Below are positions 1-64,000 of a stretch of DNA of 64,000 nt, piece by piece. This DNA is from a virus, in IMG/VR virus record IMGVR_UViG_3300017929_000004, positions 5,566 to 69,565 of that record; one strand, written 5' to 3'. Within the stretch, counting starts at the first letter, position 1. Every line of letters starts with the position of its first letter. The position numbers were made by a program, and so were the translations under genes. Under the pieces are notes generated by a model. That model had not been told where the DNA came from and did no database searches. It worked only from the letters and a program-made list of their open reading frames with translations.

Positions 1-2
1 TT

Positions 3-521
3 CACGCCGATATCATCATGCCGTCCGATGACATTGTGCTTAGATATTACGAGCAATGGTGCGGGTACGAGCCGTCTGACCCATCGACTGACCACGGCGG
101 AGTTCTTCTCGATGTGCTCAGAGCTTGGCATCGGTCGGACATGGCAGGCTACAAGCTGCTCGCCTACGCCGACCCAGACCCGATGAACAGCGAGCACGTC
201 AAGCAGGCCATCAACCTATTCGGAGGCCTCTACACTGGCTTGCAGTTGCCGATTTCGGCGCAGAGACAAGACACATGGGATCTTAACGGCCATAGCAAAG
301 CCGTGCCTGGATCGTGGGGTGGTCATTGTGTTGAAATCGTTGACTATGACTCTGAGATTCTCGTTTGCAAAACCTGGGGGAAGCTTAAAGCCATGACTTG
401 GAGATTCTTCGCCGCTTGTGTCGATGAATGCCATGCCCTACTCTCAGGGGGAGATTGGGTTCCGCCCGCCGGTTTCGATCTCGCGGGCTTGCAGCAGGAT
501 TTACTGGCTTTGAGCACATAG
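3..521 (+). CDS. Phage papain-like (C1-type) cysteine peptidase family protein, 5'-truncated by window edge
   Basis: Frame open to the left edge; PGSWGGHCV and TWG motifs resemble the His region of papain-fold phage proteins. Confidence 0.55.
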   Translation, partial: HADIIMPSDDIVLRYYEQWCGYEPSDPSTDHGGVLLDVLRAWHRSDMAGYKLLAYADPDPMNSEHVKQAINLFGGLYTGLQLPISAQRQDTWDLNGHSKAVPGSWGGHCVEIVDYDSEILVCKTWGKLKAMTWRFFAACVDECHALLSGGDWVPPAGFDLAGLQQDLLALST

Positions 522-531
522 GAGGTGGAAC

Positions 532-687
532 GTGTTTGGCATAGACAAGGGCAAGATAAAAGAGGCGTTTTCCGACTTCGAGGGGGCGCAAGAGGCGGCA
601 CTGGCCCTGGCCCCGCTCTCCCCGCGCGACCCCTTGCTGGTTGCGGTGGTCAATTTGCTCAACGCCTTGGCCAAGGCATTTTCGTAG
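532..687 (+). CDS. Small hypothetical protein (51 aa, MFGIDKGKIKEAF...)
   Basis: GGAGG at 521-525, GTG at 532, TAG at 685-687; below the ORF-track cutoff. Confidence 0.6.
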   Translation: MFGIDKGKIKEAFSDFEGAQEAALALAPLSPRDPLLVAVVNLLNALAKAFS

Positions 688-694
688 GAGGTCT

Positions 695-1213
695 CTATTC
701 GACATGACTCCAAGTCCTTCGTTTCCTAACAAGATAGATTGCTGCCGGAGTCACTCTGTATTTCCTTGCCAAGGAAATTCCAGTCTCAGGACTTACTCGG
801 ATTTCTCTTACCACTTCATCTGTCAATTTAGATCCAAAACGATTTTCTCCAAGATGGATAAGACCGTTACGACGAGCATGGAGAACATTTTCGGAATGAG
901 TAAGATATTCAAGGTTATCTGCACGATTATCGGTTTTTGGTTCGTGAATGTGGTTAACCTCAAATCCATATGGGCACGGGCCAAGGAATGCTTTTGCCAC
1001 GAGGACGTGTACCCTCCTCGGGAAACTCCTCCCATCCCTTCTAAGAACAACGCCGAAGTATCCTCTGTCATCAGGGCTAGGTTTCAGAATTTTCCCAATC
1101 CTTGTAGTGGGGGCGGGACGAGATCGTCGTATTCTTCCCAAATTGGAAACCTCGTAGGAGTTGAAGCAAGGAATCTCCTTCCAGATTTCAGTGGTAGAAT
1201 TGATTTCAGGCAT
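695..1213 (-). CDS. NUMOD4-HNH homing endonuclease
   Basis: EIWKEIP..YEVSNLGRIR (NUMOD4), HVLVAKAF, VNH...DNRADNLEYLTHSENVLHA (HNH), C-terminal HTH-like tail; lower GC than flanks. Confidence 0.92.
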   Translation of the reverse strand: MPEINSTTEIWKEIPCFNSYEVSNLGRIRRSRPAPTTRIGKILKPSPDDRGYFGVVLRRDGRSFPRRVHVLVAKAFLGPCPYGFEVNHIHEPKTDNRADNLEYLTHSENVLHARRNGLIHLGENRFGSKLTDEVVREIRVSPETGISLARKYRVTPAAIYLVRKRRTWSHVE

Positions 1214-1288
1214 GATGGCTCCCAGTATGAGTCGTTGTGTTCAGGGCCGCAGGCGCGCGGAAACGCTTCTGCGGCTCGATTAGTATAA
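704..1288 (+). other. Sense-strand ORF covering the antisense HNH (possible filler ORF)
   Basis: AGGAGG at 686-691, ATG at 704, stop-free to 1288, 17 nt before the next gene; no recognisable domain. Confidence 0.35.
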
Positions 1289-1290
1289 CA
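1282..1290 (-). promoter_or_regulatory. Extended -10 promoter for the NUMOD4-HNH
   Basis: TG-T-TATACT on the minus strand, followed by a GCCGCAG/CTGCGGC hairpin and a GGGAG RBS. Confidence 0.5.
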
Positions 1291-1305
1291 TTGAAAGGAG
1301 TTAAC

Positions 1306-1785
1306 ATGCACTATGCTGTAGCTGTTTTCTTATCTTTTTTGATTGGGCAACTGCTTCATGCTTGGCTTCGCGCACAGAGTTCAGTCCATTCCAACCTTAA
1401 TGGAATCCTCACCTATCGGCAGTACGTCGAAGTGAATGGAGCGAACCTGTGCGTTCGACTCTTCTTGGCGTGGCTCGTCGTATCTGCCTGGGCTTGGCAT
1501 GGGCAAGAACTGATGACCCTGATCGCCAAGATATCGCCTGATAACCTTGGGTGGCTTTCGACGAATGCGATCCCGCTCAACCCGACCACGGCCGGCGTGT
1601 TTGGGTACTTTGGGGACTCCATCATTGACGGTGGGATAAGCTTGATTTCGCGGTGGATCCCCTCGTTGAAAAACGAAGTGCCCCCTACCAGTGGAGCGTC
1701 CAAAGCCGTCGTACAGGCCCAGCAGGCTGTAGCAGACGCAAAGGCTGCAGTTGCCGATGCCAAGAATGGGGCGGCGAAGCCCTGA
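1306..1785 (+). CDS. Membrane protein, holin-like
   Basis: AAAGGAG RBS; 2-3 hydrophobic segments; Ala/Lys-rich C-terminus. Confidence 0.55.
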   Translation: MHYAVAVFLSFLIGQLLHAWLRAQSSVHSNLNGILTYRQYVEVNGANLCVRLFLAWLVVSAWAWHGQELMTLIAKISPDNLGWLSTNAIPLNPTTAGVFGYFGDSIIDGGISLISRWIPSLKNEVPPTSGASKAVVQAQQAVADAKAAVADAKNGAAKP

Positions 1786-2072
1786 CGCCCGCGTCGTCGC
1801 TGTATGAATCCCTAATCTATCCATAGCTTTACGTGTCATAATCCCCATCCCCAAAAGCCGCTTGCTGAAGAACTGTGCAGAATGCACGCCTTCTTCCTCA
1901 TCAAGGATCGGAATGTCCGATTCCTCAAGAAAAGGCTTTTCGAAACGTGTACACCTTTTCGAGTGTATCGAATATTGAATTTCTATGGGAATCAGTACTT
2001 TAGATGTGGAAGTACAATTTCCAATATGTACACCGATCGTCGGTAAAGTTTAGTTTTGGCGGCTCCTCGGCG

Positions 2073-2086
2073 GTGCAGGTCTGCAC
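2073..2086. repeat. Palindrome GTGCAG-NN-CTGCAC copy
   Basis: GTGCAGGTCTGCAC just after the stop of 2091-2456(-). Confidence 0.9.
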
Positions 2087-2090
2087 TGAA

Positions 2091-2456
2091 TCAGCTAAGG
2101 ATCATCAAACAGCGGGCGCACGGCGCCGGCAGGAGAGGCTTTTTCTGGCGGGCTCCGCAGAACGCGCAGATCATCACGTCGGCCTCGGTGACCCCCGTAA
2201 TCGCCCGCGGCGTCCACTCGAAGTCGCAATCGGGGCAGTGATAAAGCCCGTTGGCATCGCGTCGCAGATGGACGATTTTCCGGCACAGGAGGCAAAGGCC
2301 GAAAGCAAAGTCTTCCATCTCTTGGACGGTGTGAAAGTGCGTTCCCTTGACGCGGCAGGGGAGACAAGTGGGCTCGCCGCAGAAGTTGCAGCGGGGCTGG
2401 CGAACTTCGTTGTGGGTCTCGCAGGTAGAGCACTGGTACTCGTCGATTTGGGGCAT
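2091..2456 (-). CDS. Cys-rich multi-zinc-finger protein
   Basis: Multiple CxxC pairs. Confidence 0.7.
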   Translation of the reverse strand: MPQIDEYQCSTCETHNEVRQPRCNFCGEPTCLPCRVKGTHFHTVQEMEDFAFGLCLLCRKIVHLRRDANGLYHCPDCDFEWTPRAITGVTEADVMICAFCGARQKKPLLPAPCARCLMILS

Positions 2457-2457
2457 G

Positions 2458-2739
2458 TCAGGATCCTTTCTTCGCGTCGAAGGTCTTCAGGTCGTCGATG
2501 ATGGCCCACTTCTCGCGGCGCTGGCCCTGATCGGTCAGCTTGAGGCGGGCAATACGCAGAGCGATTTCCTCGAGTGCCGTGTCCTTCCAAGGCGCAGACA
2601 TAGAGGTGATTGCTGACAGTTCAGTTCGCGTCGGAGCGTCAAAAATTTCCCGGATTTGTTCCACCATCGAAGCGGCACACGGGAATACCACTTCGACGAA
2701 GGTCGGCGGTCCAGGGTTAAACTGCTTTTGTTCTGGCAT
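2458..2739 (-). CDS. Hypothetical protein (MPEQKQFNPG...)
   Basis: AGGAGG RBS before ATG 2739; packs into the operon. Confidence 0.6.
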   Translation of the reverse strand: MPEQKQFNPGPPTFVEVVFPCAASMVEQIREIFDAPTRTELSAITSMSAPWKDTALEEIALRIARLKLTDQGQRREKWAIIDDLKTFDAKKGS

Positions 2740-2998
2740 GGGTTCCTCCTGGCTCAGCATAGAGCCTCTCGATTTCGGTGATTTCCTTGCAGGCGATGCA
2801 GCAATACCCGCCAGCGGGGTCGTCGGAAGACATCCGCGCGTAGACTCCTCGGCAGCCGGGGCACTTCGCCCAGCCTTCCCATATTTGAGGCTCGGCATGC
2901 TTCGCCGCTTTGCAGAGAGACCAAATAACAAGGATGACCACTGTGGCACCCGTGCTGCCCATTCCTGCGAAGAAACTGAGTAGGTCGAAGTGCGTCAT
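2717..2998 (-). CDS. Small membrane-anchored Zn-finger protein
   Basis: N-terminal TM segment, CPGC...CCIAC; overlaps its neighbours. Confidence 0.55.
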   Translation of the reverse strand: MTHFDLLSFFAGMGSTGATVVILVIWSLCKAAKHAEPQIWEGWAKCPGCRGVYARMSSDDPAGGYCCIACKEITEIERLYAEPGGTHARTKAV

Positions 2999-3192
2999 GG
3001 TCTCTTCGCCTCCTTCTCGCAGTTTGTACCACAATACGTCAAGGGGAGCAAGGCTCCCGATCCGCGCGAATCGTAGTGTCGACCGCAACCTGCGCAAATC
3101 GACGTTGCGGGGGCTCTACGGTGAAGGTAGGCCTCGACGGCTCGCAGAATGACGGCGATCCCCAGAACAGACAAAGCGATTTTGATGATCAT
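2995..3192 (-). CDS. Small membrane-anchored Zn-finger protein
   Basis: GAGGAGG RBS; hydrophobic N-terminus; CAGC...CGTNC. Confidence 0.6.
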   Translation of the reverse strand: MIIKIALSVLGIAVILRAVEAYLHRRAPATSICAGCGRHYDSRGSGALLPLTYCGTNCEKEAKRP

Positions 3193-3276
3193 GTGCCTCC
3201 TCGTCGCGCTAATCGCGCTGCCCTACCCCTAACAGACCAGAGGCAGGGCGCCGGGGTTAGCGGCGTGGCATAGGCA

Positions 3277-3681
3277 TCACCTCCTGTTCCTGTTGCCCTC
3301 CTCTTCGATCCAAGCCTTAGCCTCGCTGATCGTGTTGAACCATCGCCTGCGGGGCGTCGCACAGTAGCAGACGGCGTGGACCTTTGGTCCCTCAGCGGAA
3401 TAGTCCGGCCCGTGGCTGTAGGTGAGATAATTCCCCACACTTGAGCGCTCGCGCCAAGCTCCGAGGTTCTCGTCAAATATCGGCGTGTTGGTGTCGTTGT
3501 ACTCTCCAGAAATCCACTTGCTGGCATTGTACTCCTCGCACAGTCTGAAGAGCCAGCCGCGATCACTGGAAGCCCATTCGTCGCTACCTTCTGGTGCAGC
3601 GGCTCGGAATTCCGCCCAAACGGTTTGACGCAAGTCTCCTTGAATCGGTCCTAACTCGATTTCGCGTTGCTCTGTGAACAT
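3277..3681 (-). CDS. Hypothetical protein
   Basis: GAGGAGGT RBS; fits the operon. Confidence 0.65.
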   Translation of the reverse strand: MFTEQREIELGPIQGDLRQTVWAEFRAAAPEGSDEWASSDRGWLFRLCEEYNASKWISGEYNDTNTPIFDENLGAWRERSSVGNYLTYSHGPDYSAEGPKVHAVCYCATPRRRWFNTISEAKAWIEEEGNRNRR

Positions 3682-3693
3682 AATCAAACCTCC

Positions 3694-5943
3694 TCAGAAT
3701 AGGCGAGTTTGGCCGCTCGCCTCGGTGTCGTGGAATAGCGGCGCGCGGCGCTCGAGTTCGCCAGCCTTTGACGTGATGTCCTTCGGCGGTCGGTTGAACT
3801 GTTCGGTAAGGTTCTGGCCGGCGCGTTGCGCCGCGACCTTCTTCTGCTCCTCGATGTGCGGCGCCATGCTTGGAAGGGGCTGGGCGCGTTGGCCTATCGG
3901 CCGATTGTCGACGTCTGGAGTAGCCAAGAAGATTCCCTTCCCAAAGTCGGGAGGCGCGGCGGTGGGCTGCGGGTCGGGCTCGTCGTCCTCGGGGTCGGCG
4001 TCCATCACCAGGAGCACGGTATTAACTCCCGTACCAGACTCTTTGAACGTGTCGGGCGGTAGGACTTCCCATTCTCCGCCCGCCTCGTCGACGAGGGGTT
4101 TTAGCTGCTCGTTCTGGCGCGGACCATTGGCGCAGATGGCCACGAGGCGCCCGCCTGGGCGAAGCATGGTCAGGGCGTGCTTGATATGTTTTATGTCCTC
4201 GCCGTTGGCAAAGGGCGGATTCATCAAAATGAAGTCAAAACCCGTCTGGTCGACGCACTCGAGAAAATCAGAGCAACGAACCTTCACGGCTGGCCACCTT
4301 CGGCGCAACTCCTCGGCTAGGGTTGGGTTAATTTCTATGGCGTGGATCTCGCCCGCGTAGGTAAAAATCTCATTGATAATTGCGCCCGTGCCAGCGCTGG
4401 GCTCGAGGATTCTAAGGGAAGACTCAGCGAAAGGCATTCCAGCAAGTTCCACCATGCGGCGGGCGAGGGCGGGCGGGGTCGGGAATAACTGAGGCGCGCT
4501 TACCACCTTAACCCCTGCTTTCAGGGTCTCGCGCATGGCGTCAAAGGCTTCGGCCTGCGGCTCTACGGTCGGTTCTTTCCATTCGCGCTCGACGGGCTCC
4601 CTGGTGGGTGCCTGTATCTTTGGCGCGGGCTCTGCGGGCGTCGCCTTCGGTGCTGGCGGGTCGACGCGCTTCGCGTCCTCGATGTAAACCAAAACGCTGT
4701 TATAGCCTCCAACAAACATCCCGGACCTTACGCGGTGCTCGCCGTACTTGTCGCTTGCGGGTACAATCCGACTGCCTTTCATGTCGTGATACTTCTTATC
4801 CCACGTCGCGCGACTGACGTGGTGAAAGCCTTCGCCGGGGTAATTGCACATTGGCGGAAGTTTGACAGCGGCCTTGACGGCCTGCGCTTGCTGCTCCGTC
4901 GGTGGCTGATAGTCTCGAATCTCCTCGATGCTGACGACTTTGCAATACCGCGCGTTCGTCGATACGCTGACGATTTTCCCGTCCTTCCGGTTGATGCGTA
5001 GGATCGTAACCCACTCGCCGCGGTCGCGCATGACGCGCCCGCCTAGCTGGATGTCGACCCGATCTGCGGCGAGCCCGCCGGCCTCCGCCAACATGGCGCG
5101 TTCGTACTCTAGGCGGTTTCCGATATGCTGTAACCAGCGGTCGCACCATGCAATAGTGCCACGGTAGGAGGGCAAGGCAAGGTCGCGTGCCTGCTCCGGC
5201 GTTATGATCCCATCGTGTAGTGCGCTCCATAGGCTCATTTCGCCTTCGTATTGGGACGCGGGCACCTCGCGCGGGTACTCGGCCAGCGTAAAGCATTTTG
5301 ACAAGTGATTGTAATTGGCTATGAGTTCGGCGCGCTCTTGGGTGAGTCCCTCGGCGCTCCATTGCTTGATGCCCGTTTCGCATTTGGCTTTGTCGCGTTC
5401 GCGGCTGCGCTGGTCGGCATCGAGTCCCTTGATTCTGCGGGCGCGCACGTCGGCGCGCTCCTTGTACTTCGCGTGTCGGATGGCGCCGGCGGCGCGCTCC
5501 TTCCAGTAGCAAGATTGCTCCCACATCTTAATGGATCGCCGCATCCCGTTCTCGATGCGTTCGGCGTCCTTGCGGGCGTGCTTCTCGCTGTGATGGCCAA
5601 CTAAAATCGGCTGGCCCAGCGGAATATTATCCGCAATGGCAGAAACGGCCTTCCGGGCCTGATCGGCGTCTTTGGCGCGGTGCTGGCTGTAATCGCTGAA
5701 CCGGTCGGCGCGCTCCTCGGCGCGGTCGACGAGCGTCGTGTCCTCGTCGCCAATCTCTCCGGCTAACTCTATCAAGAGGTCCTCGCGGCTTGGGGTCCAC
5801 ATCGGGGCGACGAAAAAGCCTTGTTTCGGTGCCCATATGAAGCCCGCAGCCTTGACGCGGGCGTAAGTCTCCGAGTCGAGCCGAGAGACGGAATACAAAC
5901 GGAGTTTGTTATCCTCGGGTGAATAAGTCGCGGTGTAGATCAT
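3694..5943 (-). CDS. DUF3560-domain protein fused to an N6-adenine DNA methyltransferase
   Basis: TATYSPEDNKLRLY and GQPILVGHHSEKHARKD (DUF3560); ILEPSAGTG (motif I) and DFILMNPPF (motif IV). Confidence 0.88.
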   Translation of the reverse strand: MIYTATYSPEDNKLRLYSVSRLDSETYARVKAAGFIWAPKQGFFVAPMWTPSREDLLIELAGEIGDEDTTLVDRAEERADRFSDYSQHRAKDADQARKAVSAIADNIPLGQPILVGHHSEKHARKDAERIENGMRRSIKMWEQSCYWKERAAGAIRHAKYKERADVRARRIKGLDADQRSRERDKAKCETGIKQWSAEGLTQERAELIANYNHLSKCFTLAEYPREVPASQYEGEMSLWSALHDGIITPEQARDLALPSYRGTIAWCDRWLQHIGNRLEYERAMLAEAGGLAADRVDIQLGGRVMRDRGEWVTILRINRKDGKIVSVSTNARYCKVVSIEEIRDYQPPTEQQAQAVKAAVKLPPMCNYPGEGFHHVSRATWDKKYHDMKGSRIVPASDKYGEHRVRSGMFVGGYNSVLVYIEDAKRVDPPAPKATPAEPAPKIQAPTREPVEREWKEPTVEPQAEAFDAMRETLKAGVKVVSAPQLFPTPPALARRMVELAGMPFAESSLRILEPSAGTGAIINEIFTYAGEIHAIEINPTLAEELRRRWPAVKVRCSDFLECVDQTGFDFILMNPPFANGEDIKHIKHALTMLRPGGRLVAICANGPRQNEQLKPLVDEAGGEWEVLPPDTFKESGTGVNTVLLVMDADPEDDEPDPQPTAAPPDFGKGIFLATPDVDNRPIGQRAQPLPSMAPHIEEQKKVAAQRAGQNLTEQFNRPPKDITSKAGELERRAPLFHDTEASGQTRLF

Positions 5944-5968
5944 TGATTGCGCTCCTCATCGCTGCTCG

Positions 5969-5982
5969 GTGCAGTCCTGCAC
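5969..5982. repeat. Palindrome GTGCAG-NN-CTGCAC copy
   Basis: GTGCAGTCCTGCAC, 25 nt upstream of ATG 5943(-). Confidence 0.9.
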
Positions 5983-5988
5983 TAACTC

Positions 5989-6291
5989 TTATGCGTAAAG
6001 GTCAATTTGCTTCGCCGACCCTTGGGCCTCGCCGCTTGCTCGCTTGTAAGCCTCTACCATTTCATGGCCGACGGCTGCGGCGCGCTTCGGAAATCGCCGC
6101 TCGTCGCTGCGACTCCAGCACGAAACCTTACGCCATACGCCATCAAAGACTTCGATCAAGATCCGGTAGCATGGTTCGCCGTTGCCAGGGAATAGAAATA
6201 CCTGCACGCGGAACTGGCCAACGCGCCGCTCTTCGATAATCGCGGCTGGCTGTACGGCCATCGTTCGGTAGCCTCTAACGTATTCAAACAT
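5989..6291 (-). CDS. Hypothetical protein
   Basis: GAGGT RBS; fits the operon. Confidence 0.6.
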   Translation of the reverse strand: MFEYVRGYRTMAVQPAAIIEERRVGQFRVQVFLFPGNGEPCYRILIEVFDGVWRKVSCWSRSDERRFPKRAAAVGHEMVEAYKRASGEAQGSAKQIDLYA

Positions 6292-6297
6292 AGTCGC

Positions 6298-6549
6298 TTA
6301 CCTCTGAGGCTCAAGCCTCGTCGCCGCTTGCCCTTCGTCGCTTCTAGCGCTGAACAATGACAAGGACTGAAACATATGCTCATTCTTCCAACGTTTAGCC
6401 CATACGTTCAACGCTTGGCCGGGCAGGTTCCGATAACAAAACCCGCAGAGACCAAAATGATAATCAGGCCCCAATTCCCCAATCCCACACCGCGCGCACT
6501 TCCCCATTCCTTCATTGCTCGCGCTCTTCGGTGTCTTAATCTTCGCCAT
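6298..6549 (-). CDS. Small Zn-finger protein
   Basis: AAGGA RBS; CARC...CGFC. Confidence 0.55.
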   Translation of the reverse strand: MAKIKTPKSASNEGMGKCARCGIGELGPDYHFGLCGFCYRNLPGQALNVWAKRWKNEHMFQSLSLFSARSDEGQAATRLEPQR

Positions 6550-6655
6550 ATGTCCTTTATTCTAAAGGAGAATCGACGGGCTTAGATGTCTCCGCCATGT
6601 CCGCTCTGCATATTTGAGATTCGGGATTGCTCCAGCAAGCCGGTTCATGGGTTCC

Positions 6656-6683
6656 AGTATAAGCGGCTTATGGCATTTGTCAA
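6656..6683 (-). promoter_or_regulatory. Sigma70-type promoter (leftward)
   Basis: TTGACA-16-TATACT. Confidence 0.7.
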
Positions 6684-6887
6684 GGGAAATCCTTAGGTGG
6701 TGGTAAGGTGTTGTTTCTCAGACGCTTGCGGTGTAAGTCTGTTAGCGTGTTTGTCAAACCCTCTTTAACATCAGTTTTGGTGTATTTGAGGCTTTGCGGG
6801 GGGCTTTTGAGCCTTGCGAGTGATCGCGGCTTGGTTTCCTAGTGGAATCCGCTTGACGGGGCTGCGTCATTGTGACACCATTATGAC

Positions 6888-7193
6888 ATGAGAATGACAC
6901 TGAGAATACCAGAAGAGATTTACAATGGCTTGGTTGAGCGGGCGAAGGTAGACCGGCGGTCGGTCAACGCTCAGGTGGTCCACGTCGTGGCGCTCTACCT
7001 AAAAGCTAAGGGAGAACCGACGGAGAAGCCCTCGCTGATGGCACCGCAGCGCGCGGAACCGGCGCCAGCGGCGAATCCAGTCGGCGGGTCCTGGCTGCAG
7101 GATCTCGGTCGACTGCGCCAGTTCCGGGAAATGCGGAATCGGGACCCTAACTCCGAAGCGGAATGGGAAACCTTCAAGCGCAAGGGATATTGA
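6888..7193 (+). CDS. Arc-family ribbon-helix-helix DNA-binding protein
   Basis: MTLRIPEEIYNGLVERAKVDRRSVNAQVV pattern; TTGACG at 6853; probably leaderless. Confidence 0.8.
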   Translation: MRMTLRIPEEIYNGLVERAKVDRRSVNAQVVHVVALYLKAKGEPTEKPSLMAPQRAEPAPAANPVGGSWLQDLGRLRQFREMRNRDPNSEAEWETFKRKGY

Positions 7194-7238
7194 AGGTGGG
7201 GCGGGCGCCGATGGTTCACGGCGCCCGGAGTCGGTGGG

Positions 7239-7448
7239 CTAAAGGCGGGGGATGGAATTGAAGTTGGCCTGAGCGAGCTTCGCTCGGCGGTCGTGCAGTA
7301 ATTCGCGATCGCGCCAGCCATCATAGCGGCTGACCGTCTCGGGCTCGATTTGGTCGAGGCAGGTGGCGCAGACGAGCTCGGCGCGCCGGGTCCAGTAGAG
7401 ACCAGAGCAAGGGTTATTGCAGCGGGGGCAGGTAACGGGGTCAGCCAC
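7239..7448 (-). CDS. Small Zn-finger protein
   Basis: CPRC...CATC; GTGGCTGA overlap with the upstream gene. Confidence 0.55.
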   Translation of the reverse strand: MADPVTCPRCNNPCSGLYWTRRAELVCATCLDQIEPETVSRYDGWRDRELLHDRRAKLAQANFNSIPRL

Positions 7449-7761
7449 GGCGCGCCCCCTTTCCCGTCGTGCAGTCCTGCACTACGGAATCCCCGAAGCG
7501 AAGGAAGGTGAAGCGGCAGGCGGGGCAGGATTTGATGTGCTCCAAGGTTAGAGGCGTCTTGGTGAAGGCGAAGCTTGGGGACTTCGGGCAGGGTTTCATG
7601 TCTGCGGCCTCTTCGAGGAGGAGTATACGGCTGGCATGGCGGCAATCAGGTCCATTGGCACCGGTCTCCCATCGGGACCAAGTTGTGACGGAGATACCGA
7701 GTAGGTTCGCCGCGGCCGCCTGGGTGAGCTTGAGTTTACCGCGAAGGGTTTTCAGGTCCAT
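7441..7761 (-). CDS. XRE/Cro-like HTH regulator
   Basis: LKTLRGKLKLTQAAAANLLGISVTTWSRWETG; AAAGGAG RBS. Confidence 0.85.
   Translation of the reverse strand: MDLKTLRGKLKLTQAAAANLLGISVTTWSRWETGANGPDCRHASRILLLEEAADMKPCPKSPSFAFTKTPLTLEHIKSCPACRFTFLRFGDSVVQDCTTGKGARRG
7469..7482. repeat. Palindrome GTGCAG-NN-CTGCAC copy
   Basis: GTGCAGTCCTGCAC, 20 nt upstream of GTG 7448(-). Confidence 0.9.
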
Positions 7762-7942
7762 CGGTTGTGACTCCTTTCGTCGGCCAGATGGCCAGCGCCG
7801 CGAAGGTCAGGCCAGCGGCTATAATAAGGTTAACCGTCGCGTCGCCGTGGAGGTGCCGCGCCGCGCAGTCGCCCGCGACGCCAGAAGCGACCAGCGCCGA
7901 GAGGAAATTAAGGCAAGAGACAATCTGTCGGGTTCGGTGCAT
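7736..7942 (-). CDS. Small two-TM membrane protein
   Basis: AAGGAG RBS; two hydrophobic segments. Confidence 0.55.
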   Translation of the reverse strand: MHRTRQIVSCLNFLSALVASGVAGDCAARHLHGDATVNLIIAAGLTFAALAIWPTKGVTTDGPENPSR

Positions 7943-7950
7943 GGGGCTCC

Positions 7951-8079
7951 TTATGGCTTCCCGTGGATCGGTGGCCGGCGGGCCGGGAAAGATTGGGTAG
8001 ACGTCGGCTGCGGTGGCTGTGGGCAGGCGGTCAACGCAAGAATGGAAAGCAAGAGAACTGCTAGGGTGATTCGCTTCAT
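7951..8079 (-). CDS. Small lipoprotein (42 aa)
   Basis: MKRITLAVLLLSILALTAC lipobox; GGGAGG RBS. Confidence 0.6.
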   Translation of the reverse strand: MKRITLAVLLLSILALTACPQPPQPTSTQSFPARRPPIHGKP

Positions 8080-8140
8080 AGCTGATAACCTCCCACGGGC
8101 GCCAAGCGGAGCCGGACGCCCGCGGCGGGCGATCAGCATT

Positions 8141-8371
8141 CTAGTGCCGGAGATGTATATAGCTGTCGCCGGCGTTGATTTCCCGGCAGTCTCCACCGCG
8201 GCCCGCGAATGCTAGTGCCACGAGCGCCCTAAAACAGTTTTCCTCCTCAGTTTCGCAGCCGCGTGGCCCGTCATACGTCCACGTGGTACCGTCAGGCCCA
8301 GTTGCCAAGAATACTGCTGGATACGGCGGTCGTGATAAGCGGATGAGCGTGTTGGTTATGTTGATTGTCAT
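8141..8371 (-). CDS. Hypothetical protein (MTINITNTL...)
   Basis: GAGGAGG RBS. Confidence 0.55.
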   Translation of the reverse strand: MTINITNTLIRLSRPPYPAVFLATGPDGTTWTYDGPRGCETEEENCFRALVALAFAGRGGDCREINAGDSYIHLRH

Positions 8372-8402
8372 AAATCCTCCTCGTCGCGCTTCCCTGCGCG
8401 CG

Positions 8403-8416
8403 GTGCAGTCCTGCAC
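8403..8416. repeat. Palindrome GTGCAG-NN-CTGCAC copy
   Basis: GTGCAGTCCTGCAC, overlaps the TAG stop of 8416-8568(-). Confidence 0.9.
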
Positions 8417-8568
8417 TACGCCTCGGCGAGGACCAACCTCGCCACCAGGAAGTACACGGCATGCTCCAGCACGTCGCTCCATTCGATGCGGTAGGTCAGC
8501 CGCTCGCGCGTGTACTCTCGCCGCTCGACATCCCAGAACATCCCCTCGACGGTTACGTAGCGGATCAT
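8416..8568 (-). CDS. Small hypothetical protein (50 aa, MIRYVTVEGMFW...)
   Basis: GAGGGGT RBS; TAG stop overlaps the palindrome. Confidence 0.5.
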   Translation of the reverse strand: MIRYVTVEGMFWDVERREYTRERLTYRIEWSDVLEHAVYFLVARLVLAEA

Positions 8569-8631
8569 CTTCGTTACCCCTCTCGGCACAGCGCCGGGTC
8601 GGCGGTCTCGCCAGCATGCCAGCGACCGGTG

Positions 8632-8799
8632 CTACTCATCATGCAGCCGTTCGATAGCCAGCGACAGGTCGTCAATCTGCACTACGGGGCGCCGGCGCGG
8701 CCATGCGATAGGCTCGCCTGTATGTAGCGACTCCTCGACGGCTGCGTTACATGCAGGGCAAAGCAGTTCATCGATGCAAGTGCAATCGTTAGTCATCAT
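8632..8799 (-). CDS. Small Cys-containing protein, first gene of the leftward operon
   Basis: GAGGAGG RBS downstream of a promoter. Confidence 0.5.
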   Translation of the reverse strand: MMTNDCTCIDELLCPACNAAVEESLHTGEPIAWPRRRPVVQIDDLSLAIERLHDE

Positions 8800-8827
8800 C
8801 CTTCCCTCCTCGTCGTCTCCAGTCTCC

Positions 8828-8855
8828 ACTATACACCTGCCAACGCACTTGTCAA
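8828..8855 (-). promoter_or_regulatory. Sigma70-type promoter (leftward early operon)
   Basis: TTGACA-16-TATAGT. Confidence 0.7.
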
Positions 8856-9243
8856 TCTAATTCTGGGGGCTCGCCGCAGATAGTTGGCCCTCGACGTGCG
8901 AGGAGCCTGCAACTGGGTGGAGGTTCGGCGCCAGGTCCGCCGCTCGCATCCTTATCTTATGCGCGCCTCCTGGGCGGTCCCTTCGGGGCGGATGGCTCGC
9001 TGCGGGCGACCGGCGCCACCCCATCTGGAGGACCGCGACACCTTCCCCGTACTCCGCGACCGCGCCGCTCCCGCCGCGCGCGCCCAAGGCTCTCCCCCCG
9101 CCCGCCGCCGCGCGGTTTATTTTTTCACTGAGGACAGCGCCCTATCTCTAAATCGGAATTGAATTTTTGAAAAAAGGGGGTGATTTTTTCAAGTCAAAGA
9201 AAAGGAAGGAAATAAAAAGCGGGCAAAAACCAGGAGAATTCCC

Positions 9244-9271
9244 TTGACATCAAGAAAAATCAGAGTAATCT
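9244..9271 (+). promoter_or_regulatory. Sigma70-type promoter (rightward), probably leaderless
   Basis: TTGACA-16-TAATCT, ATG 6 nt downstream. Confidence 0.6.
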
Positions 9272-9277
9272 AGGTTT

Positions 9278-9736
9278 ATGAAAACATGCTACACCTGCAC
9301 GGCTGAAAAACCGGAGGCCGAGTTTTATAAAGGGCGGGGGGAGTGTAAGGTTTGTGCGAGGGCTCGGAATTTGAAGTGGCTGGCAGAGCATCCGGATAGG
9401 GGGGTGGAGTTAAAGAGGCGGTGGCGGAAGGAGCATAAGGCGGAAATCCGAGAGTACTACCGGAACTGGTACGACACAAAGGGGAGGAAACGGGCGAGAG
9501 ATTACGCAGAGGTGATTAAGTCTTGGGATGCGGCAAATCCCGAGAAGCGGGTGGCGCGTGACGCTTTGAGGGTAGCGATTCGATCAAGGAAGATAGTTCG
9601 TCCGAAGCTATGCCAAGGATGCAGAAAGGCGCTTAGGCTCCATGCGCACCATAGGGATTACATGAGGCCGCTTGAGGTGATTTGGCTGTGCGCGAGTTGC
9701 CACAAGCTGGAGCATACCAACAGAAAGACGAAGTGA
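9278..9736 (+). CDS. HNH-like endonuclease
   Basis: KTCYTC..CKVC; CQGC..HAHHRDY.RPLEVIWLCASCHKLEH. Confidence 0.8.
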   Translation: MKTCYTCTAEKPEAEFYKGRGECKVCARARNLKWLAEHPDRGVELKRRWRKEHKAEIREYYRNWYDTKGRKRARDYAEVIKSWDAANPEKRVARDALRVAIRSRKIVRPKLCQGCRKALRLHAHHRDYMRPLEVIWLCASCHKLEHTNRKTK

Positions 9737-9743
9737 GCAGCTT

Positions 9744-11966
9744 ATGGGGAGTGGAAAGGTAAGCGAGATGAGCGAGGGGCTGGACGCGGTTGAATGGCGG
9801 GGTTGTTACGGTGGGGTGCGGGGGGACTTGTTCACGCGGGAGAGCAATGCGCATCCAGCGAAGATGGCGGTGGGGCTGTGCTACCGGATATTCGGGTACA
9901 TGGAAGAGCGGGGGTGGGTGAATAAGGAGACTCAAATAGTTGTTGACGAACTAGGATTACATCACCTAAAATCTCTATATGACCACTGCACTCATCTGTC
10001 CTACATGCCTGAAACCATTCAAAGCCAAGGACACAGAACAGGTATACTGCTCTCAGAAATGCTGGTATCTTCGCAACGGCACCAAGGAAAAAACCTGCCA
10101 GGTCTGCCGAAAACCATTCAAAGCGAGCAATCGAAATCAGAAGTATTGCTCGATGAACTGCAGATCGGTTGTTCTGCTGGGCAACAAATTCGCGAAGGGG
10201 AATCCCCCGAACCACTCAACCTTCAAAGTAGGAGAGCATACCGGAAAGAATCATCCCCGCTGGAAGGGCGGGTGGAGGGAGCACCGAGGGCCTGGTTGGA
10301 AAAAACAGAAGTCTCTACTACGAGAGAGAGACAAGAACTGTCGAATCTGCAGGGTGAGTCCCATCCTTGCCCATCACATAATCCCTTACCGCGAGACCGG
10401 GAATTCTTCACTAACAAATCTCCTCGGCCTGTGTTTCAAATGCCATACCAAGATAGAGCACGAATACGAAAAGAAACTCAAAGAACTCCATGTAGTTTGG
10501 AGGAAGGACTTATTGAATCGTTGCCAACCTGCCCTCTCTGTCGAAATTTAATTCTTCCTACTGAAGGTTCAAGAATCCTGATTCAAGCCTCTAGAATATG
10601 TGAACCCATGGCGGGGATCGGGACGACGCTGGTGGTGGGGGCGAGTTTAGGGTACCAGACGGTGGGAGTGGAGTTGGAGCGGCATTTTCTGGAGATGGCG
10701 GACGCCAATGTGGAGAAGTTGATGGCGAAGATGCCGGGGGCGCCGCGACCGGTGGTGCTGGGAGGGGATGCGAGGAGTCTGATAAAGGTGTTGGCAGAGG
10801 CGCAGGTGGCTGGGGTGTTGACGAGCCCGCCGTACGCGGGAAACATTGGCGGGGACAGCGGGATAGACGCATCGCTAGAGAAAAAAGTCAGTGGGGTACA
10901 CGCGCAGCACAAGATCCGCCAAGACTACGATGGTGTAGTAGCGTCGCCACCCTATGCGGACCAGGATTTAACAGGGGCTCGGCAGTTCCGGTCGAGATTC
11001 GAGCCGGCCCGGCCCGAGGCGAGGGCGAACCCGCATGAGGGATACGACGGCGTGGTGTCGAGCCCGCCATTTTCCGACCAAGCTGCGGCGGGCGGGGGAT
11101 GCGGCATTGCCAAGCGGGGATACGGCCCGGGGGGAACGGATAAGGTAGGCGATCGGGCGTACATGGCGCGGACGCAGGGAACATCGGACGGTCAGATTGG
11201 GAATCTCAAGGATCCGGCCGGCGACATTGACGCGGTACTGACAAGTCCACCTTGGGAGCGTGGCGCCCGCGGCGGGCAGCAGGGATGGTCGGACCCGGAC
11301 AAGGCGGCGGCAGTCGCGGCGGAGAAGTATAAGGACGGCAGCCGGAGGGGGCATCGCGCGTCTGCGGAGGCGATTGCGGCTCAGATGCGGCGCGACGAGA
11401 AACGAGTCTATGGCGAGAGTGAGGGGCAGATTGCAAACCTTCCATTCGGCATGATCGATGCTGCTTTAAGCAGCCCGCCCTATGAGGCAAGCTCGCAGTG
11501 CCAGGACAAGAACTTTAGGAGAGACGACCGTTTTAGGGAAGGAGATTGGCACCAACAAAAAAGGAATAATCCTAACTTCCCAGAATCCCCTTCCTCTGAT
11601 GGTCAAATAGGAAAAGAGCGTGGAGACACCTACCTAAGCGCCATGCTCGCCGTGTACCGCGAACTCCACGCCGTGCTCAAACCCGGGGGCGTCTGCGCCC
11701 TGGTCACCAAGAACCCCGTGAAAAATGGCGCTATCCGCCGCCTGGACGAGGACACGATTCGGCTCATGGAAGCCGCAGGCTTCACGCTCATCGAGCGCAA
11801 GCACGCGATGCTCTCCGAAGACCTTGGCGAGCAGATGACGATGGACGGTGGCATCAAGAAAATCCAGCGCGTGCGCATGAGTTTCTTCAAGCGCCTGCAC
11901 GTCCGGAAGTACCCGGAACTTGCCGTCCTATGGGAAGACGTTTTGTTTTTCAGGAGCGCGTTATGA
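9744..11966 (+). CDS. Amino-DNA methyltransferase with five SPP(Y/F/W) repeats and an in-frame ~219-codon insertion
   Basis: HPAKM, PMAGIGTT (motif I), GVELE, five xSPPx motifs, VYRELHAVLKPGGVCALV. Confidence 0.8.
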   Translation: MGSGKVSEMSEGLDAVEWRGCYGGVRGDLFTRESNAHPAKMAVGLCYRIFGYMEERGWVNKETQIVVDELGLHHLKSLYDHCTHLSYMPETIQSQGHRTGILLSEMLVSSQRHQGKNLPGLPKTIQSEQSKSEVLLDELQIGCSAGQQIREGESPEPLNLQSRRAYRKESSPLEGRVEGAPRAWLEKTEVSTTRERQELSNLQGESHPCPSHNPLPRDREFFTNKSPRPVFQMPYQDRARIRKETQRTPCSLEEGLIESLPTCPLCRNLILPTEGSRILIQASRICEPMAGIGTTLVVGASLGYQTVGVELERHFLEMADANVEKLMAKMPGAPRPVVLGGDARSLIKVLAEAQVAGVLTSPPYAGNIGGDSGIDASLEKKVSGVHAQHKIRQDYDGVVASPPYADQDLTGARQFRSRFEPARPEARANPHEGYDGVVSSPPFSDQAAAGGGCGIAKRGYGPGGTDKVGDRAYMARTQGTSDGQIGNLKDPAGDIDAVLTSPPWERGARGGQQGWSDPDKAAAVAAEKYKDGSRRGHRASAEAIAAQMRRDEKRVYGESEGQIANLPFGMIDAALSSPPYEASSQCQDKNFRRDDRFREGDWHQQKRNNPNFPESPSSDGQIGKERGDTYLSAMLAVYRELHAVLKPGGVCALVTKNPVKNGAIRRLDEDTIRLMEAAGFTLIERKHAMLSEDLGEQMTMDGGIKKIQRVRMSFFKRLHVRKYPELAVLWEDVLFFRSAL
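9943..9972 (+). promoter_or_regulatory. Internal promoter of the nested HNH
   Basis: TTGACG-18-TAAAAT, ATG 9979 six nt downstream. Confidence 0.6.
9979..10551 (+). CDS. HNH endonuclease nested (+1 frame) inside the methyltransferase ORF
   Basis: Two CxxC..F..YCSxxC repeats, NHPRWKGG, CRIC..AHHIIPY..NLLGLCFKCH. Confidence 0.88.
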   Translation: MTTALICPTCLKPFKAKDTEQVYCSQKCWYLRNGTKEKTCQVCRKPFKASNRNQKYCSMNCRSVVLLGNKFAKGNPPNHSTFKVGEHTGKNHPRWKGGWREHRGPGWKKQKSLLRERDKNCRICRVSPILAHHIIPYRETGNSSLTNLLGLCFKCHTKIEHEYEKKLKELHVVWRKDLLNRCQPALSVEI

Positions 11967-12178
11967 GTGAAGTTGGCGAGTACACAATCACTCGGGACGG
12001 CGACCGCTACGGGTCGCTCGGGTCGGACTTCCCCGACGTGCTGACCGTCGTCGGGACGCGCGAGCAGGCGCTACGCTTGGCGAACTACCTGTCGAATTAC
12101 TATGTGGGGTGCGACCTTCTGTTCCGCGTCGAAGGCACGACGGAGGGCGAGTACTATGCGGAGGACGTGCAGATATGA
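11963..12178 (+). CDS. Hypothetical protein
   Basis: ATGA overlap, AGGAG RBS. Confidence 0.6.
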   Translation: MSEVGEYTITRDGDRYGSLGSDFPDVLTVVGTREQALRLANYLSNYYVGCDLLFRVEGTTEGEYYAEDVQI

Positions 12179-12525
12179 AATTGAAGGCGCGCGACATCGT
12201 TCCGGGTTGGCCGCGAGGACGATCAACGGAGAATTTTCGGGGCGAATCTCCGGGAGCGAATCGGCGGTACCACGCCAAGCAGGCGGCGATGGTCGAGAAG
12301 TTTAGGTGCCGAGAACTCACCGTCCTCTATCCGCTGGACGGTCTACGCTGGTACCGTGGCTCGTTCTGGGGGCTGCGCTGCGGGCTCTGTGGAGCCGAGT
12401 GGAAGGACGGCAATGCGCCAACCTGCGCTTGCCCACCACATACCGTCATCGGCTTTGGGTACGACGCCGTGCTGAAAACGTGGAGGGGTGTCCTCCGGTC
12501 GGAAGCAGCGAACTTCAATTTCTAG
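12175..12525 (+). CDS. Hypothetical protein
   Basis: ATGA overlap; TAG stop overlaps the palindrome. Confidence 0.6.
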   Translation: MKLKARDIVPGWPRGRSTENFRGESPGANRRYHAKQAAMVEKFRCRELTVLYPLDGLRWYRGSFWGLRCGLCGAEWKDGNAPTCACPPHTVIGFGYDAVLKTWRGVLRSEAANFNF

Positions 12526-12538
12526 TGCAGGTCTGCAC
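12525..12538. repeat. Palindrome GTGCAG-NN-CTGCAC copy
   Basis: GTGCAGGTCTGCAC between a TAG stop and an RBS. Confidence 0.9.
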
Positions 12539-12552
12539 GACGCGAGGTGGCC

Positions 12553-12804
12553 ATGCCCGTCGAACTGAACGCCAGCAGCGAAGCGAAGTCGTTCTACGGG
12601 ATGTATCTGCGCGGCACCGAAGCTGACAAACTCCGTGCCGACATCGGAGTCTCCGATCGTACCATTCTGATTTGGCGGGTTCTTAGCCAGCTTGAGCGGG
12701 ATCGCACGGCCGCCACGGCGCTGCGGGTTCGCCGGCTGGTATTGCGGCAGTTCGACGCACTGGTACGCGCCCACGAGCAGCACCGACAGCCGAAGGCTGC
12801 ATGA
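12553..12804 (+). CDS. Hypothetical protein
   Basis: GAGGTG RBS. Confidence 0.6.
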   Translation: MPVELNASSEAKSFYGMYLRGTEADKLRADIGVSDRTILIWRVLSQLERDRTAATALRVRRLVLRQFDALVRAHEQHRQPKAA

Positions 12805-12836
12805 AAGGGATTGAGTAGTGCAAGGCAAGCTGGGGT

Positions 12837-12926
12837 AGATGTGTAGTTCAGCCGCGTTAGAACACCGTATGCGCACCTTAAATGGTGGGAAGACGGAGGT
12901 CGCTGGTTCGAGTCCAGTCGCATCTA
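12837..12926 (+). tRNA. tRNA-like RNA with an elongated anticodon arm (identity undetermined)
   Basis: Acceptor AGATGTG/CGCATCT, D-stem GTTC/GAAC, T-arm GCTGG-TTCGAGT-CCAGT; 24 nt enclosed by CCGT/ACGG. Confidence 0.7.
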
Positions 12927-12954
12927 CCCTGGAAAGATTAAAGCAAGGCAAGCT

Positions 12955-13066
12955 GCCGCCGAGCCCCGCAGAGGGGGATTCTGACTTTACTAGCCGTGCC
13001 CCTTTGTACGGTTTCTATAGTCAGATCAGAAGTGTCGACTGAGCTGAGATGCTTACGGCGGCACCA
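12955..13066 (+). ncRNA. Cloverleaf-like RNA ending in ACCA
   Basis: 7-bp GCCGCCG/CGGCGGC stem followed by ACCA; three internal hairpins; no canonical T-loop. Confidence 0.5.
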
Positions 13067-13069
13067 AAA

Positions 13070-13368
13070 TGGCAGCACGCGGCCTGGGGATTCCTGAGAC
13101 TGCGAGTTGCCAGAGGCGGGCGTGCGAACGTTGATAGCGAAAGTGACTACCATCTCAGTCCGCTGATAAGGTGGCGGCCACGCCCGCTGAAGGATTGAGA
13201 ATGGCACCGTGCGGCGTCCCAGACCAGACGCCAAAGTTATACCGCTACTGCCGAGTGGGCGCTGGTAAGTCGGCCACGATGCCAGAAAGGCAGGCAGGGG
13301 TGATTCGTGCCACCCACGGCAGGTAAAGTTAGGGGCCAAGCGCGTTTCCCTAGCCACCCCTGCCCTGC
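13070..13368 (+). ncRNA. Four further tandem stem-closed RNA units
   Basis: Closing stems 13070/13112, 13116/13187, 13202/13284, 13293/13364; purine-rich linkers; no plausible ORF. Confidence 0.5.
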
Positions 13369-13389
13369 TGAATGAGAGGATGGTAAACC

Positions 13390-13686
13390 ATGAAACAACT
13401 TTCAGGCATTGAACGAATTGCAAAGGAACGCAGGCGACAAATCCGCGTTGAGAAATGGTCTTCAAGCCACGATGACGCACTCATTAGACGCGAGTTGGCC
13501 CAAGCTGGTGCTCTGTATGCTCTTGGAGCGGGGCACCAAACTGTGCTTCCTTGGAATTGGCCGTGGGATGCTAAATGGTGGAAGCCCGGTACAGATATCA
13601 GAATGTTGGAAAAGGCAGGGGCTTTGATAGCAGCTGAGATCGACAGGCTCTTGAGGTTGTACCGTGCCCCGCCGAGAGGACGGTGA
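13390..13686 (+). CDS. Conserved phage hypothetical protein
   Basis: ERRRQ..E.W...HDD, WPW...WWKP, KAGALIAAEIDRL pattern familiar from phage genomes. Confidence 0.8.
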   Translation: MKQLSGIERIAKERRRQIRVEKWSSSHDDALIRRELAQAGALYALGAGHQTVLPWNWPWDAKWWKPGTDIRMLEKAGALIAAEIDRLLRLYRAPPRGR

Positions 13687-13792
13687 TGCCCGTTGACGAC
13701 GAAACACCAACCACAGTTGAAATAGCGGGGGATGCACCGAGCCGCTGGTGAGTAACGAGTGTGAGCGCCGAGAGCGTGAGGAGGTAAGGGAG

Positions 13793-14008
13793 ATGAAAAG
13801 CTTTCTAGTGGGAGTTGAAATGTCCGTTGCTTTTCTTGCTTGGTTGGTAGGATTCGTTTTCCTGATGGGGAAGGCAGTCACGTTCCTCATGAAAGTTAGT
13901 TCCTTTCATGCTGAAGACGGCTTCTGGTGGGTTGGTGCATGGATGCTGTACATAATCTTGAGTTGTGGATTGTGGGCATGGCTGAGAAGCGAAGGCCCTC
14001 TAAGTTAA
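13793..14008 (+). CDS. Small two-TM membrane protein
   Basis: GGAGGT RBS; hydrophobic. Confidence 0.55.
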   Translation: MKSFLVGVEMSVAFLAWLVGFVFLMGKAVTFLMKVSSFHAEDGFWWVGAWMLYIILSCGLWAWLRSEGPLS

Positions 14009-14059
14009 TACCGGGAGCGTTGGGACCAAAACTTTAGTGCTTCTCACAGGGGGTGAGAG

Positions 14060-14650
14060 ATGAAAAAAGATTTTCCGTTTGCGGTATCTCTTGAGCAGCC
14101 AAGCGAATTGAAAGAGGCAGCCATGAGTGGTTACAATGTGCCTGCGTGTCCCAATTGCGCCACCCTCCACAAGCAGGTTGAGCGGGCCGAAGCGGATACA
14201 CAGATAGCCAGGGATGAAATTATAGCACTGCAAGCCGACCGGAAAACTCTCATTGACAATCTGGAGGCATCGTTGGCGGCGTGCGCGGAGATGGCGGTCG
14301 CTTACCGCGCCGTTGGGTGTGAGGATGCGCTTTACAAAACCAATGATAGCAACCCCGGCACCGCCCTGCTGGAGGAACTCAAGCGCCTGCGGGCGGTAAA
14401 GGAGGCGGCAAAGGCGTACATAGACGCGCTTACGATTAATGAAAGAGACCGGAATATAATACCTTCGGCAGATGGTTTGAGGCCTCTCAAGGCTGCTTAC
14501 GCAAAAGCCCTCGCCGCCTGCGGAACTGAAGTCCTAGTCCGGAGCATCCCCGTGGAGAGAACAATCCCAGTTAAAGTGAAGCCACTGGGCAGGCTGAAAC
14601 CGATTGATGCCGCCTGCGAAGGAAGGGAAGGGAAGGAGCCCGAGGCATGA
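14060..14650 (+). CDS. Hypothetical coiled-coil protein
   Basis: ORF with RBS; start may be the later ATG (MSGYNV). Confidence 0.6.
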   Translation: MKKDFPFAVSLEQPSELKEAAMSGYNVPACPNCATLHKQVERAEADTQIARDEIIALQADRKTLIDNLEASLAACAEMAVAYRAVGCEDALYKTNDSNPGTALLEELKRLRAVKEAAKAYIDALTINERDRNIIPSADGLRPLKAAYAKALAACGTEVLVRSIPVERTIPVKVKPLGRLKPIDAACEGREGKEPEA

Positions 14651-14815
14651 AACGAAAATCAGGGTGGTATTGGGTGAAAGGCGCTCCCAGTCAAATTTTC
14701 GAATACATCCCGGCCTACTGGTCTAGCTATTACCGCCAGTGGTGGGCGATGAGGAGTTCTGACAAGCTGACGTTTGGATGGGTGAGAAAGGTCGGAAGGC
14801 CTATTAAGGAGCCCC

Positions 14816-15094
14816 ATGAATGAGTTCAATAAGCAAATGTTTAGTAGTTGCGAGCGTTATTTGAAGTCGGTATGTCCCCCGCATCCTGGAGGAGACGCAC
14901 AAGCCTATTTGCGCGGTTACGAAGATGGCGGCAATGCCGCCCTCGCAGTTGCGATAAAGGCGATATGTCCTCTTTGTGCCTCTGGTCCCCCGGCAAAGGC
15001 AGGAGTTCATACCTACCCCTGTCCGTATTGCCACAACATTACGCACGATATGACTGAGGCGTGCAAGGCATGGCCGATTTACCAACTGCGGTAG
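14816..15094 (+). CDS. Small Cys-rich protein
   Basis: AAGGAG RBS. Confidence 0.6.
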   Translation: MNEFNKQMFSSCERYLKSVCPPHPGGDAQAYLRGYEDGGNAALAVAIKAICPLCASGPPAKAGVHTYPCPYCHNITHDMTEACKAWPIYQLR

Positions 15095-15103
15095 GAGATC
15101 CTC

Positions 15104-15304
15104 ATGAGTGAGTTTGAGAAGTGGTGTCAAGAGAAGTTCGGACACACTCCTTACCGCTATACCACGTCTGACGGAGAGGTTTTTTATGGGTACCCCTGGC
15201 AAGACAAGTGGGAAGGCTGGAATGCCGCGCTTGTCATTGCAGAGACCCTCGCAGAGTGTCAACGCGACCTTATTCACCGTCTGCGTGAGGAGGAAAAGAG
15301 ATGA
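15104..15304 (+). CDS. Hypothetical protein
   Basis: AGGAG RBS; FEKW...WEGWNAA pattern. Confidence 0.65.
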   Translation: MSEFEKWCQEKFGHTPYRYTTSDGEVFYGYPWQDKWEGWNAALVIAETLAECQRDLIHRLREEEKR

Positions 15305-15714
15305 GCGAACCTACAAAGGAAGAATCCGTAATCTATGCTGCAATCATTGGCCTATTAGATGGGAAAGTGAAGGAATTAGACTTCTTTCACTTCATTATGG
15401 AAAAGCTCAATACCGCCGTCACCGAGGCCCAGGCGGAGATGGTGCAAAGGTGCATCCAAGAATGTGCCATTGTGCGCGATTCCCCACTTAGATGTGTTGA
15501 GCCCTGCACCGAAGATTGGATTGCTCGGAGGATGCAGATGCTCTCGCCCGACCCCCACTGGCTGGAGGGGAAAGTGCTGGAGGCACGGAAGCAAACCATG
15601 GATGCAATAGCTGAGCTTTCTTGCCTCGATGAGGAAATGTTTCAGGAAGCGTTCAAGGCAGCACATGCCACCCTCGACGCCCACCTTGCAGTGCTGCCAA
15701 AGGTGAAGCCATGA
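15301..15714 (+). CDS. Hypothetical protein
   Basis: ATGA overlap. Confidence 0.6.
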   Translation: MSEPTKEESVIYAAIIGLLDGKVKELDFFHFIMEKLNTAVTEAQAEMVQRCIQECAIVRDSPLRCVEPCTEDWIARRMQMLSPDPHWLEGKVLEARKQTMDAIAELSCLDEEMFQEAFKAAHATLDAHLAVLPKVKP

Positions 15715-15810
15715 TCGTCAACGACATCGGCCAATGGGCAGAAGTCTGGGGCCGGGAAAAACAAGACTTGACTCCAAGCCGCTTCTGAGAGAAGATGCGA
15801 CGAGAGCGCA

Positions 15811-15824
15811 GTGCAGGACTGCAC
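15811..15824. repeat. Palindrome GTGCAG-NN-CTGCAC copy
   Basis: CAGTGCAGGACTGCACTG directly before a GGGAGG RBS. Confidence 0.9.
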
Positions 15825-15839
15825 TGAGGGAGGAAACGG

Positions 15840-16160
15840 ATGACCGACGAGAATCAAGGAACGCTGAAAGCCATGAAGGTTGAATCTATTTGCTTCCTCT
15901 GTACGCACGCTCGCATCATGGGAATTGAAATTGAGAGTCCTGGCGTACATCCGTTGACTCTGCACTCGGGCATGAACGTAAGGCAAGTGGCGCAGACCGT
16001 TTGTCACGCCCGTGGCGGAGCCACACCGCTCGGATCGAATTGCTCCGTGAAAATGTGCAGCGACTTCGAGCAGCAAATCGAACCCCGGGAGTTAAAAGTT
16101 CCCTTGGTACCCGGAACGGCCACTGGAGACTCTGGACCCACGCCATCGGTATTCAATTGA
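15840..16160 (+). CDS. Hypothetical protein
   Basis: GGGAGG RBS. Confidence 0.6.
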   Translation: MTDENQGTLKAMKVESICFLCTHARIMGIEIESPGVHPLTLHSGMNVRQVAQTVCHARGGATPLGSNCSVKMCSDFEQQIEPRELKVPLVPGTATGDSGPTPSVFN

Positions 16161-16702
16161 TCGAAATCCTCCGCTACCCAAACCGGATGCTCACGACGCC
16201 GACCGAGGCTTGGAATCCAGCAATCCCCTACACCGAAACGCCCTCTCAGATTTCCAGCCAACTCCAAGACGCTATGAAACTGTATGCTGGAGTTGGTCTT
16301 GCGGCGAATCAAATTGGTATGACAGTTGCCATTGCTGTCGTGCGGACGAAAGAGAGAGGCATCCTGACTTTGGTGAATCCCACAATCACCTTCACCAGCG
16401 ATTCCATCGACCCCCGCGGTGGGTTCATCCAAAGCACCGAAGGCTGTCTCAGCCTTCCCGGAATCCAGTTCGTCATTACTCGGTCGGCTGAGATCGAGTT
16501 GGCATGGCTCGACGAAGAGCTTTCTCCGCACACTGAAACCTTCAAAGGCGAGGACGCAATCCGAATCCAGCATGAGACAGATCATTTGAAGGGCATTCTG
16601 GTACTAGACCATCTGAGCGCGCTCAAGCGCAACATGCTGATTCGGAAAATCCAGAAGGTGGTCAGGCTTGAGAAGCGGTACGAGAAGGCGGTGCTGCGAT
16701 GA
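16157..16702 (+). CDS. def: Peptide deformylase
   Basis: GVGLAANQIG, EGCLS, QHETDHLKG; TTG start overlapping the upstream TGA. Confidence 0.95.
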   Translation: MIEILRYPNRMLTTPTEAWNPAIPYTETPSQISSQLQDAMKLYAGVGLAANQIGMTVAIAVVRTKERGILTLVNPTITFTSDSIDPRGGFIQSTEGCLSLPGIQFVITRSAEIELAWLDEELSPHTETFKGEDAIRIQHETDHLKGILVLDHLSALKRNMLIRKIQKVVRLEKRYEKAVLR

Positions 16703-17208
16703 TCGAACCCAAAAAGATTCTTCTCAGCCAACGCACAAGGGATTCGGCGACCGTCATCGAGGCGGGGTCGTTGAACAACCCGTTCATCGGAAGAATCCAA
16801 GTGCTTTGCACCGGCCCGCAGGCTTTCGCCGAGATCCTGAATTACCTCGTCCACGCCGACCTTGCCATCGGTGCCGTGCAGCACGCAATCTCCTGCCTGC
16901 AGATGGCTCGGCGCCCCGAGGACCGCATCGACGACATGCGAATGCTCCAAGATGCCCACCACACGCTGACCGGCTGGCACTTCGATTCGGCATCCACGCC
17001 AGCGCCCTTGAGGGGGATTCGTCCATCGGCTGGCAGCATTAGTTGGGAAAAGGCAAAAGAAGTTATGGGCCAAATCGATCCTGCGAAGGTGCAAGAGATG
17101 TTTGGAGGCAACCCTTTAAGATTGGGCTCGGCGCATCCAGATGAGGAACTCAAGATTGACAAAATGCTCCCTGAGAGCGTACCTTCCGAAGGAGAGAAAA
17201 CCTCATGA
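16699..17208 (+). CDS. Hypothetical protein
   Basis: ATGA overlaps at both ends. Confidence 0.65.
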   Translation: MIEPKKILLSQRTRDSATVIEAGSLNNPFIGRIQVLCTGPQAFAEILNYLVHADLAIGAVQHAISCLQMARRPEDRIDDMRMLQDAHHTLTGWHFDSASTPAPLRGIRPSAGSISWEKAKEVMGQIDPAKVQEMFGGNPLRLGSAHPDEELKIDKMLPESVPSEGEKTS

Positions 17209-17684
17209 GTCCCGTTTACCCCATCCTTATCGCAGTAGTCGTAATCCTCTGCACGCTGGTTCTTGTCGCTCTGTTTTGCGTCGGAGGTCTTCTACTTTGG
17301 CAGGTCTGGGCGCTCGTCAAAATCAACCGCATCATCTCGGAGTCCGTCGCGGCCCTTGTCGATCCGGTGAAGCAACTGCCGGCGGCCACAGCCAACCTCA
17401 TCAAGGTCTCGACGGAACTCAAGGAATTCCAAGAGGGTGAAGTCAGGCTCATGCGGCAACACATCAAGGCGGTGACGGACCTTACGGGGACCGTCGAAGA
17501 GTTTGAAGGGATGCTCGTGCGTCCGCCTTCTGCCGGAAGTCCGACACCAAGGGTTCGTCGCAGCGCGTCCGTCGCTCCCGCCACCGAGGGGGACGAAATG
17601 GAAATGGAGCAACGGCGAAAAGAATCCACAACGCTTGGGGGAGTTGACGTAAAGGATTTTGGGAAGAATGTTGGGACGGTTTAG
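17205..17684 (+). CDS. Membrane-anchored coiled-coil protein
   Basis: Long N-terminal TM segment; TAG stop overlaps the palindrome. Confidence 0.7.
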   Translation: MSPVYPILIAVVVILCTLVLVALFCVGGLLLWQVWALVKINRIISESVAALVDPVKQLPAATANLIKVSTELKEFQEGEVRLMRQHIKAVTDLTGTVEEFEGMLVRPPSAGSPTPRVRRSASVAPATEGDEMEMEQRRKESTTLGGVDVKDFGKNVGTV

Positions 17685-17697
17685 TGCAGGACTGCAC
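17684..17697. repeat. Palindrome GTGCAG-NN-CTGCAC copy
   Basis: TAGTGCAGGACTGCACTG. Confidence 0.9.
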
Positions 17698-17754
17698 TGA
17701 CGGTTTCCGTACCTCGGTTAAAAATAGAACTATATCGAGGAGAAAGGAGGCAAA

Positions 17755-17967
17755 TTGGATCCACTATTCGAAGTTCACAAATTGAACGAATTGGGTTTGA
17801 AGAAGGCACACGAAATCGCCTTCTTGTTCAACGACACTTTGAAGAAACTGAAATCATATGTTCCCGAAGGTCGGGAACTTGCGATTACGAAAACACATCT
17901 GGAGTCGGCCTGCTTCTTCGCAAAGAAGGCGATGGCAAACGACCCAGTTAACCAGGAGCCGGAATAA
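17755..17967 (+). CDS. Acb2/Tad1-like small helical protein (putative nucleotide-signal sponge)
   Basis: PEGRELAITKTHLESACFFAKKAMA resembles the Acb2/Tad1 C-terminal helix; AAGGAGG RBS. Confidence 0.55.
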   Translation: MDPLFEVHKLNELGLKKAHEIAFLFNDTLKKLKSYVPEGRELAITKTHLESACFFAKKAMANDPVNQEPE

Positions 17968-18827
17968 TGCTGCACTATCGCTGGACTGAAGTATCGGGAG
18001 TTCGCGAATGCGTTCAATGCCTGGCGCTCGGCGAGACAACAGTTCTTGAAAAGAAGTTGACACTACTTTCTGGCAACGATGCCTCGGTCAAATTCTCCTG
18101 CCCCGTTTGCGGCTTCGTCGCCGTGGGCATAGTCTCGGTGGACGGGTCGGAGCCACAGCAAGGCGAGGCGACTCCAGCAGCGAAGTCCCTCATCGTGGCT
18201 CCGACCGCCGAGGAAATAGAGGCCGTAAAGCCCAAACCTCCGCCGAAGGCTCAACGGATCATCGTGCCCACTGGCCCCCCAGTAGATGTCGAGGAACTCT
18301 ATGCCCATGCCGTGGCGAAGTTCCCGAAGGCCCTGAGACTCGATACTGGCGAAGTGCTTGCGGGAACGGTCACCAAGGGAAGGAATCAGGACGCCGCGTT
18401 CATCAAGGTGGTTTACACTGATGGCCAACCGATCGTCGATAAAGAGAGGGCGCCGAACCCGTACCACGTCGAGAAGCTTCTGTTCTGCGAGCCGACCCTG
18501 CCCGACGAGAAGGAGTTCGTCGAGGGCGTGAAGGCATCCGTTGAGGCCACGCTGAAGTCCAGAAACCCGCACCCGACCCGCGTCGTGGCTCCAGTGAAGC
18601 TCAACGAAGCGAGGTCGAGGCTCCGCACGATCTGCACTTACCCAATCAACGATGTGGGGACTCAATGTGGTGACACGACGGGAGCTTGCGGCCATCCTGG
18701 TATGCTGCGGAACGTCGCATCGCCGGGTGGGATGCGGGCGAACGTGGACCTGCAAAGTGCCCCTGACGGAAGCAGGGTGCTGTCGCTTCAAGAGCGGCTT
18801 GACCCAGAATCTCTGATCCAGCAGTGA
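17967..18827 (+). CDS. Hypothetical protein with an N-terminal Zn ribbon
   Basis: CVQC...CPVC; TAATG overlap. Confidence 0.65.
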   Translation: MLHYRWTEVSGVRECVQCLALGETTVLEKKLTLLSGNDASVKFSCPVCGFVAVGIVSVDGSEPQQGEATPAAKSLIVAPTAEEIEAVKPKPPPKAQRIIVPTGPPVDVEELYAHAVAKFPKALRLDTGEVLAGTVTKGRNQDAAFIKVVYTDGQPIVDKERAPNPYHVEKLLFCEPTLPDEKEFVEGVKASVEATLKSRNPHPTRVVAPVKLNEARSRLRTICTYPINDVGTQCGDTTGACGHPGMLRNVASPGGMRANVDLQSAPDGSRVLSLQERLDPESLIQQ

Positions 18828-18834
18828 GGTGAAT

Positions 18835-19425
18835 ATGAAAAACCTGATTTTAGGACTATTGTTTGGATTGCTTTTCTCGCTGGTCGGCTTCGGGCAGGAA
18901 GCCTACGTGGTTTCACTCAAGCCAGACGACGCGATGAAGGCGAAGGCCACCTACGACAAGTTGCAGCAGGCCCAAAAGGATTGGGCCGATACCCAAAAGC
19001 ACATCGCCCTCAAGTACCTCATCGTCGAGCCCACAGACCCCGAGGCATCGGATAAGCACTATGTGGGAGAAACGGACACTGGGATTAACATCTCTTCGTC
19101 AGGAACGCTGTCGAGCGGCAACCTCGCTTTGCGGTATATAACAACGATAGGCGGAAATCAATCTGAACCCACGAAAGAGGAGATTGCCCAACAAACCAAA
19201 GAAGAGAAAGCCTACATCGAACGATTCAACCGCGAGAAGCGCCAACGCAAAGGATTCGATGGGAATTGCTCAAACTGCCTGCCGAAGTTCGAGTTTACCC
19301 ACGACTTCAAGTTCATCGTGCCTTCGAAGCCAGAGGTAAAGGCGCCAGTCTCGCCGTTCTATCTTTCGCCGGCTGCGAAGACTTTGACGACCGACGATAG
19401 TGGTAGTGCAGGCCTGCCGTGGTGA
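18835..19425 (+). CDS. Exported hypothetical protein
   Basis: Signal peptide MKNLILGLLFGLLFSLVGFG. Confidence 0.7.
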   Translation: MKNLILGLLFGLLFSLVGFGQEAYVVSLKPDDAMKAKATYDKLQQAQKDWADTQKHIALKYLIVEPTDPEASDKHYVGETDTGINISSSGTLSSGNLALRYITTIGGNQSEPTKEEIAQQTKEEKAYIERFNREKRQRKGFDGNCSNCLPKFEFTHDFKFIVPSKPEVKAPVSPFYLSPAAKTLTTDDSGSAGLPW

Positions 19426-19428
19426 CCC

Positions 19429-20118
19429 ATGCCGATACAGCCATTCTGCACGAAGATCCTCCGCGAACGCGATGCTCCCAACCTTCCGCCGCCCGAAGAC
19501 CGCCACGTTAAAGTTGCCTGCTTGGCGTTCGACGGAAAGACGATCGGTGAAATCCGCTCCGAGTTCCCGCGAATCAGCGTGCAGATGATTGGGCAGTCGA
19601 TTCGGCTGACTCGCGACGCGGTTCGCCGCGGCAAGCCCCCCGACGAGGTCCTGCGGTTTCCTGAACTCATCGAAGAACAGGTGGCGTACAAGGTAGCTCC
19701 AGGCAAGCCATCGAAGGCCAGCGCCACGACGCGAGCCCTCAAGAGCCTTTCGACGGCTCTCGTCAAGATCGAGTTCAAGAGCTTCCCCGACTTCGTGCGA
19801 AGCGTGAAGGAACGCTTTGCACCAATCGGAGTGCCGCTCATCGTGCAGAAGATGTTGGAAGGCGTCGAACGTGAAGACCCCGAAATGATCAAACTCTCGA
19901 CGCAGGTATTCGACCTTGCCCCGAAGGGTAAGGGGTTGACATTACAGCAGCAGTTCAACATTCCCGGCGGAACGCCCGAGAAGAGGCCGAACGCCGACCA
20001 CCGTGTTGCATTCTTCGAAGAATTGGTGCGCAAGAACCGCGCCAAGATTGACTCAGCGACTCCGGCAGCGACCGCAGTAATTGACGCAGAAACCGTGGAA
20101 GGCAGCGACGAAGAGTAG
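19429..20118 (+). CDS. Hypothetical protein, positional candidate for small terminase
   Basis: Immediately upstream of the large terminase; no motif recognised. Confidence 0.45.
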   Translation: MPIQPFCTKILRERDAPNLPPPEDRHVKVACLAFDGKTIGEIRSEFPRISVQMIGQSIRLTRDAVRRGKPPDEVLRFPELIEEQVAYKVAPGKPSKASATTRALKSLSTALVKIEFKSFPDFVRSVKERFAPIGVPLIVQKMLEGVEREDPEMIKLSTQVFDLAPKGKGLTLQQQFNIPGGTPEKRPNADHRVAFFEELVRKNRAKIDSATPAATAVIDAETVEGSDEE

Positions 20119-20126
20119 CGGGCCGG

Positions 20127-23100
20127 ATGGCACTCGTACAGGTTTATCAAGAGTCTGACATAGCCACAGCGGTTGAGGAACTCAACCATCTTCGGGAACA
20201 GGTCCTCTACGAGGACAAGGATGCTGACCCGTGGGAAGCGCTGTCTTCGTCGGAGCTTGAGTGGATCGACGCCGAGATTGGGAAGTGCTGCGCCGACTTC
20301 CGGTACGCCGCATACAACTACTTCTGGTTGGGACACACCAAAGATTCAATTCCTTGCCTCTTCAATCTCTGGCCTGCACAGGAACTTTTCCTTTCCATCG
20401 TCGAGAATATGTGGGCAGAGGGAGAGCCTGCATGGATAATAACGCATAAGGCACGGCAATTAGGAATCAGCACAGTTGTCGAGGCCATCCTCGCTTGGAA
20501 GAATCTTTTCTTTTCCAACCAGATTTCGATGATCATCGCGCAGGATCCCGACCAAGCTGAGCACCTTCTGAAAATCTCGCTCTACATCATGGACCACATG
20601 CCGTGGTGGATGCGGCCGATGGAGCAGTCGCGAGAATTCAAAGAGGCTATGATTCTTGAGAACAAGGACCCCTATGAGCGTTCCTTCAAGGCTGGGCTCA
20701 ATAATTGGATCATCGCAAACGGCTGCACGAAGATTTCCGCATTTGGTCAGGGGAAACCCATACATATTTTTCATGGCAGCGAATTAAGCAGTTGGCCTTC
20801 CGACCGCGCCCGAAAGATCATTTCTCAGGACATGAAGTACGCCTTCGCGAAGAAGCCAGGGTGCCTCGCCGCGATGGAGTCGAAGCCTCGCGGCATGGTG
20901 GGCTACTGGTACAATATGTGGCACGTCTTCGACGGCCAGGGGTTGAGCGCAGAGTACTTCCCCTTCTATGTGCCAGCGTTCTTCGAAAAGGACCGGCGCC
21001 TCGACCCGCCGCCAGCATGGGAGCCCGACGAAGAGGCTATCGCCATTCGTGAGAACTACTCCCTGGAATGGACACAGTGTGACGAATGCGGAACTCCGCT
21101 GCCGATGCGCTGGGGGGAAATCGAGTCGTGTGTGAAGTGTGGATCGCCGAATCATTCGCCGATCCTGCTCGACGACGCTCAACTCTACTGGTATCAGGAA
21201 GAAAAGAAGACCGCCGCCGCGCAGGGGAAGCAGGAACTTCGCGACTTCTACCAGGAAATGAGTATCACGCCGGAACAGGGGTTTCAAGCATCGGGCATCA
21301 TCGTCTTCCCCGACGAAGTGATGGCCTACCTCCAACGGACTTGTCATCCGGGTCAGAAGGGCTACTTCGATGATGCCTTCAACTGGCATGCCGAGCGGAA
21401 CTGCAAAATCTGCCACGACGACCACTTGGGGGAAGACTACCCAATGGAAATGTGGGAGCCTCCGCAAGAAGGGGCGAGGTATGTAGCGGGCGTCGATGTC
21501 GCCGAGGGAGAAGAGGAAGGGGATTACTCAGTAATACACGTTATCAAGATGGGATATGGCTTCAAGATTCCCGACAAGCAAGTGTTTGAGTGGTACGGGC
21601 ACATCGACGGTCACGAGTTCGCCCGCGTCTGCTACCTCGTCGGGAAGGCGTACAACGAAGCGATGATGGCGATTGACGCCATCGGGCCTGGGTACGGAAC
21701 GCTCGGCCTGCTCCTTCATCAATTCAATTACGGCAACATCTATCGGTGGAAGCATCTCGACAGCTTCACGAAAATTCAGAGCAATAAGGCTGGGCTGTGG
21801 ACGAATTACAAGACGCGGCGAACGATGATTACTTGGGGGATTCGCTGGCTGCGCCGACAGATTTGGGAGATCCGGTCAACGCACTTCCTCGAGGAAGCTC
21901 CGTTCTTTCAGAAGGACGACGATGACGCCAAGGCAGAGGCACTTGAAGGGCACTTCGACGACTGCGTTCCAGAGGGAACGCTTGTAACTACCTCGACAGG
22001 TCAAAAACCGATAGAAGAAGTACGAGCCGGAGAACTCGTCCTAACCCATAAGGGGAGATTTATGCCTGTCACCCACACAGGCTCCCGCTTTGAGGACAAG
22101 AAACTCATCGAAGTTATGGCCTATGGAAGACCACCGCTTCTCGTTACAGCCGAACACAAACTCTGGCTTTCGCAAAAGGAATTCATCTATTACGAAAAGG
22201 GGAAAACCTGCGAGTACCAACCGAAAAAAAAGAGATGGAATCGCCATACCAGGGGAAGGCAAACGAAGAAGGTAGTCTATTCTGATCCGAACTGGGTTTC
22301 GTGGGAGTCGTCGCAGTTGAATTTGAAAGGTAAGTATGCGACCTGTTCTGTCGCCGCAACTGCAGAAATTGAAACTGAGAGAGTTGACCTTTTCAAAGGG
22401 TTGCCAGAGAGCTATCGCATAGTCGACGGAGTGTTGACAGCTTTTGCTAAAGGGACGATGCGGGAAATACCAACGCAGCATAAGATGAAGAGGTTCGTTC
22501 CTGTTGACAAGAATTTTCTCAGAATGATTGGCTATTATTTGGCCGAAGGCGCACGGGGACTCAGTAGCATTGCCTTTGCATCGCATCGAAGGGAGTTTCC
22601 AATCCGAAACTGGCTGATTGGCTATATTAAGAGCCTCGGAGCACACGCTGGAGAGTCTAAAACCTCAGCAAACGGTTCAGAAGTTTGGTGTAGTTCGATC
22701 CCATTGAACTATTTTTTTAGAGAATTTCGGAAAAGAGAAGGGAAGCGTTTGCCCTCTTGGGTGACGCTTCTTCCCCCAGAAAAGCAAAAAGAGGTGATTG
22801 TCGGATACCTCTTGGGAGATGGCTGTTTTCGTAGAGAATCAGGCGCTATCCAATCTGCTACGATTAGCCCAGAGGCAGCCTTCCAGATTTTCAATATGGC
22901 CATGCGCTGTGGTTGGGCTTGCTCACTCATTGGCTACTCGGGACAGAATGGTCACAAAAAGCAATGGAAGATTAACTTTTCGTCGTGGACTTCCAAAGAG
23001 ATAAAGTCTCTCATTGAGCCAGAAATACTAGCCTGCAAAAGACCACTAAGCCCGTTAAGAAGGATTTCAACGGACGTTATTAAATTGGTAGATGGTAGAA

Positions 23101-23534
23101 TGTTTGGGACAATCTACAGTACAAAAGAAATCCCGTTTTGTGGAACCGTCTACAATCTCAACGTTGAGGAAGACCATAGTTTCGTTGCCAACGGAACTGT
23201 AATTTCGAACAGCATTATGGCCGGCCTCTGTGCGAATTATGCTGCACATGAGGATGACCGCGACCCGATGACGGGCCGGTTCAACCTGCCGGCGGGAATC
23301 ACGCGAAGTCGCGAGGGCGGAAACTATATCGCCACATGCGTCAAAGGTCACAAGTTTGACACTGACGACCCAAGCCAGGGCGGTCACGCAAGGTGCCCGA
23401 AGTGCAACTCATTGATTCAGGGAGCAGAGAAAAAGCCGCAGAGTGGAACGCTCGAAGCGGAGCGGCTGATAGCGATGGTTACTGGTCCCAAGGCGGAGAA
23501 AGGATTTAACATTCCCCCTTTCGACCAATTATGA
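20127..23534 (+). CDS. terL: Terminase large subunit with intein
   Basis: KARQLGIST (Walker A), IFHGSE (Walker B), YVAGVDVAEG..GDYS and HFDD/SIMA (RNase H-like nuclease). Confidence 0.93.
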   Translation: MALVQVYQESDIATAVEELNHLREQVLYEDKDADPWEALSSSELEWIDAEIGKCCADFRYAAYNYFWLGHTKDSIPCLFNLWPAQELFLSIVENMWAEGEPAWIITHKARQLGISTVVEAILAWKNLFFSNQISMIIAQDPDQAEHLLKISLYIMDHMPWWMRPMEQSREFKEAMILENKDPYERSFKAGLNNWIIANGCTKISAFGQGKPIHIFHGSELSSWPSDRARKIISQDMKYAFAKKPGCLAAMESKPRGMVGYWYNMWHVFDGQGLSAEYFPFYVPAFFEKDRRLDPPPAWEPDEEAIAIRENYSLEWTQCDECGTPLPMRWGEIESCVKCGSPNHSPILLDDAQLYWYQEEKKTAAAQGKQELRDFYQEMSITPEQGFQASGIIVFPDEVMAYLQRTCHPGQKGYFDDAFNWHAERNCKICHDDHLGEDYPMEMWEPPQEGARYVAGVDVAEGEEEGDYSVIHVIKMGYGFKIPDKQVFEWYGHIDGHEFARVCYLVGKAYNEAMMAIDAIGPGYGTLGLLLHQFNYGNIYRWKHLDSFTKIQSNKAGLWTNYKTRRTMITWGIRWLRRQIWEIRSTHFLEEAPFFQKDDDDAKAEALEGHFDDCVPEGTLVTTSTGQKPIEEVRAGELVLTHKGRFMPVTHTGSRFEDKKLIEVMAYGRPPLLVTAEHKLWLSQKEFIYYEKGKTCEYQPKKKRWNRHTRGRQTKKVVYSDPNWVSWESSQLNLKGKYATCSVAATAEIETERVDLFKGLPESYRIVDGVLTAFAKGTMREIPTQHKMKRFVPVDKNFLRMIGYYLAEGARGLSSIAFASHRREFPIRNWLIGYIKSLGAHAGESKTSANGSEVWCSSIPLNYFFREFRKREGKRLPSWVTLLPPEKQKEVIVGYLLGDGCFRRESGAIQSATISPEAAFQIFNMAMRCGWACSLIGYSGQNGHKKQWKINFSSWTSKEIKSLIEPEILACKRPLSPLRRISTDVIKLVDGRMFGTIYSTKEIPFCGTVYNLNVEEDHSFVANGTVISNSIMAGLCANYAAHEDDRDPMTGRFNLPAGITRSREGGNYIATCVKGHKFDTDDPSQGGHARCPKCNSLIQGAEKKPQSGTLEAERLIAMVTGPKAEKGFNIPPFDQL
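21963..23210 (+). mobile_element. Intein (416 aa) with a LAGLIDADG homing endonuclease
   Basis: Starts CVPEGTLVTT, ends VYNLNVEEDHSFVANGTVISN, +1 Ser; IGYYLAEG and VGYLLGDG motifs; lower GC. Confidence 0.93.
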
Positions 23535-23566
23535 TGTAGAATCCCCACAGCGACGAGGAGGAAGTC

Positions 23567-24184
23567 ATGGAGCAAGAAACCTACCAGACAATCGAAGTCG
23601 AGGTTCCCCGGTCACAACTGATTATCCTGCGCAAGCTCTTCAACGGCGCGGCGGTGAAGGACGCCATCCAGAAGTGCGTTGAAACCTTCACAGCGGGTTG
23701 GCAGGCTGGGATTGAACTCACAACGGAAGGCATTACGGCGATCAGCAATCTGCTGAACGTGCGGAGTTTCAACTCTGAGGCATCGCTCATCGAGGCGATT
23801 CAGAAGCGGTTCAACATGGGGCCAATGACCGCCATCATCGAACTCGACGGAAACCTCGCTGCGGCCATCAAGCGAGTGGCGGCGGGGAACAATATCACGG
23901 TCAACGCATGTCTGAGGAATTACGTCCAGGCGGCGTTCGCGTCGGGGTACTTCAATCAGCGCATGAACCTGCAATCCCTCTTCTTCAGTCCGAAAGAGTG
24001 GGAGACTCTCAAAAAGGCACTTGGCGAGGTTCCCTCGACGGGCGGGAATGTAGCAAGCATCGTTGCTGAGTGGAAGGCGCTAAAAGCTCTTCCTGTTCCG
24101 CCGGTGCAGGGCTGCATTGGAGAACCAGAAGCAGTCCCGGATCCCGATGCTGTAGATCCATTGGGGGATATTCCGAGATTCTGA
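23567..24184 (+). CDS. Hypothetical protein
   Basis: GAGGAGG RBS. Confidence 0.7.
   Translation: MEQETYQTIEVEVPRSQLIILRKLFNGAAVKDAIQKCVETFTAGWQAGIELTTEGITAISNLLNVRSFNSEASLIEAIQKRFNMGPMTAIIELDGNLAAAIKRVAAGNNITVNACLRNYVQAAFASGYFNQRMNLQSLFFSPKEWETLKKALGEVPSTGGNVASIVAEWKALKALPVPPVQGCIGEPEAVPDPDAVDPLGDIPRF
24104..24117. repeat. Palindrome copy, 1 mismatch, intragenic
   Basis: GTGCAGGGCTGCAT. Confidence 0.6.
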
Positions 24185-24204
24185 AAGCAAGAGAGGAGAA
24201 AACA

Positions 24205-24468
24205 ATGCATTACGCAGACGGTTCTGAAGCCCACGCAGGGGACTTGGTGCTCCAGCGTGTTAAGACCACGGGAATCGAGTTACTCGGGATATTGATGTCG
24301 GCGACCGCAGACTCGACAAGTTGCAATGGCCAAATGCTGGGGCTTGCGAGGCGAGCAGTTTCCGATGCTGGCGAGACCGGCTGGATTCCCTACAACTACC
24401 CGTATGACTTAATGGTGACGGTCGGGGAACTTTTCCCGATTATAAAGAATATTCACAGCGACAGCTAA
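24205..24468 (+). CDS. Hypothetical protein (MHYADGSEAHAGD...)
   Basis: GAGGAG RBS. Confidence 0.65.
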   Translation: MHYADGSEAHAGDLVLQRVKTTGIELLGILMSATADSTSCNGQMLGLARRAVSDAGETGWIPYNYPYDLMVTVGELFPIIKNIHSDS

Positions 24469-24480
24469 GTGGGGCGACAG

Positions 24481-24963
24481 ATGCCAGTTTGGGACCTAAT
24501 TTGCAAAGACTGTGGGTACGAGAGGGATGATAAGTTCTTCGCGACGATAGCCCTTTCGGAAGTTCCACAGCGTTGTCCAGATTGTCGTGGGATTCTCGAT
24601 AAGAAAACTCCAACCGTTTGCTTCCAGCCGTTCAAGCCGTTTTTTACCCGGAATATTCGCAAGGACGGTTCCGAAGTATACGTTCGTGACCGCGCGCAAC
24701 TTCGCCAACTGATGCGCGAAGAGCACCTTGTCTTCCACCCCTACAACGATTCTCCAGAGTCCAAGATGGACCCACGGGAGAAGCAGGCCGAGGCTGAGGC
24801 GAGGAAGCGATTCCCGGCCCGGTACAAGAAGCTCAAAGAAGATGTGGCGGTGCTCACGAAGGAAAAGACTGAGCAAGTCGCCGTGAAGGCGCCGAATTTT
24901 GGGTTGGGACCCGATGGGAGAAGGGTTCCAACGCTTCAAGAAAGGCTACAGAAGCAGGCGTAG
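24481..24963 (+). CDS. FmdB-like zinc-ribbon protein
   Basis: MPVWDLICKDCG...CPDC. Confidence 0.75.
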   Translation: MPVWDLICKDCGYERDDKFFATIALSEVPQRCPDCRGILDKKTPTVCFQPFKPFFTRNIRKDGSEVYVRDRAQLRQLMREEHLVFHPYNDSPESKMDPREKQAEAEARKRFPARYKKLKEDVAVLTKEKTEQVAVKAPNFGLGPDGRRVPTLQERLQKQA

Positions 24964-24976
24964 TGCAGGCCTGCAC
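24963..24976. repeat. Palindrome GTGCAG-NN-CTGCAC copy
   Basis: TAGTGCAGGCCTGCAC between a stop and an RBS. Confidence 0.9.
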
Positions 24977-24998
24977 CGAGCAGCGATGAGGAGGGAAT

Positions 24999-25577
24999 AT
25001 GGATAGGAGAGGGATGCTTTCAATTCTCGGACTAGGCTCGGTTTTTGCGGGGGCCAGCAAAATCACCTGTTCGCCAATTCGAGAGATCGAACCCCCCGAC
25101 GAATTCGAGTACAGGGGATACCGAATAACCTGGACTGGATGGAAGAAAGGGCAGGACACAGCAGATCTGAAAGCCCAGTGGTTAGCCTACCCCAAAGAAG
25201 GCGATCATCGCCTTTACGTCAGCAACACTGGGACGTGGGGTTTGTTCTTCGACGGCGCTCACTTGAATTGCTCCTGGACTTGGGTTGACAGAGTTTCTTC
25301 CATTGACCAAAGCGCTGCTGGCTTGGCTTCAACGTGCGAACAGATGCGTGAAGCCATCATTCGACTCATTGACGATATCAACGAAAAGGGAATCGGTCCT
25401 GACAGATTATGGGAACCACCTTTGACTCATCCAGAGTTGAAGGGATACTTGGGTTGGAGGAAACTCAGTCCTGAACATTATGCCGTATGGGCGCGCGACG
25501 AGAGAATTGAGCAAGAGGGAAAAACTCGGATTCGTTACGCGGTCGGTTTTCCACGTTTCGGCAGCCGTTACGTATAG
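24999..25577 (+). CDS. Hypothetical protein with a twin-arginine-like N-terminus
   Basis: MDRRGMLSILGLG. Confidence 0.65.
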   Translation: MDRRGMLSILGLGSVFAGASKITCSPIREIEPPDEFEYRGYRITWTGWKKGQDTADLKAQWLAYPKEGDHRLYVSNTGTWGLFFDGAHLNCSWTWVDRVSSIDQSAAGLASTCEQMREAIIRLIDDINEKGIGPDRLWEPPLTHPELKGYLGWRKLSPEHYAVWARDERIEQEGKTRIRYAVGFPRFGSRYV

Positions 25578-25597
25578 GTTTGCACTGAGGAACAATC

Positions 25598-27541
25598 ATG
25601 GGGACACTCCAAGCAAGGCTTGAAGAACGTGTGAAGGAACCGCCGAAGGTAGCGGAAGTCATGGGCCGGGAGTACGGCACGCCGCCACCATTTGTCCGCG
25701 ATGAAAGCGGTGCCGTCATCTACCAGAAGTATTACGACAGCGAAACCTCGGAATGGTGCCGCAACGTTCATCATGCCTCGGCACAATCTCAGGGCGAAGA
25801 CCCTGAACTTCAGGACATTCCGAAGTGGATTCAGGTTCTCAGCGGAAACCACTGGCCCCAAGGCCGGCCGTCGTACCGTGCGAAGCCCGTTTTCAACCTC
25901 TCCCTGCGCTACTGGAAAGAACTCCAGTCGATCATCAGCGACATCCGGCTCAACACTTACGTCCACTCCGAAAACGAAAACTACAAGAGCATCGCACAGA
26001 ATATCACCAAACTTTCGGCGTCGAACTGGCTCGACCAGGACGGCGACATCACCATGATGGAAAGCGTTCAACATGCTTCCTTCGGAATCGGGTACACCAA
26101 AGTCGGCATGAACACGAAGGAACAGCACCCCGCGTTCCTGTCTTTGGGCTCTGACCAAGTTATTCCCATCCTCCCCTCGCGAAACGATTTCCAGCAAAGC
26201 GCGGGAGTCATCTACGAATGCTGGAAACCGCTCTCATGGTTCTACGACAAGTTCTCGATTTTGGCCCGAGCTATCAAGCCCGAGGCCACGGGGTGGCATC
26301 GCTCGTTCGCGTCGCGACCGTTCTACATTCCCGAGTACACTTGGAACAACATGAATCCAGGACTCAGGAACGTCATCGCCTCGACGATTGATTCGGAGAA
26401 GGGGGCGAGCATCATCGAGTCTGGCCGCATCCCGATGGCGCGCGCCCGCGAGTTCTGGTTCCAGGACGACCGCATCAATCAGGGAAAACATCCGATTCGA
26501 GTTGGTTGGGGGAACTTCACTTACACTGTATTGCCCGGTCATCCGGTTTACCCTTATGGCCGGTTGATTTGCACGGCTGGCGAAGAGTGCGACATCCCCA
26601 TCTACGATGGCCCAAACTTCCACTGGCACGGCATGTACCCTTATGACCCTCTACGGCTCCAGCCGGTCGTCTGGATGTTCTCTGGCCTCAGCGTACTCAA
26701 GGACATCTACCCGCTCAACTCCGCCATCAATCAATTGCTCGCCGACTTACAGGACTACCTCAAGCAGATTCTCAATCCGACCTTGATCGTCAAGCCGAGG
26801 ACGATGACCGACGAAGCGTGGGAAGAATACTTTCCCGGAATGCCTGGAGCGAAGATCATGCTCCTGAGCGTAAGCGGAGGCATCGCCGAGGCGATGAAGT
26901 TCGAGCGCGTCGATCCCACCGCAGTCGGCATCATCCCCCAGGCCATCCAAATGTTGACCCGCTTCTTCTACGAGCAGGCTGGCATGGTTGACAGCGGGCA
27001 GTTGACGAACAAGAAGCAGATTCCGTCCGAAGGGACTATCGAGCAGATTCAGAACATCCGGCAGTCGATTTTCCGGCTCATGGCTCGCCACGTCGAAGTC
27101 CACATGAAGCACATCGGGAAAATGCAGGTTTCCGACATCCTGCAATTCACGAACCGCAAGCAGGCGTTCGCGTTCCTGGGTAACGACGGAGTGACGTGGC
27201 AGAACATGGATTGGGACCCAGATAGCTACGTCGAACTCAAGAGCGCACAGAATGACCCAGAACCGTTCCGCCGCGGGCGGGAATTCGTGAAAAACTTCCG
27301 GCAGATGGTATCGACGGGGACCGCGCTTCCGGCTCAGCGCCAAGCCATGGCATCGATGGCGAACACCATGAACGCACGCAACCGGATGTCCACGGAGACC
27401 TTATACAAATTCCTCAGCGACGCAGGCTACCCCGTGCCACCGTGGAGCGAAGAGAAAAACCGGATCATCGCAGAGATGGCCGAACTCCCGCAGCCCAAGC
27501 CTCCAAGAGGTGGCGGGGGGAGACAACCAGCACATGGATAA
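25598..27541 (+). CDS. Portal protein
   Basis: 647 aa between terminase and scaffold; FGIGYTKV, YPYGRLI, GLSVLKDIYPLNSAINQL pattern of P22-like portals. Confidence 0.85.
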   Translation: MGTLQARLEERVKEPPKVAEVMGREYGTPPPFVRDESGAVIYQKYYDSETSEWCRNVHHASAQSQGEDPELQDIPKWIQVLSGNHWPQGRPSYRAKPVFNLSLRYWKELQSIISDIRLNTYVHSENENYKSIAQNITKLSASNWLDQDGDITMMESVQHASFGIGYTKVGMNTKEQHPAFLSLGSDQVIPILPSRNDFQQSAGVIYECWKPLSWFYDKFSILARAIKPEATGWHRSFASRPFYIPEYTWNNMNPGLRNVIASTIDSEKGASIIESGRIPMARAREFWFQDDRINQGKHPIRVGWGNFTYTVLPGHPVYPYGRLICTAGEECDIPIYDGPNFHWHGMYPYDPLRLQPVVWMFSGLSVLKDIYPLNSAINQLLADLQDYLKQILNPTLIVKPRTMTDEAWEEYFPGMPGAKIMLLSVSGGIAEAMKFERVDPTAVGIIPQAIQMLTRFFYEQAGMVDSGQLTNKKQIPSEGTIEQIQNIRQSIFRLMARHVEVHMKHIGKMQVSDILQFTNRKQAFAFLGNDGVTWQNMDWDPDSYVELKSAQNDPEPFRRGREFVKNFRQMVSTGTALPAQRQAMASMANTMNARNRMSTETLYKFLSDAGYPVPPWSEEKNRIIAEMAELPQPKPPRGGGGRQPAHG

Positions 27542-27785
27542 ACCCTCAGCAACGGCAACAGCGTTCAAATATACTCCAGACAACCGGCCCTACGGAGTCT
27601 TGACGCTGGACGGAAAATCGCTGGAAATTCATCCAGACCTCTTCGAGGCGCTCGACGCGATGATTGGGAACTGCTTCAAAGCGGACGGCCAAGTGATAAT
27701 TCACATCGCTGGCGGACGGATTGTGGACGTGAAGCTAAACAACACGCCAGTGCGGATTTTGAGGCATTATGCGGAACGCACATAA
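27534..27785 (+). CDS. Hypothetical protein
   Basis: GGGAG RBS; overlaps the portal stop. Confidence 0.6.
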   Translation: MDKPSATATAFKYTPDNRPYGVLTLDGKSLEIHPDLFEALDAMIGNCFKADGQVIIHIAGGRIVDVKLNNTPVRILRHYAERT

Positions 27786-27816
27786 GCGGGTTGAGAAGAT
27801 CGGCAAAATTTTGTTC

Positions 27817-27846
27817 TTGACAAAGGGTCTGTTCCGAGAGTAGGGT
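27817..27846 (+). promoter_or_regulatory. Candidate promoter upstream of the head genes
   Basis: TTGACA-18-TAGGGT in an intergenic gap. Confidence 0.4.
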
Positions 27847-27891
27847 TCAGTCTGGATTAAGCGGGGGTCTTTCGTCACCTCTTGAGTCGAC

Positions 27892-27937
27892 GAGAAGGCG
27901 CTCAAAGCTGAAAAGGCTTTGGGCGCCTTTTCTTTTT
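27892..27937 (+). terminator. Long hairpin plus U-tract
   Basis: GAGAAGGCGCTCAAAGC/GCTTTGGGCGCCTTTTC then TTTTT. Confidence 0.6.
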
Positions 27938-27953
27938 GGCCCAAGAGGAAAAA

Positions 27954-28160
27954 GTGGACGAACCCTCGAAGCCCGCAGAAGTCCATTGCCCGATAGAGGA
28001 CGCCAGAACACTCGTGAAGGCTCACGAGATCACCCGAGACAAACATCGTTTCAAGGCGGTGCGGAAGCACGCCGACAGCCTGAACAAGAGTCTCGGCGTG
28101 GGGATGGGCGCTGGCAAGCGCGTGAAGAAGTCGCGAGGACGACGTGCCGCTCAGCGGTGA
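27954..28160 (+). CDS. Small basic protein
   Basis: AGAGG RBS, GTG start; Lys/Arg-rich tail. Confidence 0.6.
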   Translation: MDEPSKPAEVHCPIEDARTLVKAHEITRDKHRFKAVRKHADSLNKSLGVGMGAGKRVKKSRGRRAAQR

Positions 28161-28320
28161 CACGAAGAAGGATATTCCCGAGTTGCTTCATCGCTGCAAG
28201 CGCGGTGGCTTCGGGAATATCAAGGGAAAGAGTTTTGAAGTTTGCCGCCGATCAGCATTAGCGGTGGCGTACAGTGCCAAGCGTCGGAAGGGTCGCAAAA
28301 AGCGACGGTCACGACGATGA
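28144..28320 (+). CDS. Small basic protein (58 aa, MPLSGDTKKD...ALAVAYSAKRRKGRKKRRSRR)
   Basis: GAGGA RBS; MPL...AxAxAYS pattern familiar from phage head regions; below the track cutoff. Confidence 0.65.
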   Translation: MPLSGDTKKDIPELLHRCKRGGFGNIKGKSFEVCRRSALAVAYSAKRRKGRKKRRSRR

Positions 28321-28400
28321 GCATCCAGAGAACGAAAGGACGCGGAACGGACGAAGGCGTCGAAAGGGCTCTGGAGATACTAAGGAAGGAGGAAACCACC

Positions 28401-28454
28401 ATGTTCGAGAGAAACCGCAAAAAGCGCCACGGCGGGAGAAAGGGAAAGCGCTAA
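28401..28454 (+). CDS. 17-aa basic peptide MFERNRKKRHGGRKGKR
   Basis: Strong AAGGAGG RBS before the ATG. Confidence 0.5.
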   Translation: MFERNRKKRHGGRKGKR

Positions 28455-28557
28455 AACTCTCCTCCCCTGATGTCCGGCTAACGCCGTGATGTCCTCGGAG
28501 GACCGAGTCAAACGGGGAGGGGGAGCGGCGAGTAGTTCCCCCTCTTCACTTCATTCA

Positions 28558-28571
28558 GTGCAGTCCTGCAC
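28558..28571. repeat. Palindrome GTGCAG-NN-CTGCAC copy
   Basis: GTGCAGTCCTGCAC abutting a GAGGAG RBS. Confidence 0.9.
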
Positions 28572-28584
28572 GAGGAGCACTCAG

Positions 28585-28860
28585 ATGGCAATCGGCAAAG
28601 ATGGTTGGGATTGCGCGACGCTGGTTTCACACAGCAAGAGCGTCTCCCCGCAAGCGAACAAAAAGTTTGGACCTGGGATGGAGAAAGAGGCCACAACGAC
28701 CGTGAATCCCAGAGCCAAGGAAAGGCTGGGCCAAGCTGGCCAGCCGAAGAAGGGCTCGAACGACATAGCCCACGCCGGGACGGCATCACCTATCGGCTCG
28801 CCGAGTCCGACCAAAGGTAACCGGCCGGTAGCATGGCCGCCATCGCATCAAAAGGCGTAA
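28585..28860 (+). CDS. Hypothetical head-region protein
   Basis: GAGGAG RBS. Confidence 0.65.
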   Translation: MAIGKDGWDCATLVSHSKSVSPQANKKFGPGMEKEATTTVNPRAKERLGQAGQPKKGSNDIAHAGTASPIGSPSPTKGNRPVAWPPSHQKA

Positions 28861-29220
28861 ATGTCAGCACCTCCGAACGTCCAAACTCCGCCGCTTCCGC
28901 CCAATCTCAGGGCTCAGCAAGGCCCGATGCCCGCCATGGGCGCGACGCAGGAACCCACCGACAATCCGCAGGCTATCGTCGCGAAAATTGGCGCGGACGT
29001 TCGCAAGCTCGCCGAGGCACTCGCCAAATCCAAGGCGAAACCTGCGGCACTCGAAACCCTAAAGCAGATGATTCCAATGCTCGCTCAACTGACGAGCGAC
29101 ATTCTCGGTCCAGAGGACCAAGGGACGGCGACGCCGGCCCCACCGCCAACACCGGGAGAAGTCCTACCACCTCCGTCGCAATCGGCGGCGCCCGCTGGAG
29201 GCTATCTGCCGGGGGCATAA
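28861..29220 (+). CDS. Pro-rich hypothetical protein
   Basis: Abuts the upstream stop. Confidence 0.7.
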   Translation: MSAPPNVQTPPLPPNLRAQQGPMPAMGATQEPTDNPQAIVAKIGADVRKLAEALAKSKAKPAALETLKQMIPMLAQLTSDILGPEDQGTATPAPPPTPGEVLPPPSQSAAPAGGYLPGA

Positions 29221-29233
29221 AGGAGAAACGACT

Positions 29234-30124
29234 ATGGGCAGATTCGACGACGTTTTGAAAACCATCAGCGACGCGCAAGAGCGCGACGCCATCGTAAAGG
29301 TTCTCGAAAAGAACCCTGACTTCAAGAAGGGGATCGAAGGGATCGAGCGGCTCGCTGCCGACGGGGAGACGTACAACGTATGGTACCGTGACCCCAAAGG
29401 CTACCCCGAGTTCAAGGCGGCGCACGATGCGCTGCCAAAACTCGAGCAGGATCTCGAAGAAGCGAACCGATTGCTCGCCGAAGCGAAGGCTGGCAAGCCC
29501 GCCAAAGGCGCGAAGGAAGAAGAGACACCCTTGGACGAGATGACACCCGAGCAGATGTTGGCGAGAGTGGAAGAGAACCTGAAGGCCAAGGGGTACGTCA
29601 CCGCCGCTGAGGCGACGAGACTTGCTACTGAGGCCGCAACGACCGCCGCCGCTGGCGTGCAGGCCCGGGTTTACACCCAAGGGCTCCCAATGGTCGAGCG
29701 CATGATGGCCGTCCAAGACAAGTATCGCAAGGATTTCGGCAAGGACATGGACCGGAAGGCCTTCGGGAAGTTCATCGAAGATCAGAAGTTCTCCGACGTG
29801 GACCACGCCTACGAGGCCTTCACGCGCGAGGACTACGTCAACAAGGTCAAGGCGGAAGCCTTCGATCAGGGAGTCCTGAAGGGCACGAAGGATACGACGG
29901 AGAAACTCACACGCGAAAGTTCCGAAGCGGCTCTTCGAAGTCTGCCTGTCGATATGGGCGGAACGCATGGCTTCTCATCGCGCCCAGGGGAGCCCCCGAA
30001 GCCCGTCGCTATGTCGGACATCAAGGAAGACTACCAACTCGGACCTCGCGGCGGGTTCAAGTTGGCGCACGCTGTTGCTGCGCAGATCGCCACCGACAAG
30101 GCGGCTGGCAAGACGCAGCCATAG
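29234..30124 (+). CDS. Putative scaffolding protein
   Basis: Charged helical protein directly upstream of the capsid gene. Confidence 0.7.
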   Translation: MGRFDDVLKTISDAQERDAIVKVLEKNPDFKKGIEGIERLAADGETYNVWYRDPKGYPEFKAAHDALPKLEQDLEEANRLLAEAKAGKPAKGAKEEETPLDEMTPEQMLARVEENLKAKGYVTAAEATRLATEAATTAAAGVQARVYTQGLPMVERMMAVQDKYRKDFGKDMDRKAFGKFIEDQKFSDVDHAYEAFTREDYVNKVKAEAFDQGVLKGTKDTTEKLTRESSEAALRSLPVDMGGTHGFSSRPGEPPKPVAMSDIKEDYQLGPRGGFKLAHAVAAQIATDKAAGKTQP

Positions 30125-30168
30125 AGAGCTTTTTGGATTTCCCGGAGTTCGGATAAGAACCGGCCCGG

Positions 30169-31221
30169 ATGAAAAAAGGAGGCGGCTTCATCGCGCTAAT
30201 AGCGCTTGGGGCTGTTATTATCATGGTACTGTCGTTAACTTCTTTATCCGCTTACACGAACGCCTACATCGTCCCGAAGGCGTTCAACGTAGTCTATATG
30301 AAGTCCCCCCTCTTCATTCGGGCGATGACGAAGAACAACTTCCGCTTTGAAGGTGGCAAGTTCATTCAGCAGCCCATTGTCCCCTTCAAGCTGTTGGGTT
30401 CTTCGTTTGGACCCGGCAGCCGCTTCAGCACGGCGTGGGTGAACACGGAAACCGCTTACCAAGTGAATATCAAGTTCTATATGGTGAGCGTCGTGTTGCT
30501 CGGGACGGACGGCGTGTTGAACATGGGCAACGAGGCGGCGTTAAGCCAAGTCGAACTCAAGATGTCGAACGCTTCGGCGAAGATGGGCGAAATGCTCGCC
30601 GTCGACAGCTTCCTCGCTGGCTTGTCGAACGCCAACGTCATCACGAACCTCGGGCAGGATTCCGACACGCTCTCGCTCGACGGGTTCGCGCAGTGGGTTG
30701 ACGACGGGAACAACGTCACCACAGTCGGCGGAATCACGCGCACGGATATCGGGACGACGGGCGTCGTGGGTGGTGGCAACGGCTACTACAAGGCCGTCGG
30801 CGGCACGATGCTGCTCACCGACCTCAACAGGGCCATCGCGACGACTACCTTCACCCCGGATCGCGTTGACCTGATCGTCGGGACGCCGCTGACCTGCATG
30901 GTCATCCAAGACCTCTTGCAGGGCAATCAGCGGTTCCTGCGCGAAGACACCGACATGGCGAAGGCTGGCCTCAAGGGCATCGAGTACATGGGCGCCTTGG
31001 TTGTCCCCGACAACTACGCGCCTGCCGGAGCGCTGCTCGGCATTTGCTCCGACTACTTTATGTTCTACATCTCGACGAACCCCCTGTTCCAATTCGGGTT
31101 CACAGGGTTCAAGGAAGACCAGGGGACGATCGATTACGCCGGCCAGTTCCTCTATGCGGGGAACATCGTGTACCCGAACCCGCGCACCGGGTTCTACATG
31201 GTCACGATCTCCTTCTCGTAG
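30169..31221 (+). CDS. Major capsid protein (start uncertain: 30169, 30190 or 30223)
   Basis: GGKFIQQPI, VGGITR, DLIVGT, QRF, VVPDNYAP, NPRTG pattern of HK97-fold capsids; position. Confidence 0.88.
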   Translation: MKKGGGFIALIALGAVIIMVLSLTSLSAYTNAYIVPKAFNVVYMKSPLFIRAMTKNNFRFEGGKFIQQPIVPFKLLGSSFGPGSRFSTAWVNTETAYQVNIKFYMVSVVLLGTDGVLNMGNEAALSQVELKMSNASAKMGEMLAVDSFLAGLSNANVITNLGQDSDTLSLDGFAQWVDDGNNVTTVGGITRTDIGTTGVVGGGNGYYKAVGGTMLLTDLNRAIATTTFTPDRVDLIVGTPLTCMVIQDLLQGNQRFLREDTDMAKAGLKGIEYMGALVVPDNYAPAGALLGICSDYFMFYISTNPLFQFGFTGFKEDQGTIDYAGQFLYAGNIVYPNPRTGFYMVTISFS

Positions 31222-31241
31222 GTCGTGGGCGTTCAGTAGGG

Positions 31242-31267
31242 GCCGCAGTGCAGGGCTGCACTGCGGC
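31242..31267. repeat. Extended palindrome copy
   Basis: GCCGCAGTGCAG-GG-CTGCACTGCGGC (core 31248-31261). Confidence 0.9.
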
Positions 31268-31291
31268 AGTAAGTTTGACGGAGGGACTAAA

Positions 31292-31894
31292 ATGTCCACC
31301 AAGTACTTCGGGTCGCTGATTATGGCGACGCCCGTTTTCAACACCGGTGGGGGGGATTTCACCCTCGTCGATGATGCGACGCAGAAGAATTACCCGCTGG
31401 GCGGGATCTACGTCTTCCCGGATGCTTCGGGTCGGCCACGGGCCATCACCTATGCGCAATGGAATCCGACAGTCGCAGCGACTTACGTCCAAGGCGGTCC
31501 AGTCTATTACAAGGATGGGGCGCGCAGCGTCATCACCAACGAGGTTACTGAGGCCGCGACGTACCTCGTGAACACTTGTTCCGCGCTATTCTCGTTTGCC
31601 GGGATTATTTTGAATCCAACCGTTCCGACGACCGGCGACTTCGTGTTCATCCAGTTGCAGGGGTTCTGCGACAAGATCAAGATGCCGGCGGCAACCACGG
31701 CTGGTGACATCCTGGTCCTGACGAACGCAGTTGGGACGGCACCCACGGACAACGTGTGGACCAGACTTGGCGGGGCCACCGACCTGACATTGCTCAAGGC
31801 ATTGTTCGCGGTTATTTATGTGACTACCGCCGTCGTCGGTGGTGGGGCAGGGCTGGGGAGTGGCTGGATTGAAGGTCCTCTGGGCCTGATTTAA
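31292..31894 (+). CDS. Putative capsid decoration protein, paralog 1 (200 aa)
   Basis: GGAGG RBS; follows the capsid gene; GDFVFIQLQG. Confidence 0.7.
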   Translation: MSTKYFGSLIMATPVFNTGGGDFTLVDDATQKNYPLGGIYVFPDASGRPRAITYAQWNPTVAATYVQGGPVYYKDGARSVITNEVTEAATYLVNTCSALFSFAGIILNPTVPTTGDFVFIQLQGFCDKIKMPAATTAGDILVLTNAVGTAPTDNVWTRLGGATDLTLLKALFAVIYVTTAVVGGGAGLGSGWIEGPLGLI

Positions 31895-31913
31895 GCTCGA
31901 TGGAGGGATCGAA

Positions 31914-32516
31914 ATGAGTACCAAAACTTACGGAAGCCTGATCATGCAGACCCCGGTTCTGAACACGGGTCAGGGCGACTTCACTCTGGTTGACGACGCG
32001 AAGCAGAAAAACTTCCCGTTGGGGGGCATCTACATCTACGCGGATTCCTCCGGGCGGCCGAGAATCATCAAGTACGTCGAGTGGAACCCCAGCACCACAC
32101 CAGCTTATTACCAAGGGGCTCCGGTGTACTACACCGATCAGACACGGACTATCGTCAGCCCCATCGTCGCCGACGCGGCGACCTACTTGGTGGCTTCCTG
32201 CTCGACACTGTTCTCGTTCGCGGGAATCACTATGGGAGCGACGATCCCGGCGGCGGCGGGAGATTTCATCTTCATCCAGTCTGGCGGTTTCTCCGACAAG
32301 ATCTTGATGCCAGCAAGCACCGTGGCGGGGGACATACTGGTTCTGTCGAATGTGGCTGCGAATCTTCCGACGATCAACGTGTTCATCAGGGTCGCAGCGG
32401 GAACCGACCTGGGGATCGTAAAGGCTGCGTTTGCATGCGTGTTCGTCACCACCATCGCCGCCGTCGGCGGTGGATTGGGAAGCGGCTGGATTCAGAGTCC
32501 CTTGATGCCGATTTAA
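31914..32516 (+). CDS. Putative capsid decoration protein, paralog 2 (200 aa)
   Basis: Colinear similarity to paralog 1. Confidence 0.7.
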   Translation: MSTKTYGSLIMQTPVLNTGQGDFTLVDDAKQKNFPLGGIYIYADSSGRPRIIKYVEWNPSTTPAYYQGAPVYYTDQTRTIVSPIVADAATYLVASCSTLFSFAGITMGATIPAAAGDFIFIQSGGFSDKILMPASTVAGDILVLSNVAANLPTINVFIRVAAGTDLGIVKAAFACVFVTTIAAVGGGLGSGWIQSPLMPI

Positions 32517-32541
32517 GTTCGTCGCTGCCTGGAGTCGCTGA

Positions 32542-32582
32542 GCCCTGGCTGGCCGATTAAGGTCGGCCAGGGCCTTTTTATT
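32542..32582 (+). terminator. Rho-independent terminator after the capsid genes
   Basis: GCCCTGGCTGGCC/GGTCGGCCAGGGC then CTTTTTATT. Confidence 0.75.
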
Positions 32583-32593
32583 GAGGAAGTACG

Positions 32594-32806
32594 ATGTCCG
32601 TCGAAATGCAGCCCGTCGTCAGTTCTCATGTTCGTGCCATCGGGTACGACGCTGAGACCGAGCGGCTGTACGTGAAATTCGACAATGGTACGTATGTGTA
32701 TGACGGCGTCGAGCAGGGCACGTGGGAAGAGTTCCTGGGGGCATCGTCCAAAGGGGGGTTTCTCGCGGCCCGGATTAAGGGGAATTTTCCGTATTCGAGG
32801 ATCTAA
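32594..32806 (+). CDS. KTSC-domain protein
   Basis: VSSHVRAIGYD...LYVKF..G.YVYDGV...ASSKGGF. Confidence 0.92.
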   Translation: MSVEMQPVVSSHVRAIGYDAETERLYVKFDNGTYVYDGVEQGTWEEFLGASSKGGFLAARIKGNFPYSRI

Positions 32807-33808
32807 ATGGCTGAGACGTTTCTGAGCGTTTGGCGCTCCGTACTGCAATACAACAGAAGGGTCCCGGCGACGCTTTGCAGGACATGGGTACGCCAGCGCT
32901 ACGAGCAGATTCTCGACCGTCGCATGTGGAGTTTTCAGTGGGGCCATGGCTGCTGGAACGTCAAGGCACCGATTACCGGCAACGCGACCATCGTCGCAGG
33001 TTCGAACGTTTTGACCTTCGGCGCGGGTGTGCTTCCAGGCGACAAGAGGATCGTGGGTTGGGAAGTAATGATCAACGGGCAGATTCCGTACTACATGGTC
33101 GTGGATGCCGACGCGACGACGGTCACTCTCGACCGAATTTGCGTCGAGACCTCAGCGTCGAACGTGCCGTGCCAAATCAGCATGGTTTACTTCATGTCGG
33201 AGCAGCCCGACTTCGAGAAGATGATTGCCATCGTTGATCGCCAAAACAACTGGCAGTTCCGGCTGAACGTGTCCATCGAAGAGATGGATAACGACGACCC
33301 GCAGCGTTCGACGGTCTCCCCGCCGACGCGCATGGTGCCCCTGGGGTTCAACGACCAGTACCTCGCCATGATTCCCGACAGTGTGACGGACTGCTACGGA
33401 CAGGAAAACGATTCGCAGTCGCAACCGTTCTTTGAGACTTGGCCCAGGGCGAGCACCGCGCAACCTTATCCTTATGTGTACAAGAGGAAGACGCCGAGCC
33501 TTGCGAACGATGGCGACCCCCTGCCGGGGTTTATCCGCGGGCGCGCGTTGTTCGAAGGGGCGCTTGCCGACCTGTGCAGTTGGCCCGGAACGCAGACGAA
33601 CCCTAACCCGGCGAATCCCGTGCAGGCCAACGTGCATGAGCGGAAATTTGAGGACGCGGTGTTCGACATGATTAACCGCGACGAGCAAGTGTCGCTGCGG
33701 TCGCTGACATGGGCGCGAAGCTACCGTAACTTCGCGTTTGCGGAGTTAGAGAGCGCCCGGTATCGTCAAAGTCACGTTGACGCGTCGCTGGTGCTGCAGA
33801 AATTCTAA
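32807..33808 (+). CDS. Putative head-tail adaptor protein
   Basis: Position; RRMWSF and ETWP..YPYVY motifs. Confidence 0.6.
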   Translation: MAETFLSVWRSVLQYNRRVPATLCRTWVRQRYEQILDRRMWSFQWGHGCWNVKAPITGNATIVAGSNVLTFGAGVLPGDKRIVGWEVMINGQIPYYMVVDADATTVTLDRICVETSASNVPCQISMVYFMSEQPDFEKMIAIVDRQNNWQFRLNVSIEEMDNDDPQRSTVSPPTRMVPLGFNDQYLAMIPDSVTDCYGQENDSQSQPFFETWPRASTAQPYPYVYKRKTPSLANDGDPLPGFIRGRALFEGALADLCSWPGTQTNPNPANPVQANVHERKFEDAVFDMINRDEQVSLRSLTWARSYRNFAFAELESARYRQSHVDASLVLQKF

Positions 33809-34749
33809 TGACTAGGCTTCGCCAAATTCGCTTTGCGCTTTGCCTCGCGGCGCTGGTATGTCTCCCAAGCGTGGCAGTTAGGGCAAAGAACTTGAAGGTT
33901 GGAGCGTTCGTTATTCCAGGGGACTCCATCCTTGTGGTCAACTTGGAGAACTTCGGGATGCTCTCTCCATCCGCAGATTTCACAGCATTCAAGCCGCCCA
34001 GCCTGCTTCATGGTGTCCCTGTATCCGTTTTTTCTTCTGCCGCCTCTGGATCGTTGGGAACAGCGATTGGAGCAGTACTTCGTCGTGCTTTTACTTATAG
34101 TGGCAGACTCGTATGGATTTCCGCAAACTTGGCAGACATAAGTTCTAAACTGCTTGGAAGCCCAAGATCCCTTGCATTCATTGGAACAAAAATTCGAAGT
34201 GCGTCCTGGCTGAACCTGCCTACGATAAATGATGCCACAATGCTTGCAGGTGCGTTTGATACTCAGAGTGCTGGCTGCTCGTCTCGCGATGTCCGTACAC
34301 TTACGACTGCACCACTTCCTAGTTTCGAGTTGGCAAGCAGGGACATGGAAGGAGTTTCCGCAGATTGGGCATGTGATGTCTCCCCCAGTCTTTTGGGGTC
34401 GGCAAGCCCTGTCCTTTTTAGAACTAACGCATTTTCTGCAGATGCTAGGAGATCCGCCGTGCAGAGCGGAACTATCCTTCCGGCGCCTGAAGTGGGAACC
34501 ACACTGCGAGCAGATTACGTCTATGGACCATACAAGTTTCTTGTAACAAGACTTGGAGCAGCAGATCGAGACTGTCGCTCGAAGAGGGCTGACCGTGTAG
34601 GAGCGACCACAGAAAGAGCAGGACTTGGTGACTCTATTCGACATCCGATGGGCATAGGAGCAGGCGATGGAACAGAATCTCGCCACTCCATTTTTCCTTG
34701 GGCCTGCACGAAACTCTTTTTTGCACCATTCACAGGGTTTGATTTCCAT
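33805..34749 (-). CDS. HNH endonuclease with multiple Zn-finger repeats, antisense to the late operon
   Basis: About six CxxC..CSxxC repeats; CEICG..LQVDHKDG..NNERSNLQVLCPNCH. Confidence 0.9.
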   Translation of the reverse strand: MEIKPCEWCKKEFRAGPRKNGVARFCSIACSYAHRMSNRVTKSCSFCGRSYTVSPLRATVSICCSKSCYKKLVWSIDVICSQCGSHFRRRKDSSALHGGSPSICRKCVSSKKDRACRPQKTGGDITCPICGNSFHVPACQLETRKWCSRKCTDIARRAASTLSIKRTCKHCGIIYRRQVQPGRTSNFCSNECKGSWASKQFRTYVCQVCGNPYESATISKSTTKYCSNRCSQRSRGGRRKNGYRDTMKQAGRLECCEICGWREHPEVLQVDHKDGVPWNNERSNLQVLCPNCHAWETYQRREAKRKANLAKPSH

Positions 34750-34779
34750 GGCAATTTCACCTCGGAGGTAAGATCATGA
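33808..34779 (+). other. Sense-strand filler ORF over the antisense HNH, coupled at both ends
   Basis: TAATG overlap upstream and ATGA overlap downstream; 323 stop-free codons. Confidence 0.45.
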
Positions 34780-37148
34780 AAAAGATTATCACGCTACTTG
34801 GATTGCTGTCAATCCTATTAGTTTCGTTTCCATCCACTTCTCTCGCAGTTTCGTCTATTTCGGGCACAATTACCGACCCCGCAGGAGCAGCGTACGCAAA
34901 CGGAACCTACGAATTTACCTTCATCGGTGGGCCGGGTGGGGTCAACATCGGGACTGGTGAAAGTGTTGCCCGGGTGGCTGGAGCGCTGAACGGCTCTGGT
35001 GCCTTCAGCGGCGTGACGCTGGGCAATACCGACATCCTGGGTGGAGGGTCGCGCTGGCAGGTAAAGATTTGCGCTGTCAACGGCCAGTGTTTTACGACCC
35101 TCATCAATGTCACGGCCTCTACGTCGAGCCTTTCGACGATCTTGCAGGCTGCGGCTCCGCTTCTGACGGGCGCTTCGATGAGCGGGACGGCGGCTGCCAA
35201 CAGCACCTTCGCGTTTGCGAACTACACCAATGCGTGGACTTGGGGCGCTGCGACGGGGGCCTCGACGAACCCGTTTACGCTGACCGACACGACACTCAAC
35301 ACTGGAACCGGCTACCTCGAAAAGGTCATTACTACAGCCGGTTCGGCGCTGGGTGGATTCCAAGTGGTCTGCGGCAATCAGGCTAGTGCTGCGGCTCCAG
35401 CAAATGCTCCAGCTTGCGTTACTCTGACGGCTGGCAATGGTGGAGTATCGACCGTAGCTGGAACCCCTGGTAGTAACGGTGGAACCATTACCAAAACCAC
35501 GGGGACTGGCGGCGCGGGTGCCGCGACGGGCACCGGCGGAAACGGTGGTGAGGGCGACTTAATCACCGGAAACGGCGGCGCTGCGGCGGGCGTCGGGTCA
35601 CTCGGCGGAAACGGTGGTCTGATTAAACTCTTGGGTGGCACTGGTGGTGGAACTGTCAACGGCGGAGTCGGTGGAGCGTTGACGATGACAGCTGGCCCTG
35701 GTGGAAACGGTTCGACCACAGGCGGGACTGGTGGAGCGTTGACCCTCGGGTCGGGCGCGGCTGGAACCGGCGGAACCGGAACGTCTGGGGCGGTTGCCCT
35801 CAAGTCAGGAGCAAGCACGGTTCTGGGCGTTACAGGCTTGGGCGCAATCACCATGGCTTCGCCGGGAACCAATCTGACGAACGAGTTCCTCTTCACTGGC
35901 ACGGCACAGTCGGGCACTCCGGCGAACAGTGTGTTCAGCGTGGTCGATACTACTGGAAACACCACGACTGGTCCGCTGCTTGACGTTCATACCGTTGGGA
36001 ATTCGACAGCGCTCCCTGTGCGAATCACCGCGCAAGGAAGCACTGTCGGCGTTCAAATGAGCGCGGCTGGTGTGCTCTCGCCGATCAGCACCGGTAAAAT
36101 CGCTCCCCGGTGGAACGACGTAACGGCGGCTGGCGCTGCTCAGAGCATCGCCAACACGATTTACACCACGGCGATTTCTCATACGAATCCGGCGGGGGCG
36201 GCTGACGCCATCACCTTCAGCATGGGCACCGCAACTTCGACGAGCAACCTGCTGACGCTCTCCGACGGTGCGGCCAATACCGGAACTGGCTACCTCTTGA
36301 ACCTGTCGCATGGTGCGGCCTCACTTGCCAACGACCTCAAGATTACCGCCGCAGCGCAGACTGGTTCGCCTTCGAATTCTCAGATTAACATTCTAGATAC
36401 AACTTCCAATACGAACACCGGCCCGCTGGTCAACATCCACACGGCGGGCAGTTCGACGGCTCTCCCGATTCAAATAACGGCAGTGGGAACCGCCAACGGC
36501 GTCCAGATGACCGCCGCTGGCTTGCTCCAGAAAATGGGGAGTGGCAGCATCAAGGCCGACGCTTCAACCTCTCCGACGGATGGCTACTACTGGGTGCCGT
36601 TACAGGCTTGCGGTATGCAGTTGACGACCGGCGCTCTGGCTGCGGCCTCGACGGTTGGTCAAAACCCGGGCATCCAGTACGTGGCTGCAAACAACATGGT
36701 GCTCGGAGTTACAACTTCTGGTGCCGCAAGTGCGGTGACAATCGACTGCGACATCTCGCCACCGAGCCGCACAACCTCGACAAAGGGAATCACCATCACC
36801 GGCGTCAGAATGTTCTACGGCTATCAAGGTGCCGCAACTCCGAACAGCATTGCCGGTCCAACCTTCTCGCAGGTAGTTTATAGTGCCGCTGCTGGAGCGG
36901 CGGCAGCCACACTGACGACGGTTGGTGGGGCGCTTACAACCACCGTTGGTACCAGCCATAGCACACCGGGTGCTGTGACCACGACTGGCCAGTGCTACTC
37001 GGAATTGACGACCTTCGGAACACCCTTCGTCGCGAATAGCGACCTCACACGGTACACGGCAGAATTGGTCATCAACCATACGACCGCTTCTTTGGCAACG
37101 TATCAACTCTGCGGAGTGGCCGTGGACTATACTAACGGCGTTTTGTGA
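34776..37148 (+). CDS. Signal-peptide-bearing Gly/Thr-rich fibre/adhesin-like protein
   Basis: MKKIITLLGLLSILLVSFPSTSLA; GGNGG glycine-rich block; internal duplicated ~60-aa unit. Confidence 0.75.
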   Translation: MKKIITLLGLLSILLVSFPSTSLAVSSISGTITDPAGAAYANGTYEFTFIGGPGGVNIGTGESVARVAGALNGSGAFSGVTLGNTDILGGGSRWQVKICAVNGQCFTTLINVTASTSSLSTILQAAAPLLTGASMSGTAAANSTFAFANYTNAWTWGAATGASTNPFTLTDTTLNTGTGYLEKVITTAGSALGGFQVVCGNQASAAAPANAPACVTLTAGNGGVSTVAGTPGSNGGTITKTTGTGGAGAATGTGGNGGEGDLITGNGGAAAGVGSLGGNGGLIKLLGGTGGGTVNGGVGGALTMTAGPGGNGSTTGGTGGALTLGSGAAGTGGTGTSGAVALKSGASTVLGVTGLGAITMASPGTNLTNEFLFTGTAQSGTPANSVFSVVDTTGNTTTGPLLDVHTVGNSTALPVRITAQGSTVGVQMSAAGVLSPISTGKIAPRWNDVTAAGAAQSIANTIYTTAISHTNPAGAADAITFSMGTATSTSNLLTLSDGAANTGTGYLLNLSHGAASLANDLKITAAAQTGSPSNSQINILDTTSNTNTGPLVNIHTAGSSTALPIQITAVGTANGVQMTAAGLLQKMGSGSIKADASTSPTDGYYWVPLQACGMQLTTGALAAASTVGQNPGIQYVAANNMVLGVTTSGAASAVTIDCDISPPSRTTSTKGITITGVRMFYGYQGAATPNSIAGPTFSQVVYSAAAGAAAATLTTVGGALTTTVGTSHSTPGAVTTTGQCYSELTTFGTPFVANSDLTRYTAELVINHTTASLATYQLCGVAVDYTNGVL
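34785..34812 (-). promoter_or_regulatory. Antisense promoter for the HNH, inside the next gene's signal-peptide codons
   Basis: TTGACA-16-GATAAT. Confidence 0.55.
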
Positions 37149-37178
37149 AACACACGACTACGGTGTGAAGCTGGTTTA

Positions 37179-37192
37179 GTGCAGTCCTGCAC
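37179..37192. repeat. Palindrome GTGCAG-NN-CTGCAC copy
   Basis: TAGTGCAGTCCTGCACTG abutting a GGAGG RBS. Confidence 0.9.
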
Positions 37193-37203
37193 TGGAGGCA
37201 AGT

Positions 37204-37755
37204 ATGGCAATACGAACATGGGGGTATCTCACAATCGCCGCCACCGACACGCCACAGCCTATTTTCTCGTCAACCCTTGCCTCGGCCGTCATCGCAGCGA
37301 CGGACGGCTTTGGCCAACCCCTTCCTGGGCCGGTCCTGCCCTTCACGAGTGCTGCGAAATTCAAGAAGGGCGACCGGCTCATGATCGTCGAGACCGACGG
37401 GACGTTACTGGAAATCTCCTTGATCGTGGGCATCTCGACGAACAATGTAACCGTCGACAAGATCCTCCATTCGCATGCTGCTGGCGCTTGGGTCATTCTC
37501 CACGAGTCCATGACTGCACCCTACGTGCAATGCGGTGAGGCCAACACAGCTATAATCGGCATCGGCACGGGGCGCACGGCGAGCCTATCGACGGGCGCAG
37601 CGCTGATAGCGATTTTGGAGCCTACCGTCGCGGGAGTCCAACCCGAGGAATTCTCCTGTGGCAACGTCTTCGGAGCGAATCCGATGAAGAGTTCGGACTT
37701 CTGGGTTGTCGGGACTCAGAGCGACAAGATCCTGCCATCGTTTATCTCCACTTGA
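37204..37755 (+). CDS. Putative virion structural protein
   Basis: GGAGG RBS; beta-rich. Confidence 0.7.
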   Translation: MAIRTWGYLTIAATDTPQPIFSSTLASAVIAATDGFGQPLPGPVLPFTSAAKFKKGDRLMIVETDGTLLEISLIVGISTNNVTVDKILHSHAAGAWVILHESMTAPYVQCGEANTAIIGIGTGRTASLSTGAALIAILEPTVAGVQPEEFSCGNVFGANPMKSSDFWVVGTQSDKILPSFIST

Positions 37756-37766
37756 GGGGGGAGCCA

Positions 37767-38867
37767 ATGAGGAAAATTGCATATTTTTTTGTTGCGGTGG
37801 CTCTCTCCGCTGCGTTGGCGCTTGGACAGACTCACACCGGAGGGGGCGCGGGCGGGGGAGTGGCCGGCAACCTCTCGACGCTTACCAACCCCACGGCGAT
37901 CAACCTGTCGACGCTAACCTTTGCTGGTGCCGCAGGGATCACAGCGGGAGGCACCAGCAACGTTACCTTCACGCCGGGGACTGGAGGCAAGACCATCGTA
38001 ACAGGCGAGCTTGACGTAGGCTCTCTTGTGAGCAACGACGGCTTCAACTCCAGCTTCAGCTTCACCGCAGGCGCAAGCGGATTTCACGCTCCGATAGCGA
38101 GCATTATCCAGTTTCAGCCCCCCGCCTCGATAACCGGGCATAACCGGGTGCTGGCAGGTGTGGCCCCCAGCGTCATATCATTTCCAGTATGGAGCGCCGG
38201 AGTCAATGGCGCGGCGACGTTCAATCCCACACCCACGGCAATTGGTGCAGCCTTTACGCAAGCTGACGTTGGGGTTTTGTTCACCGTGACAGGGTGTGGA
38301 GCGACTGGAACCATCACACAAGTGAATAGTGGCTCTGGCACAGGCGGAATCACAGCAATCGCGGTGGCGGCAGTGAACCCCGGCACTTCGGCGTGCTCAA
38401 CTGGTGCAGGGCAGGCCATCACGGGTGGCCACGGCAACAGCGCCACGGTGAATATCGCCACGGTGCTGCCGGTCAGCACGGAATCAATGGTGGCGGCTGC
38501 GTCTGTGGGAATGTCCGGCTTTGGTGCGACCTTCGACGGTGGCGGATCGGCGCTTTCCACTGGCACAGCGTACATCACCATTCCGCACACTTGCACGATT
38601 TCCGCCGTCAACCTGCTTATCGACCAAGGCGCTGCGACGTTCACGGTGTGGAAGATAGCAACTGGGACAGCTTTGCCAACAGTGACTCAGAATATCAGTA
38701 CATCGGGTCTTACCATCACCGGTCAGACCGCGTCTCATAGTACCGATGTCTCGGATTTTTCCACCCACACTGGGGTGGTAGCGAACGACATTGTGGCGGT
38801 TCACATTGTCCCCTCGGGTGGGGCGACGTGGGCGCAGGACTTGATTGAGTGTGACAGGACATACTGA
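37767..38867 (+). CDS. Signal-peptide-bearing fibre-like protein
   Basis: MRKIAYFFVAVALSAALALGQ; C-terminal FDGGGS jelly-roll-like domain. Confidence 0.75.
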   Translation: MRKIAYFFVAVALSAALALGQTHTGGGAGGGVAGNLSTLTNPTAINLSTLTFAGAAGITAGGTSNVTFTPGTGGKTIVTGELDVGSLVSNDGFNSSFSFTAGASGFHAPIASIIQFQPPASITGHNRVLAGVAPSVISFPVWSAGVNGAATFNPTPTAIGAAFTQADVGVLFTVTGCGATGTITQVNSGSGTGGITAIAVAAVNPGTSACSTGAGQAITGGHGNSATVNIATVLPVSTESMVAAASVGMSGFGATFDGGGSALSTGTAYITIPHTCTISAVNLLIDQGAATFTVWKIATGTALPTVTQNISTSGLTITGQTASHSTDVSDFSTHTGVVANDIVAVHIVPSGGATWAQDLIECDRTY

Positions 38868-38989
38868 TGATACAAATTTTGTTCGTCATATTTGAACTTA
38901 TTATTATCGCCGCTACTGCGGGGATTTGCCATTACGAGGTAACCCGTATTTGGGGAAAGCGAGTTGGGGGGAAAACCCATGAAAAATAA
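38867..38989 (+). CDS. 40-aa single-TM peptide
   Basis: TGATG overlap; MIQILFVIFELIIIAATAGIC. Confidence 0.35.
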   Translation: MIQILFVIFELIIIAATAGICHYEVTRIWGKRVGGKTHEK

Positions 38990-40988
38990 ACTGAAGGCTC
39001 TCATTCTGGCCTGCCTCCTGCTTGCTTCGCCGTGCTTCGCCGTGAATCTGACCCAGAACCTTGTGAACTGGGAACTCAACGCCTCAGCGACGGCAGCGGA
39101 TGTAAATGGCGGGGGATTCGATTGGGGCAACGCCAACTTCCTGACAGACCTAGCCTGTACCACGGCGACCGGGAATACACCCGATTGCTCGTCAGCGTCC
39201 ATCACTTTCGTTCAGGCCGATGCACTGCACTGGATATTTGTGAAGTCTGGCACACACTGGGCTCCCGGCTGGTATTACATCACTGACGCCTGTGTTTCCA
39301 GCGTGTGGCAGCCTGCCGGGTCGGGAGCCTGTACCACGGGCCACATTCGTATGAATGCCGCCAGCGGCGCGGCGGTGCAGCAAAACACCACAGTGGGCTT
39401 GCCGAGTCCCGCCTACGTTGCTAACACGGTGGCAGGGATGTCCTCGGATGCAACGGCATCACTCACGGCTGGCACCTTTGGAGTGGATTACAGCCAAGCG
39501 ACGGCTGCGATTACCAACGATACCGATCTTGGCTGCACCAACGCCGCGCCATCCGTTTGCACATCTACGAATAAAGCTTTCGGTTTGAGAATGGTTGGCA
39601 ACGTAGTTCACATCACCACAACTGGAACGGGAGCACATTTCTTGGTGGGCTGGTACGAGGTCGTCTCCGTCTCTGGAGTGAATGCCACCTTGGACCGCAA
39701 TGCCACAGACGGAGTATCAGCAGGTGTGGCTGGCACCTTCTACGTCGGCGGGGCAATCGGTTTGGGAAATGCCTTGGACCCTACAGTTTTTGCGCAAGGA
39801 TATGCCACGGGAGTCACCGCAAACCGTTTCTTCATCAAATATGGAAGCTACACTTTAGGGGCAAACCTTACTGGTCAAACCGTGGGTCTGGCTGAGGCCC
39901 CTATGGTGGTTGAAGGCTACAATTCACTGCGTGGCGATAGGCCGACTGGGGCCAATCGTCCCACCATCACCGTTTCGTCAACCTACGGGTTTGCCCTTAC
40001 TAGTTATTGGGATGTTTACAACCTCATCTTAACTGGTTCCACTACTAGTTCTCCTCTGTCAATTGGCATTGGAGGTAAAGCCACAAATATCAAGGCAGTT
40101 CAAACTAGCACCACGGCTGCCGCCCATGCGATTACAGGAGTCACTAACGGCTTTTTCCTTAATTGTGAGGCTATATCCTACCGAGGAATTGCACTTTCTG
40201 TCAATTCTGCACAAGTTGAAGGATGTTATTTGCACGACAGTGACATAGGTTTTTCGGCAGCAGCATCTCCGGTGGCAATTCGGAATTCAATTATTGAGAG
40301 CAATGTTACCGCCGCAGTTCAAAATACGGCGGTAAGTACAAGCTTGTTTACGATTCAAAACTCTACGTTGTATGGTGGTGAAAACAAGACAGGTCTTGGG
40401 GTTAACCTATTTACAGGCTCTTATGATGTACGAATTGTTGACTCGATTCTCTATGGTTTTACTACGGGAATCACTCACGCCGATGCGAGTCAGACCGGCG
40501 GATATGACGACTACAACGACTTTTACGATAACACCACTGCTGCGACGAATTGGCAGAAGGGGATTCACGATCTTGCTCTAAATCCAACCTTTACGAACGT
40601 TGCTCAGTATACCGGAAGCGGAGCTAGCACGACTACTGGCACGTTAACCGATGCTGCCGTGGATTTCACCACCTATGGCATCGTGGGAAATCAGGATTTT
40701 GTTAACGTGACTGCGGGCGGAACTCTCAATCTAGGACAGTATCTTATCACTTCCGTGGCGAGCACGCATGTGCTCAACCTTAGTCCAGCCCCTGGTACTG
40801 GGACAGCGGTTACATACCAGATCACGACGGGTCGGAACTTTATGGTAACCAATACAAGTCTGAAAAATGCGGGTTTCCCCGGTGCTTTCCCAGCAGGCAT
40901 CACCACTGGATACGTGACCCCTGGCGCGGTACAGCCACAGGTGACCGCTGCTGGGGCGAGCCAACATAACACGGGGTTTGTGCAATAA
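38979..40988 (+). CDS. Signal-peptide-bearing parallel beta-helix protein
   Basis: MKNKLKALILACLLLASPCFA; IRNSIIESN, IQNSTLYG, DYNDFYDN repeats. Confidence 0.75.
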   Translation: MKNKLKALILACLLLASPCFAVNLTQNLVNWELNASATAADVNGGGFDWGNANFLTDLACTTATGNTPDCSSASITFVQADALHWIFVKSGTHWAPGWYYITDACVSSVWQPAGSGACTTGHIRMNAASGAAVQQNTTVGLPSPAYVANTVAGMSSDATASLTAGTFGVDYSQATAAITNDTDLGCTNAAPSVCTSTNKAFGLRMVGNVVHITTTGTGAHFLVGWYEVVSVSGVNATLDRNATDGVSAGVAGTFYVGGAIGLGNALDPTVFAQGYATGVTANRFFIKYGSYTLGANLTGQTVGLAEAPMVVEGYNSLRGDRPTGANRPTITVSSTYGFALTSYWDVYNLILTGSTTSSPLSIGIGGKATNIKAVQTSTTAAAHAITGVTNGFFLNCEAISYRGIALSVNSAQVEGCYLHDSDIGFSAAASPVAIRNSIIESNVTAAVQNTAVSTSLFTIQNSTLYGGENKTGLGVNLFTGSYDVRIVDSILYGFTTGITHADASQTGGYDDYNDFYDNTTAATNWQKGIHDLALNPTFTNVAQYTGSGASTTTGTLTDAAVDFTTYGIVGNQDFVNVTAGGTLNLGQYLITSVASTHVLNLSPAPGTGTAVTYQITTGRNFMVTNTSLKNAGFPGAFPAGITTGYVTPGAVQPQVTAAGASQHNTGFVQ

Positions 40989-43900
40989 TGAGACTAAGAT
41001 TCCTAATTCTTACCGCAGCGCTACTGGCTTTTCCTGTCCACGGCTTTTCTCAGACCTTGGCAATCGGAACGAACGATACACTGCCCACAGGTTACCTGGG
41101 TTCGTCTTACAGCGTTAACCTGACGGCTACTGGCGGGACGCCTCCTTACAGCTTCGCTGTTACTGCTGGGAGTTTTCCTACGGGCTCGCCCACATTCGCC
41201 TTGTCGGCAGGGGGAATCAACGCCGTTGCCATCAACACTGCTGGTACCACATATACTGTCGGTAACGTTCTTAAAGTGACTCAGGCTGGGGCGAGTGGTG
41301 GAGGATACGTTGTTACTGCCGTGGATGGTAGCGGCGGAGTGACTGCGGTTACGCGCATTTCGCCAGGGACTGGCTATAGCATCGCTTCTGGACTTGCCAC
41401 AACCGTTTCACCGGCAGGTGGTACCGGCTGTAAGTTGAATATCACCGGCTTGGGCGGCGTCATCAGCGGGACGCCAAGCGTGGCTGGGACGTACACCTTT
41501 ACGATCACTGTGACGGATGGAGTAGCAGCCACGGCTGTCAAGAGTCTCAGCATCCTGATCTTTGACCAGCCCCTTGATGTTTATGGGGGCTTAATCAATA
41601 AACCTTGCGCAGCAGACCCCAATCACACTGGCCATTTCTATACAGCCAAGATGAGCAGCCATTGGTATCTTTGCACGCCTGGCAGTGCTGGAACCAGTTG
41701 GATTGGCAACGCTTTCTGGATGAATGGTTCCTTCGTTCCCGGACAAATTGGAGGCGCGGACTACCAGCACGTCGTCAATACAACGCTTACCAACAATAAG
41801 TATGCAACAGGCTTTACCACCAACGGTACGTTGAACTGGGGCTTGTCGGTTACGCGTCGGGAGCAGAGTTGGGGAATAAATACCAATATTGATGCATTAA
41901 CTAATTGGATTTTGCCCAATCAGACTCACAGTTCGTGGGGCACCAGCGATAGAACGAATCCTGTCCATATCCCCTATGTGGGCGCTGTTTCGTCCAGTCT
42001 GTATGCGTCGATTGATCTTAACGGCTGGGAGGCGGCAGCGGGTTATGGCCCCATGAAGGGTTACGCGGGGGCATTCAAGGTATCATCCGTGCCTGGAATT
42101 TACATGATGATAGCGGCGGACTTTTTTGACCCTGCGTTTGCTGCCTGGCTGGCCGGAGACCTTGCTGCCCCCAATGGCAACAGTTATAAAACCTGGCTGA
42201 TCGGACCCAACACAAGCTATCTTCTGGGAATGATTATGGACGAAGGGGACAACACCGGGGGATTCCGCGACGGAACTGATTTTCCCACCATCGCTCAGGC
42301 CAACTATCTGTACAAGCCCCCCGACGCCCATTGGGGTGTAATATCCCTGATTACCTCGCCCGTCTTGACGACAGCAGCCTGTACTACTGCCCCCAAAAAC
42401 TATGCTTGTTCTACTCCGGGCCACGACTTCCTATTTACACATACCGCATTCTACACCAAGGTGGAATTAGGTACCTGGGTGCAGCAGGCGCTTGATTCTG
42501 GTCCGAATTATGCCAACTTTGGTGCCCTCAACAACGCTTGGGGGTCGCACTATGACAGCTTGGGTTCAGACGCGGTAACACACACAGGGGAAGCATGTGC
42601 CACAGGGGATGGGACAACTGGCCCCTATACCTGCACGCTATCGGTACACCCGCTCACACCTCTCACTGTACAGGTTTTGGTGGGAGGGACGTTGACGGCG
42701 GGGGATGACGGCTCAGGCCCTCGGGCTGCAAGCCCGACAGTTACAGGCTACTTCCGTGGAACCACTAGCAATGCTTACACCGGGACTAAACCGAGAAATC
42801 TTGGAACCATCAACTACACCACGGGGGCCGTTTCACTTACGTTTGCTACTACGGTTCCAGTCGGAACAGCAATGACGGTGACTTACCAGACCAACGGCTG
42901 GGGCACGGGATGGGGTTTGCTGGACGAAGATGGCAAGTGTCCCGCCAAGGCCAACGGGGGAACTACCTGCTGGATACCTGCCGATTACAACCTCACCCCG
43001 GCAACGCATGCTTCACCACCGGCGGGAACCACGGCAGCATTCATCGTTGACATGGACAACTTCCTCTATCACATGGCCAAAAATTACGCCAAGATCGAGC
43101 ATGACGCTTTGGCCACGGCGGCCCCTGGAGTGTTGTATATGGGTACCCAGTTGGGAAGTTGGAGTTCGCCCACGCGAGCGCCTGTGCTTAGGGGGTTTGG
43201 GGCATATGTCGATTTGGCATATTCACCTACTCTTCCAAGCATAGACCCATTGAGCGTCATCACCGACAATCAAGCGCGGGTGGATTTCTTTTTCAACAAT
43301 TTGGGTGATATTCCCGCCTTTAATTGGGAAGGGTTCTATGCTGAACCCGATTCTTATATGTCACCCTACACTCCTACCGATAACTATATCTACAGCACGC
43401 AGGCATTGCGTGGTGCTGGCTTTGGAACGTGGATGACTGCGCTTTTCAATACGCAAGTTTTGTCTGGCGCACTTGCCGGAACCTACCCCATGGTGGGATA
43501 TGGTTGGTGGAGCGCTTACTATGACTCTTCTCTTTCAAACTTCGGTTGGGTGACGCCCCGCGACGATCCCTATGATGGGGTTTCCTCCACGACCACACAG
43601 GGGTACGACGCCTGGGGCTATCCTACGGGCTGCCTGCCACAAGCCATGGTGGGGGCGGCGACCCCCTGCGAGCACGCCAACTACGGAGATTTTGTTGACA
43701 GTGCGCGAACTGAGAATCTGTGGATACTCGATCAAATAGGCCAAGCTACCCCGCCCACGCCTGCGCTCGCCAGCTTGGATACATCATCCATGACGTTTCT
43801 CGATCAATCTGTGGGTGTTGCATCTATCACACAAACAGTCACGCTTTCCAATGTCAGCACCACGACTTTGAATATTGCGAGCGTCGCTGTGGCGGGGGCA

Positions 43901-44146
43901 GGGTACAGCATTACGGTAAACACTTGTGGCAGCACCCTTGCAGGACAGGCCAATTGCGCCGTAACAGTTGGCTTTACTCCGACTATGAAAGCTTCTGTGA
44001 CCGCACCAATTACCGGGACGCTTACCTTCACCGACGACAATCACGGGGTCGGGGGCAGCACGCAGGTGGTAACACTGAGCGGGACGGCGGGGGCTCAGGT
44101 GATGAGCGGTACGGCCAAGGCAAGTGGGACGGTGCTTGTACAGTGA
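40988..44146 (+). CDS. Signal peptide + Ig-like + GH50/agarase-like + ASH (choice-of-anchor D) protein
   Basis: TATGGTPPYSF..GVISGTP (Ig); DVYGG..TGHFYTAK..WYLCTP, DFFDPAF, YLLG; C-terminal TCGSTLAGQANC..VGFTP. Confidence 0.7.
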   Translation: MRLRFLILTAALLAFPVHGFSQTLAIGTNDTLPTGYLGSSYSVNLTATGGTPPYSFAVTAGSFPTGSPTFALSAGGINAVAINTAGTTYTVGNVLKVTQAGASGGGYVVTAVDGSGGVTAVTRISPGTGYSIASGLATTVSPAGGTGCKLNITGLGGVISGTPSVAGTYTFTITVTDGVAATAVKSLSILIFDQPLDVYGGLINKPCAADPNHTGHFYTAKMSSHWYLCTPGSAGTSWIGNAFWMNGSFVPGQIGGADYQHVVNTTLTNNKYATGFTTNGTLNWGLSVTRREQSWGINTNIDALTNWILPNQTHSSWGTSDRTNPVHIPYVGAVSSSLYASIDLNGWEAAAGYGPMKGYAGAFKVSSVPGIYMMIAADFFDPAFAAWLAGDLAAPNGNSYKTWLIGPNTSYLLGMIMDEGDNTGGFRDGTDFPTIAQANYLYKPPDAHWGVISLITSPVLTTAACTTAPKNYACSTPGHDFLFTHTAFYTKVELGTWVQQALDSGPNYANFGALNNAWGSHYDSLGSDAVTHTGEACATGDGTTGPYTCTLSVHPLTPLTVQVLVGGTLTAGDDGSGPRAASPTVTGYFRGTTSNAYTGTKPRNLGTINYTTGAVSLTFATTVPVGTAMTVTYQTNGWGTGWGLLDEDGKCPAKANGGTTCWIPADYNLTPATHASPPAGTTAAFIVDMDNFLYHMAKNYAKIEHDALATAAPGVLYMGTQLGSWSSPTRAPVLRGFGAYVDLAYSPTLPSIDPLSVITDNQARVDFFFNNLGDIPAFNWEGFYAEPDSYMSPYTPTDNYIYSTQALRGAGFGTWMTALFNTQVLSGALAGTYPMVGYGWWSAYYDSSLSNFGWVTPRDDPYDGVSSTTTQGYDAWGYPTGCLPQAMVGAATPCEHANYGDFVDSARTENLWILDQIGQATPPTPALASLDTSSMTFLDQSVGVASITQTVTLSNVSTTTLNIASVAVAGAGYSITVNTCGSTLAGQANCAVTVGFTPTMKASVTAPITGTLTFTDDNHGVGGSTQVVTLSGTAGAQVMSGTAKASGTVLVQ

Positions 44147-44191
44147 GGTTTTGGATGAACAACAAGATCGGATGTGGAAGAGAGGGATTCG

Positions 44192-47100
44192 ATGTATTCA
44201 AAGTTAAGAATCTTTAGGTTAGCAATTATAGTTTTTCTCCTTGCCCTTTCTGGATCTCCTCTCTGCCAAGCGATGGAAGCTGTCCATGGTTTTTGCCAGG
44301 CTGGTGGCGTGACGATGACCGTCCCCGGCGGGCCGACGCTCTCGCCGAAAGGGATGGCCACCTATCCAGGATGCCTCGTAACGGTTTACATCACAGGCAG
44401 CAGCCCTTACACAACGGCGACCCTCTACAGGGACAACCTCGGGAACGGCCTGTCGAACCCCTTCCCGGCAAGTTCCACAACGGGAGCTTGGACTTTCTTC
44501 GCTCCCAATGGCCGGTACGATATCCGCATGAGCGGTGGCGGGATCCCGACGCCATTCACGTTGGGCGACAACATGGTGTTCGACCCGGGGAATACGGCTC
44601 CTGGACCTGACGCCTCGACGTATCCGGGCGCAGACCTTGGTGCCCAAGTCATTGCAGCGGCCGCTGGTTGCCCTGCCGCGGGCTGCACTGTCCACGCAGA
44701 AGGCATCACGACGAACTTGGCGATCAACTCAGCCCTCACCCTCGCGTCGCCAGGGGGTGGCCCTGTTAAGGTGGTTTTGCCGATAGGAACGATCACGCGC
44801 GCATGTGGGGCTTCCATTATCGTCGTCTCTGGCAGCGGGATACAGGGGCAGGGCAAGGACGTGACGAAAATCGTATCCACCGGCTGCACAGACAGCGCCG
44901 TGACTCAGGCTGCGCCCAAGACTGCCTATGTCACCAACCTGCTGTTCAGGGACCTCACGGTTGATAACAGTTCAAGCGGAACCAGCTTGACTGCGATGGC
45001 TTTTGACCTGCCGGGGGCGCAGAATGCCCTATGGTTCAACGTGGCAGGCCGAGCTTCTGGTATAGGACGGCGAATTGGCGGGCTCGCCACTGGGGGGAAT
45101 GACTCCTACAACGTCGCCTACGCCTCCGACTTCTGGGGCAATACCGCACTCCCCGGGAGTTACGGCGACGACATGGAGGGCTACGCCAACTCTAACCACA
45201 CCTTCGGCGGGAGCGTTTGGGGTTACACGGCAATCGGAAACGGCGGCTGGGGGAACTTCTACGACAGCACTGACATCGAATCCTCGAACACTCCGTTTGA
45301 TACTCAGTCGGCAATTGGAACTGGTGGCAACGGCCTGAACGTCGTCGGCGCATACACCGAAAATGGCGTGGGCACCGCCATCATCCGGGCAGGCTCGAAG
45401 GGGAACTACTGGACCGGAATGTTCCCGGCGCTACTCGTCTCAGACCTCGATGCCACCTGTCAGAATTTTTACCAGTTCATGGGCAGCAATGCTTCAGATG
45501 GCTTTAACCCGGAGTGCATGGGCGTTCAGGATAGAATCCAATTTGGGTCTGGGCCCTCTGGCTACAACGGCTCCTACTATATCCAGGGAGACCGAGGTGG
45601 GACCATCGCCTTGGAGGCAAAGTTTGACCAAGCCCTTAATCGCTTAGGCTACTACGGTGCTGCGCCCTTGCGCGTGGGCGAGTTAAGAGCACGCGGCATT
45701 CTCAGCTTGGGCCAGTTGCAGACCACCCAACTTGGCACGCCCAACACGCCTGCGGCTGTTTGTAGTGGGGATGCTGGAGCAACGACCTACACGTATTACC
45801 TTGTCGGCCATGACTGGCGCGGCGGAACCACGCTTCCGTCTGCTGCATCTTCTGCTTATGGCTGCAACGCGACCTTGGGCTCATTAGCTTCGACAACTTC
45901 TACTTACGCTGCTGGAAGCGGCTATCATGCCAACGATATCCTTACCGTGGCGGGTGGAAGCGGAACGGGCCAAGTTAAAGTTTTGACCATCAATGGTAGC
46001 GGGGGCATCCTCACCGTATCCATTCAGACGCCGGGAACCCTCTACGCCGATAACGTGGTTGAAACCCTGTCGGGTGGCTTCGGCTCGTCAGGCAGTGTTC
46101 TGGTGCGCTCCAACGTCGTCACCATCACGCCGTCGGCCAGCGACAGCGGCTTTTACACTTACGACTTCCTGAAAACGAACACCGCCACTGCCATCACGAG
46201 CCTTCTGGCTACCCGAGGGGTGCAAAAGGACAGCGGGCAGGCTACGGCAGCCTACGCAACTCCAACTTGGGATTCCACTGGCGACGCTATCATAGCGGGG
46301 AACCTCACAGTTTCGACGCTGACCTCGGGCAAATGCGTGCAGGCTGGCACGGGTGGTATTCTAACTTCGACGGCCGCAGCGTGCGGTTCTGGTGGAGGTG
46401 GAGGCGGCGGAAACGTCCTGAGTTCTGGGACTCCCACAAACGGGCAAATCGCGCAATGGACTAACTCGAACACCATTCAGGGAATCTCGACCCTGCCGGC
46501 TGCGGTGCTGCCCGTGCCCACAGCCTCGACGCTTGGCGGCATCGAGTCGATCGCGCAGGTTCCCAACAATTGGGTGCAATACATCGACACCTCGGGGGTT
46601 CCGTGGCTCGCGCAGCCAGCCTTCACGGATATCTCGGGGATTGCCGATGCCTCGCAATTACCGCTGGCCACGTTACCGATTGGAGTGGTACTGGGTTCCC
46701 TGGATACTGGCTTTCCCAGCTTGACCTATGGCGTGAACTCGATTACGGCAAATCAGCCCGTCACGGCGCCGGCGTTTGTTTCGAGCGACACGCATAACAC
46801 AAATCAGAGTTTTGTCTGGGGTGTAGGCGGAGCCTATGCCGTCGTCGCCTCGACGATTCAAGACCAAGCTCCGAGTTCTATCCAAGCTGCGGGGTACAAT
46901 GAAGTCCGACCTGGAAACGAGCCGACGGCTGCGTCACTTCTGATCTATGGGAATCCGACGGCGCACGTCACGACGAAGTCTTTTCTGCCAGGAGCTACGG
47001 CAGGCGACATCGCTTACTTTAACGGGTCCGCTTGGGCCAAGTTTGCAGGTAATACGGTTGGAACAAAGTACCTTTCGGAAACTGCGGCTGGCGTGCTTGG

Positions 47101-48112
47101 CTGGGGATCTGGTGGCGCAGGCGGCAGCCCTTCGCTGGACCTTGTTACTGGGGCAGCGGCCCTCGCCACCGCAACTGAGGTGGGGGCGGGCGACATCTAC
47201 ACATACAATGGTGTCGAGACAGCGGCACTGACTTATCCCTTTGTCATCCAGAACACCAGCGCATCAAACAATACTTCTGGTGCCCTGATTATCAACACCG
47301 CCGGCGCGGGAACCGGTCAAGTGCCTTTGGTCATCAACGAGACGACGGCGGCCGGCAACTTCTTGAATTTGGTAAAAGGGGGAACCGTCACCAATGGAGT
47401 TCTGGCGGGTGGGACAAGTGAATTCTCCGTTGACAAAAATGGAAATGTTACAGTGAACGGAGATACGACGCTTACCACTGGCAGTGTAAAGGGAAGCGTT
47501 TATGAGGGTTCTGCTTCTACGGTCGCCACCTATTTTATAGGCGGGCAGGATGCTTCTTCCACGGGCGGCATAACCACGGGAACCGCTCTTGTAAAGACTG
47601 GGAGCGAAACTGGCGCTACGGGAGCAAATGGCACAGGAGCGCTCACCCTGCACGCAGGCGACCTCACTACAAACAATGCCGGGGGCTCAGTCGGTGCGAC
47701 TGTCATTCGTGCCGGCCGGGAACTCGCTGGCGTGAAGACCGGGCCTCTGCCGGGGTTCCTGGTAATCGCCCAGGAGTTCATCAAGGGAGCCCAAAACACC
47801 GTGGGGCTACTTCAGTGCCTCAGCGATGACTACACCGTAACGGACTGCACGGTAGCCAATACCAACCCAATTGGGATAAACATCGGCGTGAACACTAACG
47901 CCGTTGACGTGCAGACATCGGGAATCGTGAGTGTGAACTTCGCATCCGCAACCCCGTCTGCGGGATGGTATGCGTGCTCGACGACAATCAGCGGCGCCTC
48001 GTACAACATCATTGTTCAGGCAGGCGCTTGCACCGCTGGCCAGCAAGTGGGCATCGTGGTGAAGGGTGGCGGCCCCGTCACCTCGACGAACATTATGATG
48101 CAGGTGAAATAA
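44192..48112 (+). CDS. Signal-peptide-bearing tailspike-like protein
   Basis: ATLYRDN..LSNPF..GAWTFFAPNGRYDI tailspike N-domain; GIQGQG beta-helix start; long Gly/Thr/Ala region. Confidence 0.75.
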   Translation: MYSKLRIFRLAIIVFLLALSGSPLCQAMEAVHGFCQAGGVTMTVPGGPTLSPKGMATYPGCLVTVYITGSSPYTTATLYRDNLGNGLSNPFPASSTTGAWTFFAPNGRYDIRMSGGGIPTPFTLGDNMVFDPGNTAPGPDASTYPGADLGAQVIAAAAGCPAAGCTVHAEGITTNLAINSALTLASPGGGPVKVVLPIGTITRACGASIIVVSGSGIQGQGKDVTKIVSTGCTDSAVTQAAPKTAYVTNLLFRDLTVDNSSSGTSLTAMAFDLPGAQNALWFNVAGRASGIGRRIGGLATGGNDSYNVAYASDFWGNTALPGSYGDDMEGYANSNHTFGGSVWGYTAIGNGGWGNFYDSTDIESSNTPFDTQSAIGTGGNGLNVVGAYTENGVGTAIIRAGSKGNYWTGMFPALLVSDLDATCQNFYQFMGSNASDGFNPECMGVQDRIQFGSGPSGYNGSYYIQGDRGGTIALEAKFDQALNRLGYYGAAPLRVGELRARGILSLGQLQTTQLGTPNTPAAVCSGDAGATTYTYYLVGHDWRGGTTLPSAASSAYGCNATLGSLASTTSTYAAGSGYHANDILTVAGGSGTGQVKVLTINGSGGILTVSIQTPGTLYADNVVETLSGGFGSSGSVLVRSNVVTITPSASDSGFYTYDFLKTNTATAITSLLATRGVQKDSGQATAAYATPTWDSTGDAIIAGNLTVSTLTSGKCVQAGTGGILTSTAAACGSGGGGGGGNVLSSGTPTNGQIAQWTNSNTIQGISTLPAAVLPVPTASTLGGIESIAQVPNNWVQYIDTSGVPWLAQPAFTDISGIADASQLPLATLPIGVVLGSLDTGFPSLTYGVNSITANQPVTAPAFVSSDTHNTNQSFVWGVGGAYAVVASTIQDQAPSSIQAAGYNEVRPGNEPTAASLLIYGNPTAHVTTKSFLPGATAGDIAYFNGSAWAKFAGNTVGTKYLSETAAGVLGWGSGGAGGSPSLDLVTGAAALATATEVGAGDIYTYNGVETAALTYPFVIQNTSASNNTSGALIINTAGAGTGQVPLVINETTAAGNFLNLVKGGTVTNGVLAGGTSEFSVDKNGNVTVNGDTTLTTGSVKGSVYEGSASTVATYFIGGQDASSTGGITTGTALVKTGSETGATGANGTGALTLHAGDLTTNNAGGSVGATVIRAGRELAGVKTGPLPGFLVIAQEFIKGAQNTVGLLQCLSDDYTVTDCTVANTNPIGINIGVNTNAVDVQTSGIVSVNFASATPSAGWYACSTTISGASYNIIVQAGACTAGQQVGIVVKGGGPVTSTNIMMQVK

Positions 48113-50271
48113 TGCGGAAGGCTTTTATCCTCGTCGCGTTGATTGCTTTCGCGCCAGCTTTGTGCGTCGCGGCGATCCACTGCGTCCGCGTTCCAGCCGA
48201 CTGCCCCTCACACCTGACCTACAATGGAGACGGCACGACCTGGAATTGTGCGATAAGCGCTGGAGGAAGTGGAGCCTTTCTGGACTTTCCTGCCAATCTG
48301 ATACGTGGGGACACCTACCTTGTGGGAGGATCTGCGACGAGCTATCCCAATCATTTATTCAACGATGCAGATTCCGGCACAAAGTACATCTATATTTACA
48401 AAGCCGTGGATTGCTCAACTCACTTGACTGCTACCTATTGCTCTGGAGGGAGCAACCCGCTCTATACAGGAAGTGATGGCCCTCAGAATATCACTGGATG
48501 GAGTTCCACCTTTGGTACTACTACGGCGGATTGGGTCGAACCGGCAGGACATGACCCCGGTAACACTTCCACAACGGTCTTGCAATTCTGCCCTGGAGAC
48601 TATTACGTGATGGATGGCATCACCGGATCGGCGCTGCCTGCATCCGGCCCGATTACAACTCCAACCGGCCAGGGATTCGTCGTAGGTTCGTACAGCACGG
48701 GCTCAAGGATCAAGTTTTGTAATAATAGCCAGGCTCAAACTGGCTTTATCTTTAATCACATCGACAGTGGAGGCACCGGACTTGCTCCCTATTGGCCTGC
48801 GGCAGTCACAGGATGTGTCTGGAACGGAACCACCGATACCATCACGACAGACAGCGACATCGGCGGCGACGGAACCCATGATAAAGTGGACGGATGGACA
48901 ACCGCGTCCGCTCAAATTTACTTTGGAGGGGGCACCAACCCAGGGATAGCCGCCACCTCGATTACTCCAACCACGGTCGTTATCACCCCTGCCTCCGATA
49001 AGTGCAGTGGGTTAGCCTACATCGCCTTGGATTTCTCTCCGCCCAGTTCGTTTTTTAATGGCGACAGCACGGGGTCGCTTACGAATCTCACCATCGAAAA
49101 CTCCTACCTGCATGACGGGAACGTTCTCATCTGGCTCCAAAATTCGTACAGCGCGAATTTTCTTCATAACTACATTGCCCGCAACCGTTCAACGCCCGCG
49201 CAGCACGGCTCGCCTATTGAGTTCACGAACTCCAGCGCCTCGGTAAGCTCTGGTCCCGCAACTATTGCCTATAATTTCCTGTCGGACAACGGAGGAACCG
49301 GCTGGATTACTTTACTGAATAAAGCAGGCTCGACCTTCAATGGGCTCGCCGTTTACAGCAACATCCTATCATGCTCGAGTGCTGCGCTTGGATTCCCGTC
49401 TGCAAGAGGAAGATGCAATAGTGCGATGGTCATTGATAACGGTTCAGTCTATGCCACTAATTCTGTATTCTACAACAACACGGTAGCGAATGTGAATGCG
49501 AAGGCGGGCTACTATGTGTATAGCAACGGGTCAACTGGCGGCATCGCCCAAAACAACCTGTTTTGGAATGCGAGCAGCTATGTTGCTTTGCAAAGCGGGG
49601 CAGGCCGTGGTATCGCCTACCATGATTACAACACCCTTCTGGACTCTGCTGAACAATATGGAACTCGGCCTTGCACGACACACGAAACCTGCATCACCTC
49701 TGGAGCGCTGGACCCGTTCGTCAATGATGCGACTTTTGACTTCACCCCAGCGAATGAGTTCAACGTGTTGAGTAATGGTGATCCTTGGTCGCAGGGGCAC
49801 ACGCTTGGCGCACCTTACGACAAGGACTTCTACGGGACCACGTTTGGCAGCACGGTGGGATACGCTCGCGGTGCTATAGAATTTCCACTCGGTGGCGGGC
49901 CAACATCCAACGCTACCCTAACCCCGACTTCGATGTCTTTCACTTCGCAGGCAGTTGGCGTCCTATCTTCGGCGAAGGTGGCGACCTTAACGAATATCGG
50001 CAGCGCAACCCTGAACATTGCAAACATTGGGGTATCAGGCTCTTTTAGCGTGTCTGCTACGACGTGTGGTTTGACGCTGGCCCCATTGGCGGCTTGCACG
50101 ATTTCCGTAAAGTTCACACCAGCAATTAAGGGTGAGTCGGACAGCGTGCTAACTGTTACCGATGATAGCGGAGGCATCCCCGGCAGCCAGCAGACAGCCG
50201 TACTCGTCGGCATCGGCGTTGCCTCAGTGATGGCAGGCGGAACATTCAAGGGTGGAGGGAGCCTTCAATAA
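48112..50271 (+). CDS. Signal-peptide-bearing beta-helix protein with a C-terminal ASH domain
   Basis: MRKAFILVALIAFAPALCVA; IENSYLHD, FYNNTVAN, QNNLFWN; TCGLTLAPLAACTISVKFTP. Confidence 0.75.
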   Translation: MRKAFILVALIAFAPALCVAAIHCVRVPADCPSHLTYNGDGTTWNCAISAGGSGAFLDFPANLIRGDTYLVGGSATSYPNHLFNDADSGTKYIYIYKAVDCSTHLTATYCSGGSNPLYTGSDGPQNITGWSSTFGTTTADWVEPAGHDPGNTSTTVLQFCPGDYYVMDGITGSALPASGPITTPTGQGFVVGSYSTGSRIKFCNNSQAQTGFIFNHIDSGGTGLAPYWPAAVTGCVWNGTTDTITTDSDIGGDGTHDKVDGWTTASAQIYFGGGTNPGIAATSITPTTVVITPASDKCSGLAYIALDFSPPSSFFNGDSTGSLTNLTIENSYLHDGNVLIWLQNSYSANFLHNYIARNRSTPAQHGSPIEFTNSSASVSSGPATIAYNFLSDNGGTGWITLLNKAGSTFNGLAVYSNILSCSSAALGFPSARGRCNSAMVIDNGSVYATNSVFYNNTVANVNAKAGYYVYSNGSTGGIAQNNLFWNASSYVALQSGAGRGIAYHDYNTLLDSAEQYGTRPCTTHETCITSGALDPFVNDATFDFTPANEFNVLSNGDPWSQGHTLGAPYDKDFYGTTFGSTVGYARGAIEFPLGGGPTSNATLTPTSMSFTSQAVGVLSSAKVATLTNIGSATLNIANIGVSGSFSVSATTCGLTLAPLAACTISVKFTPAIKGESDSVLTVTDDSGGIPGSQQTAVLVGIGVASVMAGGTFKGGGSLQ

Positions 50272-50798
50272 TGGCTGACCTTTCAAAAGCTGCGGCGTTC
50301 GTGCTCAACAACGAGGATGAAGGGCTGACTGGAAAAATTACAGTTGATTTGGGATCAACCACCCGCTGGGGCATTGCCGAGCGGTACAACCCACCGGAGG
50401 AAATCGCCCGGATTCTCAGCGAGCCGGTCGCCATTCAGGACTTGACGGTCGAGCAAGCTGCCACCATCTACGTAGCGAAGTACGGCAGGCCCTTCTTACT
50501 CGACCAAATTCTTGACCAGGACGTGGCGAACCGGTCGATGGACGTGCTGGTAAATCCGGGTCCCGGTGACGGCGCAAAGATCATCCAGCGTGCGGTGAAT
50601 CGGTATTACGGCCGGCCCGTGCTTGCGGAGGATGGAAGAATCGGGCCGCAGACGATCTCGCGGATCAACGGCATTCCGACGATGAATTTTCTGGCCTGCC
50701 TGCGTGCGCAACGGTGCGTGTATTATCTCGCGGATTGCCAGGTCCACCCGGACAGGTTGCCAGACTTGATCGGTTGGATGGATCGTGCGTGTCTATGA
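50271..50798 (+). CDS. GH108-family lysozyme (endolysin) with a peptidoglycan-binding domain
   Basis: E..EG..D.G.TTRWGI; D.LVNPG; IQRAV..DGRIGPQT; GWMDR. Confidence 0.85.
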   Translation: MADLSKAAAFVLNNEDEGLTGKITVDLGSTTRWGIAERYNPPEEIARILSEPVAIQDLTVEQAATIYVAKYGRPFLLDQILDQDVANRSMDVLVNPGPGDGAKIIQRAVNRYYGRPVLAEDGRIGPQTISRINGIPTMNFLACLRAQRCVYYLADCQVHPDRLPDLIGWMDRACL

Positions 50799-51222
50799 GG
50801 AGGCTATGGGACCCACTAAGGTTAAAGCACAAATTGATTGGACAAATATCATCATCCAAGCCTTGTTCCTTTTTGTTCCACTTTTTGGAACTGCCTTTGT
50901 CTGGGGTTGCCGAGAGCGGGATGCTCTACGGGACATTGAATCGTGGCAGGTAAAACAATTGCAGGAAGTTCAGACCATCAAAGACTCGATTCGCGAGAAT
51001 GGCAAGAAACAGGATTCCCTGCACGATACTCTCAAGGATTTGGTGAACGTCATGCGGCTCTATCCGCCGCACAAGCACTTGGGAGCCCGTATCGACTACC
51101 CCACAGAGATGCCTGCACCTCCTCCCGCGAGTAGCGAAGGGGCTGGAAGCGTGGTACTCAAGGAAAAGTCGGTAGGCGATCCCCAAGACTTCCGACCGGA
51201 TAAGGTGCCGACTGCGAAGTGA
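50785..51222 (+). CDS. Membrane protein with coiled coil (holin/lysis accessory candidate)
   Basis: One TM segment; follows the endolysin; start probably the ATG of MGPTKV. Confidence 0.55.
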   Translation: MRVYEEAMGPTKVKAQIDWTNIIIQALFLFVPLFGTAFVWGCRERDALRDIESWQVKQLQEVQTIKDSIRENGKKQDSLHDTLKDLVNVMRLYPPHKHLGARIDYPTEMPAPPPASSEGAGSVVLKEKSVGDPQDFRPDKVPTAK

Positions 51223-51244
51223 GCAAAGGTGGTAGAATTCATCC

Positions 51245-52000
51245 GTGCCTTACACGAATATCAGCTTCGCGAACTTGAAGACCCTTCTTAGGGCGAGGCT
51301 ACAGAACTCCCTGTTTTACACTGACATTGAGATAGCTGAGTTCTTGAATGAATGTTTTTCGCTCCTACAGATCGGGAGCCTGTATTGGAAATCGCGGTTC
51401 CAAGCGCAGTCTGTTGCGGGCCTTGTCTTTTATGACCTCTCAAGTTTGGCTGGAACTCTCGACGACAATGGAAATCCCCAAATCCTGATGCCGTTGCGCG
51501 TAGCGTTCAATCAATCTCCACTCGACTTCTGTGCGATAAGCGATCTTGACAATGGGGGAATCAGCAATTGGCAGACGCAAACCACGGCTACCGCCGGCGC
51601 TCCCGATGTTCCGCAGCTTTGGGGGACCGTTGGATTGAACTTCTTATATCTTTGGCCTTCCGATGCCGTTGGAGGGAACGACCTCCAGCTTGATTGCGCT
51701 GTACGTGCGCCGCACTTCGCGACGGACGGGTCTGACGACGCCCTCAAAGTCAACATCGAGTCGGGCATGATACCGGCGATGCTTGACTACTGCCAGCACA
51801 TCGCGCAGATTAAGCGAGGAGCGGGGCAGATAGCGGCCACGATGCCGAAACTCAAGAGCTTTTTCAGGCTTATCGCCCAGACGAACTCGATGTTCGCTGC
51901 TTCTTCAATTTTCAAGGAAAGCTACGCTCTCCAGACGGAGAGAAAGGCTCGCACACGGGGAGACATAACCGGCGTTCCTACCCCTGCGAGATTTCGGTAG
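51245..52000 (+). CDS. Putative tail adaptor/tubular protein
   Basis: SFANLKTLLRARL..FYTD.EI.EFLNE; LYLWP; extended -10 TGGTAGAAT 6 nt upstream. Confidence 0.7.
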   Translation: MPYTNISFANLKTLLRARLQNSLFYTDIEIAEFLNECFSLLQIGSLYWKSRFQAQSVAGLVFYDLSSLAGTLDDNGNPQILMPLRVAFNQSPLDFCAISDLDNGGISNWQTQTTATAGAPDVPQLWGTVGLNFLYLWPSDAVGGNDLQLDCAVRAPHFATDGSDDALKVNIESGMIPAMLDYCQHIAQIKRGAGQIAATMPKLKSFFRLIAQTNSMFAASSIFKESYALQTERKARTRGDITGVPTPARFR

Positions 52001-52013
52001 TGCAGGACTGCAC
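52000..52013. repeat. Palindrome GTGCAG-NN-CTGCAC copy
   Basis: TAGTGCAGGACTGCACTG between a stop and an AAGGAG RBS. Confidence 0.9.
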
Positions 52014-52028
52014 TGAAAGGAGATGGTT

Positions 52029-52130
52029 ATGCAATTCAAAGCAATAGGTGGAAAGGCTCGACGCAAACAGAAGCGTATCAGGGGTAAGAAACTCAAAAGA
52101 TTGCCGAATCAACGCAGAGGTGGAAGGTGA
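52029..52130 (+). CDS. 33-aa basic peptide MQFKAIGGKARRKQKRIRGKKLKRLPNQRRGGR
   Basis: AAGGAG RBS; GTGA overlap with the next gene. Confidence 0.55.
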   Translation: MQFKAIGGKARRKQKRIRGKKLKRLPNQRRGGR

Positions 52131-52870
52131 CGACGCCAGGGCAGCCTCCCACCTACCCCACGACTAGCGATTTCGCTCTCCTGCAACGAGCGCAAGATTT
52201 TCTTCTCGAACCTCGGTCGGCGGTTGCTCCCATCACCATTGCGAGCACCATGTGGTCAGTGCAAACTTTGGTCGATATGCTCAATTACAAATGCAAAAGG
52301 TTCCTTCGGGAAACCGGTTTAGTTGTGGCGAGGCTAGGGTATGACGGGATAGGAAGCGACCACTCTATTGCCCTGACGCCGGGGCTTGAGTCGGTGACGC
52401 TCCCTCAAAATCTTGTCGATCCGCTCCGGCTTGCCTTCGTCAACTACGACACCTCGGTTAATCGTAATGTCGTATCGGTCCAAGACGTTCCGCGCGAGGA
52501 CTTCCTGAGCCTCGACGCTGGAGATCAGGACTGGGAGAGTACGCCAGCGCCCCAGCCGACGGGCTATACGCAGTCGATTACGCAAACCTTGGAAGCGTTC
52601 CTCGCGCATCCGCCCAGCGACATAGCGGCGATCGACCTGACGTTCGTTGCGTTCAGCGGGACGCTGACCGGGCTCGGCGTGGCATTGGGGATTCCGCCAG
52701 AGTTCGTTCAGTACCCACTCTACGGGATGTTGCAGGACGCTTACAGTGTCGAAGGGGAAGCGTACAACCAAGCGCTCTCAGACTATTGCGGGCTCAGGTG
52801 GTCGGAAGGCGTAATGCTTGCAAAGTGTCTACTTGAGGCCCCGTCGTTCCAGGACCCGGAGGCAGTCTGA
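52127..52870 (+). CDS. Putative tail adaptor protein
   Basis: Adaptor-like layout similar to 51245-52000. Confidence 0.65.
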   Translation: MTTPGQPPTYPTTSDFALLQRAQDFLLEPRSAVAPITIASTMWSVQTLVDMLNYKCKRFLRETGLVVARLGYDGIGSDHSIALTPGLESVTLPQNLVDPLRLAFVNYDTSVNRNVVSVQDVPREDFLSLDAGDQDWESTPAPQPTGYTQSITQTLEAFLAHPPSDIAAIDLTFVAFSGTLTGLGVALGIPPEFVQYPLYGMLQDAYSVEGEAYNQALSDYCGLRWSEGVMLAKCLLEAPSFQDPEAV

Positions 52871-55800
52871 TGTCTGTACCGCTACTGCCGTATCAAACGA
52901 AGTACGAGAACGCTGGTCTCATCCTCCGGCGCCCGTCGGATCTCGTTCCTCGCGGTCAGTACATCATCCTCAAGAACCTATTCTCTGCCCAAGAAGGCTC
53001 ACTCCGCCCGCGCTTCGGAACGAAGAAAGTCAACGCGAACGTTCTTTCCGACCTTGCCATCCACAGCCTCGGCTACCTCAACGATCCTGTGCTCAAGAAG
53101 GCCCTACTCATGGCAGGCGCAGGGAAGAAGCTCTACCGACTCGACACTTCGGCGCAAATCGATGCTGGCTATTCTGGCGACCCGATCTCGATGGTTGCCT
53201 ACCGGATGAACCAGAGTTCGTCACCATTCATGATCGTCGGTGACTCGGCGCAAATGCGGCTCATCGACTCTTCGGGGAACGCGAAGAAACTCGGCCTGAG
53301 CTTTCCTACGGTTGCTACGAATTCGATTGTCCAAGGGCCTCCCATCAACGAAATCCACGAATTCGAGACAGATCCGCCGTTCATTCTGGCGAACATGGCC
53401 AGCCACAGCGTAGCGGCAACTTTCGCGAATGGGGTTGCCGCGCAGAGTGGGAAAGCGTTGCAGGTCACGACGAATGCGGGCGTTGTGGCGACCATCAGCC
53501 TCGTCGCTTCACTCAACTTGGGAGTGCTATCTGGGGTTGCCGTGGGGGATTCGGACTACATCCACATCTGGATCAACGTGGACAATCCACTCAACATCTC
53601 GCAAATTCGCCTCTTGTTCGACGTGGACCCCAACAGCGTCTCGGCGGGAACCTTCACCGCGACGGCATTCAAGAACAACTTCTATTGGGCGAGCATTCTG
53701 GGGTCCGACTTGCAAGCGGCCACACAGGGCACGACGACGACCATAGCGGGATTGCAGGCTCAATTGGCGAACTTGCAGGCGCAGTTACAGACAGCGGAAG
53801 CCAGCGGATGGTTCCAGCAGATACAGGCCCTACAACAGCAAATCTCCCGGCTCGAACAGACGATAAACAACCAGACTTTTGCCGGCCAGTTGCAGTGGAC
53901 CGAATTCAAAATCCCCATCAATAATTTCTTTAGAGCCGGCGGGAACCAAGCCGTGAACTGGTCGAATGTTGTGGGATGGAGAATCGAAATCACCACCGTG
54001 GCAGCGGTCGCCGCAGTATGCACCTTCGACGCGATGTACGAATTCGGAGGCTTGGGGCCAGACTCAAGCGTTGGCGTGGGATACGATTGGCGGTACACCG
54101 ACTACGATGACACGACGGGTTCCGAGGGGAACCCCTCACCGCTTCAAGCGAACGCACCGCCAACTGGAACCGGAACTGCTGTTGTGCGCAGCGCCGTCGC
54201 TCTCTTTCCGGCAGTATCGACGAACACGCGATGCACTCGACGTTACCACTACCGCCGCGGAGGAACCCTCTCCGCATCGTGGCAACGGTTGGGATACCAG
54301 TTGAACGTCGCGCCAGCGGCAATCACAACAGTCGTTATCAATGGTGCAGGGCTCTGTACGGTCACTACGGCTGCGCCCCACGGATTCCCAAACGGCTCCG
54401 CCGTGCTGGTTTCCTGCCCAAGCGGTGGAGTTGTCAGCGGCGTCGTCAGTGGGATGGTGCTCTCGAATTCCCCACCTGGAAGCTGGACACCAGGACTTAC
54501 GGGCGGGACACTTTACGCGCAATCGACCTTCATCACGTTGGCAGGAGCACAGAATCCCGGTCCAGCACCTTTCCCAACATTCGGCTCGAAAGTCAGTTGG
54601 TTATTCTACAACTCGATTTCAGGGTATTATTATTCACTCACGTCGACGCCGACAGCATTCGATGACTGCTTGATTGGCGTGGTTCGGGCCTCGCTGCGTG
54701 GCGGCACAACGATAGTCTCCCAGGCCGCTGCTTTCTACCAAATCTTTGAAACCATCACCGTGACCGGCCTGAGCACATTCACGGCTCCACTGACTGGAAC
54801 GGCGGTCACTTACACTGGCGGCACGGCGACACTCGGTTTCTTGGACTTCTACGCCGATGCCGACATCGCTTCGGCGCCATCGCTGCTCTTGACCAATGAT
54901 GTGCCCGTTACTACAGTTGATTCGACTGGGGCAACCGTTTACGAGCAACCGTTGAAGCGAATCTGGGGACCTTATCTCGGCAGCGTCATCTTCGGCTGCG
55001 GCGACCCGAACCGGCCGGGATACCTCTACTGGCTGAACGCGGGGAATCCCGACGGAGCCTCGTCGATCAACAATGTCGAAACGACGCAGCCCAGCGACCC
55101 CCTGCAGAACGGCTTCTTCTGGGGCGGCTTTACGTGGGTCTTCAGCAAGGAAAACCTGTTCACCATCTATCCCGCGCAGTTGGGGATCCCCAACCAGTAT
55201 CAACCTCTTCCGTCCGCCTGCGCGCGTGGGCTTTCTTGGTCCGACTTGTGCTTCGCTGCGGGGCCAGACACGCCGGCAATCTGGTTCCTGTCGAAGGACG
55301 GCATCTACGAGACCATGGGCGGGCCGGCAGTCCCCATCACTGAAGACGACCTCTGGCCAATTTTCCATGGCCTTGCGTCCGGGCCTTACGTGCCCATCGA
55401 CTTCACGCAGACCGAAATGCTCAGGATGGCGTACCGGGACAATGAGCTTTTCTTCCAGTACCAAGACATCAACCAGGGCATCCAAGTCCTTGTCTGGAAC
55501 CGACTCAAACGTAGATGGCGCCACGCGACGTACCCATGGGGACCGCTTTGCCTCTATGCCCAACCCGAGGTTGGAAACATCTTGCTACTGGGCGGGAATA
55601 ATGGTTTGTGCTACCAAGAGGACCCCTCCGTCGGCGGCGACGACAGCCAGCCGATTGCCTGCCAAGTGCGCAGCGGGTCATACGACCAGGGGTTGGCGCT
55701 GCGCGCGAAGGAGTACGTGCATTTCATCCTCGACGCGGACCCCCAAGGCGCAAGCATTTCGGCGAGCCTGCTGTACAACGACCAGACGGTTAGTGCAGGC

Positions 55801-56298
55801 CTGCAGTGCGGGCCATTCGTTTCGTCGGGAAGTGGCCGCCAGCCGTTGCCGTTCGGGCTCAATGACTACTACGCGCTCAACGCGATGGTGGATGTCAGCT
55901 TCACGACGGTCGCCGTGCCCGTGCTTTACGGGTTCGAGTTGGACTACCGCATCGATCGGCTGGCGATGGTCCATATCGAGACGCCCGAGGATTCCTTGGG
56001 AATCGACGGCTGGAAGCACGTCTATGACGGGTACATCACGGTGCGGTCCAATGCCGACGTGAGCCTGATTCTGATGGGCGACGGCACGGCGATTGGCGCG
56101 ACGACAGTCATCCCCTCGACGGCTGGGCAGAAGAAAAAGACGCTTCTGCAATTTGGGACGAATAAGTTCAAGCTGCTGCGGAGAAGGCTCGACAGCACGC
56201 AGCCGTTTCAGGTGTATGCTGAGGATAGCGTGCTGCACGTCGGCGGGTGGGCCGACGGCCAATACCGCAACGTACCACTCGTCGAAAACGTGGAGTGA
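52870..56298 (+). CDS. Putative tail nozzle/stabilisation (tubular B-like) protein
   Basis: 1142 aa; GSLRPRFGT, FLSKDGIY beta-propeller-like motifs; position. Confidence 0.7.
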   Translation: MSVPLLPYQTKYENAGLILRRPSDLVPRGQYIILKNLFSAQEGSLRPRFGTKKVNANVLSDLAIHSLGYLNDPVLKKALLMAGAGKKLYRLDTSAQIDAGYSGDPISMVAYRMNQSSSPFMIVGDSAQMRLIDSSGNAKKLGLSFPTVATNSIVQGPPINEIHEFETDPPFILANMASHSVAATFANGVAAQSGKALQVTTNAGVVATISLVASLNLGVLSGVAVGDSDYIHIWINVDNPLNISQIRLLFDVDPNSVSAGTFTATAFKNNFYWASILGSDLQAATQGTTTTIAGLQAQLANLQAQLQTAEASGWFQQIQALQQQISRLEQTINNQTFAGQLQWTEFKIPINNFFRAGGNQAVNWSNVVGWRIEITTVAAVAAVCTFDAMYEFGGLGPDSSVGVGYDWRYTDYDDTTGSEGNPSPLQANAPPTGTGTAVVRSAVALFPAVSTNTRCTRRYHYRRGGTLSASWQRLGYQLNVAPAAITTVVINGAGLCTVTTAAPHGFPNGSAVLVSCPSGGVVSGVVSGMVLSNSPPGSWTPGLTGGTLYAQSTFITLAGAQNPGPAPFPTFGSKVSWLFYNSISGYYYSLTSTPTAFDDCLIGVVRASLRGGTTIVSQAAAFYQIFETITVTGLSTFTAPLTGTAVTYTGGTATLGFLDFYADADIASAPSLLLTNDVPVTTVDSTGATVYEQPLKRIWGPYLGSVIFGCGDPNRPGYLYWLNAGNPDGASSINNVETTQPSDPLQNGFFWGGFTWVFSKENLFTIYPAQLGIPNQYQPLPSACARGLSWSDLCFAAGPDTPAIWFLSKDGIYETMGGPAVPITEDDLWPIFHGLASGPYVPIDFTQTEMLRMAYRDNELFFQYQDINQGIQVLVWNRLKRRWRHATYPWGPLCLYAQPEVGNILLLGGNNGLCYQEDPSVGGDDSQPIACQVRSGSYDQGLALRAKEYVHFILDADPQGASISASLLYNDQTVSAGLQCGPFVSSGSGRQPLPFGLNDYYALNAMVDVSFTTVAVPVLYGFELDYRIDRLAMVHIETPEDSLGIDGWKHVYDGYITVRSNADVSLILMGDGTAIGATTVIPSTAGQKKKTLLQFGTNKFKLLRRRLDSTQPFQVYAEDSVLHVGGWADGQYRNVPLVENVE
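55793..55806. repeat. Palindrome copy, 1 mismatch, intragenic
   Basis: TAGTGCAGGCCTGCAG. Confidence 0.6.
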
Positions 56299-56300
56299 CA

Positions 56301-56939
56301 ATGGCTCTGACGCAACAAGACTATGCCATGCCCGCAGAGGTTGAGATTCCAGTAAACGGCTCTCGCCACAGAGTCGTCGAAGCCGCGAGCCTGCGGATGG
56401 TCCTGTTCAGGATGTACAACCTTCTCTACAAGGCTGCTGGCTTGGCACCTGGGGGAGCGACGATTCAGGGGCCGCTAACGATTCTCGACCCATCGCCAGG
56501 TTCTTTCGTCGGCCTTTCGACGGCGAAGGGTTCGAACAGCGCCAACCCCGAAGCAAATGAGTTTGTCACCATCGAATACTTGCTTGCCAATTTCTCTCCT
56601 GACGAGATTCGAGCCATGCTTGAGGCTGATGGGCCAGCGCCGTTGAACCTTGAGGGTTTAACGGGAGCGCCAGCCGTGTTCAGCATTACCCTCGTAACGG
56701 CCAACTACGCCGTCAAACCTTCAGACTGCACCATTCTTGCCAGCGGAACTTTGAACGTGATTTTGCCGATTGCCGCAATCGAAGCTGGGCAGCAATTCCA
56801 AGTGAAGAATATCGGTGTGGGAGTTGTGACCGTTTCGGCGGGGGGAGTGAACATCGACGGAGCGGCGAGCTTTGTGCTCAACGTCCAGTACCAAGCCATC
56901 GACGTAAAATGGGACGGATCTCAATTTTGGATATTCTGA
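56301..56939 (+). CDS. Putative tail protein
   Basis: C-terminal VILP..GQQFQVKN..IDG..DGSQFWI fibre-type domain. Confidence 0.7.
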   Translation: MALTQQDYAMPAEVEIPVNGSRHRVVEAASLRMVLFRMYNLLYKAAGLAPGGATIQGPLTILDPSPGSFVGLSTAKGSNSANPEANEFVTIEYLLANFSPDEIRAMLEADGPAPLNLEGLTGAPAVFSITLVTANYAVKPSDCTILASGTLNVILPIAAIEAGQQFQVKNIGVGVVTVSAGGVNIDGAASFVLNVQYQAIDVKWDGSQFWIF

Positions 56940-56954
56940 ACTGAAGAACGTGAA

Positions 56955-59453
56955 GTGGCCTACCTAACCCTCGGAATCTCGATAGCAAGCAACACCTCCG
57001 GGGCAACCTCGCTCGTTTCTGCCGGAACACTGATACTCGCTGGCGGAAGCAACATCACCCTCTCGCAGTCGGGAAAAACCATTTCCATTATTGGCGCGTC
57101 GGGCGGTTCGGGCGCAGCCGGGAAGATCAGTTTTACCCAAAACGCACTCTTGCAACAAGTGGGAGTGATTCTCGCTGGCAGCGTGACGACAACCGGAGCG
57201 ACTGCGGCAGTCCAGCCGTTTAATAGCTCCCTGTTCTTGCAGCGCATTTATGTGCCTGGTTCAATGAGTCTTTCGGAAGTGGACGTGGCAATAGGCTTAG
57301 CCTTCCCCAACGCTACCGCATCGGGGCAGGGCACCCTCAGCCAGACTTTCGTGATGTATTCGTTTGGGAATAGCACGTCGCTGGCTTCCGTCCTGAGCGC
57401 TTCGGGATCGAGTTCGTGGACCAGCGGGTCGGCGACCAATGCTGGGAGTTCGATCAGCCAGTTGCAGGTTGGGTGGTCTGGACAGAACGTGAAACCGTTC
57501 ACGTTTGCCAGTTCAACGCTTGCGGCCGGCGAATACGTTGTCGGCCACATCATCGCCTTCGCGGGCCAGAGCACGAGTTGGACGGTATCGCTATTCGGCC
57601 CGAATGCCATAGGCTCGTCAATGGGGGCGGCCGCCACGGGAATCACCTCCGCATCGCTTGCTGCGGCGGCAAGTTTCACGACGGCGACGGTCGGTTTGAC
57701 GGCGTTCACCGCAGCACCAACCAGTGCGGCGGTATTCCTCACGGCCAACGGCACCAGCGTAGCCCTCGCAGCGGCTTCTGCCTTTAGTGCATCGACTTCG
57801 GGAGCGCTAACCGCTTTCAGTGCGGCACCAACGAGTGCGGGAGTGTTTTTGACTGCGACTGGAACCAGCGCGGCCTTGGTCGCCATCTCTGGATTCTCTA
57901 GTTCTAGCTCGGTTGCGATTACCGCCTTTAGTGCTGCGCCGACCTCAGCAGCCGTCTTCCTCACGATCACCGGGACCAGCGTGGCCCTCGCGGCGGCATC
58001 GGCTTATTCGGCAAGCACCTCAACCGTTGCGACGTTGTTCACCGCTTCTCCAACGAGTGCGGGGGTGTTCCTCACCGCCACTGGCACAAGTGTGGCACTA
58101 GCAGCGGCCACAGCCTACTCATCGACTGGAACTTCCGCAGCGACGATCTTCACTGCCGCACCCACTTCGGCGGGAGTGTTCCTCACGGCTACCGGCACCA
58201 GCGTAGCACTCGCGGGGGCCTCAGCCTATTCGGCGAGCACGTCAACCGTCGCTACTTTATTCACGGCAACTCCCGTCAGCGCGGCCGTTTTCCTCACTGC
58301 TACGGGCACCAGCGTAGCGCTTGCGGCTGCCTCGGCCCACTCTGCGAGCACCTCGACGGTAGCCACGATCTTTACCGCCTCCCCCACCGTGGCGAGTGCC
58401 ATGCAGACTGCTGGCCTATCGGCCTTCCCTGTAACCTATAGTTGGGTAAGCGCCTCGGCTGCGGCGATGGCAATTACGATGGCGGCAAGCGCTTCGGGTG
58501 TGTCGATTGCTGGATTCAGCAAGGCCGCCACCGTTACCCTGACCTCCATCGCTGGTTCTTATCATTCAGCCTCGGGTGTCGTGAACGCCATATCAAATGC
58601 TGGAACCTTGGCATGGCCTCTGCTTAGTACTGGAGGGTTGGTGGGTGGCTCCCATTTCACGACTTCTGGTTCAGCCAACGTTTTGAGCAATGCCGGTACG
58701 CTGGCTTGGCCGGTTCTGAGTACTGGCGGACTGGTTGGGGGTTCCCACTTCACAACCTCCGGTTCGGCGAATGTCCTCAGTAACCTGGGCACTGCGGCTG
58801 GTACCTTCCTGACTGGCGCTGGACTGACGGCAGGGTCTTTCTTCACGACTTCTGGTTCAGCCAACGTTTTGAGCAATGCCGGTACGCTGGCTTGGCCGGT
58901 TCTGAGTACCGGCGGACTGGTTGGGGGCTCTCACTTCACGACGAGCGGCATCGCCAGCGTGTTGAGCAATTCTGGAACGGGGGCCTCTTCCTTCCTGAGC
59001 ACTGGAGGGCTCCTAGTTGGTTCGTTCTTTACCACCTCGGGATCCGCGAACGTGCTCAGCAACGTGGGTACGGCGGGCGTGAGTTTCCTGAGCACCGGGG
59101 GCCTCGTCGCAGGGTCGCACTTTACCGCCTCGGCCTCCGCAAATGTCTTGTCGAATTCTGGCACCGCTGGTGTTACCCTAGCAGGGACATTTGCCACCGG
59201 ATCGCTGGGAGCGGTTACGGCTGTTGGGCTGGCGGCGCTCGGGTCATCGACTTTCGGAACAAGCACGACGCCGACCTTCGGGTTCATTGGCACGCAGAGT
59301 GGCTCGACACTGACCGGCCAGCCATTCGCCTTCAGCGCGGGAGTGATGTCCACGGGCGCCGCGCCGGCGAGCATTGCGCTGACCAACGCAGCGCTGACCA
59401 TCACCGGGCCGGTGGCGATCGCCCAGCCGTGGTTTGCGCTGTGTGGAGCATAG
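56955..59453 (+). CDS. Ser/Thr/Ala/Gly-rich repetitive fibre protein
   Basis: 832 aa; two blocks of tandem repeats; almost no charged residues. Confidence 0.75.
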   Translation: MAYLTLGISIASNTSGATSLVSAGTLILAGGSNITLSQSGKTISIIGASGGSGAAGKISFTQNALLQQVGVILAGSVTTTGATAAVQPFNSSLFLQRIYVPGSMSLSEVDVAIGLAFPNATASGQGTLSQTFVMYSFGNSTSLASVLSASGSSSWTSGSATNAGSSISQLQVGWSGQNVKPFTFASSTLAAGEYVVGHIIAFAGQSTSWTVSLFGPNAIGSSMGAAATGITSASLAAAASFTTATVGLTAFTAAPTSAAVFLTANGTSVALAAASAFSASTSGALTAFSAAPTSAGVFLTATGTSAALVAISGFSSSSSVAITAFSAAPTSAAVFLTITGTSVALAAASAYSASTSTVATLFTASPTSAGVFLTATGTSVALAAATAYSSTGTSAATIFTAAPTSAGVFLTATGTSVALAGASAYSASTSTVATLFTATPVSAAVFLTATGTSVALAAASAHSASTSTVATIFTASPTVASAMQTAGLSAFPVTYSWVSASAAAMAITMAASASGVSIAGFSKAATVTLTSIAGSYHSASGVVNAISNAGTLAWPLLSTGGLVGGSHFTTSGSANVLSNAGTLAWPVLSTGGLVGGSHFTTSGSANVLSNLGTAAGTFLTGAGLTAGSFFTTSGSANVLSNAGTLAWPVLSTGGLVGGSHFTTSGIASVLSNSGTGASSFLSTGGLLVGSFFTTSGSANVLSNVGTAGVSFLSTGGLVAGSHFTASASANVLSNSGTAGVTLAGTFATGSLGAVTAVGLAALGSSTFGTSTTPTFGFIGTQSGSTLTGQPFAFSAGVMSTGAAPASIALTNAALTITGPVAIAQPWFALCGA
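57700..58400 (+). repeat. About 6 tandem ~39-aa repeats (TAFTAAPTSAxVFLTATGTSVALAAASAYSASTS)
   Basis: Visible in the translation; boundaries approximate. Confidence 0.8.
58580..59170 (+). repeat. About 6-7 tandem 31-aa (93-bp) repeats (ANVLSNAGTLAWPVLSTGGLVGGSHFTTSGS)
   Basis: 68-bp exact duplicate at 58656-58723 and 58842-58909 (offset 186). Confidence 0.85.
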
Positions 59454-59454
59454 A

Positions 59455-60165
59455 ATGAGGAAGAAAGAACTCGAAAGCGTCTTCGCAGGAATGCACAACG
59501 CCAACCTTTTGGCCGCACACGAGAGAGTTGTTAAGGGAGGCGGATATCGTGACCTTTCGACGGTGTGGATGACGGTAACGCGCGGAGTGATCCCTGCCAA
59601 GGTTGTTTCCTACTGGTTCTCTCTCATCCGACCTATGAATCAGCCGTTCGTAGGGCCAATTTTCATTGAGGGAATGGAAGTTGGAGAGGGCTACAACCGT
59701 GCCGTAGAGATGATTTTCGAAAACCCTCAAATCGCAAAGTTTAAGTATCTGCTTACGATCGAAGAAGATAATTGTCCGCCAGCCGAAGGGCTTTTGAAGC
59801 TGTATGAAAGCATGGACAAATTCGATGCGGTGAGCGGACTTTACTGGACTAAGGGAATCGGGACATCGCAGCCAATGTGTTATGGTGACCCTTCCGTCAT
59901 GCCTCGCAACTATTTTCCGCAACCTCCTCCGCTCGACTGTGTGAAGGAGTACAACGGAATCGGGCAAGGGTTTGCTTTATTCGACCTGAAAATGTTTCGC
60001 AAGATAGAGAAGCCATGGTTCAGAACTGTTCAGTCTGTCACCGAGGGAGTTGGTACGCAGGACCTCTATTTTTGTGCAAAAGCATCAAAGGCAGGATTTA
60101 GGTTTGCTGTTGATGGTCGGGTTCGGGTTGGACACTGGGATCAGGCTTCTCAGACGATGTACTGA
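59455..60165 (+). CDS. GT-A-fold (family 2-like) glycosyltransferase
   Basis: YLLTIEEDN, DAVSGLY, GQGFALF..KPWF, QDLYFC.KA..AGF..RVGH. Confidence 0.8.
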   Translation: MRKKELESVFAGMHNANLLAAHERVVKGGGYRDLSTVWMTVTRGVIPAKVVSYWFSLIRPMNQPFVGPIFIEGMEVGEGYNRAVEMIFENPQIAKFKYLLTIEEDNCPPAEGLLKLYESMDKFDAVSGLYWTKGIGTSQPMCYGDPSVMPRNYFPQPPPLDCVKEYNGIGQGFALFDLKMFRKIEKPWFRTVQSVTEGVGTQDLYFCAKASKAGFRFAVDGRVRVGHWDQASQTMY

Positions 60166-60184
60166 CTACGGAGAAAGGCAATCT

Positions 60185-60667
60185 ATGAAAAAAAAGAAAA
60201 CCGAGAAACCACTGACTCTTGACTTAGGCTACGATGATCGCTCCAAGCTCATGAAGTATCCTTGGCCGTGGAAAGATGCCTCCGTCGCAGAAATGAAAAT
60301 CACCGACGTGATGCCGTTTGTGCCGGGGAAGGAACGGCCCCACTTCATGGACGAACTCTACCGCGTGCTGCGCGACGGCGCGAAGGCCGAAATCATCATG
60401 ATCTACTACACGGCGATGGGCGCGAGTGCGGACTTCCGCGTCGAGTGGCCGCCACTCTCGGAAGCGAGTTTCATGTATTTCAACAAGGAGTGGCGCACAG
60501 CGAACAAGGTCGATACGCCGATGAAGGCTGACTACGACTTCGTCTACGGATACTCGCTTTCGCCCGACGTGGCCGTCAAGGCGCAAGAGGTTCAGGCGCT
60601 TCAAGTGAAGACCGACTTCAACGCCGTCCAGCGATTGCATGTGACGTTGACGAAGCGGAAGCCTTAA
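60185..60667 (+). CDS. Class I SAM-dependent methyltransferase-like protein (shortened)
   Basis: LDLG, WPWKDASV, FMDELYRVLRDG. Confidence 0.7.
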   Translation: MKKKKTEKPLTLDLGYDDRSKLMKYPWPWKDASVAEMKITDVMPFVPGKERPHFMDELYRVLRDGAKAEIIMIYYTAMGASADFRVEWPPLSEASFMYFNKEWRTANKVDTPMKADYDFVYGYSLSPDVAVKAQEVQALQVKTDFNAVQRLHVTLTKRKP

Positions 60668-60718
60668 CGTAGTGGTATTTGACGGTTTATTTTGATACAG
60701 TTCATCGTGGAGGATGTC

Positions 60719-61402
60719 ATGGCAGCATCACCTGCCCCGGTACCGAGCGGCTACGACTATAATTTGAACCCAGCCAACGCCCAAGTCCCTCAGTCAGAGC
60801 AAGCCCCGTCGCCATATGGGACGCTGGCGGGATACCCCACGACGGCCTCTGGCGGGCCAGCGGCGGGCGGGACTTTCGGCTACATGACGCTCGCTTCGAC
60901 AGGCGTTGAGGCCATCAATACCGGCCGGCAGGCCGATGTGCTGGGACAAGAACTCTCCGCAGCGGGCGGGAAAGAACTCACTGACTACCAGAAGTACCTC
61001 GACAAGATGACGAGTACAGACCCCTCGACGCGCATGGCGGCACAGGCAACCAACATTCAGACCGAAGAAAAGCAGCAGACTGCGGCGAGGGCGGCGATTT
61101 CGACTCTTCCCCGCGGCGGGGCGCAGGACTACCTCTCAGGGCAGTCGTACATTCAGCAAGCCTCTGACATCGGGACGTTGCTCGATCAAGCGTGGAACCA
61201 AGCTGAAACGGCGAAGGGGCAATTGGGGCTCACGGAAGAACAGTTGGCGTTACAGAGTCTCTCAACGGCGCAATCCGGCTTCAGCGTTGGCGGAAGCATT
61301 CAGGGCGGAGCCCTGGATATAAAGAACAACATGGCAGCGGCGAACCAAGCGTCGATTGCTAACGATATCGGAATGCTGGCGTCTCTGGCAGCGGGATTGT
61401 AG
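60719..61402 (+). CDS. Putative ejection/pilot protein
   Basis: Ala/Gln/Gly-rich helical protein after the tail genes; GGAGG RBS. Confidence 0.55.
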   Translation: MAASPAPVPSGYDYNLNPANAQVPQSEQAPSPYGTLAGYPTTASGGPAAGGTFGYMTLASTGVEAINTGRQADVLGQELSAAGGKELTDYQKYLDKMTSTDPSTRMAAQATNIQTEEKQQTAARAAISTLPRGGAQDYLSGQSYIQQASDIGTLLDQAWNQAETAKGQLGLTEEQLALQSLSTAQSGFSVGGSIQGGALDIKNNMAAANQASIANDIGMLASLAAGL

Positions 61403-61412
61403 GAGGGGTGCC

Positions 61413-61712
61413 ATGGGATCAGGACCGGGACTTTACAATCCAGGTGCGTATGGCGGGCGGACGGCTGCAAGTGGAGGGCTTGCCGCATCGCAAGCAGCGA
61501 TTGGTGGAATCAAAACCTACGTGGATGAGCGCAAGAAGAAAAAGGGTAATGCGCTAAGGTTGAAGGGTCCTTCCGACTACCCTGACACGCCAAGTTTCAA
61601 CCGTGGTGGGGAGGTTCACAGAACTGGAATTTATAAGCTTCACGCCGGCGAGAGGGTCGTTCCAGCGGGAAAGCGCAAAACTCGCAAGCGAGGGCGGGGT
61701 TCTCGTCGTTAG
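61413..61712 (+). CDS. Small protein with a GGxVxxTGxxxLHxGExV motif and basic tail
   Basis: AGGAGG RBS; motif familiar from phage internal/tape-measure proteins. Confidence 0.65.
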   Translation: MGSGPGLYNPGAYGGRTAASGGLAASQAAIGGIKTYVDERKKKKGNALRLKGPSDYPDTPSFNRGGEVHRTGIYKLHAGERVVPAGKRKTRKRGRGSRR

Positions 61713-61725
61713 TGCAGGACTGCAT
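61712..61725. repeat. Palindrome copy, 1 mismatch
   Basis: TAGTGCAGGACTGCAT between a stop and a GGGAGG RBS. Confidence 0.8.
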
Positions 61726-61737
61726 TGGGAGGTTGTC

Positions 61738-63045
61738 ATGGGCGGATACGATCCGAGAGCATACGGTGGCAGAGGTCCGGTGAGCGGACCCGTCGCCGGG
61801 ATGAATTACCTCACTTCGCTTCTCTCTGGACTCAAGCAGGGCTTCCACCAAAAGCGGGACAACACGGAAATGAAATTCGGCGAACGTGTCAAAATCATCG
61901 AGGCTCAACGCGCCGAAGCGCGCGCACGGATTGAAGCTGGTGACACGTCTCCCGAGGCGGTGCAGGCTGCGGCGAATGCCGACAAAGCCTACGCCGACAT
62001 GCTCAAAGAGGCCGAGAAGCTTTACCAACCCGACAAGACCATTTGGGGTGCCCTCAAGAATCGCATTTCGGGAGGGAAAAAGGCTGATGCGGGTGGTCCG
62101 CAACCGGCGCCTGTGCCAAAGGCTCAAGGCGCTCCAGCGGCAGCTAGACCTCCAGAGGCTTCGCCGAACCCCTACGGCGCAATGGAAGCGTCGAGGGCCA
62201 AAGCAACGGCGACCGTCAGAGACATAAATGAACTTAAGGCGTCCGTCGAGAAGGGAACCTTAGAGGACGACGCCAAGCAGCGTGATGTTATCAAGACATC
62301 TCAGCAAACCTACATCGACACGATTCAGAAAATGAAGACTGGCGCAATCTCTCCCGGAGAAGCGGCACAAACAATTACCTTGGCGATGAATCAAGCCTTT
62401 CCAAAAGAAAGGCCAGGAGAGAAGGAAGCGATTTCCGCACTTTCTATGGGACTGGCAAATACCAAGGACCCACAGAAGCGAGCGGAATACCAACAAGCGA
62501 TCATCGACATCGCGCAGGGCATAAAGTTGGAAGCGGGAAAAGCGCTTACGGGACCAGTCAAGTACCCGACCGGAAAAGTTGCCGAGTCGATTCAACGCGC
62601 GGGGCTCCCCATCAAACCTCTGAGCGAATACACTACAGAGGAATGGAATCTGGCCGACAGCGTCTCGCAAAAAGAACACAAGGAAGTCATGCGCAAGGCT
62701 GCTGCGACGGCTGGGGCGCATGATCATCGCTACCAGCAGTTCCAAGCGAGAACAGCGGGAGACACGCAACTGATTGGAAGGCTTGAAACCCGCATCGGAC
62801 AACTCCAATCGCTTACAGCTAGTGATATGAACAGGCTTTCTGACGATGAGAAGAAGGCCAATAAGGAAGAAGTCTCCGCTACTCGTTCGCAAATCATCGA
62901 ACTACGACAGAAAGATTCATCGGCCTATGACGAAATCTACGGTGCAGCGCCGAGGCTCGTAGCGACCCCTCCGGCAGCCGCAACGCCTGCGCCTCCGCCG
63001 ACGGCTGGCGTGAGTCCCGCCGAGGCCCAAGCCGACCAGTTCTAG
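61738..63045 (+). CDS. Putative internal virion (ejection) protein
   Basis: GGGAGG RBS; charged helical protein. Confidence 0.65.
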   Translation: MGGYDPRAYGGRGPVSGPVAGMNYLTSLLSGLKQGFHQKRDNTEMKFGERVKIIEAQRAEARARIEAGDTSPEAVQAAANADKAYADMLKEAEKLYQPDKTIWGALKNRISGGKKADAGGPQPAPVPKAQGAPAAARPPEASPNPYGAMEASRAKATATVRDINELKASVEKGTLEDDAKQRDVIKTSQQTYIDTIQKMKTGAISPGEAAQTITLAMNQAFPKERPGEKEAISALSMGLANTKDPQKRAEYQQAIIDIAQGIKLEAGKALTGPVKYPTGKVAESIQRAGLPIKPLSEYTTEEWNLADSVSQKEHKEVMRKAAATAGAHDHRYQQFQARTAGDTQLIGRLETRIGQLQSLTASDMNRLSDDEKKANKEEVSATRSQIIELRQKDSSAYDEIYGAAPRLVATPPAAATPAPPPTAGVSPAEAQADQF

Positions 63046-63054
63046 TGACCACTC

Positions 63055-64000
63055 ATGGGCGGATTCAAACCACTGTCGCCGGAAGATGTCACCTCCATCA
63101 AAAAGGTGACTGAATCTCCCGACTACATTTCTCAACCCAACCAAGCGAAAGTCAGCCAAATTTGGAAGGCGTCGAAGACCTTCCAGCGGTGGTCGCCGAA
63201 CGACCAAATGGCGTTCGTCAGGGCATTGGACAAGAAGGTGCGCGCGAGGAAGCCCAAGGCTGCGCCAGCACCGACCGCTGCGGCCCCTACCGCCGTGCCT
63301 CCGCCGAAGCCTCAAGCCGCGCCAGCGCAACCCGTCGCGGCGCACGCGCCGGTCGTCCCGACCGCCGCATCGACGCCCAGTGCAGCCCTGCACCAAGAAG
63401 CGCCGAAGCCTTACGCCAAGGAACGCTTACTGGCTACGCCAGCCACAAGCCAGCCCTCTATGATTGGGCCGCGGGAACCCGGATTCTGGCAAAGGATGTG
63501 GGAAACGGTACGTGGTAGCCCAAATTACCCCACGGCGATGAGCAAAGCGCTCGGCGAGCCAAGCGAAGAGACCTTCCCGCCCCTGATCCAGCCAGCAGCC
63601 CTGTTCACGAATATGGGCTACAAGCCCACGACGGCTTCTCGAATGGCTGGAGGCCTTCGTGATGCGGCTGAATTTATGGGTTCGTTGACCGAAGTACCGA
63701 ACATCGAACTGATCGCCGCAGGTGGCGGTGCCGGAACGATTGCTGGCAAGATATTCGGGAAGATTGGTGGGTCCGTCGTTTCCCGACTCGTAAGTGCTGG
63801 ATTTGGAACGCAGTTACTCTACGGACTTTGGAAGTCGCTACCAGAATTCAAGAAAGCCCTCCAACGGGGCGACGAAGTGTCCGCAAGGAACATCGCCATC
63901 GGTGCGGGTCTGAGCGGCTATTTCGGGGTTACAGCGCTTGCCCACGCAGCGGGGATGGTAGGGATGGAGGCGACAAAGGAGCAAGCACCGAAGGAAACAC
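63055..64000 (+). CDS. Large putative internal virion protein, 3'-truncated by window edge
   Basis: MGGFKPLSPED...; Pro/Ala linker; appears open to the edge, so absent from the ORF track. Confidence 0.6.
   Translation, partial: MGGFKPLSPEDVTSIKKVTESPDYISQPNQAKVSQIWKASKTFQRWSPNDQMAFVRALDKKVRARKPKAAPAPTAAAPTAVPPPKPQAAPAQPVAAHAPVVPTAASTPSAALHQEAPKPYAKERLLATPATSQPSMIGPREPGFWQRMWETVRGSPNYPTAMSKALGEPSEETFPPLIQPAALFTNMGYKPTTASRMAGGLRDAAEFMGSLTEVPNIELIAAGGGAGTIAGKIFGKIGGSVVSRLVSAGFGTQLLYGLWKSLPEFKKALQRGDEVSARNIAIGAGLSGYFGVTALAHAAGMVGMEATKEQAPKET
63380..63393. repeat. Palindrome GTGCAG-NN-CTGCAC copy, intragenic
   Basis: GTGCAGCCCTGCAC. Confidence 0.8.

What the first reader, a model, noticed from the sequence alone, without database searches (positions are those of the whole stretch)
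2073..63393. Genome-wide palindrome GTGCAG-NN-CTGCAC marking stop/RBS junctions in both early and late genes
Seen: 13 exact copies (2073, 5969, 7469, 8403, 12525, 15811, 17684, 24963, 28558, 31248, 37179, 52000, 63380), three 1-mismatch copies (24104, 55793, 61712) and degenerate ones just before the genes at 19429 (19406) and 25598 (25572). Twelve fixed bases give about 0.004 expected copies in 64 kb at equal base frequencies. Most copies lie 9-31 nt upstream of a start codon, often abutting the Shine-Dalgarno sequence. In six (8416-, 12525, 17684, 24963, 52000, 61712) the upstream gene's TAG supplies the first G. Inference: a genome-wide operator network analogous to mycobacteriophage stoperators or start-associated sequences (candidate binders are the Arc-like 6888-7193 and HTH 7441-7761 proteins). 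Alternatives are an RNA hairpin GUGCA-GNNC-UGCAC controlling processing or reinitiation, or a cassette-exchange site. Copies were counted by eye, so some may be missed.
Basis: partly seen in the sequence, partly recalled or inferred. Interest (0 to 1): 0.88.

Follow-up and report, generated by a model that had tools for sequence, protein, structure and literature searches.

The report
Shared palindrome punctuating phage gene junctions
A 14-base palindrome sits between the end of one gene and the ribosome-binding site of the next many times over in this peat-soil phage, and the very same sequence does so in several unrelated phages, so some unknown factor must read it.

Summary
GTGCAG-NN-CTGCAC occurs 13 times in the window (0.02 expected) and 14 times in the 69.6-kb phage genome. 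It makes up 14 of all 28 perfect 6-N2-6 palindromes there. Eleven of the 14 copies lie in gaps between genes or overlap a stop codon, usually 9-31 nt before a start codon.

New here: the same motif is multi-copy and non-coding in at least three further phage lineages that share almost no proteins with this one. They are B, C (131 kb, 71% GC) and D (about 82-kb temperate phages). This scan had already noted the motif on a D-type genome (e1-5887612/26, not followed up).

Between orthologous sites the 12 arm bases stay fixed, the centre changes freely and the spacer can be 2 or 3. I saw no compensatory stem change. So it is read as sequence, not merely as a fold.

It is not an intrinsic terminator, not a sigma-70-type promoter or an operator at one, and not a host repeat in the genomes sampled. 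It does not mark recombination breakpoints preferentially.

I put a DNA site for a two-part binding protein at about 0.4 and a protein-read mRNA hairpin at about 0.33.

The parts
2073..2086 (-). exact copy, 4 nt after the stop of the last gene of the leftward operon (2091-2456), where the two transcription directions converge
5969..5982 (-). exact copy between the stop of 5989-6291 and the start of the DUF3560-methyltransferase gene 3694-5943 (25 nt before the ATG). It shares its following 23 nt, RBS included, with the copy at 24963
7469..7482 (-). exact copy inside the last 14 codons of the HTH ORF 7441-7761, 20 nt before the GTG of ORF 7239-7448
8403..8416 (-). exact copy overlapping the TAG of 8416-8568, 31 nt before the ATG of 8141-8371
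12525..12538 (+). exact copy overlapping the TAG of 12175-12525, 14 nt before the start of 12553-12804
15811..15824 (+). exact copy at the 3' end of a 125-nt gap, 15 nt before the ATG of 15840-16160
17684..17697 (+). exact copy overlapping the TAG of 17205-17684, 57 nt before the Acb2/Tad1-like gene 17755-17967
19406..19419 (+). 2-mismatch copy in the last codons of 18835-19425, 9 nt before the ATG of 19429-20118
24104..24117 (+). 1-mismatch copy (last C is T) inside the 3' part of 23567-24184
24963..24976 (+). exact copy overlapping the TAG of ORF 24469-24963, before the gene 24999/25014-25577 that precedes the 647-aa gene 25598-27541 (no family hit)
28558..28571 (+). exact copy at the 3' end of a 130-nt gap, abutting the RBS, 13 nt before the ATG of 28585-28860
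31248..31261 (+). exact copy 26 nt after the major capsid gene (30169-31221). Here the palindrome extends to 11-bp arms (-21.4 kcal/mol as RNA)
37179..37192 (+). exact copy 11 nt before the ATG of 37204-37755, 30 nt after the stop of the 790-aa gene
52000..52013 (+). exact copy overlapping the TAG of 51245-52000, followed by AAGGAG and an ATG
55793..55806 (+). 1-mismatch copy inside the 1142-aa gene 52870-56298; possibly chance or a relic
61712..61725 (+). 1-mismatch copy (last C is T) overlapping the TAG of 61413-61712, 12 nt before the ATG of 61738-63045
63380..63393 (+). exact copy inside ORF 63055-end, read as S-A-A-L-H. The copy at genome base 139 is read in the same frame as S-A-G-L-H

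Best explanation
The palindrome is a recognition site read base by base by a protein. The most likely form is duplex DNA bound by two half-site readers, one on each inverted GTGCA(G) arm, joined flexibly enough to accept a 2- or 3-bp centre. The sites lie in the only free DNA a phage has, the short gaps between a stop codon and the next ribosome-binding site. Occupied sites would gate read-through from one cistron into the next, as a roadblock or 'stoperator'-type control inside long operons rather than as an operator at a promoter. No phage protein is common to the lineages that carry the identical site. For lineage D the candidate is the degenerate HNH-AP2 gene that diverges from the early leader carrying two sites.

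Shown: the excess, the placement, the fixed arms with a free centre, and the sharing between lineages.
For: Fixed arms, free centre. I counted 64 distinct sites in lineages A-D (66 minus the 2 of G010, rejected). Among them and their 1-mismatch variants I saw no pair of compensating changes.

Orthologous D sites. Of the site-by-genome comparisons whose alignment spanned the motif, 39 kept all 12 arm bases and 6 did not. The centre changed (GA/GT/GC, AA/AT, TT/CT, TGA/TGT/CCT) and the 15-nt flanks were 57-100% identical.

Flanks. Their complementarity is a weak consensus, not site-by-site covariation: 135 pairs against 127.9 +/- 8.6 in permutations, p 0.23.

Coding avoidance. 11 of 14 copies are non-coding in G000 (P 3e-8). 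In contrast, 106 of 120 chance copies in bacterial genomes lie inside long ORFs.

D leader. Two sites lie in the leader of the first early gene in all four D genomes, opposite a gene with HNH_3 (1.2e-8) and a weak AP2 match (0.064). AP2 domains that bind GTGCAC are on record for Plasmodium (abstract of PMC11417369). That is a resemblance only.

Precedents. For the Cluster O 17-bp dyad repeat the authors inferred dimeric protein binding from the same kind of pattern (PMC4351075, section 8 read). For ESAS the authors also found little support for mRNA hairpins (PMC3203893, passages).
Against: Spacer length. It differs (N2 against N3) at one orthologous site, G011 against G004/G008/G012. Eight of 30 distinct D sites are N3. 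That is awkward for a rigid dimer.

No shared reader. No DNA-binding protein is shared by lineages A, B, C and D. The only regulator-like protein shared by A and D, an RHH, has no motif at its own gene.

No promoter nearby. There is none at 15 of 16 G000 sites.

Pull towards the RBS. In three of the four G000 gaps of 55 nt or more the site sits 11-15 nt before the ATG (15811, 28558, 37179; the exception is 31248). In G000 a 33-nt motif-plus-RBS module is duplicated, and in G003 the RBS region after the motif is conserved. These suit an mRNA element better.

Mismatch direction. By my own reading, 5 of 7 arm mismatches at junction sites would be G-U pairs on the transcript.

No host regulon. None showed in 401 Acidobacteriota genomes, though the host is unknown.
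Confidence: 0.4

Rival explanations
1. An mRNA hairpin is the functional form: a 5-bp stem GUGCA/UGCAC with a 4- or 5-nt loop, between the stop codon and the RBS. A sequence-specific RNA-binding protein or endoribonuclease, probably of the host, binds or cuts it. This sets cistron boundaries, mRNA stability or translation of the next gene.
For: Every site lies in a transcribed junction of a long operon. The site abuts the RBS in many G000 cases and is duplicated together with the RBS. A loop of 4 or 5 nt accounts for the N2/N3 variants and for changes at arm positions 6 and 9 (7 one-mismatch G003 sites, G001, G012). RNAfold folds the core in its context (-4.7 kcal/mol alone, -5.7 to -21.4 with flanks). 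The longest extension stands right after the major capsid gene. By my reading, 5 of 7 arm mismatches are G-U compatible on the transcript.
Against: Ten stem bases are invariant in 64 distinct sites of unrelated phages without one compensatory change. Base-specific reading of a Watson-Crick RNA stem with a free loop is unusual (my own knowledge). The loop letters show no common orientation: GA is preferred in G000 and TC/TT in G003 on the transcript. No RNA data were available. The core hairpin is weak.
Confidence: 0.33
2. The unit spreads between and within phages as a small mobile or recombination element (homing-endonuclease or recombinase site, linker for module exchange). It persists with little function of its own.
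For: A unit of about 20 bp is present between the same two genes in G012 and G008 and absent in G004, with aligned flanks. The same 14 bases occur in lineages with no common proteins. HNH endonuclease genes are present in G000 and next to the D leader. Cluster O repeats are reported to mediate deletions (PMC4351075 section 8).
Against: Homology breakpoints in D are no more frequent at motif junctions (11 of 17) than at others (52 of 76), Fisher p 0.78. Orthologous sites are kept over about 20-25% sequence divergence with untouched arms, which indicates selection. No recombinase or HUH transposase was seen near the sites (not every ORF was scanned).
Confidence: 0.1
3. The motif is a promoter, possibly hairpin-type as in N4, for a phage-encoded or phage-modified RNA polymerase, giving each gene a short leader.
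For: It stands 9-31 nt before start codons and is highly conserved as phage-specific promoters are. N4 virion RNA polymerase uses short hairpin promoters (recalled, not from a call).
Against: No RNA polymerase family was found in the 11 ORFs of 435 aa or more scanned with Pfam or PHROGs. A palindrome gives no direction. One site lies at the converging ends of two operons with no gene after it (2073). In D the sites lie downstream of ordinary -10 elements (my reading).
Confidence: 0.05
4. The motif is a host REP-like repeat, an intrinsic terminator, or chance.
For: Some D sites are flanked by A- and T-runs. A few bacterial copies are terminator stems.
Against: Chance is excluded. None of the 7 exact sites in window 1-20000 is among the 27 terminator-like sites, and G000 uses a classic terminator elsewhere (32517-32593). 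The 120 bacterial rows returned hold one copy each, except one row with two. 401 Acidobacteriota genomes hold 0-3 copies each, about as many as of the reversed control. The one outlier is an IS-like 1.1-kb repeat.
Confidence: 0.03

Closest known systems
17-bp dyad repeat TGTTCGG-NNN-CCGAACA of Cluster O mycobacteriophages (Cresawn et al. 2015, PMC4351075; section 8 read)
   Same: Both have perfect inverted arms that never vary and a variable centre. Both occur in tens of copies per genome, mostly in short intergenic gaps or at gene starts, and mostly away from promoters. Both are absent from the host chromosome, show loss and gain of single sites between relatives, and have an unknown reader.
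   Different: The sequence, arm length (7 against 6) and spacer (3 against 2 or 3) differ. The Cluster O site is reported in no other mycobacteriophage, whereas this motif is shared by at least three lineages without common proteins. The Cluster O repeats flank deletions; here breakpoints show no preference.
Stoperators of mycobacteriophage L5 and other Cluster A phages
   Same: Many copies of one short site lie in short intergenic regions of both early and late genes, often at stop codons. They act, in L5, within operons rather than at promoters.
   Different: L5 sites are asymmetric 13-mers with one orientation relative to transcription. They are bound by the phage's own repressor, which co-varies with them. 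Here the site is a palindrome and no repressor is shared.
Start-associated sequences and extended SAS of Cluster K mycobacteriophages (Pope et al. 2011, PMC3203893; passages read)
   Same: A conserved element lies immediately upstream of start codons of a subset of genes. ESAS is an inverted repeat with a variable spacer, is lost or kept as a whole unit, has an unknown function, and showed its authors little support for an mRNA hairpin.
   Different: SAS is an asymmetric 13-mer tied to the translation start. ESAS arms are imperfect 17-mers with 4-13 bp spacers and differ between subclusters. Here the arms are perfect 6-mers and identical across lineages.
Conserved inverted repeats (CIR) bound by the repressor of Streptomyces phage phiC31 (recalled; my search found no paper on it)
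   Same: A palindromic operator is repeated many times through the early region of a temperate phage, as in lineages C and D.
   Different: The phiC31 sites belong to that phage's own repressor and lie next to its early promoters. No such link was found here.

Membership tests
L5-type stoperator | asymmetric site with a fixed orientation relative to transcription | tested here: not met
   The site is a perfect palindrome. The centre letters and flanks show no orientation common to the lineages.
L5-type stoperator | many copies in short intergenic regions of early and late operons | tested here: met
L5-type stoperator | bound by the phage's own repressor, which blocks elongation | not testable with these tools
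   No shared regulator was found. Binding needs experiments.
Cluster O-type dyad repeat | invariant inverted arms, variable centre, tens of copies, mainly intergenic | tested here: met
   G000 has 14 exact copies plus 4 one-mismatch copies.
Cluster O-type dyad repeat | the sequence TGTTCGG-N3-CCGAACA and restriction to one phage cluster | tested here: not met
   The sequence is different, and the motif is present in lineages A, B, C and D.
Cluster K SAS/ESAS | element immediately upstream of start codons and tied to the RBS | tested here: met
   Lineage A: 15 of 21 sites against 25% of random positions. Lineage D: 12 of 30 against 17%.
Cluster K SAS/ESAS | asymmetric 13-mer SAS, with imperfect 17-bp inverted repeats and a 4-13 bp spacer upstream | tested here: not met
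   Here the arms are perfect 6 bp and the spacer is 2-3 bp. No second conserved element was seen in the aligned flanks.
Intrinsic (Rho-independent) terminator | stable G+C-rich hairpin followed by a U-run | tested here: not met
   None of the 7 exact sites in window 1-20000 is listed among the 27 terminator-like sites. The core is only -4.7 kcal/mol. I see no T-run after the G000 sites. Some D sites do have T-rich tails.
Structured RNA element | base pairs kept through compensatory changes | tested here: not met
   No compensatory change was seen in the arms. Flank pairing is not site-specific (p 0.23). Rfam has no hit at the sites.
Host REP-like dispersed repeat | hundreds of intergenic copies in the host chromosome | tested here: inconclusive
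   It was not seen in 401 Acidobacteriota genomes, in 5 further genomes or in 120 bacterial rows.
Operator at sigma-70-type promoters | the site overlaps or abuts -35/-10 elements | tested here: not met
   15 of 16 G000 sites have no promoter-like match within 120 nt. The two 11-of-12 promoter matches in window 1-20000 carry no site. This was a consensus scan only.

The most novel reading that the evidence does not exclude
Phages of unrelated lineages, living in the same kind of habitat and perhaps on related hosts, have converged on or exchanged one 12-base 'punctuation mark'. A conserved host factor reads it as a short hairpin or as two flexible half-sites at cistron junctions. It would be a trans-lineage signal that lets the host machinery, or a phage hijacking it, switch, process or silence dozens of phage genes at once. 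It might also replace a phage-encoded repressor in the temperate D phages. There I found no regulator other than a degenerate HNH-AP2 gene among the 10 early-region ORFs scanned. Earlier first-reader notes that see no CI/Cro pair there are unchecked.
Probability: 0.25. Interest if true: 0.8.

Novelty: new variant of a known kind. Interest (0 to 1): 0.6.

Why it matters
Dispersed intergenic palindromes have been described in single phage clusters (Cluster O, ESAS). Their readers and functions were still open in the papers read here. This motif offers a better handle. The identical 12 bases are kept in at least three phage lineages that share no regulator, differ in G+C by 14 points and differ in lifestyle. 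Whatever reads it is therefore either a host factor or a strikingly convergent target. The placement is also informative: in gaps just after stops or just before ribosome-binding sites, and inside operons rather than at promoters. That would show how uncultivated soil phages gate gene expression within long operons. The motif also gives a simple sequence tag for linking metagenomic phage contigs that may share a host.

Tried and rejected
Identity of the phage. There was no DNA or capsid-protein match in the 50,697 deposited phage records.

Host.
It gave single, mostly coding, chance-like copies.
- L097 (6 near-copies) is a repetitive protein gene.
- Of 401 Acidobacteriota genomes, 104 have a match, with 0-3 copies each and the reversed control similar.
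- The outlier G247 holds 9 copies of one 1.1-kb, 99.8-100% identical repeat.
- The peptide deformylase look-up in the protein atlas gave no host signal.
- Other phyla were not scanned.

Expression. No RNA holder was listed for window 24000-33999; all 24 runs are DNA from peat or wetland metagenomes. Laying contigs of 4 runs on 12000-31999 gave 6 single-letter differences and 2 small indels, none in a motif. That has no power.

Reader.
- RHH: only its own cluster was found with the whole protein. With the 2-row alignment only nine 63-65-aa proteins came back; I take them for D-type by their length and by two contigs of 82-83 kb, but did not check this. Three D loci came from viral contigs. G007 has none of the motif but is a 26% fragment.
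- HTH: no relative in other lineages. One search used a wrong frame for the HTH and is void for it.
- The AP2-like gene of D has no relative in A, B or C.
- Pfam on 30 further G000 ORFs found no other clear DNA-binding domain. It gave only sub-threshold zinc-ribbon and treble-clef matches.

Other checks.
- G010 ('lineage E') was rejected: its two copies lie in an inverted duplication of a coding stretch.
- L414/L436, a 30% G+C contig, holds three copies (two in L414, one in L436). The two examined are the stem of a repeated hairpin + T-run + TATAAT cassette. This is a different thing.
- CsrA-type GGA loops were rejected: the loop letters are not conserved.
- TAG-specific function was rejected: TAG is 22 of 80 stops, and several others overlap an SD (TAGGAGG).
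- Literature search for the motif itself found nothing relevant among the 20 papers listed. The search for phiC31 CIR found nothing usable. No supplements were opened.

Full report
1. What is there

The window is bases 5566-69565 of a 69,565-bp virus record with 56.6% G+C. No deposited phage resembles it in DNA or in the capsid protein. Family searches give these genes:
- a terminase with an inserted Hint domain;
- a major head protein;
- two large methyltransferase-type proteins;
- a DnaB helicase and a peptide deformylase;
- HNH endonucleases;
- a small HTH protein and a weak Arc-like protein.
Most large late proteins have no family.

One leftward operon runs from about 8800 down to 2091. 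Nearly everything else is read rightward. The DNA occurs in many peat and wetland metagenome runs, and no RNA run was listed.

2. The observation

GTGCAG-NN-CTGCAC occurs 13 times in the window at exactly the stated places. Shuffles give 0.02. The genome holds a 14th copy at base 139.
- At up to two mismatches there are 22 matches against 3.4 expected.
- The copy claimed at 25572 has three mismatches (sequence).
- The motif accounts for 14 of the 28 perfect 6-N2-6 palindromes in the genome. No other arm recurs.
- Eleven of 14 copies lie outside genes or overlap only a stop codon. At most 12.6% of the genome is non-coding by my crude gene calls (P = 3e-8).
- Six upstream ORFs end in a TAG whose G starts the motif. 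TAG as such is not special: it is 22 of 80 stops, and others overlap an SD as TAGGAGG.
- Oriented by the local genes, all 14 copies are preceded by A. The SD often starts 0-5 nt after the motif.
- In lineage A, 15 of 21 sites have an SD, a start and an ORF within 60 nt, against 25% of random positions.
- In three of the four G000 gaps of 55 nt or more the motif sits at the RBS end: 15811, 28558 and 37179. The exception is 31248.

3. It is not private to this phage

A relative, G001 plus G006 (capsid 79% identical), has 7 exact copies, mostly at other junctions. At the junction syntenic with 28558 it has GTGCA-GTAAA-TGCAC.

Four scans of the viral contig collection with fixed centre letters, followed by whole-record counts, found these multi-copy carriers:

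| Record | Size and kind | Copies |
|---|---|---|
| G002/G005 | 9 and 20 kb | 4 and 5 exact |
| G003 | 131 kb, 71% G+C | 6 exact + 7 one-mismatch, all within 62.5-82.8 kb |
| G004 | 83 kb, terminal repeats | 7 exact + 3 with a 3-base centre |
| G008 | 41 kb | 7 + 3 |
| G012 | 82-kb provirus with an integrase | 8 + 2 |
| G011 | 6 kb | 2 |
| G009 | near-identical to part of G000 | 2 |

The reversed-pattern control was 0 in every one of these records.

All-against-all protein comparison sorts them into lineages A (G000, G001, G006, G009), B (G002, G005), C (G003) and D (G004, G008, G011, G012).
- A and B share a few proteins.
- A against C shows no match at 1e-5.
- A against D shows one ORF match at 1e-5.
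- C against D shows none at 1e-5, but one protein at about 2e-9 with the more sensitive phmmer search.

G010, first taken for a fifth lineage, is an inverted duplication of a coding stretch and was dropped. Notes of this scan had already recorded the same palindrome in the early region of a D-type genome (e1-5887612, e1-5887626), without follow-up.

In C and D the sites are confined to one operon of small genes of unknown function. In D that operon starts with two sites in its leader. The leader lies downstream of what I read as back-to-back -10 elements. In G000 the sites are spread over both operons and the late genes.

4. Sequence or structure?

I counted 64 distinct sites in A-D (66 less G010's two).
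- I saw no compensatory pair of changes in the arms.
- One-mismatch variants hit mostly the outermost (1/14) or innermost (6/9) positions.
- Complementarity of the flanks is raised at positions 1-5 (0.38-0.56 against about 0.25). It is no higher than when left and right flanks of different sites are paired (135 against 127.9 +/- 8.6, p 0.23). So it reflects a weak extended consensus (A...T; in C, GA...TC; in D, A-runs and T-runs), not covariation.
- Between D genomes that differ by 20-25%, orthologous sites mostly keep all 12 arm bases. Of the comparisons whose alignment spanned the motif, 39 kept the arms and 6 did not. The centre changes freely and the flanks are 57-100% identical.
- At one orthologous site the spacer is 3 in G004, G008 and G012 and 2 in G011.
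- One unit of about 20 bp is present between the same two genes in G012 and G008 and absent in G004.

Fixed arms with a free centre point to a protein reading bases. The tolerance for N2/N3 and for changes at positions 6 and 9 suits either a hairpin with a 5-bp stem or two loosely coupled half-site readers.

5. What it is not

Intrinsic terminator. None of the 7 exact sites in 1-20000 is among the 27 terminator-like matches. The core hairpin is -4.7 kcal/mol. The phage has a classic terminator elsewhere, at 32517-32593.

Operator at sigma-70-type promoters. Of 16 G000 sites, 15 have no promoter-like match within 120 nt. The two 11-of-12 promoter matches in window 1-20000 (8855 to 8828 and 6683 to 6656, minus strand) carry no site.

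Preferred recombination boundary. In D, 11 of 17 junctions with the motif and 52 of 76 without it coincide with a homology breakpoint (p 0.78).

Host repeat, in what I could sample.
- The bacterial scan returned 120 rows at its limit, each with one copy (one row with two).
- 106 of those 120 copies lie inside long ORFs.
- 401 Acidobacteriota genomes hold 0-3 copies each, like the reversed control.
- The single outlier is an IS-like repeat.
The host remains unknown, so this refutation test is only partly done.

6. Who reads it?

Arc-like protein of G000. It has relatives (40% identity over the RHH domain) in G004, G008 and G012 only. My reading is that the shared residues are largely those generic to the family (own knowledge). 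There is no motif or other inverted repeat in its promoter region and none near the D genes.

HTH protein. It has no relative elsewhere.

Degenerate HNH-AP2 gene of D. The gene that diverges from the site-bearing leader has an HNH_3 match and, by eye and by a weak Pfam match, an AP2-type DNA-binding domain. AP2 domains that bind GTGCAC exist in Plasmodium (abstract of PMC11417369). That makes the protein a reasonable candidate for D. It has no relative in A, B or C.

No reader common to all lineages was found. The alternatives are a host protein, different readers that converge on one site, or a shared fold hidden from sequence searches.

7. Verdict

The element is real, strongly selected and placed at cistron junctions.

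DNA reading (0.4). I put a protein-read DNA site first, acting as a gate or roadblock inside operons. The reason is the base-by-base invariance of both arms with a free centre.

RNA reading (0.33). A protein-read mRNA hairpin next to the RBS is close behind. The reasons are the placement next to the RBS, the duplicated motif-plus-RBS modules, the N2/N3 tolerance and the 11-bp-arm version behind the capsid gene.

Other readings. A mobile or recombination element (0.1), a promoter (0.05) and a host repeat, terminator or chance (0.03) follow.

Comparison with what is known. The kind of thing is known from Cluster O repeats, ESAS and stoperators (stoperators recalled). New here are the identity of the site across unrelated phages and the flexible centre. 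I therefore file it as a new variant of a known kind, with an unidentified reader.

Noticed in passing
window 17755-17967 (+): A 70-aa gene matches the Acb2/Tad1 hairpin domain (PF24729, E 1.2e-6, 29 bits against a cut-off of 27). It is a likely sponge for defence signalling nucleotides. It follows the motif copy at 17684.
   Followed up: no
window 12837-12926 (+): Rfam scores a 90-nt tRNA here (43.7 bits), but ARAGORN calls no tRNA in the window. It lies in the gene-free stretch 12805-13792 that another note of this scan describes as an array of tRNA-like units.
   Followed up: partly
window 20127-23534 (+): The 1135-aa terminase large subunit carries a Hint domain (residues 613-664), so it probably holds an intein. 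The relative G001 aligns on both sides of that region.
   Followed up: no
window 16157-16702 (+) and genome bases 2841-4154: There is a phage-borne peptide deformylase (E 2e-34) and a DnaB-type helicase (E 2e-86).
   Followed up: no
window 63055-64000 and genome bases 1-480; G009 (L202): One ORF runs over the record's ends through a Gly-Ser repeat. G009 matches genome bases 1-4801 at 99.9% and then continues with different sequence. The end-to-end junction of this record may therefore not be a true circle, or variants differ there.
   Followed up: partly
window 32517-32593 (+): A classic intrinsic terminator (13-bp G+C-rich stem, then a T-run) follows the gene 31914-32516. The phage therefore uses ordinary terminators besides the palindrome.
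   Followed up: no
G003 82,900-83,060 (L032 about 2900-3060): There are nine tandem copies of a 17-base unit next to the start of the site-bearing operon, looking like replication-origin iterons. Most genes of that operon also share a conserved GATCAGGAGACA ribosome-binding region.
   Followed up: no
G004 71,400-71,560 and the same place in G008, G011, G012: A structured leader with several hairpins lies between what I read as back-to-back -10 elements and the first two palindromes of the early operon. It might be an antitermination-type RNA (my reading only).
   Followed up: no
G247 (nine places; L400-L408): An acidobacterial genome holds nine 99.8-100% identical copies of an element of at least 1.1 kb. 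Each has GTGCAGTACTGCAC about 90 nt from one end. It looks like an insertion sequence.
   Followed up: partly
L414 and L436 (one 25-kb viral contig, 30% G+C): The same palindrome occurs three times on this contig. In the two copies examined it forms the core of a repeated hairpin + T-run + TATAAT cassette. This resembles the terminator-promoter cassettes of T4-type phages (that comparison is recalled).
   Followed up: no

What the first reader, a model, noticed from the sequence alone, without database searches (positions are those of the whole stretch)
9931..10607. HNH gene with its own promoter nested inside a DNA methyltransferase whose frame stays open
Seen: the methyltransferase frame runs stop-free through ~219 nonsense-looking codons between IVVD (ends 9947) and PMAGIGTT (starts 10605). 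The +1 frame encodes a complete 190-aa HNH with a TTGACG-18-TAAAAT promoter and a leaderless ATG. Removing 9948-10604 restores a canonical IVVDPMAGIGTT motif I. The insert is C/A-rich against very G-rich flanks, as expected if T-ending codons before AA/AG/GA are avoided to keep the host frame open. It has GAAC at both ends (9948, 10602), and its ends can pair (GAACTAGGATT 9948-9958 with AATCCTGATTC 10574-10584). There are no intein motifs and only ~30 and ~55 nt of flank, too little for a group I or II intron core. Inference: a non-intron, non-intein way for a homing endonuclease to sit inside a gene, by tolerated read-through, ribosomal bypass between matched GAA codons, or RNA excision.
Basis: partly seen in the sequence, partly recalled or inferred. 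Interest (0 to 1): 0.88.

Follow-up and report, generated by a model that had tools for sequence, protein, structure and literature searches.

The report
Hidden HNH gene inside phage methyltransferase
A selfish endonuclease gene sits in another reading frame inside a phage DNA methyltransferase gene whose own frame has been kept free of stop codons, an arrangement first described in 2025 in other phages and still unexplained in mechanism.

Summary
A 657-nt insert (9948-10604, exactly 219 codons) splits motif I (VVD|PMAGIGTT) of a 740-aa phage DNA methyltransferase. It carries a 190-aa HNH endonuclease in the +1 frame. The methyltransferase frame has no stop across it. Synonymous shuffles of the HNH gene expect about 6.4 stops and give zero in 3 of 20,000.

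No homologue has an insert at this site: none among the 120 listed proteins, and 0 of 47 viral loci. No intron or intein signature was found. The claimed pairing of the insert ends is at chance level.

The kind is already published: the "ShiLan domain" hidden HNH of actinophage methylases (PMC11855218). This is a new member, in an uncultivated peat-metagenome phage and a different methyltransferase family. It lies in the catalytic SAM loop and has a promoter-like site positioned for a leaderless ATG.

Best reading: read-through of the insert as an unstructured loop, with the open frame kept by selection. The phage's two antisense HNH genes are also covered by open host-strand ORFs. That suggests the selected trait may be uninterrupted ribosome passage rather than methyltransferase function. 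No RNA data were available, so splicing is not excluded.

The parts
9744..11966 (+). DNA methyltransferase ORF, 740 aa read straight through the insert. N-terminal 68 aa (HPAKM helix and the beta-1 strand IVVD), then the insert, then motif I PMAGIGTT, five SPP(Y/F/W) modules and the C-terminal N6_N4_Mtase part.
   Evidence: Pfam PF01555 E=1.7e-7; 358 homologues, best non-self 43% identity; retains all 37 invariant columns of alignment A1
9948..10604 (+). Inserted cassette, 657 nt = 219 codons, between the Asp and Pro codons of motif I. Stop-free in the methyltransferase frame. The in-frame peptide matches no family.
   Evidence: boundaries; no Pfam or PHROG hit for the in-frame peptide; AF2 pLDDT below 50 for residues 93-269
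9979..10551 (+). HNH endonuclease gene, 190 aa, +1 frame relative to the methyltransferase. Two CxxC...CSxxC zinc-ribbon units followed by the HNH core.
   Evidence: Pfam PF01844 26.6 bits; PHROG 1271 E=3.6e-20; 30% identity over 153 aa to the nested HNH of cyanophage S-EIVl
9943..9972 (+). Sigma-70-like promoter site TTGACG-18-TAAAAT. The first five bases of the -35 hexamer are the host Val-Asp codons. The -10 hexamer ends 6 nt before the HNH ATG, with no Shine-Dalgarno, which is the geometry of a leaderless mRNA.
   Evidence: 10 of 12; 3 sites found vs 1.3 expected; TTGAC at the same position in 15 of 61 insert-free viral loci. Function inferred, not shown.
9278..9736 (+). Free-standing endonuclease gene (152 aa, HNH-type CxxC...HH...CxxCH) directly upstream of the methyltransferase. 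It is preceded by an AT-rich region with TTGACA-16-TAATCT and again 6 nt to the ATG.
   Evidence: PHROG 2340 'endonuclease' E=1.6e-28; Pfam HNH weak, 10.4 bits; not a close relative of the nested HNH
11963..12178 (+). Downstream gene whose ATG overlaps the methyltransferase stop (ATGA), with AGGAG 6 nt upstream. A stop inside the insert would end translation about 1.4-2 kb before this junction.
   Evidence: no family hit

Best explanation
This is a ShiLan-type 'hidden' homing-endonuclease cassette. A mobile 657-bp element encoding an HNH endonuclease has inserted exactly between the Asp and Pro codons of the SAM-binding motif I of a phage DNA methyltransferase gene.

The endonuclease is read in the +1 frame. 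It is most likely expressed from its own promoter-like site as a leaderless mRNA.

The element is neither an intron nor an intein. It is 'translationally transparent': its length is a multiple of three, and its synonymous codon choices have been selected so that the host frame has no stop. Ribosomes that start at the methyltransferase ATG therefore read through it. The product is a 740-aa protein with a 219-residue, largely unstructured, hydrophilic insertion, and translation reaches the normal stop, which overlaps the next gene's start.

Shown: the anatomy, the boundaries, the HNH identity, the non-random open frame and the absence of intron and intein signatures. Inferred: the promoter and leaderless start, the absence of any splicing, retention of methyltransferase activity, and homing.
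For: - Boundaries. The printed homologues read ..(I/V)(L/V)DPMAGIGTT.. without interruption. Of 57 stored proteins that matched both motif patterns, 56 have HPAK-to-DP spacing of 25-35 aa, and the 57th is a pattern mis-hit. Of 80 viral loci, 47 had N-side and C-side hits, all with a projected gap of 0, -3 or -12 nt.
- Open frame. 0 stops observed against 6.3-6.5 expected; zero stops in 3 of 20,000 and 1 of 5,000 synonymous shuffles. 0 of 35 T-ending codons precede AA/AG/GA codons. Length is 219 codons exactly.
- Independent parallels tested here. Mycobacterium phage Violet gp57: 0 vs 5.5 stops, P=8e-4. Cyanophage S-EIVl terminase intein: 0 vs 16.4 stops, none of 5,000 shuffles. L075, a second member of this same methyltransferase family, has an HNH in the +2 frame at another site: 0 vs 2.2 stops, P=0.036.
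- No intron. The Rfam E-value scan of 9000-12200 gave only 3 hits, all with E of 1.4 or more, and none an intron. Only 31 and 53 nt of the insert lie outside the ORF.
- No intein. No Pfam or PHROG hit for the in-frame peptide. The junction residues are D|E...E|P.
- AF2 models the methyltransferase parts on both sides with pLDDT 74-97 and insert residues 93-269 below 50.
- DNA contigs from three of the four metagenome runs laid bridge the left junction with 31 letters or more on both sides, and contigs from two bridge the right junction. There were no differences and no insert-free joint.
- The published analogue reaches the same reading (PMC11855218).
Against: - The insertion lies inside the catalytic SAM-binding loop, between beta-1 and the glycine loop. 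A 219-residue insertion there is not obviously tolerable, and no test here shows that the 740-aa protein is active.
- The AF2 model is weak evidence. Mean pLDDT is 58, and MAFFT aligned the homologues' GDxILD to the last six insert residues, which may have shaped the model.
- No RNA or protein data exist; no RNA run was listed.
- No closely related insert-free allele was found (best homologue 43% identity). Mobility is therefore inferred from family behaviour, not seen.
- The promoter match is only a consensus hit, and the host bacterium is unknown.
- In the phage's own large ORFs about 1% of equally long windows are open in this relative frame (70 of 7,235). The genome-based estimate is thus weaker than the shuffle estimate.
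Confidence: 0.6

Rival explanations
1. Same anatomy, different selected trait. The open frame is kept so that host-strand ribosomes are not stopped, which preserves translational coupling and avoids polarity on downstream genes. It is not kept to preserve the methyltransferase, which may well be inactive.
For: - The two other HNH genes of this phage lie antisense and between genes, so no host protein is at stake, yet each is covered by an open host-strand ORF.
- HNH 33805..34749 (-) lies under ORF 33808..34779 (+). That ORF starts in the upstream stop (TAATG) and ends in the next start (ATGA). The HNH uses none of TTA/CTA/TCA among 10 Leu and 35 Ser codons (P about 0.01 at phage codon usage). 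Only 3 of 5,759 windows of 314 codons in the large ORFs are open this way.
- NUMOD4-HNH 695..1213 (-) lies under ORF 641/704..1288 (+).
- The methyltransferase stop overlaps the next gene's ATG.
Against: - The 172-codon case alone is not significant (633 of 7,463 windows).
- The gene after the 33.8-kb HNH has its own GGAGG site, so coupling is not strictly needed.
- The methyltransferase keeps every family-invariant residue, as expected if it still works.
- Codon-aligned antisense frames are often open for compositional reasons.
Confidence: 0.3
2. The insert is removed after translation by an unrecognised protein-level excision, either self-catalysed or by a protease plus ligation. That would also require an open frame and a length of 3n.
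For: An open frame and 3n length are exactly what protein-level removal needs. The insertion lies in a site where an unremoved loop seems harmful. A relative of this HNH sits, out of frame, inside a true intein in cyanophage S-EIVl.
Against: No Hint or intein match. The first insert residue is Glu, the last is Glu, and the next residue is Pro, with no Cys/Ser/Thr nucleophile and no terminal Asn. The peptide is predicted to be unstructured.
Confidence: 0.05
3. A cryptic self-splicing intron whose core overlaps the HNH ORF removes the insert from the mRNA.
For: Phage group I introns often carry HNH genes in conserved sites of conserved genes (recalled knowledge). The insert ends can form a 10-of-11 pairing.
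Against: No Rfam intron hit even at E up to 10. Only 84 nt lie outside the ORF. The 5' exon ends in C and the insert ends in A, not the usual U and G (the rule is as cited in PMC11855218). The pairing is at chance level (130 of 1,000 shuffles). An intron gives no reason for a stop-free frame.
Confidence: 0.05
4. The methyltransferase is simply a gene killed by a recent insertion, and the open frame is luck.
For: The insert's GC content (48.5%) differs from the flanks (about 62%), suggesting recent arrival. About 1% of comparable windows in the phage are open by chance.
Against: Shuffle P is about 2e-4. The same property appears in four independent nested HNH genes and in the published cases. 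The length is exactly 3n. All invariant residues are kept.
Confidence: 0.03
5. Ribosomes bypass the insert between the matched GAA codons at 9948 and 10602, as in T4 gene 60.
For: GAA is present at both ends.
Against: The gap is 654 nt against about 50 nt in gene 60, and the codon after the take-off GAA is CTA, not a stop (the gene 60 features are recalled, not checked). Bypass needs no open frame.
Confidence: 0.01

Closest known systems
[quoted passage not shown]
   Same: An insert of about 200 codons in a phage DNA methylase at conserved residues. No stops in the host frame. An HNH with zinc-finger modules in another frame. No intron or intein signature. The in-frame peptide is predicted to be a low-confidence loop. 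Leaderless initiation is proposed.
   Different: A different methyltransferase family (motif I first, multiple SPPY modules) and a different phage lineage (uncultivated, peat metagenome). The site is inside motif I. The start is ATG with a recognisable -35/-10 site (the word 'promoter' does not occur in the paper). The C-flank residue is Pro rather than Thr/Ser. The HNH is only distantly related (39% over 53 aa to the mycobacteriophage copies).
Pacc40 gp60 hidden HNH, with the free-standing homologues upstream of the methylase in phages Tiff81 and Sashimi (PMC11855218, section 3.6)
   Same: A second methylase family with a nested out-of-frame endonuclease. An endonuclease gene lies directly upstream of the methylase gene, as ORF 9278..9736 does here.
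   Different: Here the upstream and nested endonucleases are not close relatives, and both are present in one genome.
Inteins that carry their homing endonuclease out of frame or antisense (cyanobacterial dnaX intein, bioRxiv 10.64898/2026.09.14.751524; actinophage inteins, bioRxiv 10.1101/2025.01.02.630785)
   Same: An endonuclease ORF overprinted on a host frame that must stay open. The closest phage relative of this HNH (S-EIVl terminase) is of this type, also in the +1 frame.
   Different: Those host frames encode Hint splicing domains that remove the insert. Here there are none.
Free-standing homing endonuclease genes that split a host gene into two genes (for example mobE in Aeromonas phage Aeh1 nrdA; recalled, not checked here)
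   Same: An endonuclease gene with its own expression signals, inserted in a conserved gene without an intron or intein.
   Different: Those create a stop and a new start, giving two polypeptides. Here the host frame runs on without a stop.
Group I introns with HNH ORFs (for example I-HmuI of phage SPO1; recalled; 1U3E is cited in PMC11855218)
   Same: An HNH homing gene in a conserved site of a phage gene.
   Different: No intron core was detectable, the non-ORF flanks are too short, and the host frame is open.

Membership tests
Out-of-frame (hidden) HNH insertion element of phage methylases, ShiLan type | Insert inside a DNA methylase ORF, absent from homologues | tested here: met
   Homologues are uninterrupted at the VVD|PMAG site. 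0 of 47 viral loci with both flanks have an insert there.
Out-of-frame (hidden) HNH insertion element of phage methylases, ShiLan type | Host frame stop-free through the insert, length a multiple of three | tested here: met
   219 codons, 0 stops. Zero stops in 3 of 20,000 synonymous shuffles.
Out-of-frame (hidden) HNH insertion element of phage methylases, ShiLan type | Alternate-frame ORF encoding an HNH endonuclease | tested here: met
   PF01844 above the cut-off. PHROG 1271 E=3.6e-20.
Out-of-frame (hidden) HNH insertion element of phage methylases, ShiLan type | Sporadic presence or absence among close relatives (active homing) | tested here: inconclusive
   No close relative exists in the searched collections (best 43% identity). 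The four metagenome runs all carry the insert.
Out-of-frame (hidden) HNH insertion element of phage methylases, ShiLan type | Sequence homology of the HNH to the ShiLan-group HNH | tested here: inconclusive
   Only the HNH core aligns to the mycobacteriophage copies (39% over 53 aa, E 4e-5 to 1e-4). Likely an independent acquisition of the same lifestyle.
Group I intron | Conserved catalytic core (P3-P9), U before the 5' splice site, G at the 3' end | tested here: not met
   No Rfam hit at E up to 10. The exon ends in C and the insert ends in A. 84 nt lie outside the ORF.
Group II intron | Domain V/VI RNA and a reverse-transcriptase ORF | tested here: not met
   No Rfam hit. The only ORF is the HNH.
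Intein | Hint domain blocks; Cys/Ser at the first residue; His-Asn at the end followed by Cys/Ser/Thr | tested here: not met
   No Pfam or PHROG match for the in-frame peptide. The junctions are D|E and E|P.
Programmed translational bypass (T4 gene 60 type) | Matched take-off and landing codons, a stop after the take-off codon, a short gap of about 50 nt | tested here: not met
   GAA is matched at both ends, but the next codon is CTA and the gap is 654 nt. The defining features are recalled from memory.
Gene split by a free-standing homing endonuclease gene | Stop codon ending the N-terminal piece and a new start for the C-terminal piece | tested here: not met
   There is no stop in the host frame. 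An ATG does follow the insert at 10608, but it has no evident ribosome-binding site.

The most novel reading that the evidence does not exclude
The 219-residue insertion is removed from the methyltransferase after translation by a protein-level excision that uses none of the known intein chemistry. That would make the overprinted HNH cassettes (this one, L075 and the ShiLan group) a third class of self-removing element beside introns and inteins. The open frame, the 3n length and the position inside a catalytic loop all fit. Nothing tested here excludes it, but the junction residues (Glu...Glu|Pro) offer no known nucleophile.
Probability: 0.05. Interest if true: 0.9.

Novelty: new member of a known kind. 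Interest (0 to 1): 0.55.

Why it matters
Homing endonuclease genes are thought to survive in conserved genes by hiding in self-splicing introns or inteins. The hidden-HNH elements described in 2025 suggest a third way: no splicing at all, only a stop-free, in-frame passage for the host's ribosomes.

This locus adds several things.
- It shows the arrangement outside actinophages, in a different methyltransferase family, where L075 gives a second case.
- It puts a number on the selection for the open frame.
- It offers a clear candidate promoter for the endonuclease.
- It places the insert in the SAM-binding loop, where a simple activity assay would tell whether 'tolerated loop' is really the answer.

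The same phage also holds two antisense HNH genes under open host-strand ORFs. One genome can therefore test whether the selected trait is host-protein function or uninterrupted translation.

Tried and rejected
- Intron search: the Rfam E-value scan found nothing relevant.
- End pairing and the GAAC repeat: at chance level.
- Selection for a hydrophilic in-frame peptide: no signal. Kyte-Doolittle mean and hydrophobic fraction fall within the shuffles in all three cases. The polar fraction is slightly high (P 0.01-0.03), partly because stops are replaced.
- RNA evidence: no RNA holder listed.
- DNA polymorphism: the four runs with the lowest word share were laid. They showed no insert-free joint and one single-base difference elsewhere. 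Contigs drop rare variants, so absence of an empty allele is not shown. One contig of X19 begins exactly at 10605, but the left junction is bridged in the same run, so I read nothing into it.
- HNH relatives in viral contigs: one locus, L004, a free-standing gene next to a terminase gene and not nested. Haloarchaeal virus HJTV-4 has an annotated free-standing HNH.
- Foldseek of the 740-aa model: only generic SAM-methyltransferase hits (E 2.7e-5 and weaker), uninformative about the insert.
- L060 looked like a long insert but is two paralogous methyltransferase genes.
- Fusion of the methyltransferase N-terminus to the HNH by frameshift: rejected, because a TAA lies 3 codons before the HNH ATG in its frame.
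- Supplements of the papers were not opened. The GitHub survey of PMC11855218 may already list similar metagenomic cases.
Full report
**What is there.** The window is most of a 69.6-kb uncultivated virus record, estimated 72% complete. Its DNA occurs in many peat and wetland metagenome runs.

ORF 9744..11966 (+) is open for 740 aa. Residues 1-68 and 288-740 align with a large family of phage and metagenome DNA methyltransferases: 358 hits, with the best non-self hit at 43% identity. These proteins have the SAM-binding motif I near the N-terminus, a variable number of SPP(Y/F/W) modules, and a C-terminal part that matches Pfam N6_N4_Mtase.

Between Asp68 (IVVD, ending at 9947) and Pro288 (PMAGIGTT, starting at 10605) lie 657 nt, exactly 219 codons. 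They match no protein family in the methyltransferase frame.

In the +1 frame, 9979..10551 encodes a 190-aa HNH endonuclease. It scores 26.6 bits against Pfam PF01844 (cut-off 21.4) and E=3.6e-20 against PHROG 1271.

**Boundaries.** The printed homologues read ..(I/V)(L/V)DPMAGIGTT.. without a break.
- Of the 122 stored proteins, 57 matched both motif patterns. In 56 of them the distance from HPAK to the DP of motif I is 25-35 residues. The remaining one (P0060) is a pattern mis-hit; its printed sequence shows the motif at the normal place. The window has 30 + 219.
- Of 80 related loci fetched from viral contigs, 47 gave tblastn hits to both the N-side and the C-side. In all 47 the projected gap is 0, -3 or -12 nt.

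**Is the open frame more than chance?** Yes.
- Permuting synonymous codons within the HNH gene gives on average 6.3-6.5 stops in the methyltransferase frame. Zero stops occurred in 3 of 20,000 shuffles and 1 of 5,000.
- None of the 35 T-ending HNH codons is followed by one of the 57 codons that begin AA, AG or GA.
- A genome-based control is less extreme. 70 of 7,235 windows of 190 codons in the phage's 12 large ORFs are open in the same relative frame.
- The length is a multiple of three.

The end pairing (10 of 11 with one G-U) is reached by 130 of 1,000 shuffles. GAAC at both ends is only four bases.

**Expression signals.** TTGACG-18-TAAAAT lies at 9943-9972 and scores 10 of 12; the scan found 3 such sites in 3.6 kb against 1.3 expected. 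The -10 hexamer ends six bases before the HNH ATG, and there is no Shine-Dalgarno sequence. This geometry fits a leaderless mRNA.

The first five bases of the -35 hexamer are the host's Val-Asp codons. The same TTGAC occurs at this position in 15 of 61 insert-free viral loci, so the target site itself can supply most of the -35.

The upstream endonuclease gene 9278..9736 (PHROG 2340, E=1.6e-28) has a weaker TTGACA-16-TAATCT with the same six-base distance to its ATG. All of this is consensus matching, not evidence of function.

**Not an intron, not an intein.**
- An Rfam E-value scan of 9000-12200 gave three hits with E of 1.4 or more, none an intron.
- Only 31 and 53 nt of the insert lie outside the ORF.
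- The 5' exon ends in C and the insert ends in A.
- The in-frame peptide has no Hint or intein match. Its junction residues are D|E...E|P.
- For bypassing, the codon after the putative take-off GAA is CTA and the gap is 654 nt. The gene 60 features used for comparison are recalled from memory.

None of these mechanisms would explain a stop-free frame.

**It is a known kind.** A tblastn of the HNH against phage genomes hit mycobacteriophage methyltransferase genes. The GenBank note for Violet gp57 reads 'HNH endonuclease domain out of frame'.

A literature search then found Arsenault, Gosselin and Gogarten 2025 (PMC11855218). I read its abstract, Results, Discussion and figure legends. Their 'ShiLan domain' is a 202-aa insert at conserved residues of an actinophage methylase. 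It has no stop in the host frame, holds an HNH with zinc fingers in another frame, shows no intron or intein signature, and is predicted to form a loop. They propose leaderless initiation and report a second case (Pacc40 gp60), whose relatives carry the endonuclease free-standing just upstream of the methylase. The present locus shows that layout too.

Out-of-frame and antisense endonucleases inside inteins are also in print. For bioRxiv 10.64898/2026.09.14.751524 I read the abstract and one section. For bioRxiv 10.1101/2025.01.02.630785 I read passages only.

**Parallels tested here.**
- Violet (L002): the HNH is in the +1 frame, with 0 stops against 5.5 expected (P=8e-4).
- Cyanophage S-EIVl (L001): the closest phage relative of this HNH (30% identity over 153 aa) lies in the +1 frame inside a terminase intein that has clear N- and C-terminal splicing blocks. 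It has 0 stops against 16.4 expected, and none of 5,000 shuffles reached zero.
- L075: a second member of the window's own methyltransferase family. A 193-aa HNH lies in the +2 frame at a different site, just before the ETYL-type motif, with an AGGAGG ribosome site. It has 0 stops against 2.2 expected (P=0.036).

**How it most likely works.** Ribosomes read through the insert, producing a 740-aa protein. AF2 with 38 aligned sequences gives pLDDT 74-94 for residues 11-80, below 50 for 93-269, and 88-97 for 281-350. There are two caveats. Mean pLDDT is 58. MAFFT placed the homologues' GDxILD on the last six insert residues.

Foldseek finds only generic SAM methyltransferases. The window protein keeps all 37 invariant columns of the alignment. 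Whether an enzyme with 219 extra residues between beta-1 and the glycine loop still binds SAM cannot be judged here.

**A second reading of the selection.** The phage has two more HNH genes, both antisense to the surrounding operon and both covered by an open host-strand ORF.
- 33805..34749 (-) lies under 33808..34779 (+). That ORF starts in the upstream stop (TAATG) and ends in the next start (ATGA). The HNH uses no TTA, CTA or TCA among its 45 Leu and Ser codons (P about 0.01). Only 3 of 5,759 comparable windows are open in this way.
- 695..1213 (-) lies under 641/704..1288 (+). This case is not significant alone (633 of 7,463 windows).

I found the first of them independently, before reading that note. 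Neither interrupts a host protein. The common property may therefore be free passage of host-strand ribosomes. The methyltransferase stop also overlaps the next gene's start. I rate this reading at 0.3, as the reason for the selection rather than as a different anatomy.

**DNA evidence.** In four metagenome runs, contigs from three (X19, X22, X23) bridge the left junction. Contigs from two (X23, X24) bridge the right junction with 31 letters or more on both sides. There were no differences and no insert-free joint. No RNA run was listed.

**Verdict.** The novelty is limited to a new member of a recently described and mechanistically unresolved kind. Useful extras are the motif I site, the candidate promoter, the quantified selection, and a genome with three 'covered' endonuclease genes.

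Noticed in passing
window 33805-34779: A 314-aa multi-zinc-ribbon HNH on the minus strand lies exactly between two plus-strand structural genes. It is wholly covered by a 323-codon plus-strand ORF that starts in the upstream stop (TAATG) and ends in the next start (ATGA). The HNH uses no TTA/CTA/TCA codons (P about 0.01; 3 of 5,759 comparable windows). The covering ORF has no family hit.
   Followed up: partly
window 641-1288: A NUMOD4-HNH gene (695..1213, minus strand, GC 45%) is covered by an open plus-strand ORF with no family hit. It again has no TTA/CTA/TCA codons. Alone this is not significant (633 of 7,463 windows).
   Followed up: partly
L075 2501-4414 (IMG/VR contig): A second member of the same methyltransferase family (637 aa) has a 193-aa HNH ORF (3541..4122) nested in the +2 frame at a different site. 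The host frame is open (0 stops vs 2.2 expected, P=0.036), and AGGAGG lies before the HNH ATG.
   Followed up: partly
L001 2025-4565 (Synechococcus phage S-EIVl): The annotated 846-aa terminase large subunit contains an intein with clear N- and C-terminal splicing blocks. The middle of the intein is overprinted by an HNH ORF in the +1 frame (0 stops in the intein frame vs 16.4 expected). It is the closest phage relative of the window's HNH.
   Followed up: partly
window 10810-11640 and homologues P0004-P0027: The methyltransferase family carries a variable number of tandem SPP(Y/F/W) modules. The window protein has five, and the printed homologues carry differing numbers. The last module of the window protein (about 11480-11640) is a low-GC patch absent from the closest homologue.
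   Followed up: no
window 9300-10900: Strong positive GC skew (+0.3 to +0.5) runs over the upstream endonuclease gene and the 5' third of the methyltransferase, interrupted only by the insert. From about 11600 the gene turns C-rich. This suggests a mosaic gene or a module acquired together with the upstream endonuclease.
   Followed up: no
window 9100-9280: An AT-rich spacer (GC about 0.42) holds a terminator-like hairpin at 9104-9116 followed by a T run. A TTGACA-16-TAATCT site then ends 6 nt before the ATG of the upstream endonuclease gene, the same geometry as at the nested HNH.
   Followed up: no
L060 2360-5334 (IMG/VR contig): Two paralogous methyltransferase genes of this family flank a 282-aa gene. 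No insert is present.
   Followed up: no

Follow-up and report, generated by a model that had tools for sequence, protein, structure and literature searches.

A conserved array of stem-closed, partly tRNA-like noncoding RNA units in a peat phage and two further phage contigs

The window analyzed here is a stretch of 64,000 nucleotides from an IMG/VR phage record (G000; 69.5 kb, 72% complete) that represents an uncultured phage from peat. Between the + strand ORFs at 12547-12804 and 13390-13686 of the ORF list, the window contains a gene-free region at 12805-13390. The first-pass annotation had described about 550 nt without a plausible gene, tiled by stem-closed units and separated by short purine-rich linkers, and the description is borne out: all six closing stems are present, as judged from the sequence, the predicted folds, and the inverted repeats I2, I3, and I5, and all five linkers in the window are 72–100% purine, with U nearly absent (e.g., GAA, AGAA, and GAG). 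Within the array, the + strand has no site resembling a promoter or a terminator, and Tandem Repeats Finder returned 0 rows, the units differing in both sequence and size. The features of the region are the following:

12808..12832, + strand: leader copy 1, consisting of GGATTGAGTAGT and the 13-mer GCAAGGCAAGCTG (13-mer at 12820-12832); direct repeat D1
12833..12929, + strand: unit 1, tRNA-like gene with an over-long anticodon arm (core 12837-12926); Rfam RF00005, fold z −3.5
12931..12955, + strand: leader copy 2, with the 13-mer at 12943-12955; direct repeat D1
12955..13066, + strand: unit 2, A type, tRNA top-half mimic; fold z −4.9
12955-12961/13056-13062, + strand: acceptor stem of unit 2, 7 bp; sequence and fold
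12964-12976, + strand: D-like arm of unit 2; fold
12977-13027, + strand: long hairpin of unit 2; fold
13031-13040, + strand: small hairpin of unit 2; fold
13041-13054, + strand: T-like arm of unit 2 (5-bp stem, 6-nt loop); fold
13063-13066, + strand: encoded ACCA of unit 2, directly after the acceptor stem; sequence
13070..13112, + strand: unit 3, short B type, a hairpin of 43 nt with the conserved block AATGGCAGCACGCGGC as its 5' strand; fold z −4.1
13116..13187, + strand: unit 4, C type, an irregular hairpin enclosed by the 9-bp closing stem GCGGGCGTG/CACGCCCGC; inverted repeat I5, fold z −2.4
13202..13284, + strand: unit 5, full B type, closed by the stem TGGCACCGTG/CACGATGCCA, with GGCGTC/GACGCC as first arm; alignment A2
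13289..13369, + strand: unit 6, D type, three-way junction (core 13293-13364); alignment with L082 and L091, fold z −3.6
13374..13392, + strand: start signals of the 98-aa gene that follows, namely ribosome-binding site GAGAGG and ATG (13390), outside the RNA module; sequence and ORF list

The structured array proposed at first pass held up against shuffling: the whole region folded with z −3.42, none of 100 shuffles being as good, and with z −3.63 in a second run, in comparison with +1.25 to −1.9 for nine windows of 586 nt placed in coding sequence of this phage. Folded singly, unit 5 was not significant (z −1.2) and the other five units scored between −2.4 and −4.9 as listed above, although such single-unit values are flattered because the unit borders were chosen for their stems.

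Related arrays are present in two further phage contigs, L082 and L091, with 74–92% identity between phages and lengths of about 310–560 nt over the loci. The module order is tRNA-A-B-C-B-D in the window, A-B-C-D in L091, and A-B-D in L082, each unit having its own closing stem, and the linker CCAGAAG is conserved among the loci. The flanking genes differ in all three, and besides the array, G000 and a second record, G001, have only a DnaB helicase in common. In L082 and L091, a gene of a 247-aa family (281 proteins) is located 1 kb away from the array. The array is a conserved noncoding module that moves between otherwise unrelated phages. In 8 of the 13 units of the three loci, the closing stem ends with or is immediately followed by a CCA, after which comes a purine linker; this count, like the covariation described below, comes from few independent events, as the known loci number three and the B units are paralogous.

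Searches for further copies added none. Apart from one 22-nt chance match, neither 12500-13700 nor the L091 array matched any of 50,697 phage records in blastn, and the array was absent (blastn, nhmmer) from 80 loci in which the 98-aa gene downstream has a relative, 60 of which were scanned for tRNAs with 0 found. The 85-aa and 740-aa genes upstream had no relatives among viral contigs, where exact array patterns likewise gave 0 matches each. The unit 6 loop pattern matched 29 stretches and the 16-mer pattern 48, the one true match being L091 in both cases, and all four matches of a pattern search of genome contigs were false. A model built from the three unit 6 copies (R1) scored these at 96–110 bits, with junction and loops present in all three loci, and in 87 sources it recovered only its training copies; matches in L056 and L065 (15.4 bits, E 0.67 at E up to 1) were taken as chance. 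The model matched 0 of 50 phage records, a result of little weight because the set, which consists of 50 of the 80 loci taken as whole records, has no positive control. With the exception of the tRNA family, no Rfam family, GOLLD and ROOL included, was matched at E up to 10 or up to 1, depending on the search. PMC10690425 lists tRNA-like candidates in IMG/VR; we found no description of the array in the literature, which does not in itself prove its absence from print.

A leader sequence occurs twice in the region. The 13-mer pointed out at first pass in front of units 1 and 2 has exactly two occurrences in the 64 kb, at 12820 and 12943, and belongs to the 25-nt direct repeat D1, the copies of which are 80% identical; the final G of the second 13-mer is at the same time the base with which the acceptor stem of unit 2 begins. 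Both stretches have counterparts in L082, with 82% identity between 12794-12832 and L082 2079-2117 and 95% between 12943-12963 and L082 2105-2125. Unit 1, which lies between the two leader copies, is absent from L082 and L091. It matches RF00005 over the full model (1-71) with 43.7 bits, above the gathering score of 29, and the first-pass annotation needs correcting in this respect; units 2–6 have no tRNA match, unit 1 being the only one at E up to 10 in 12700-13500, and there is none in the arrays of L082 and L091. Unit 1 shares with canonical tRNAs the acceptor stem, the D arm, the variable loop (AGGTC), and the T arm, which is canonical (GGTTCGAGTCC), but has approximately 15 extra bases in the anticodon arm, the stem tip and loop taking up 26 positions instead of 11. 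The distal part of this arm is a hairpin CACC/GGTG ending in a 6-nt loop TTAAAT, rather than a 5-bp stem with a 7-nt loop, and the acceptor stem is followed by ACCC, with no CCA encoded. The closing stem 12833-12929 measures 11 bp, the acceptor pairing being lengthened by leader and trailer. With default settings ARAGORN called no tRNA in unit 1, and with introns allowed it gave a conflicting model, Lys(CTT) with a 6-nt intron.

Unit 2 retains the 7+5 bp acceptor/T stack and the ACCA of a canonical tRNA but has a 51-nt hairpin replacing the anticodon arm and a T-like loop of 6 nt. In the A unit of L082, a body of 168 nt that differs from that of unit 2 is set within the same leader, acceptor strands, and ACCA. 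Across 4 of the 24 metagenome runs, the only differences in 1,601 bases were two SNPs within unit 2, 13042 A>G and 13053 T>C, which were found on the same contigs in two of the four runs and turn a predicted A–U pair into G–C; the pair was already part of the fold predicted before the SNPs were seen. As they stand, units 1 and 2 are unable to decode. The view of the first-pass annotation that this is not a decoding tRNA cluster is upheld, as ARAGORN found 0 tRNAs and Rfam accepts unit 1 alone, with its over-long anticodon arm. ARAGORN found 0 ordinary tRNA genes in G000 and G001, its tmRNA search also returned 0, and Rfam gave no tmRNA match.

The 16-mer of unit 3 is identical in L082 and L091. 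Unit 4 had been thought to enclose three hairpins, but its minimum-energy fold gives one irregular long hairpin instead; L091 11554-11613 has the closing stem GGGCGTG/CACGCCC and CGGCCACGCCC in common with it. The closing stem of unit 5 comprises 9 bp with one C/A mismatch, and in its alignment with L082 and L091 (A2), two pairs of the B closing stem have changed on both sides, with 96.7% of the cells paired. The B unit of L091 folds into a clean cloverleaf with a 10-bp closing stem and 6-bp arms carrying loops of 11, 3, and 7 nt. The CCA of the B units is base-paired within the closing stem and leaves no free tail, an observation that counts against the tRNA-mimic reading favored below.

Unit 6 is the best conserved unit (74–78% identity to L082 and L091) and is always the last in the array, ending 5–40 nt before the ribosome-binding site of the next gene. 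It consists of a 10-bp closing stem (P1, 13293-13364), P2 with the loop CCACC, and P3 with the 13-nt loop GCCAAGNGNGTTT, and the two loops are invariant across the three loci. Among the 27 pairs of the alignment (97.5% of cells paired), seven have changed on both sides, a number reached by 0 of 500 shuffles and compared with 0–2 in slid controls. The covariation in homologs that had been put forward as a check at first pass is thus seen in unit 6 and, with its two pairs, in the B closing stem. Seven of the 79 cells are G–U wobbles, which would become A/C mismatches on the opposite strand. Neither a hammerhead-like CUGAUGA, which in L091 lies 3' of unit 6, nor CUGAAUGAG of the window had an Rfam ribozyme match, and neither is kept in L082.

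The region 12805-13370 is a selected, uncatalogued noncoding RNA module on the + strand. The array is noncoding and structured, and the covariation in unit 6, the B stem, and the unit 2 SNP pair places it under selection; the strand follows from the unit 6 wobbles, the tRNA match, and the ACCA, all of which fit the + strand. Coding on the opposite strand was considered, as a 180-aa ORF on the − strand (12938-13480) covers the region and the arrays of L082 (2037-2591) and L091 are also overlain by long antisense ORFs. This reading is disfavored and extremely improbable: the composition of the ORF is implausible, neither of the antisense ORFs tested had a Pfam match, and the inter-locus tblastx matches lie in several frames on both strands, as expected from nucleotide conservation. 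The homologs are furthermore separated by a 1-nt gap and by gaps of whole units, and the substitutions are paired stem changes without a codon-position pattern.

The combination of 74–92% identity and compensatory changes in phages sharing almost no genes argues for an RNA function important enough for the module to be transferred independently. The same data bear on the possibility that the array is a functionless, decaying remnant of a phage tRNA cluster. Unit 1 does resemble a tRNA broken by an insertion into its anticodon arm, and the B-unit 16-mer also turns up in L139, an unrelated phage contig, within a stretch that resembles a tRNA (one of 47 out-of-family matches, possibly by chance). 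The compensatory changes in three different units, the 0 other differences in 1.6 kb of four metagenome runs, and the retention of the module between phages with almost nothing else in common make such decay disfavored and quite unlikely.

The first-pass annotation had interpreted the units as tRNA mimics, and this stands for unit 1, unit 2, and the cloverleaf B unit of L091 but not for units 3 and 4, which are hairpins, or for unit 6, the three-way junction of which is unlike a tRNA. The presence of these three non-tRNA-like units counts against the main reading, which is the following. With a rough probability of 0.4, we favor the reading that the array is a string of separately folding stem-closed domains that would be processed to trans-acting tRNA-mimic RNAs, decoys or sponges being the most plausible role. 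The domains follow a fixed order of A (with acceptor-like stem and ACCA), B, C, second B, and D, connected by short purine linkers, and the nondecoding tRNA-like unit 1 is inserted in front, accompanied by a further copy of the 25-nt leader. As there is no promoter or terminator inside it, the array would be transcribed together with the flanking genes. Host tRNA-maturing enzymes could then cut at the tRNA-like ends, RNase P acting 5' of the closing stems and 3' trimming proceeding back to the stem or the CCA, and small stable RNAs would be released. RNase E cutting in the linkers is a less natural choice, as the known site preference of the enzyme argues against cleavage at U-poor sequences such as those here. 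Several of the released RNAs would display the "top half" of a tRNA, its acceptor/T minihelix and CCA, while lacking a usable anticodon, and may act in trans on tRNA-binding host factors, as decoys or sponges for tRNA-directed defense or for tRNA-handling enzymes. Within G000 and G001, both 72% complete, we saw no RNA-repair, CCA-adding, or nuclease-related genes, which counts against a reading in terms of tRNA conflict. A search for targets of the array in other parts of the phage gave only matches of 10–14 nt, at chance level, and the idea was dropped.

Pairing between units was looked for across the three arrays, and no conserved case was found. The complements of the conserved loops are not common to all three arrays; a kissing pair formed in L091 by the loops UGAAACU (B arm) and AGUUUC (unit 6) is absent from the window and L082; and a helix that in the window joins the leader to the distant 3' flank has lost two pairs without compensation in L082.

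These results are relevant to a live rival, a single large, ornate, multidomain noncoding RNA of about 310–560 nt that functions as one entity, perhaps a multimeric one, as GOLLD and ROOL do, with the units being domains and not products. According to one report (10.1101/2024.12.08.627333), GOLLD is located in phages near tRNA islands and has a 3' region that is conserved and a 5' region that is less so, with tRNAs sometimes in the linker. The array is likewise a large gene-free structured phage RNA linked with tRNAs, and its best-conserved 3' unit and variable 5' part with an embedded tRNA are just as described there for GOLLD. The collinear order of the units in the three loci and the conserved linkers also suit one large RNA, the order and the conservation pattern counting against separate units, and invariant loops such as those of unit 6 are expected of tertiary contacts. 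On the other hand, the array is shorter (310–560 nt), has no match to GOLLD, ROOL, or other Rfam families, and is arranged as beads on a string, with no pseudoknot or interdomain pairing detected and the leader/3'-flank helix not kept in L082; moreover, whole units are absent, present, or duplicated between loci. We regard a single large RNA as a possible explanation, though with limited confidence.

The position of the array within a row of + strand genes, with no internal promoter- or terminator-like site and with unit 6 always just ahead of the next ribosome-binding site, is also what one would expect of cis-acting punctuation of an operon transcript. The units would then be cutting or stabilizing signals that separate mRNAs and protect their ends, any excised RNAs being by-products. 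A precedent is given by the t-elements of plant mitochondria, tRNA-like sequences that most likely mark mRNA ends for RNase Z or RNase P (PMC1920247), and endonucleolytic cuts by RNase E have been reported to make mature CCA ends (PMC5291269). The array resembles the t-elements in having tRNA-like folds inside longer transcripts, but those are single elements at mRNA ends in other organisms, whereas the array is multiunit and conserved and has invariant loops. A single stem-loop would suffice for punctuation, whereas three to six different units with invariant loops and 74–92% identity next to unrelated neighbors suggest a job of their own, and no particular mRNA is served because the flanking genes differ. 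We consider a role confined to punctuation doubtful.

Among other phage RNAs, RNA C and RNA D of T4 ("species 1 and 2") are small stable RNAs co-transcribed with the tRNA clusters of the phage. The array is similar to these, in a comparison of general features, in being phage encoded, nondecoding, stable looking, located beside a tRNA(-like) gene, and presumably matured by tRNA-processing enzymes, but it is found in a phage without an ordinary tRNA gene and moves as a module between unrelated phages. Type III antitoxin arrays of the ToxI type are near-identical tandem repeats whose RNA is thought to be cut into units. Our array is also just upstream of a small gene and would likewise be cut into units, but it has 0 tandem repeats, its units are unlike each other, and each of the three loci has a different, unrelated gene downstream, so it is not one of these; similarly, RVT_1 reverse transcriptases were found in 0 of 2 records (G000 and G001), and nothing points to a retron-type element. 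Bacterial and phage Y RNAs (YrlA, RF02553), which work with Ro60/Rsr, are stem-closed RNAs with tRNA-like parts, as is the array. That it works as a Y RNA-type array with a Ro60-like ring protein (TROVE or DUF2828) is nevertheless highly unlikely, as YrlA is absent from the Rfam matches at E up to 10, the units have no common handle, and both TROVE and DUF2828 were found in 0 of 2 records (G000 and G001, where at 72% completeness such a gene may lie in the missing part).

A broader interpretation, which we offer as speculative, is that mobile RNA cassette arrays of a class not yet described are carried by soil and peat phages. Such arrays would be made up of shuffled, stem-closed, and often CCA-ended mimics of the tRNA top half together with cloverleaf look-alikes, cut out by host tRNA-maturing enzymes and serving as decoys for tRNA-directed immune nucleases or other tRNA-binding host factors, and the array described here would be one sequence family of the wider phenomenon. 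To our knowledge, phage noncoding RNAs beyond tRNAs are poorly known, and several recent antidefense factors are RNAs. If the units are released tRNA mimics, the array would provide a testable example of RNA decoys in the tRNA conflict between phages and bacteria; if it acts as one RNA, it would represent a new class beside the few large ornate phage RNAs, GOLLD and ROOL. Under either reading, the three loci give a first alignment and the basis for a search model.

The gene-free stretch holding the six stem-closed RNA units, bounded by ORF 12547–12804 upstream and ORF 13390–13686 downstream, folds better than shuffled sequence. The 586-nt region gave a z score of −3.42, with 0 of 100 dinucleotide shuffles equally good, and our own separate run gave −3.63, against +1.25 to −1.9 for nine length-matched coding windows of this phage. 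Individual units ranged from −4.9 to −1.2, and unit 5 alone was not significant. The six closing stems and the twice repeated 13-mer (at 12820 and 12943) described in the first-pass annotation are present in the sequence, and the linkers that it called purine-rich consist of 72–100% purines. Tandem Repeats Finder reported nothing on the array, so the units are different sequences and not copies. The annotation also saw no plausible gene here, and this holds: a 180-aa antisense ORF spans the region, but it lacks a Pfam match and the comparative data speak against coding, which in the three loci known, from incomplete records, tells against an antisense protein.

We found the array in two other phage contigs. 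L082, a 2.6-kb metagenome contig, was traced from a metagenome contig that shares the leader (the 25-nt repeat including the 13-mer) and the 3′ end of unit 2, with 161 other letters between. L091, within the 65.7-kb IMG/VR record G001, was the one true case among 29 matches to the loop pattern of unit 6.

Unit composition of the array in three phage contigs, types A to D
Window, + strand: tRNA-like unit, A, short B, C, B, D (units 1 to 6)
Window, 12955–13066, + strand: unit 2 (A), a 7-bp acceptor-like stem, then two bases and a 4-bp D-like arm
L082: leader with the 13-mer; A unit GCCGCC...GGCGGC-ACCA, 168 nt; B unit TGGCAGCACG...CGTGCTGCCA, 107 nt; D unit
L091: A-like unit GGGCGG...CCGCCC; B unit of 80 nt, whose minimum-energy fold is a clean cloverleaf; C unit, sharing its closing stem with unit 4; D unit

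The unit order is collinear in all three loci, with units gained, lost or doubled between them. As the flanking genes on both sides differ in the three loci, and as G001 and the record containing the window (G000) share only a DnaB helicase (tblastx E < 1e-5, 45–47% identity), the array behaves as an independent module. The DnaB-type helicase of G000 lies just before the window (contig L175, 2712–4154) and is adjoined by a C5 cytosine methylase. Positions 12794–12832 are 82% identical to L082 2079–2117 over 39 nt, and 26 bases upstream of the 13-mer, overlapping the stop codon of the upstream gene in the window, are thus also kept; the leader may be a protein site, a cutting signal or a recombination site. 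A 247-aa protein without a Pfam family is encoded ~1 kb from the array in L082 (338–1081, +; upstream) and L091 (12832–13248, +; downstream); it has 281 relatives in the protein collection and is absent from the window.

Covariation among the homologues supports the paired structures. In unit 6 (alignment A1), 97.5% of the cells in 27 pairs are paired and 7 pairs changed on both sides (three in P2, three in P3 and one in P1), a number reached by 0 of 500 shuffles and compared with 0–2 in slid controls. The loop sequences CCACC and GCCAAGNGNGTTT do not vary. On the opposite strand, seven wobble cells of unit 6 would turn into mismatches, which places the array on the + strand. The 10-bp closing stem of the B units (alignment A2) has 96.7% of cells paired, and unit 5 differs from the L082 and L091 copies at two pairs, each changed on both sides; the first arm shows two further such changes, but L082 is misaligned there. 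At three or four sequences, both alignments are thin samples, and the shuffle control takes the sequences as unrelated.

A compensatory change is also seen within the phage population. When contigs of four metagenome runs were aligned to 12300–13900, the only variants in 1,601 bases were 13042 A>G and 13053 T>C. Two runs, from two studies, each carry both variants on one contig; a third run has the reference letters at both sites. In a fold computed beforehand, these positions are predicted to form an A–U pair of the unit 2 T-like stem, which the change turns into G–C. By our own rough arithmetic (~190 predicted pairs among ~550,000 position pairs for a 1-kb contig), a chance coincidence is very unlikely. 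The array is thus a selected, structured, non-coding RNA module, absent from Rfam 15.

Unit 1 (core 12837–12926) gave the sole Rfam match in the whole window, to tRNA, scoring 43.7 bits (gathering score 29). The alignment has normal acceptor and D stems, an AGGTC variable loop and a GGTTCGAGTCC T arm, and 26 positions at the tip of the anticodon arm against 11 in the model: a CCGT/ACGG stem leads through a purine-rich internal loop to CACC/GGTG, capped by the 6-nt loop TTAAAT. With default settings, ARAGORN rejected unit 1; with introns allowed, it reported a Lys(CTT) tRNA carrying a 6-nt intron and an extended variable arm, a model that leaves the AGGTC loop unused and that we consider less likely. 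We know of no bacterial route removing a 15-nt insert at this site, and the RNA as it stands therefore cannot decode. The two leader copies flanking unit 1 give it the look of an inserted cassette.

Unit 2 is a mimic of the tRNA top half: a 51-nt hairpin replaces the anticodon arm and the T-like arm directly abuts the 3′ acceptor strand, followed by ACCA. The module thus holds one non-decoding tRNA-like gene and at least one further top-half mimic. Units 3 and 4 are hairpins, unit 5 is a multi-arm domain and unit 6 a three-way junction; no Rfam family, tRNA included, matched units 2–6 at E up to 10, nor was a tRNA match found in L082 or L091. The first-pass view that this is no decoding tRNA cluster is thereby borne out, and the evidence from three loci in incomplete records is against a decayed tRNA cluster and against a Ro60/Y RNA system. 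In 8 of 13 units, the closing stem ends in, or is immediately trailed by, a CCA (ACCA twice, GCCA four times, CCCA twice), with a purine linker next. These are perhaps three independent cases, as the B units are paralogues; in B units the CCA is base-paired. The 16-mer AATGGCAGCACGCGGC, kept in all B units, also occurs in an unrelated 135-kb phage contig (L139, ~9660–9780, +), where it lies in the D arm and anticodon stem of an apparent tRNA (anticodon CTG); this match, one of 47 outside the family, may be due to chance or to B units derived from a tRNA. Units 2 and 4 share a stretch of 90% complementarity, between the unit 2 T-like arm and loop (13037–13046; GACTGAGCTG / CTGAGATG) and the unit 4 hairpin loop region (13151–13160; CATCTCAGTC), which could be a loop–loop contact; in L082, the ATCTCAG motif lies in the A unit's T-like loop instead.

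The phage is common in peat and wetland metagenomes, the array stretch being present in 24 runs, all DNA. Its 69.5-kb record has a CheckV completeness of 72%, of which the window covers 64 kb. Nearly all genes in the window are on the + strand and few match known families, among them DNA methylases, an endonuclease, a peptide deformylase and a terminase with a Hint domain. The deformylase (16001–16702, +; phrog_2890, E 4e-28), 2.6 kb downstream of the array, is a translation-related auxiliary gene; the 1135-aa terminase large subunit (20127–23534, +) matches the Hint domain at residues 613–664 and probably contains an intein. A search found no relatives of the 85-aa product of ORF 12547–12804. 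ORF 13390–13686 (+, 98 aa) is a member of a family widespread in phages, of which IMG/VR has 85 relatives, and the array was next to none of the 80 relatives' loci fetched. The match of the protein to nine PHROG families (186–685 positions long) is confined to their final ~85 positions, and the protein looks like a stand-alone copy of a C-terminal domain.

The first-pass annotation read the array as a processed set of tRNA mimics, such as decoys. Units 1 and 2 agree with this, whereas the hairpins of units 3 and 4 and the lack of Rfam tRNA matches in units 2–6 do not. We give roughly 40% to a processed-mimic reading, in which the array would be co-transcribed with the neighboring genes, since no promoter-like or terminator-like site was found on the + strand inside it, RNase P would excise the units, 3′ ends would be trimmed, and the released RNAs would act in trans on host tRNA-binding factors. 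That the array forms one large ornate RNA is unlikely, though worth weighing: the unit order is fixed across loci and, as reported for GOLLD by Kretsch et al. (10.1101/2024.12.08.627333), the 3′ unit is conserved and the 5′ part variable with an embedded tRNA, but no model matched and a search for inter-unit pairing found none. Somewhat less probable still is punctuation in cis like that of plant t-elements (PMC1920247), for which units so elaborate and conserved seem more than is needed. A full-text literature search, which for the IMG/VR structured-RNA survey (PMC10690425) took in the text alone, found no published description of the array. We class the array with the non-decoding structured RNAs that accompany phage tRNA genes.
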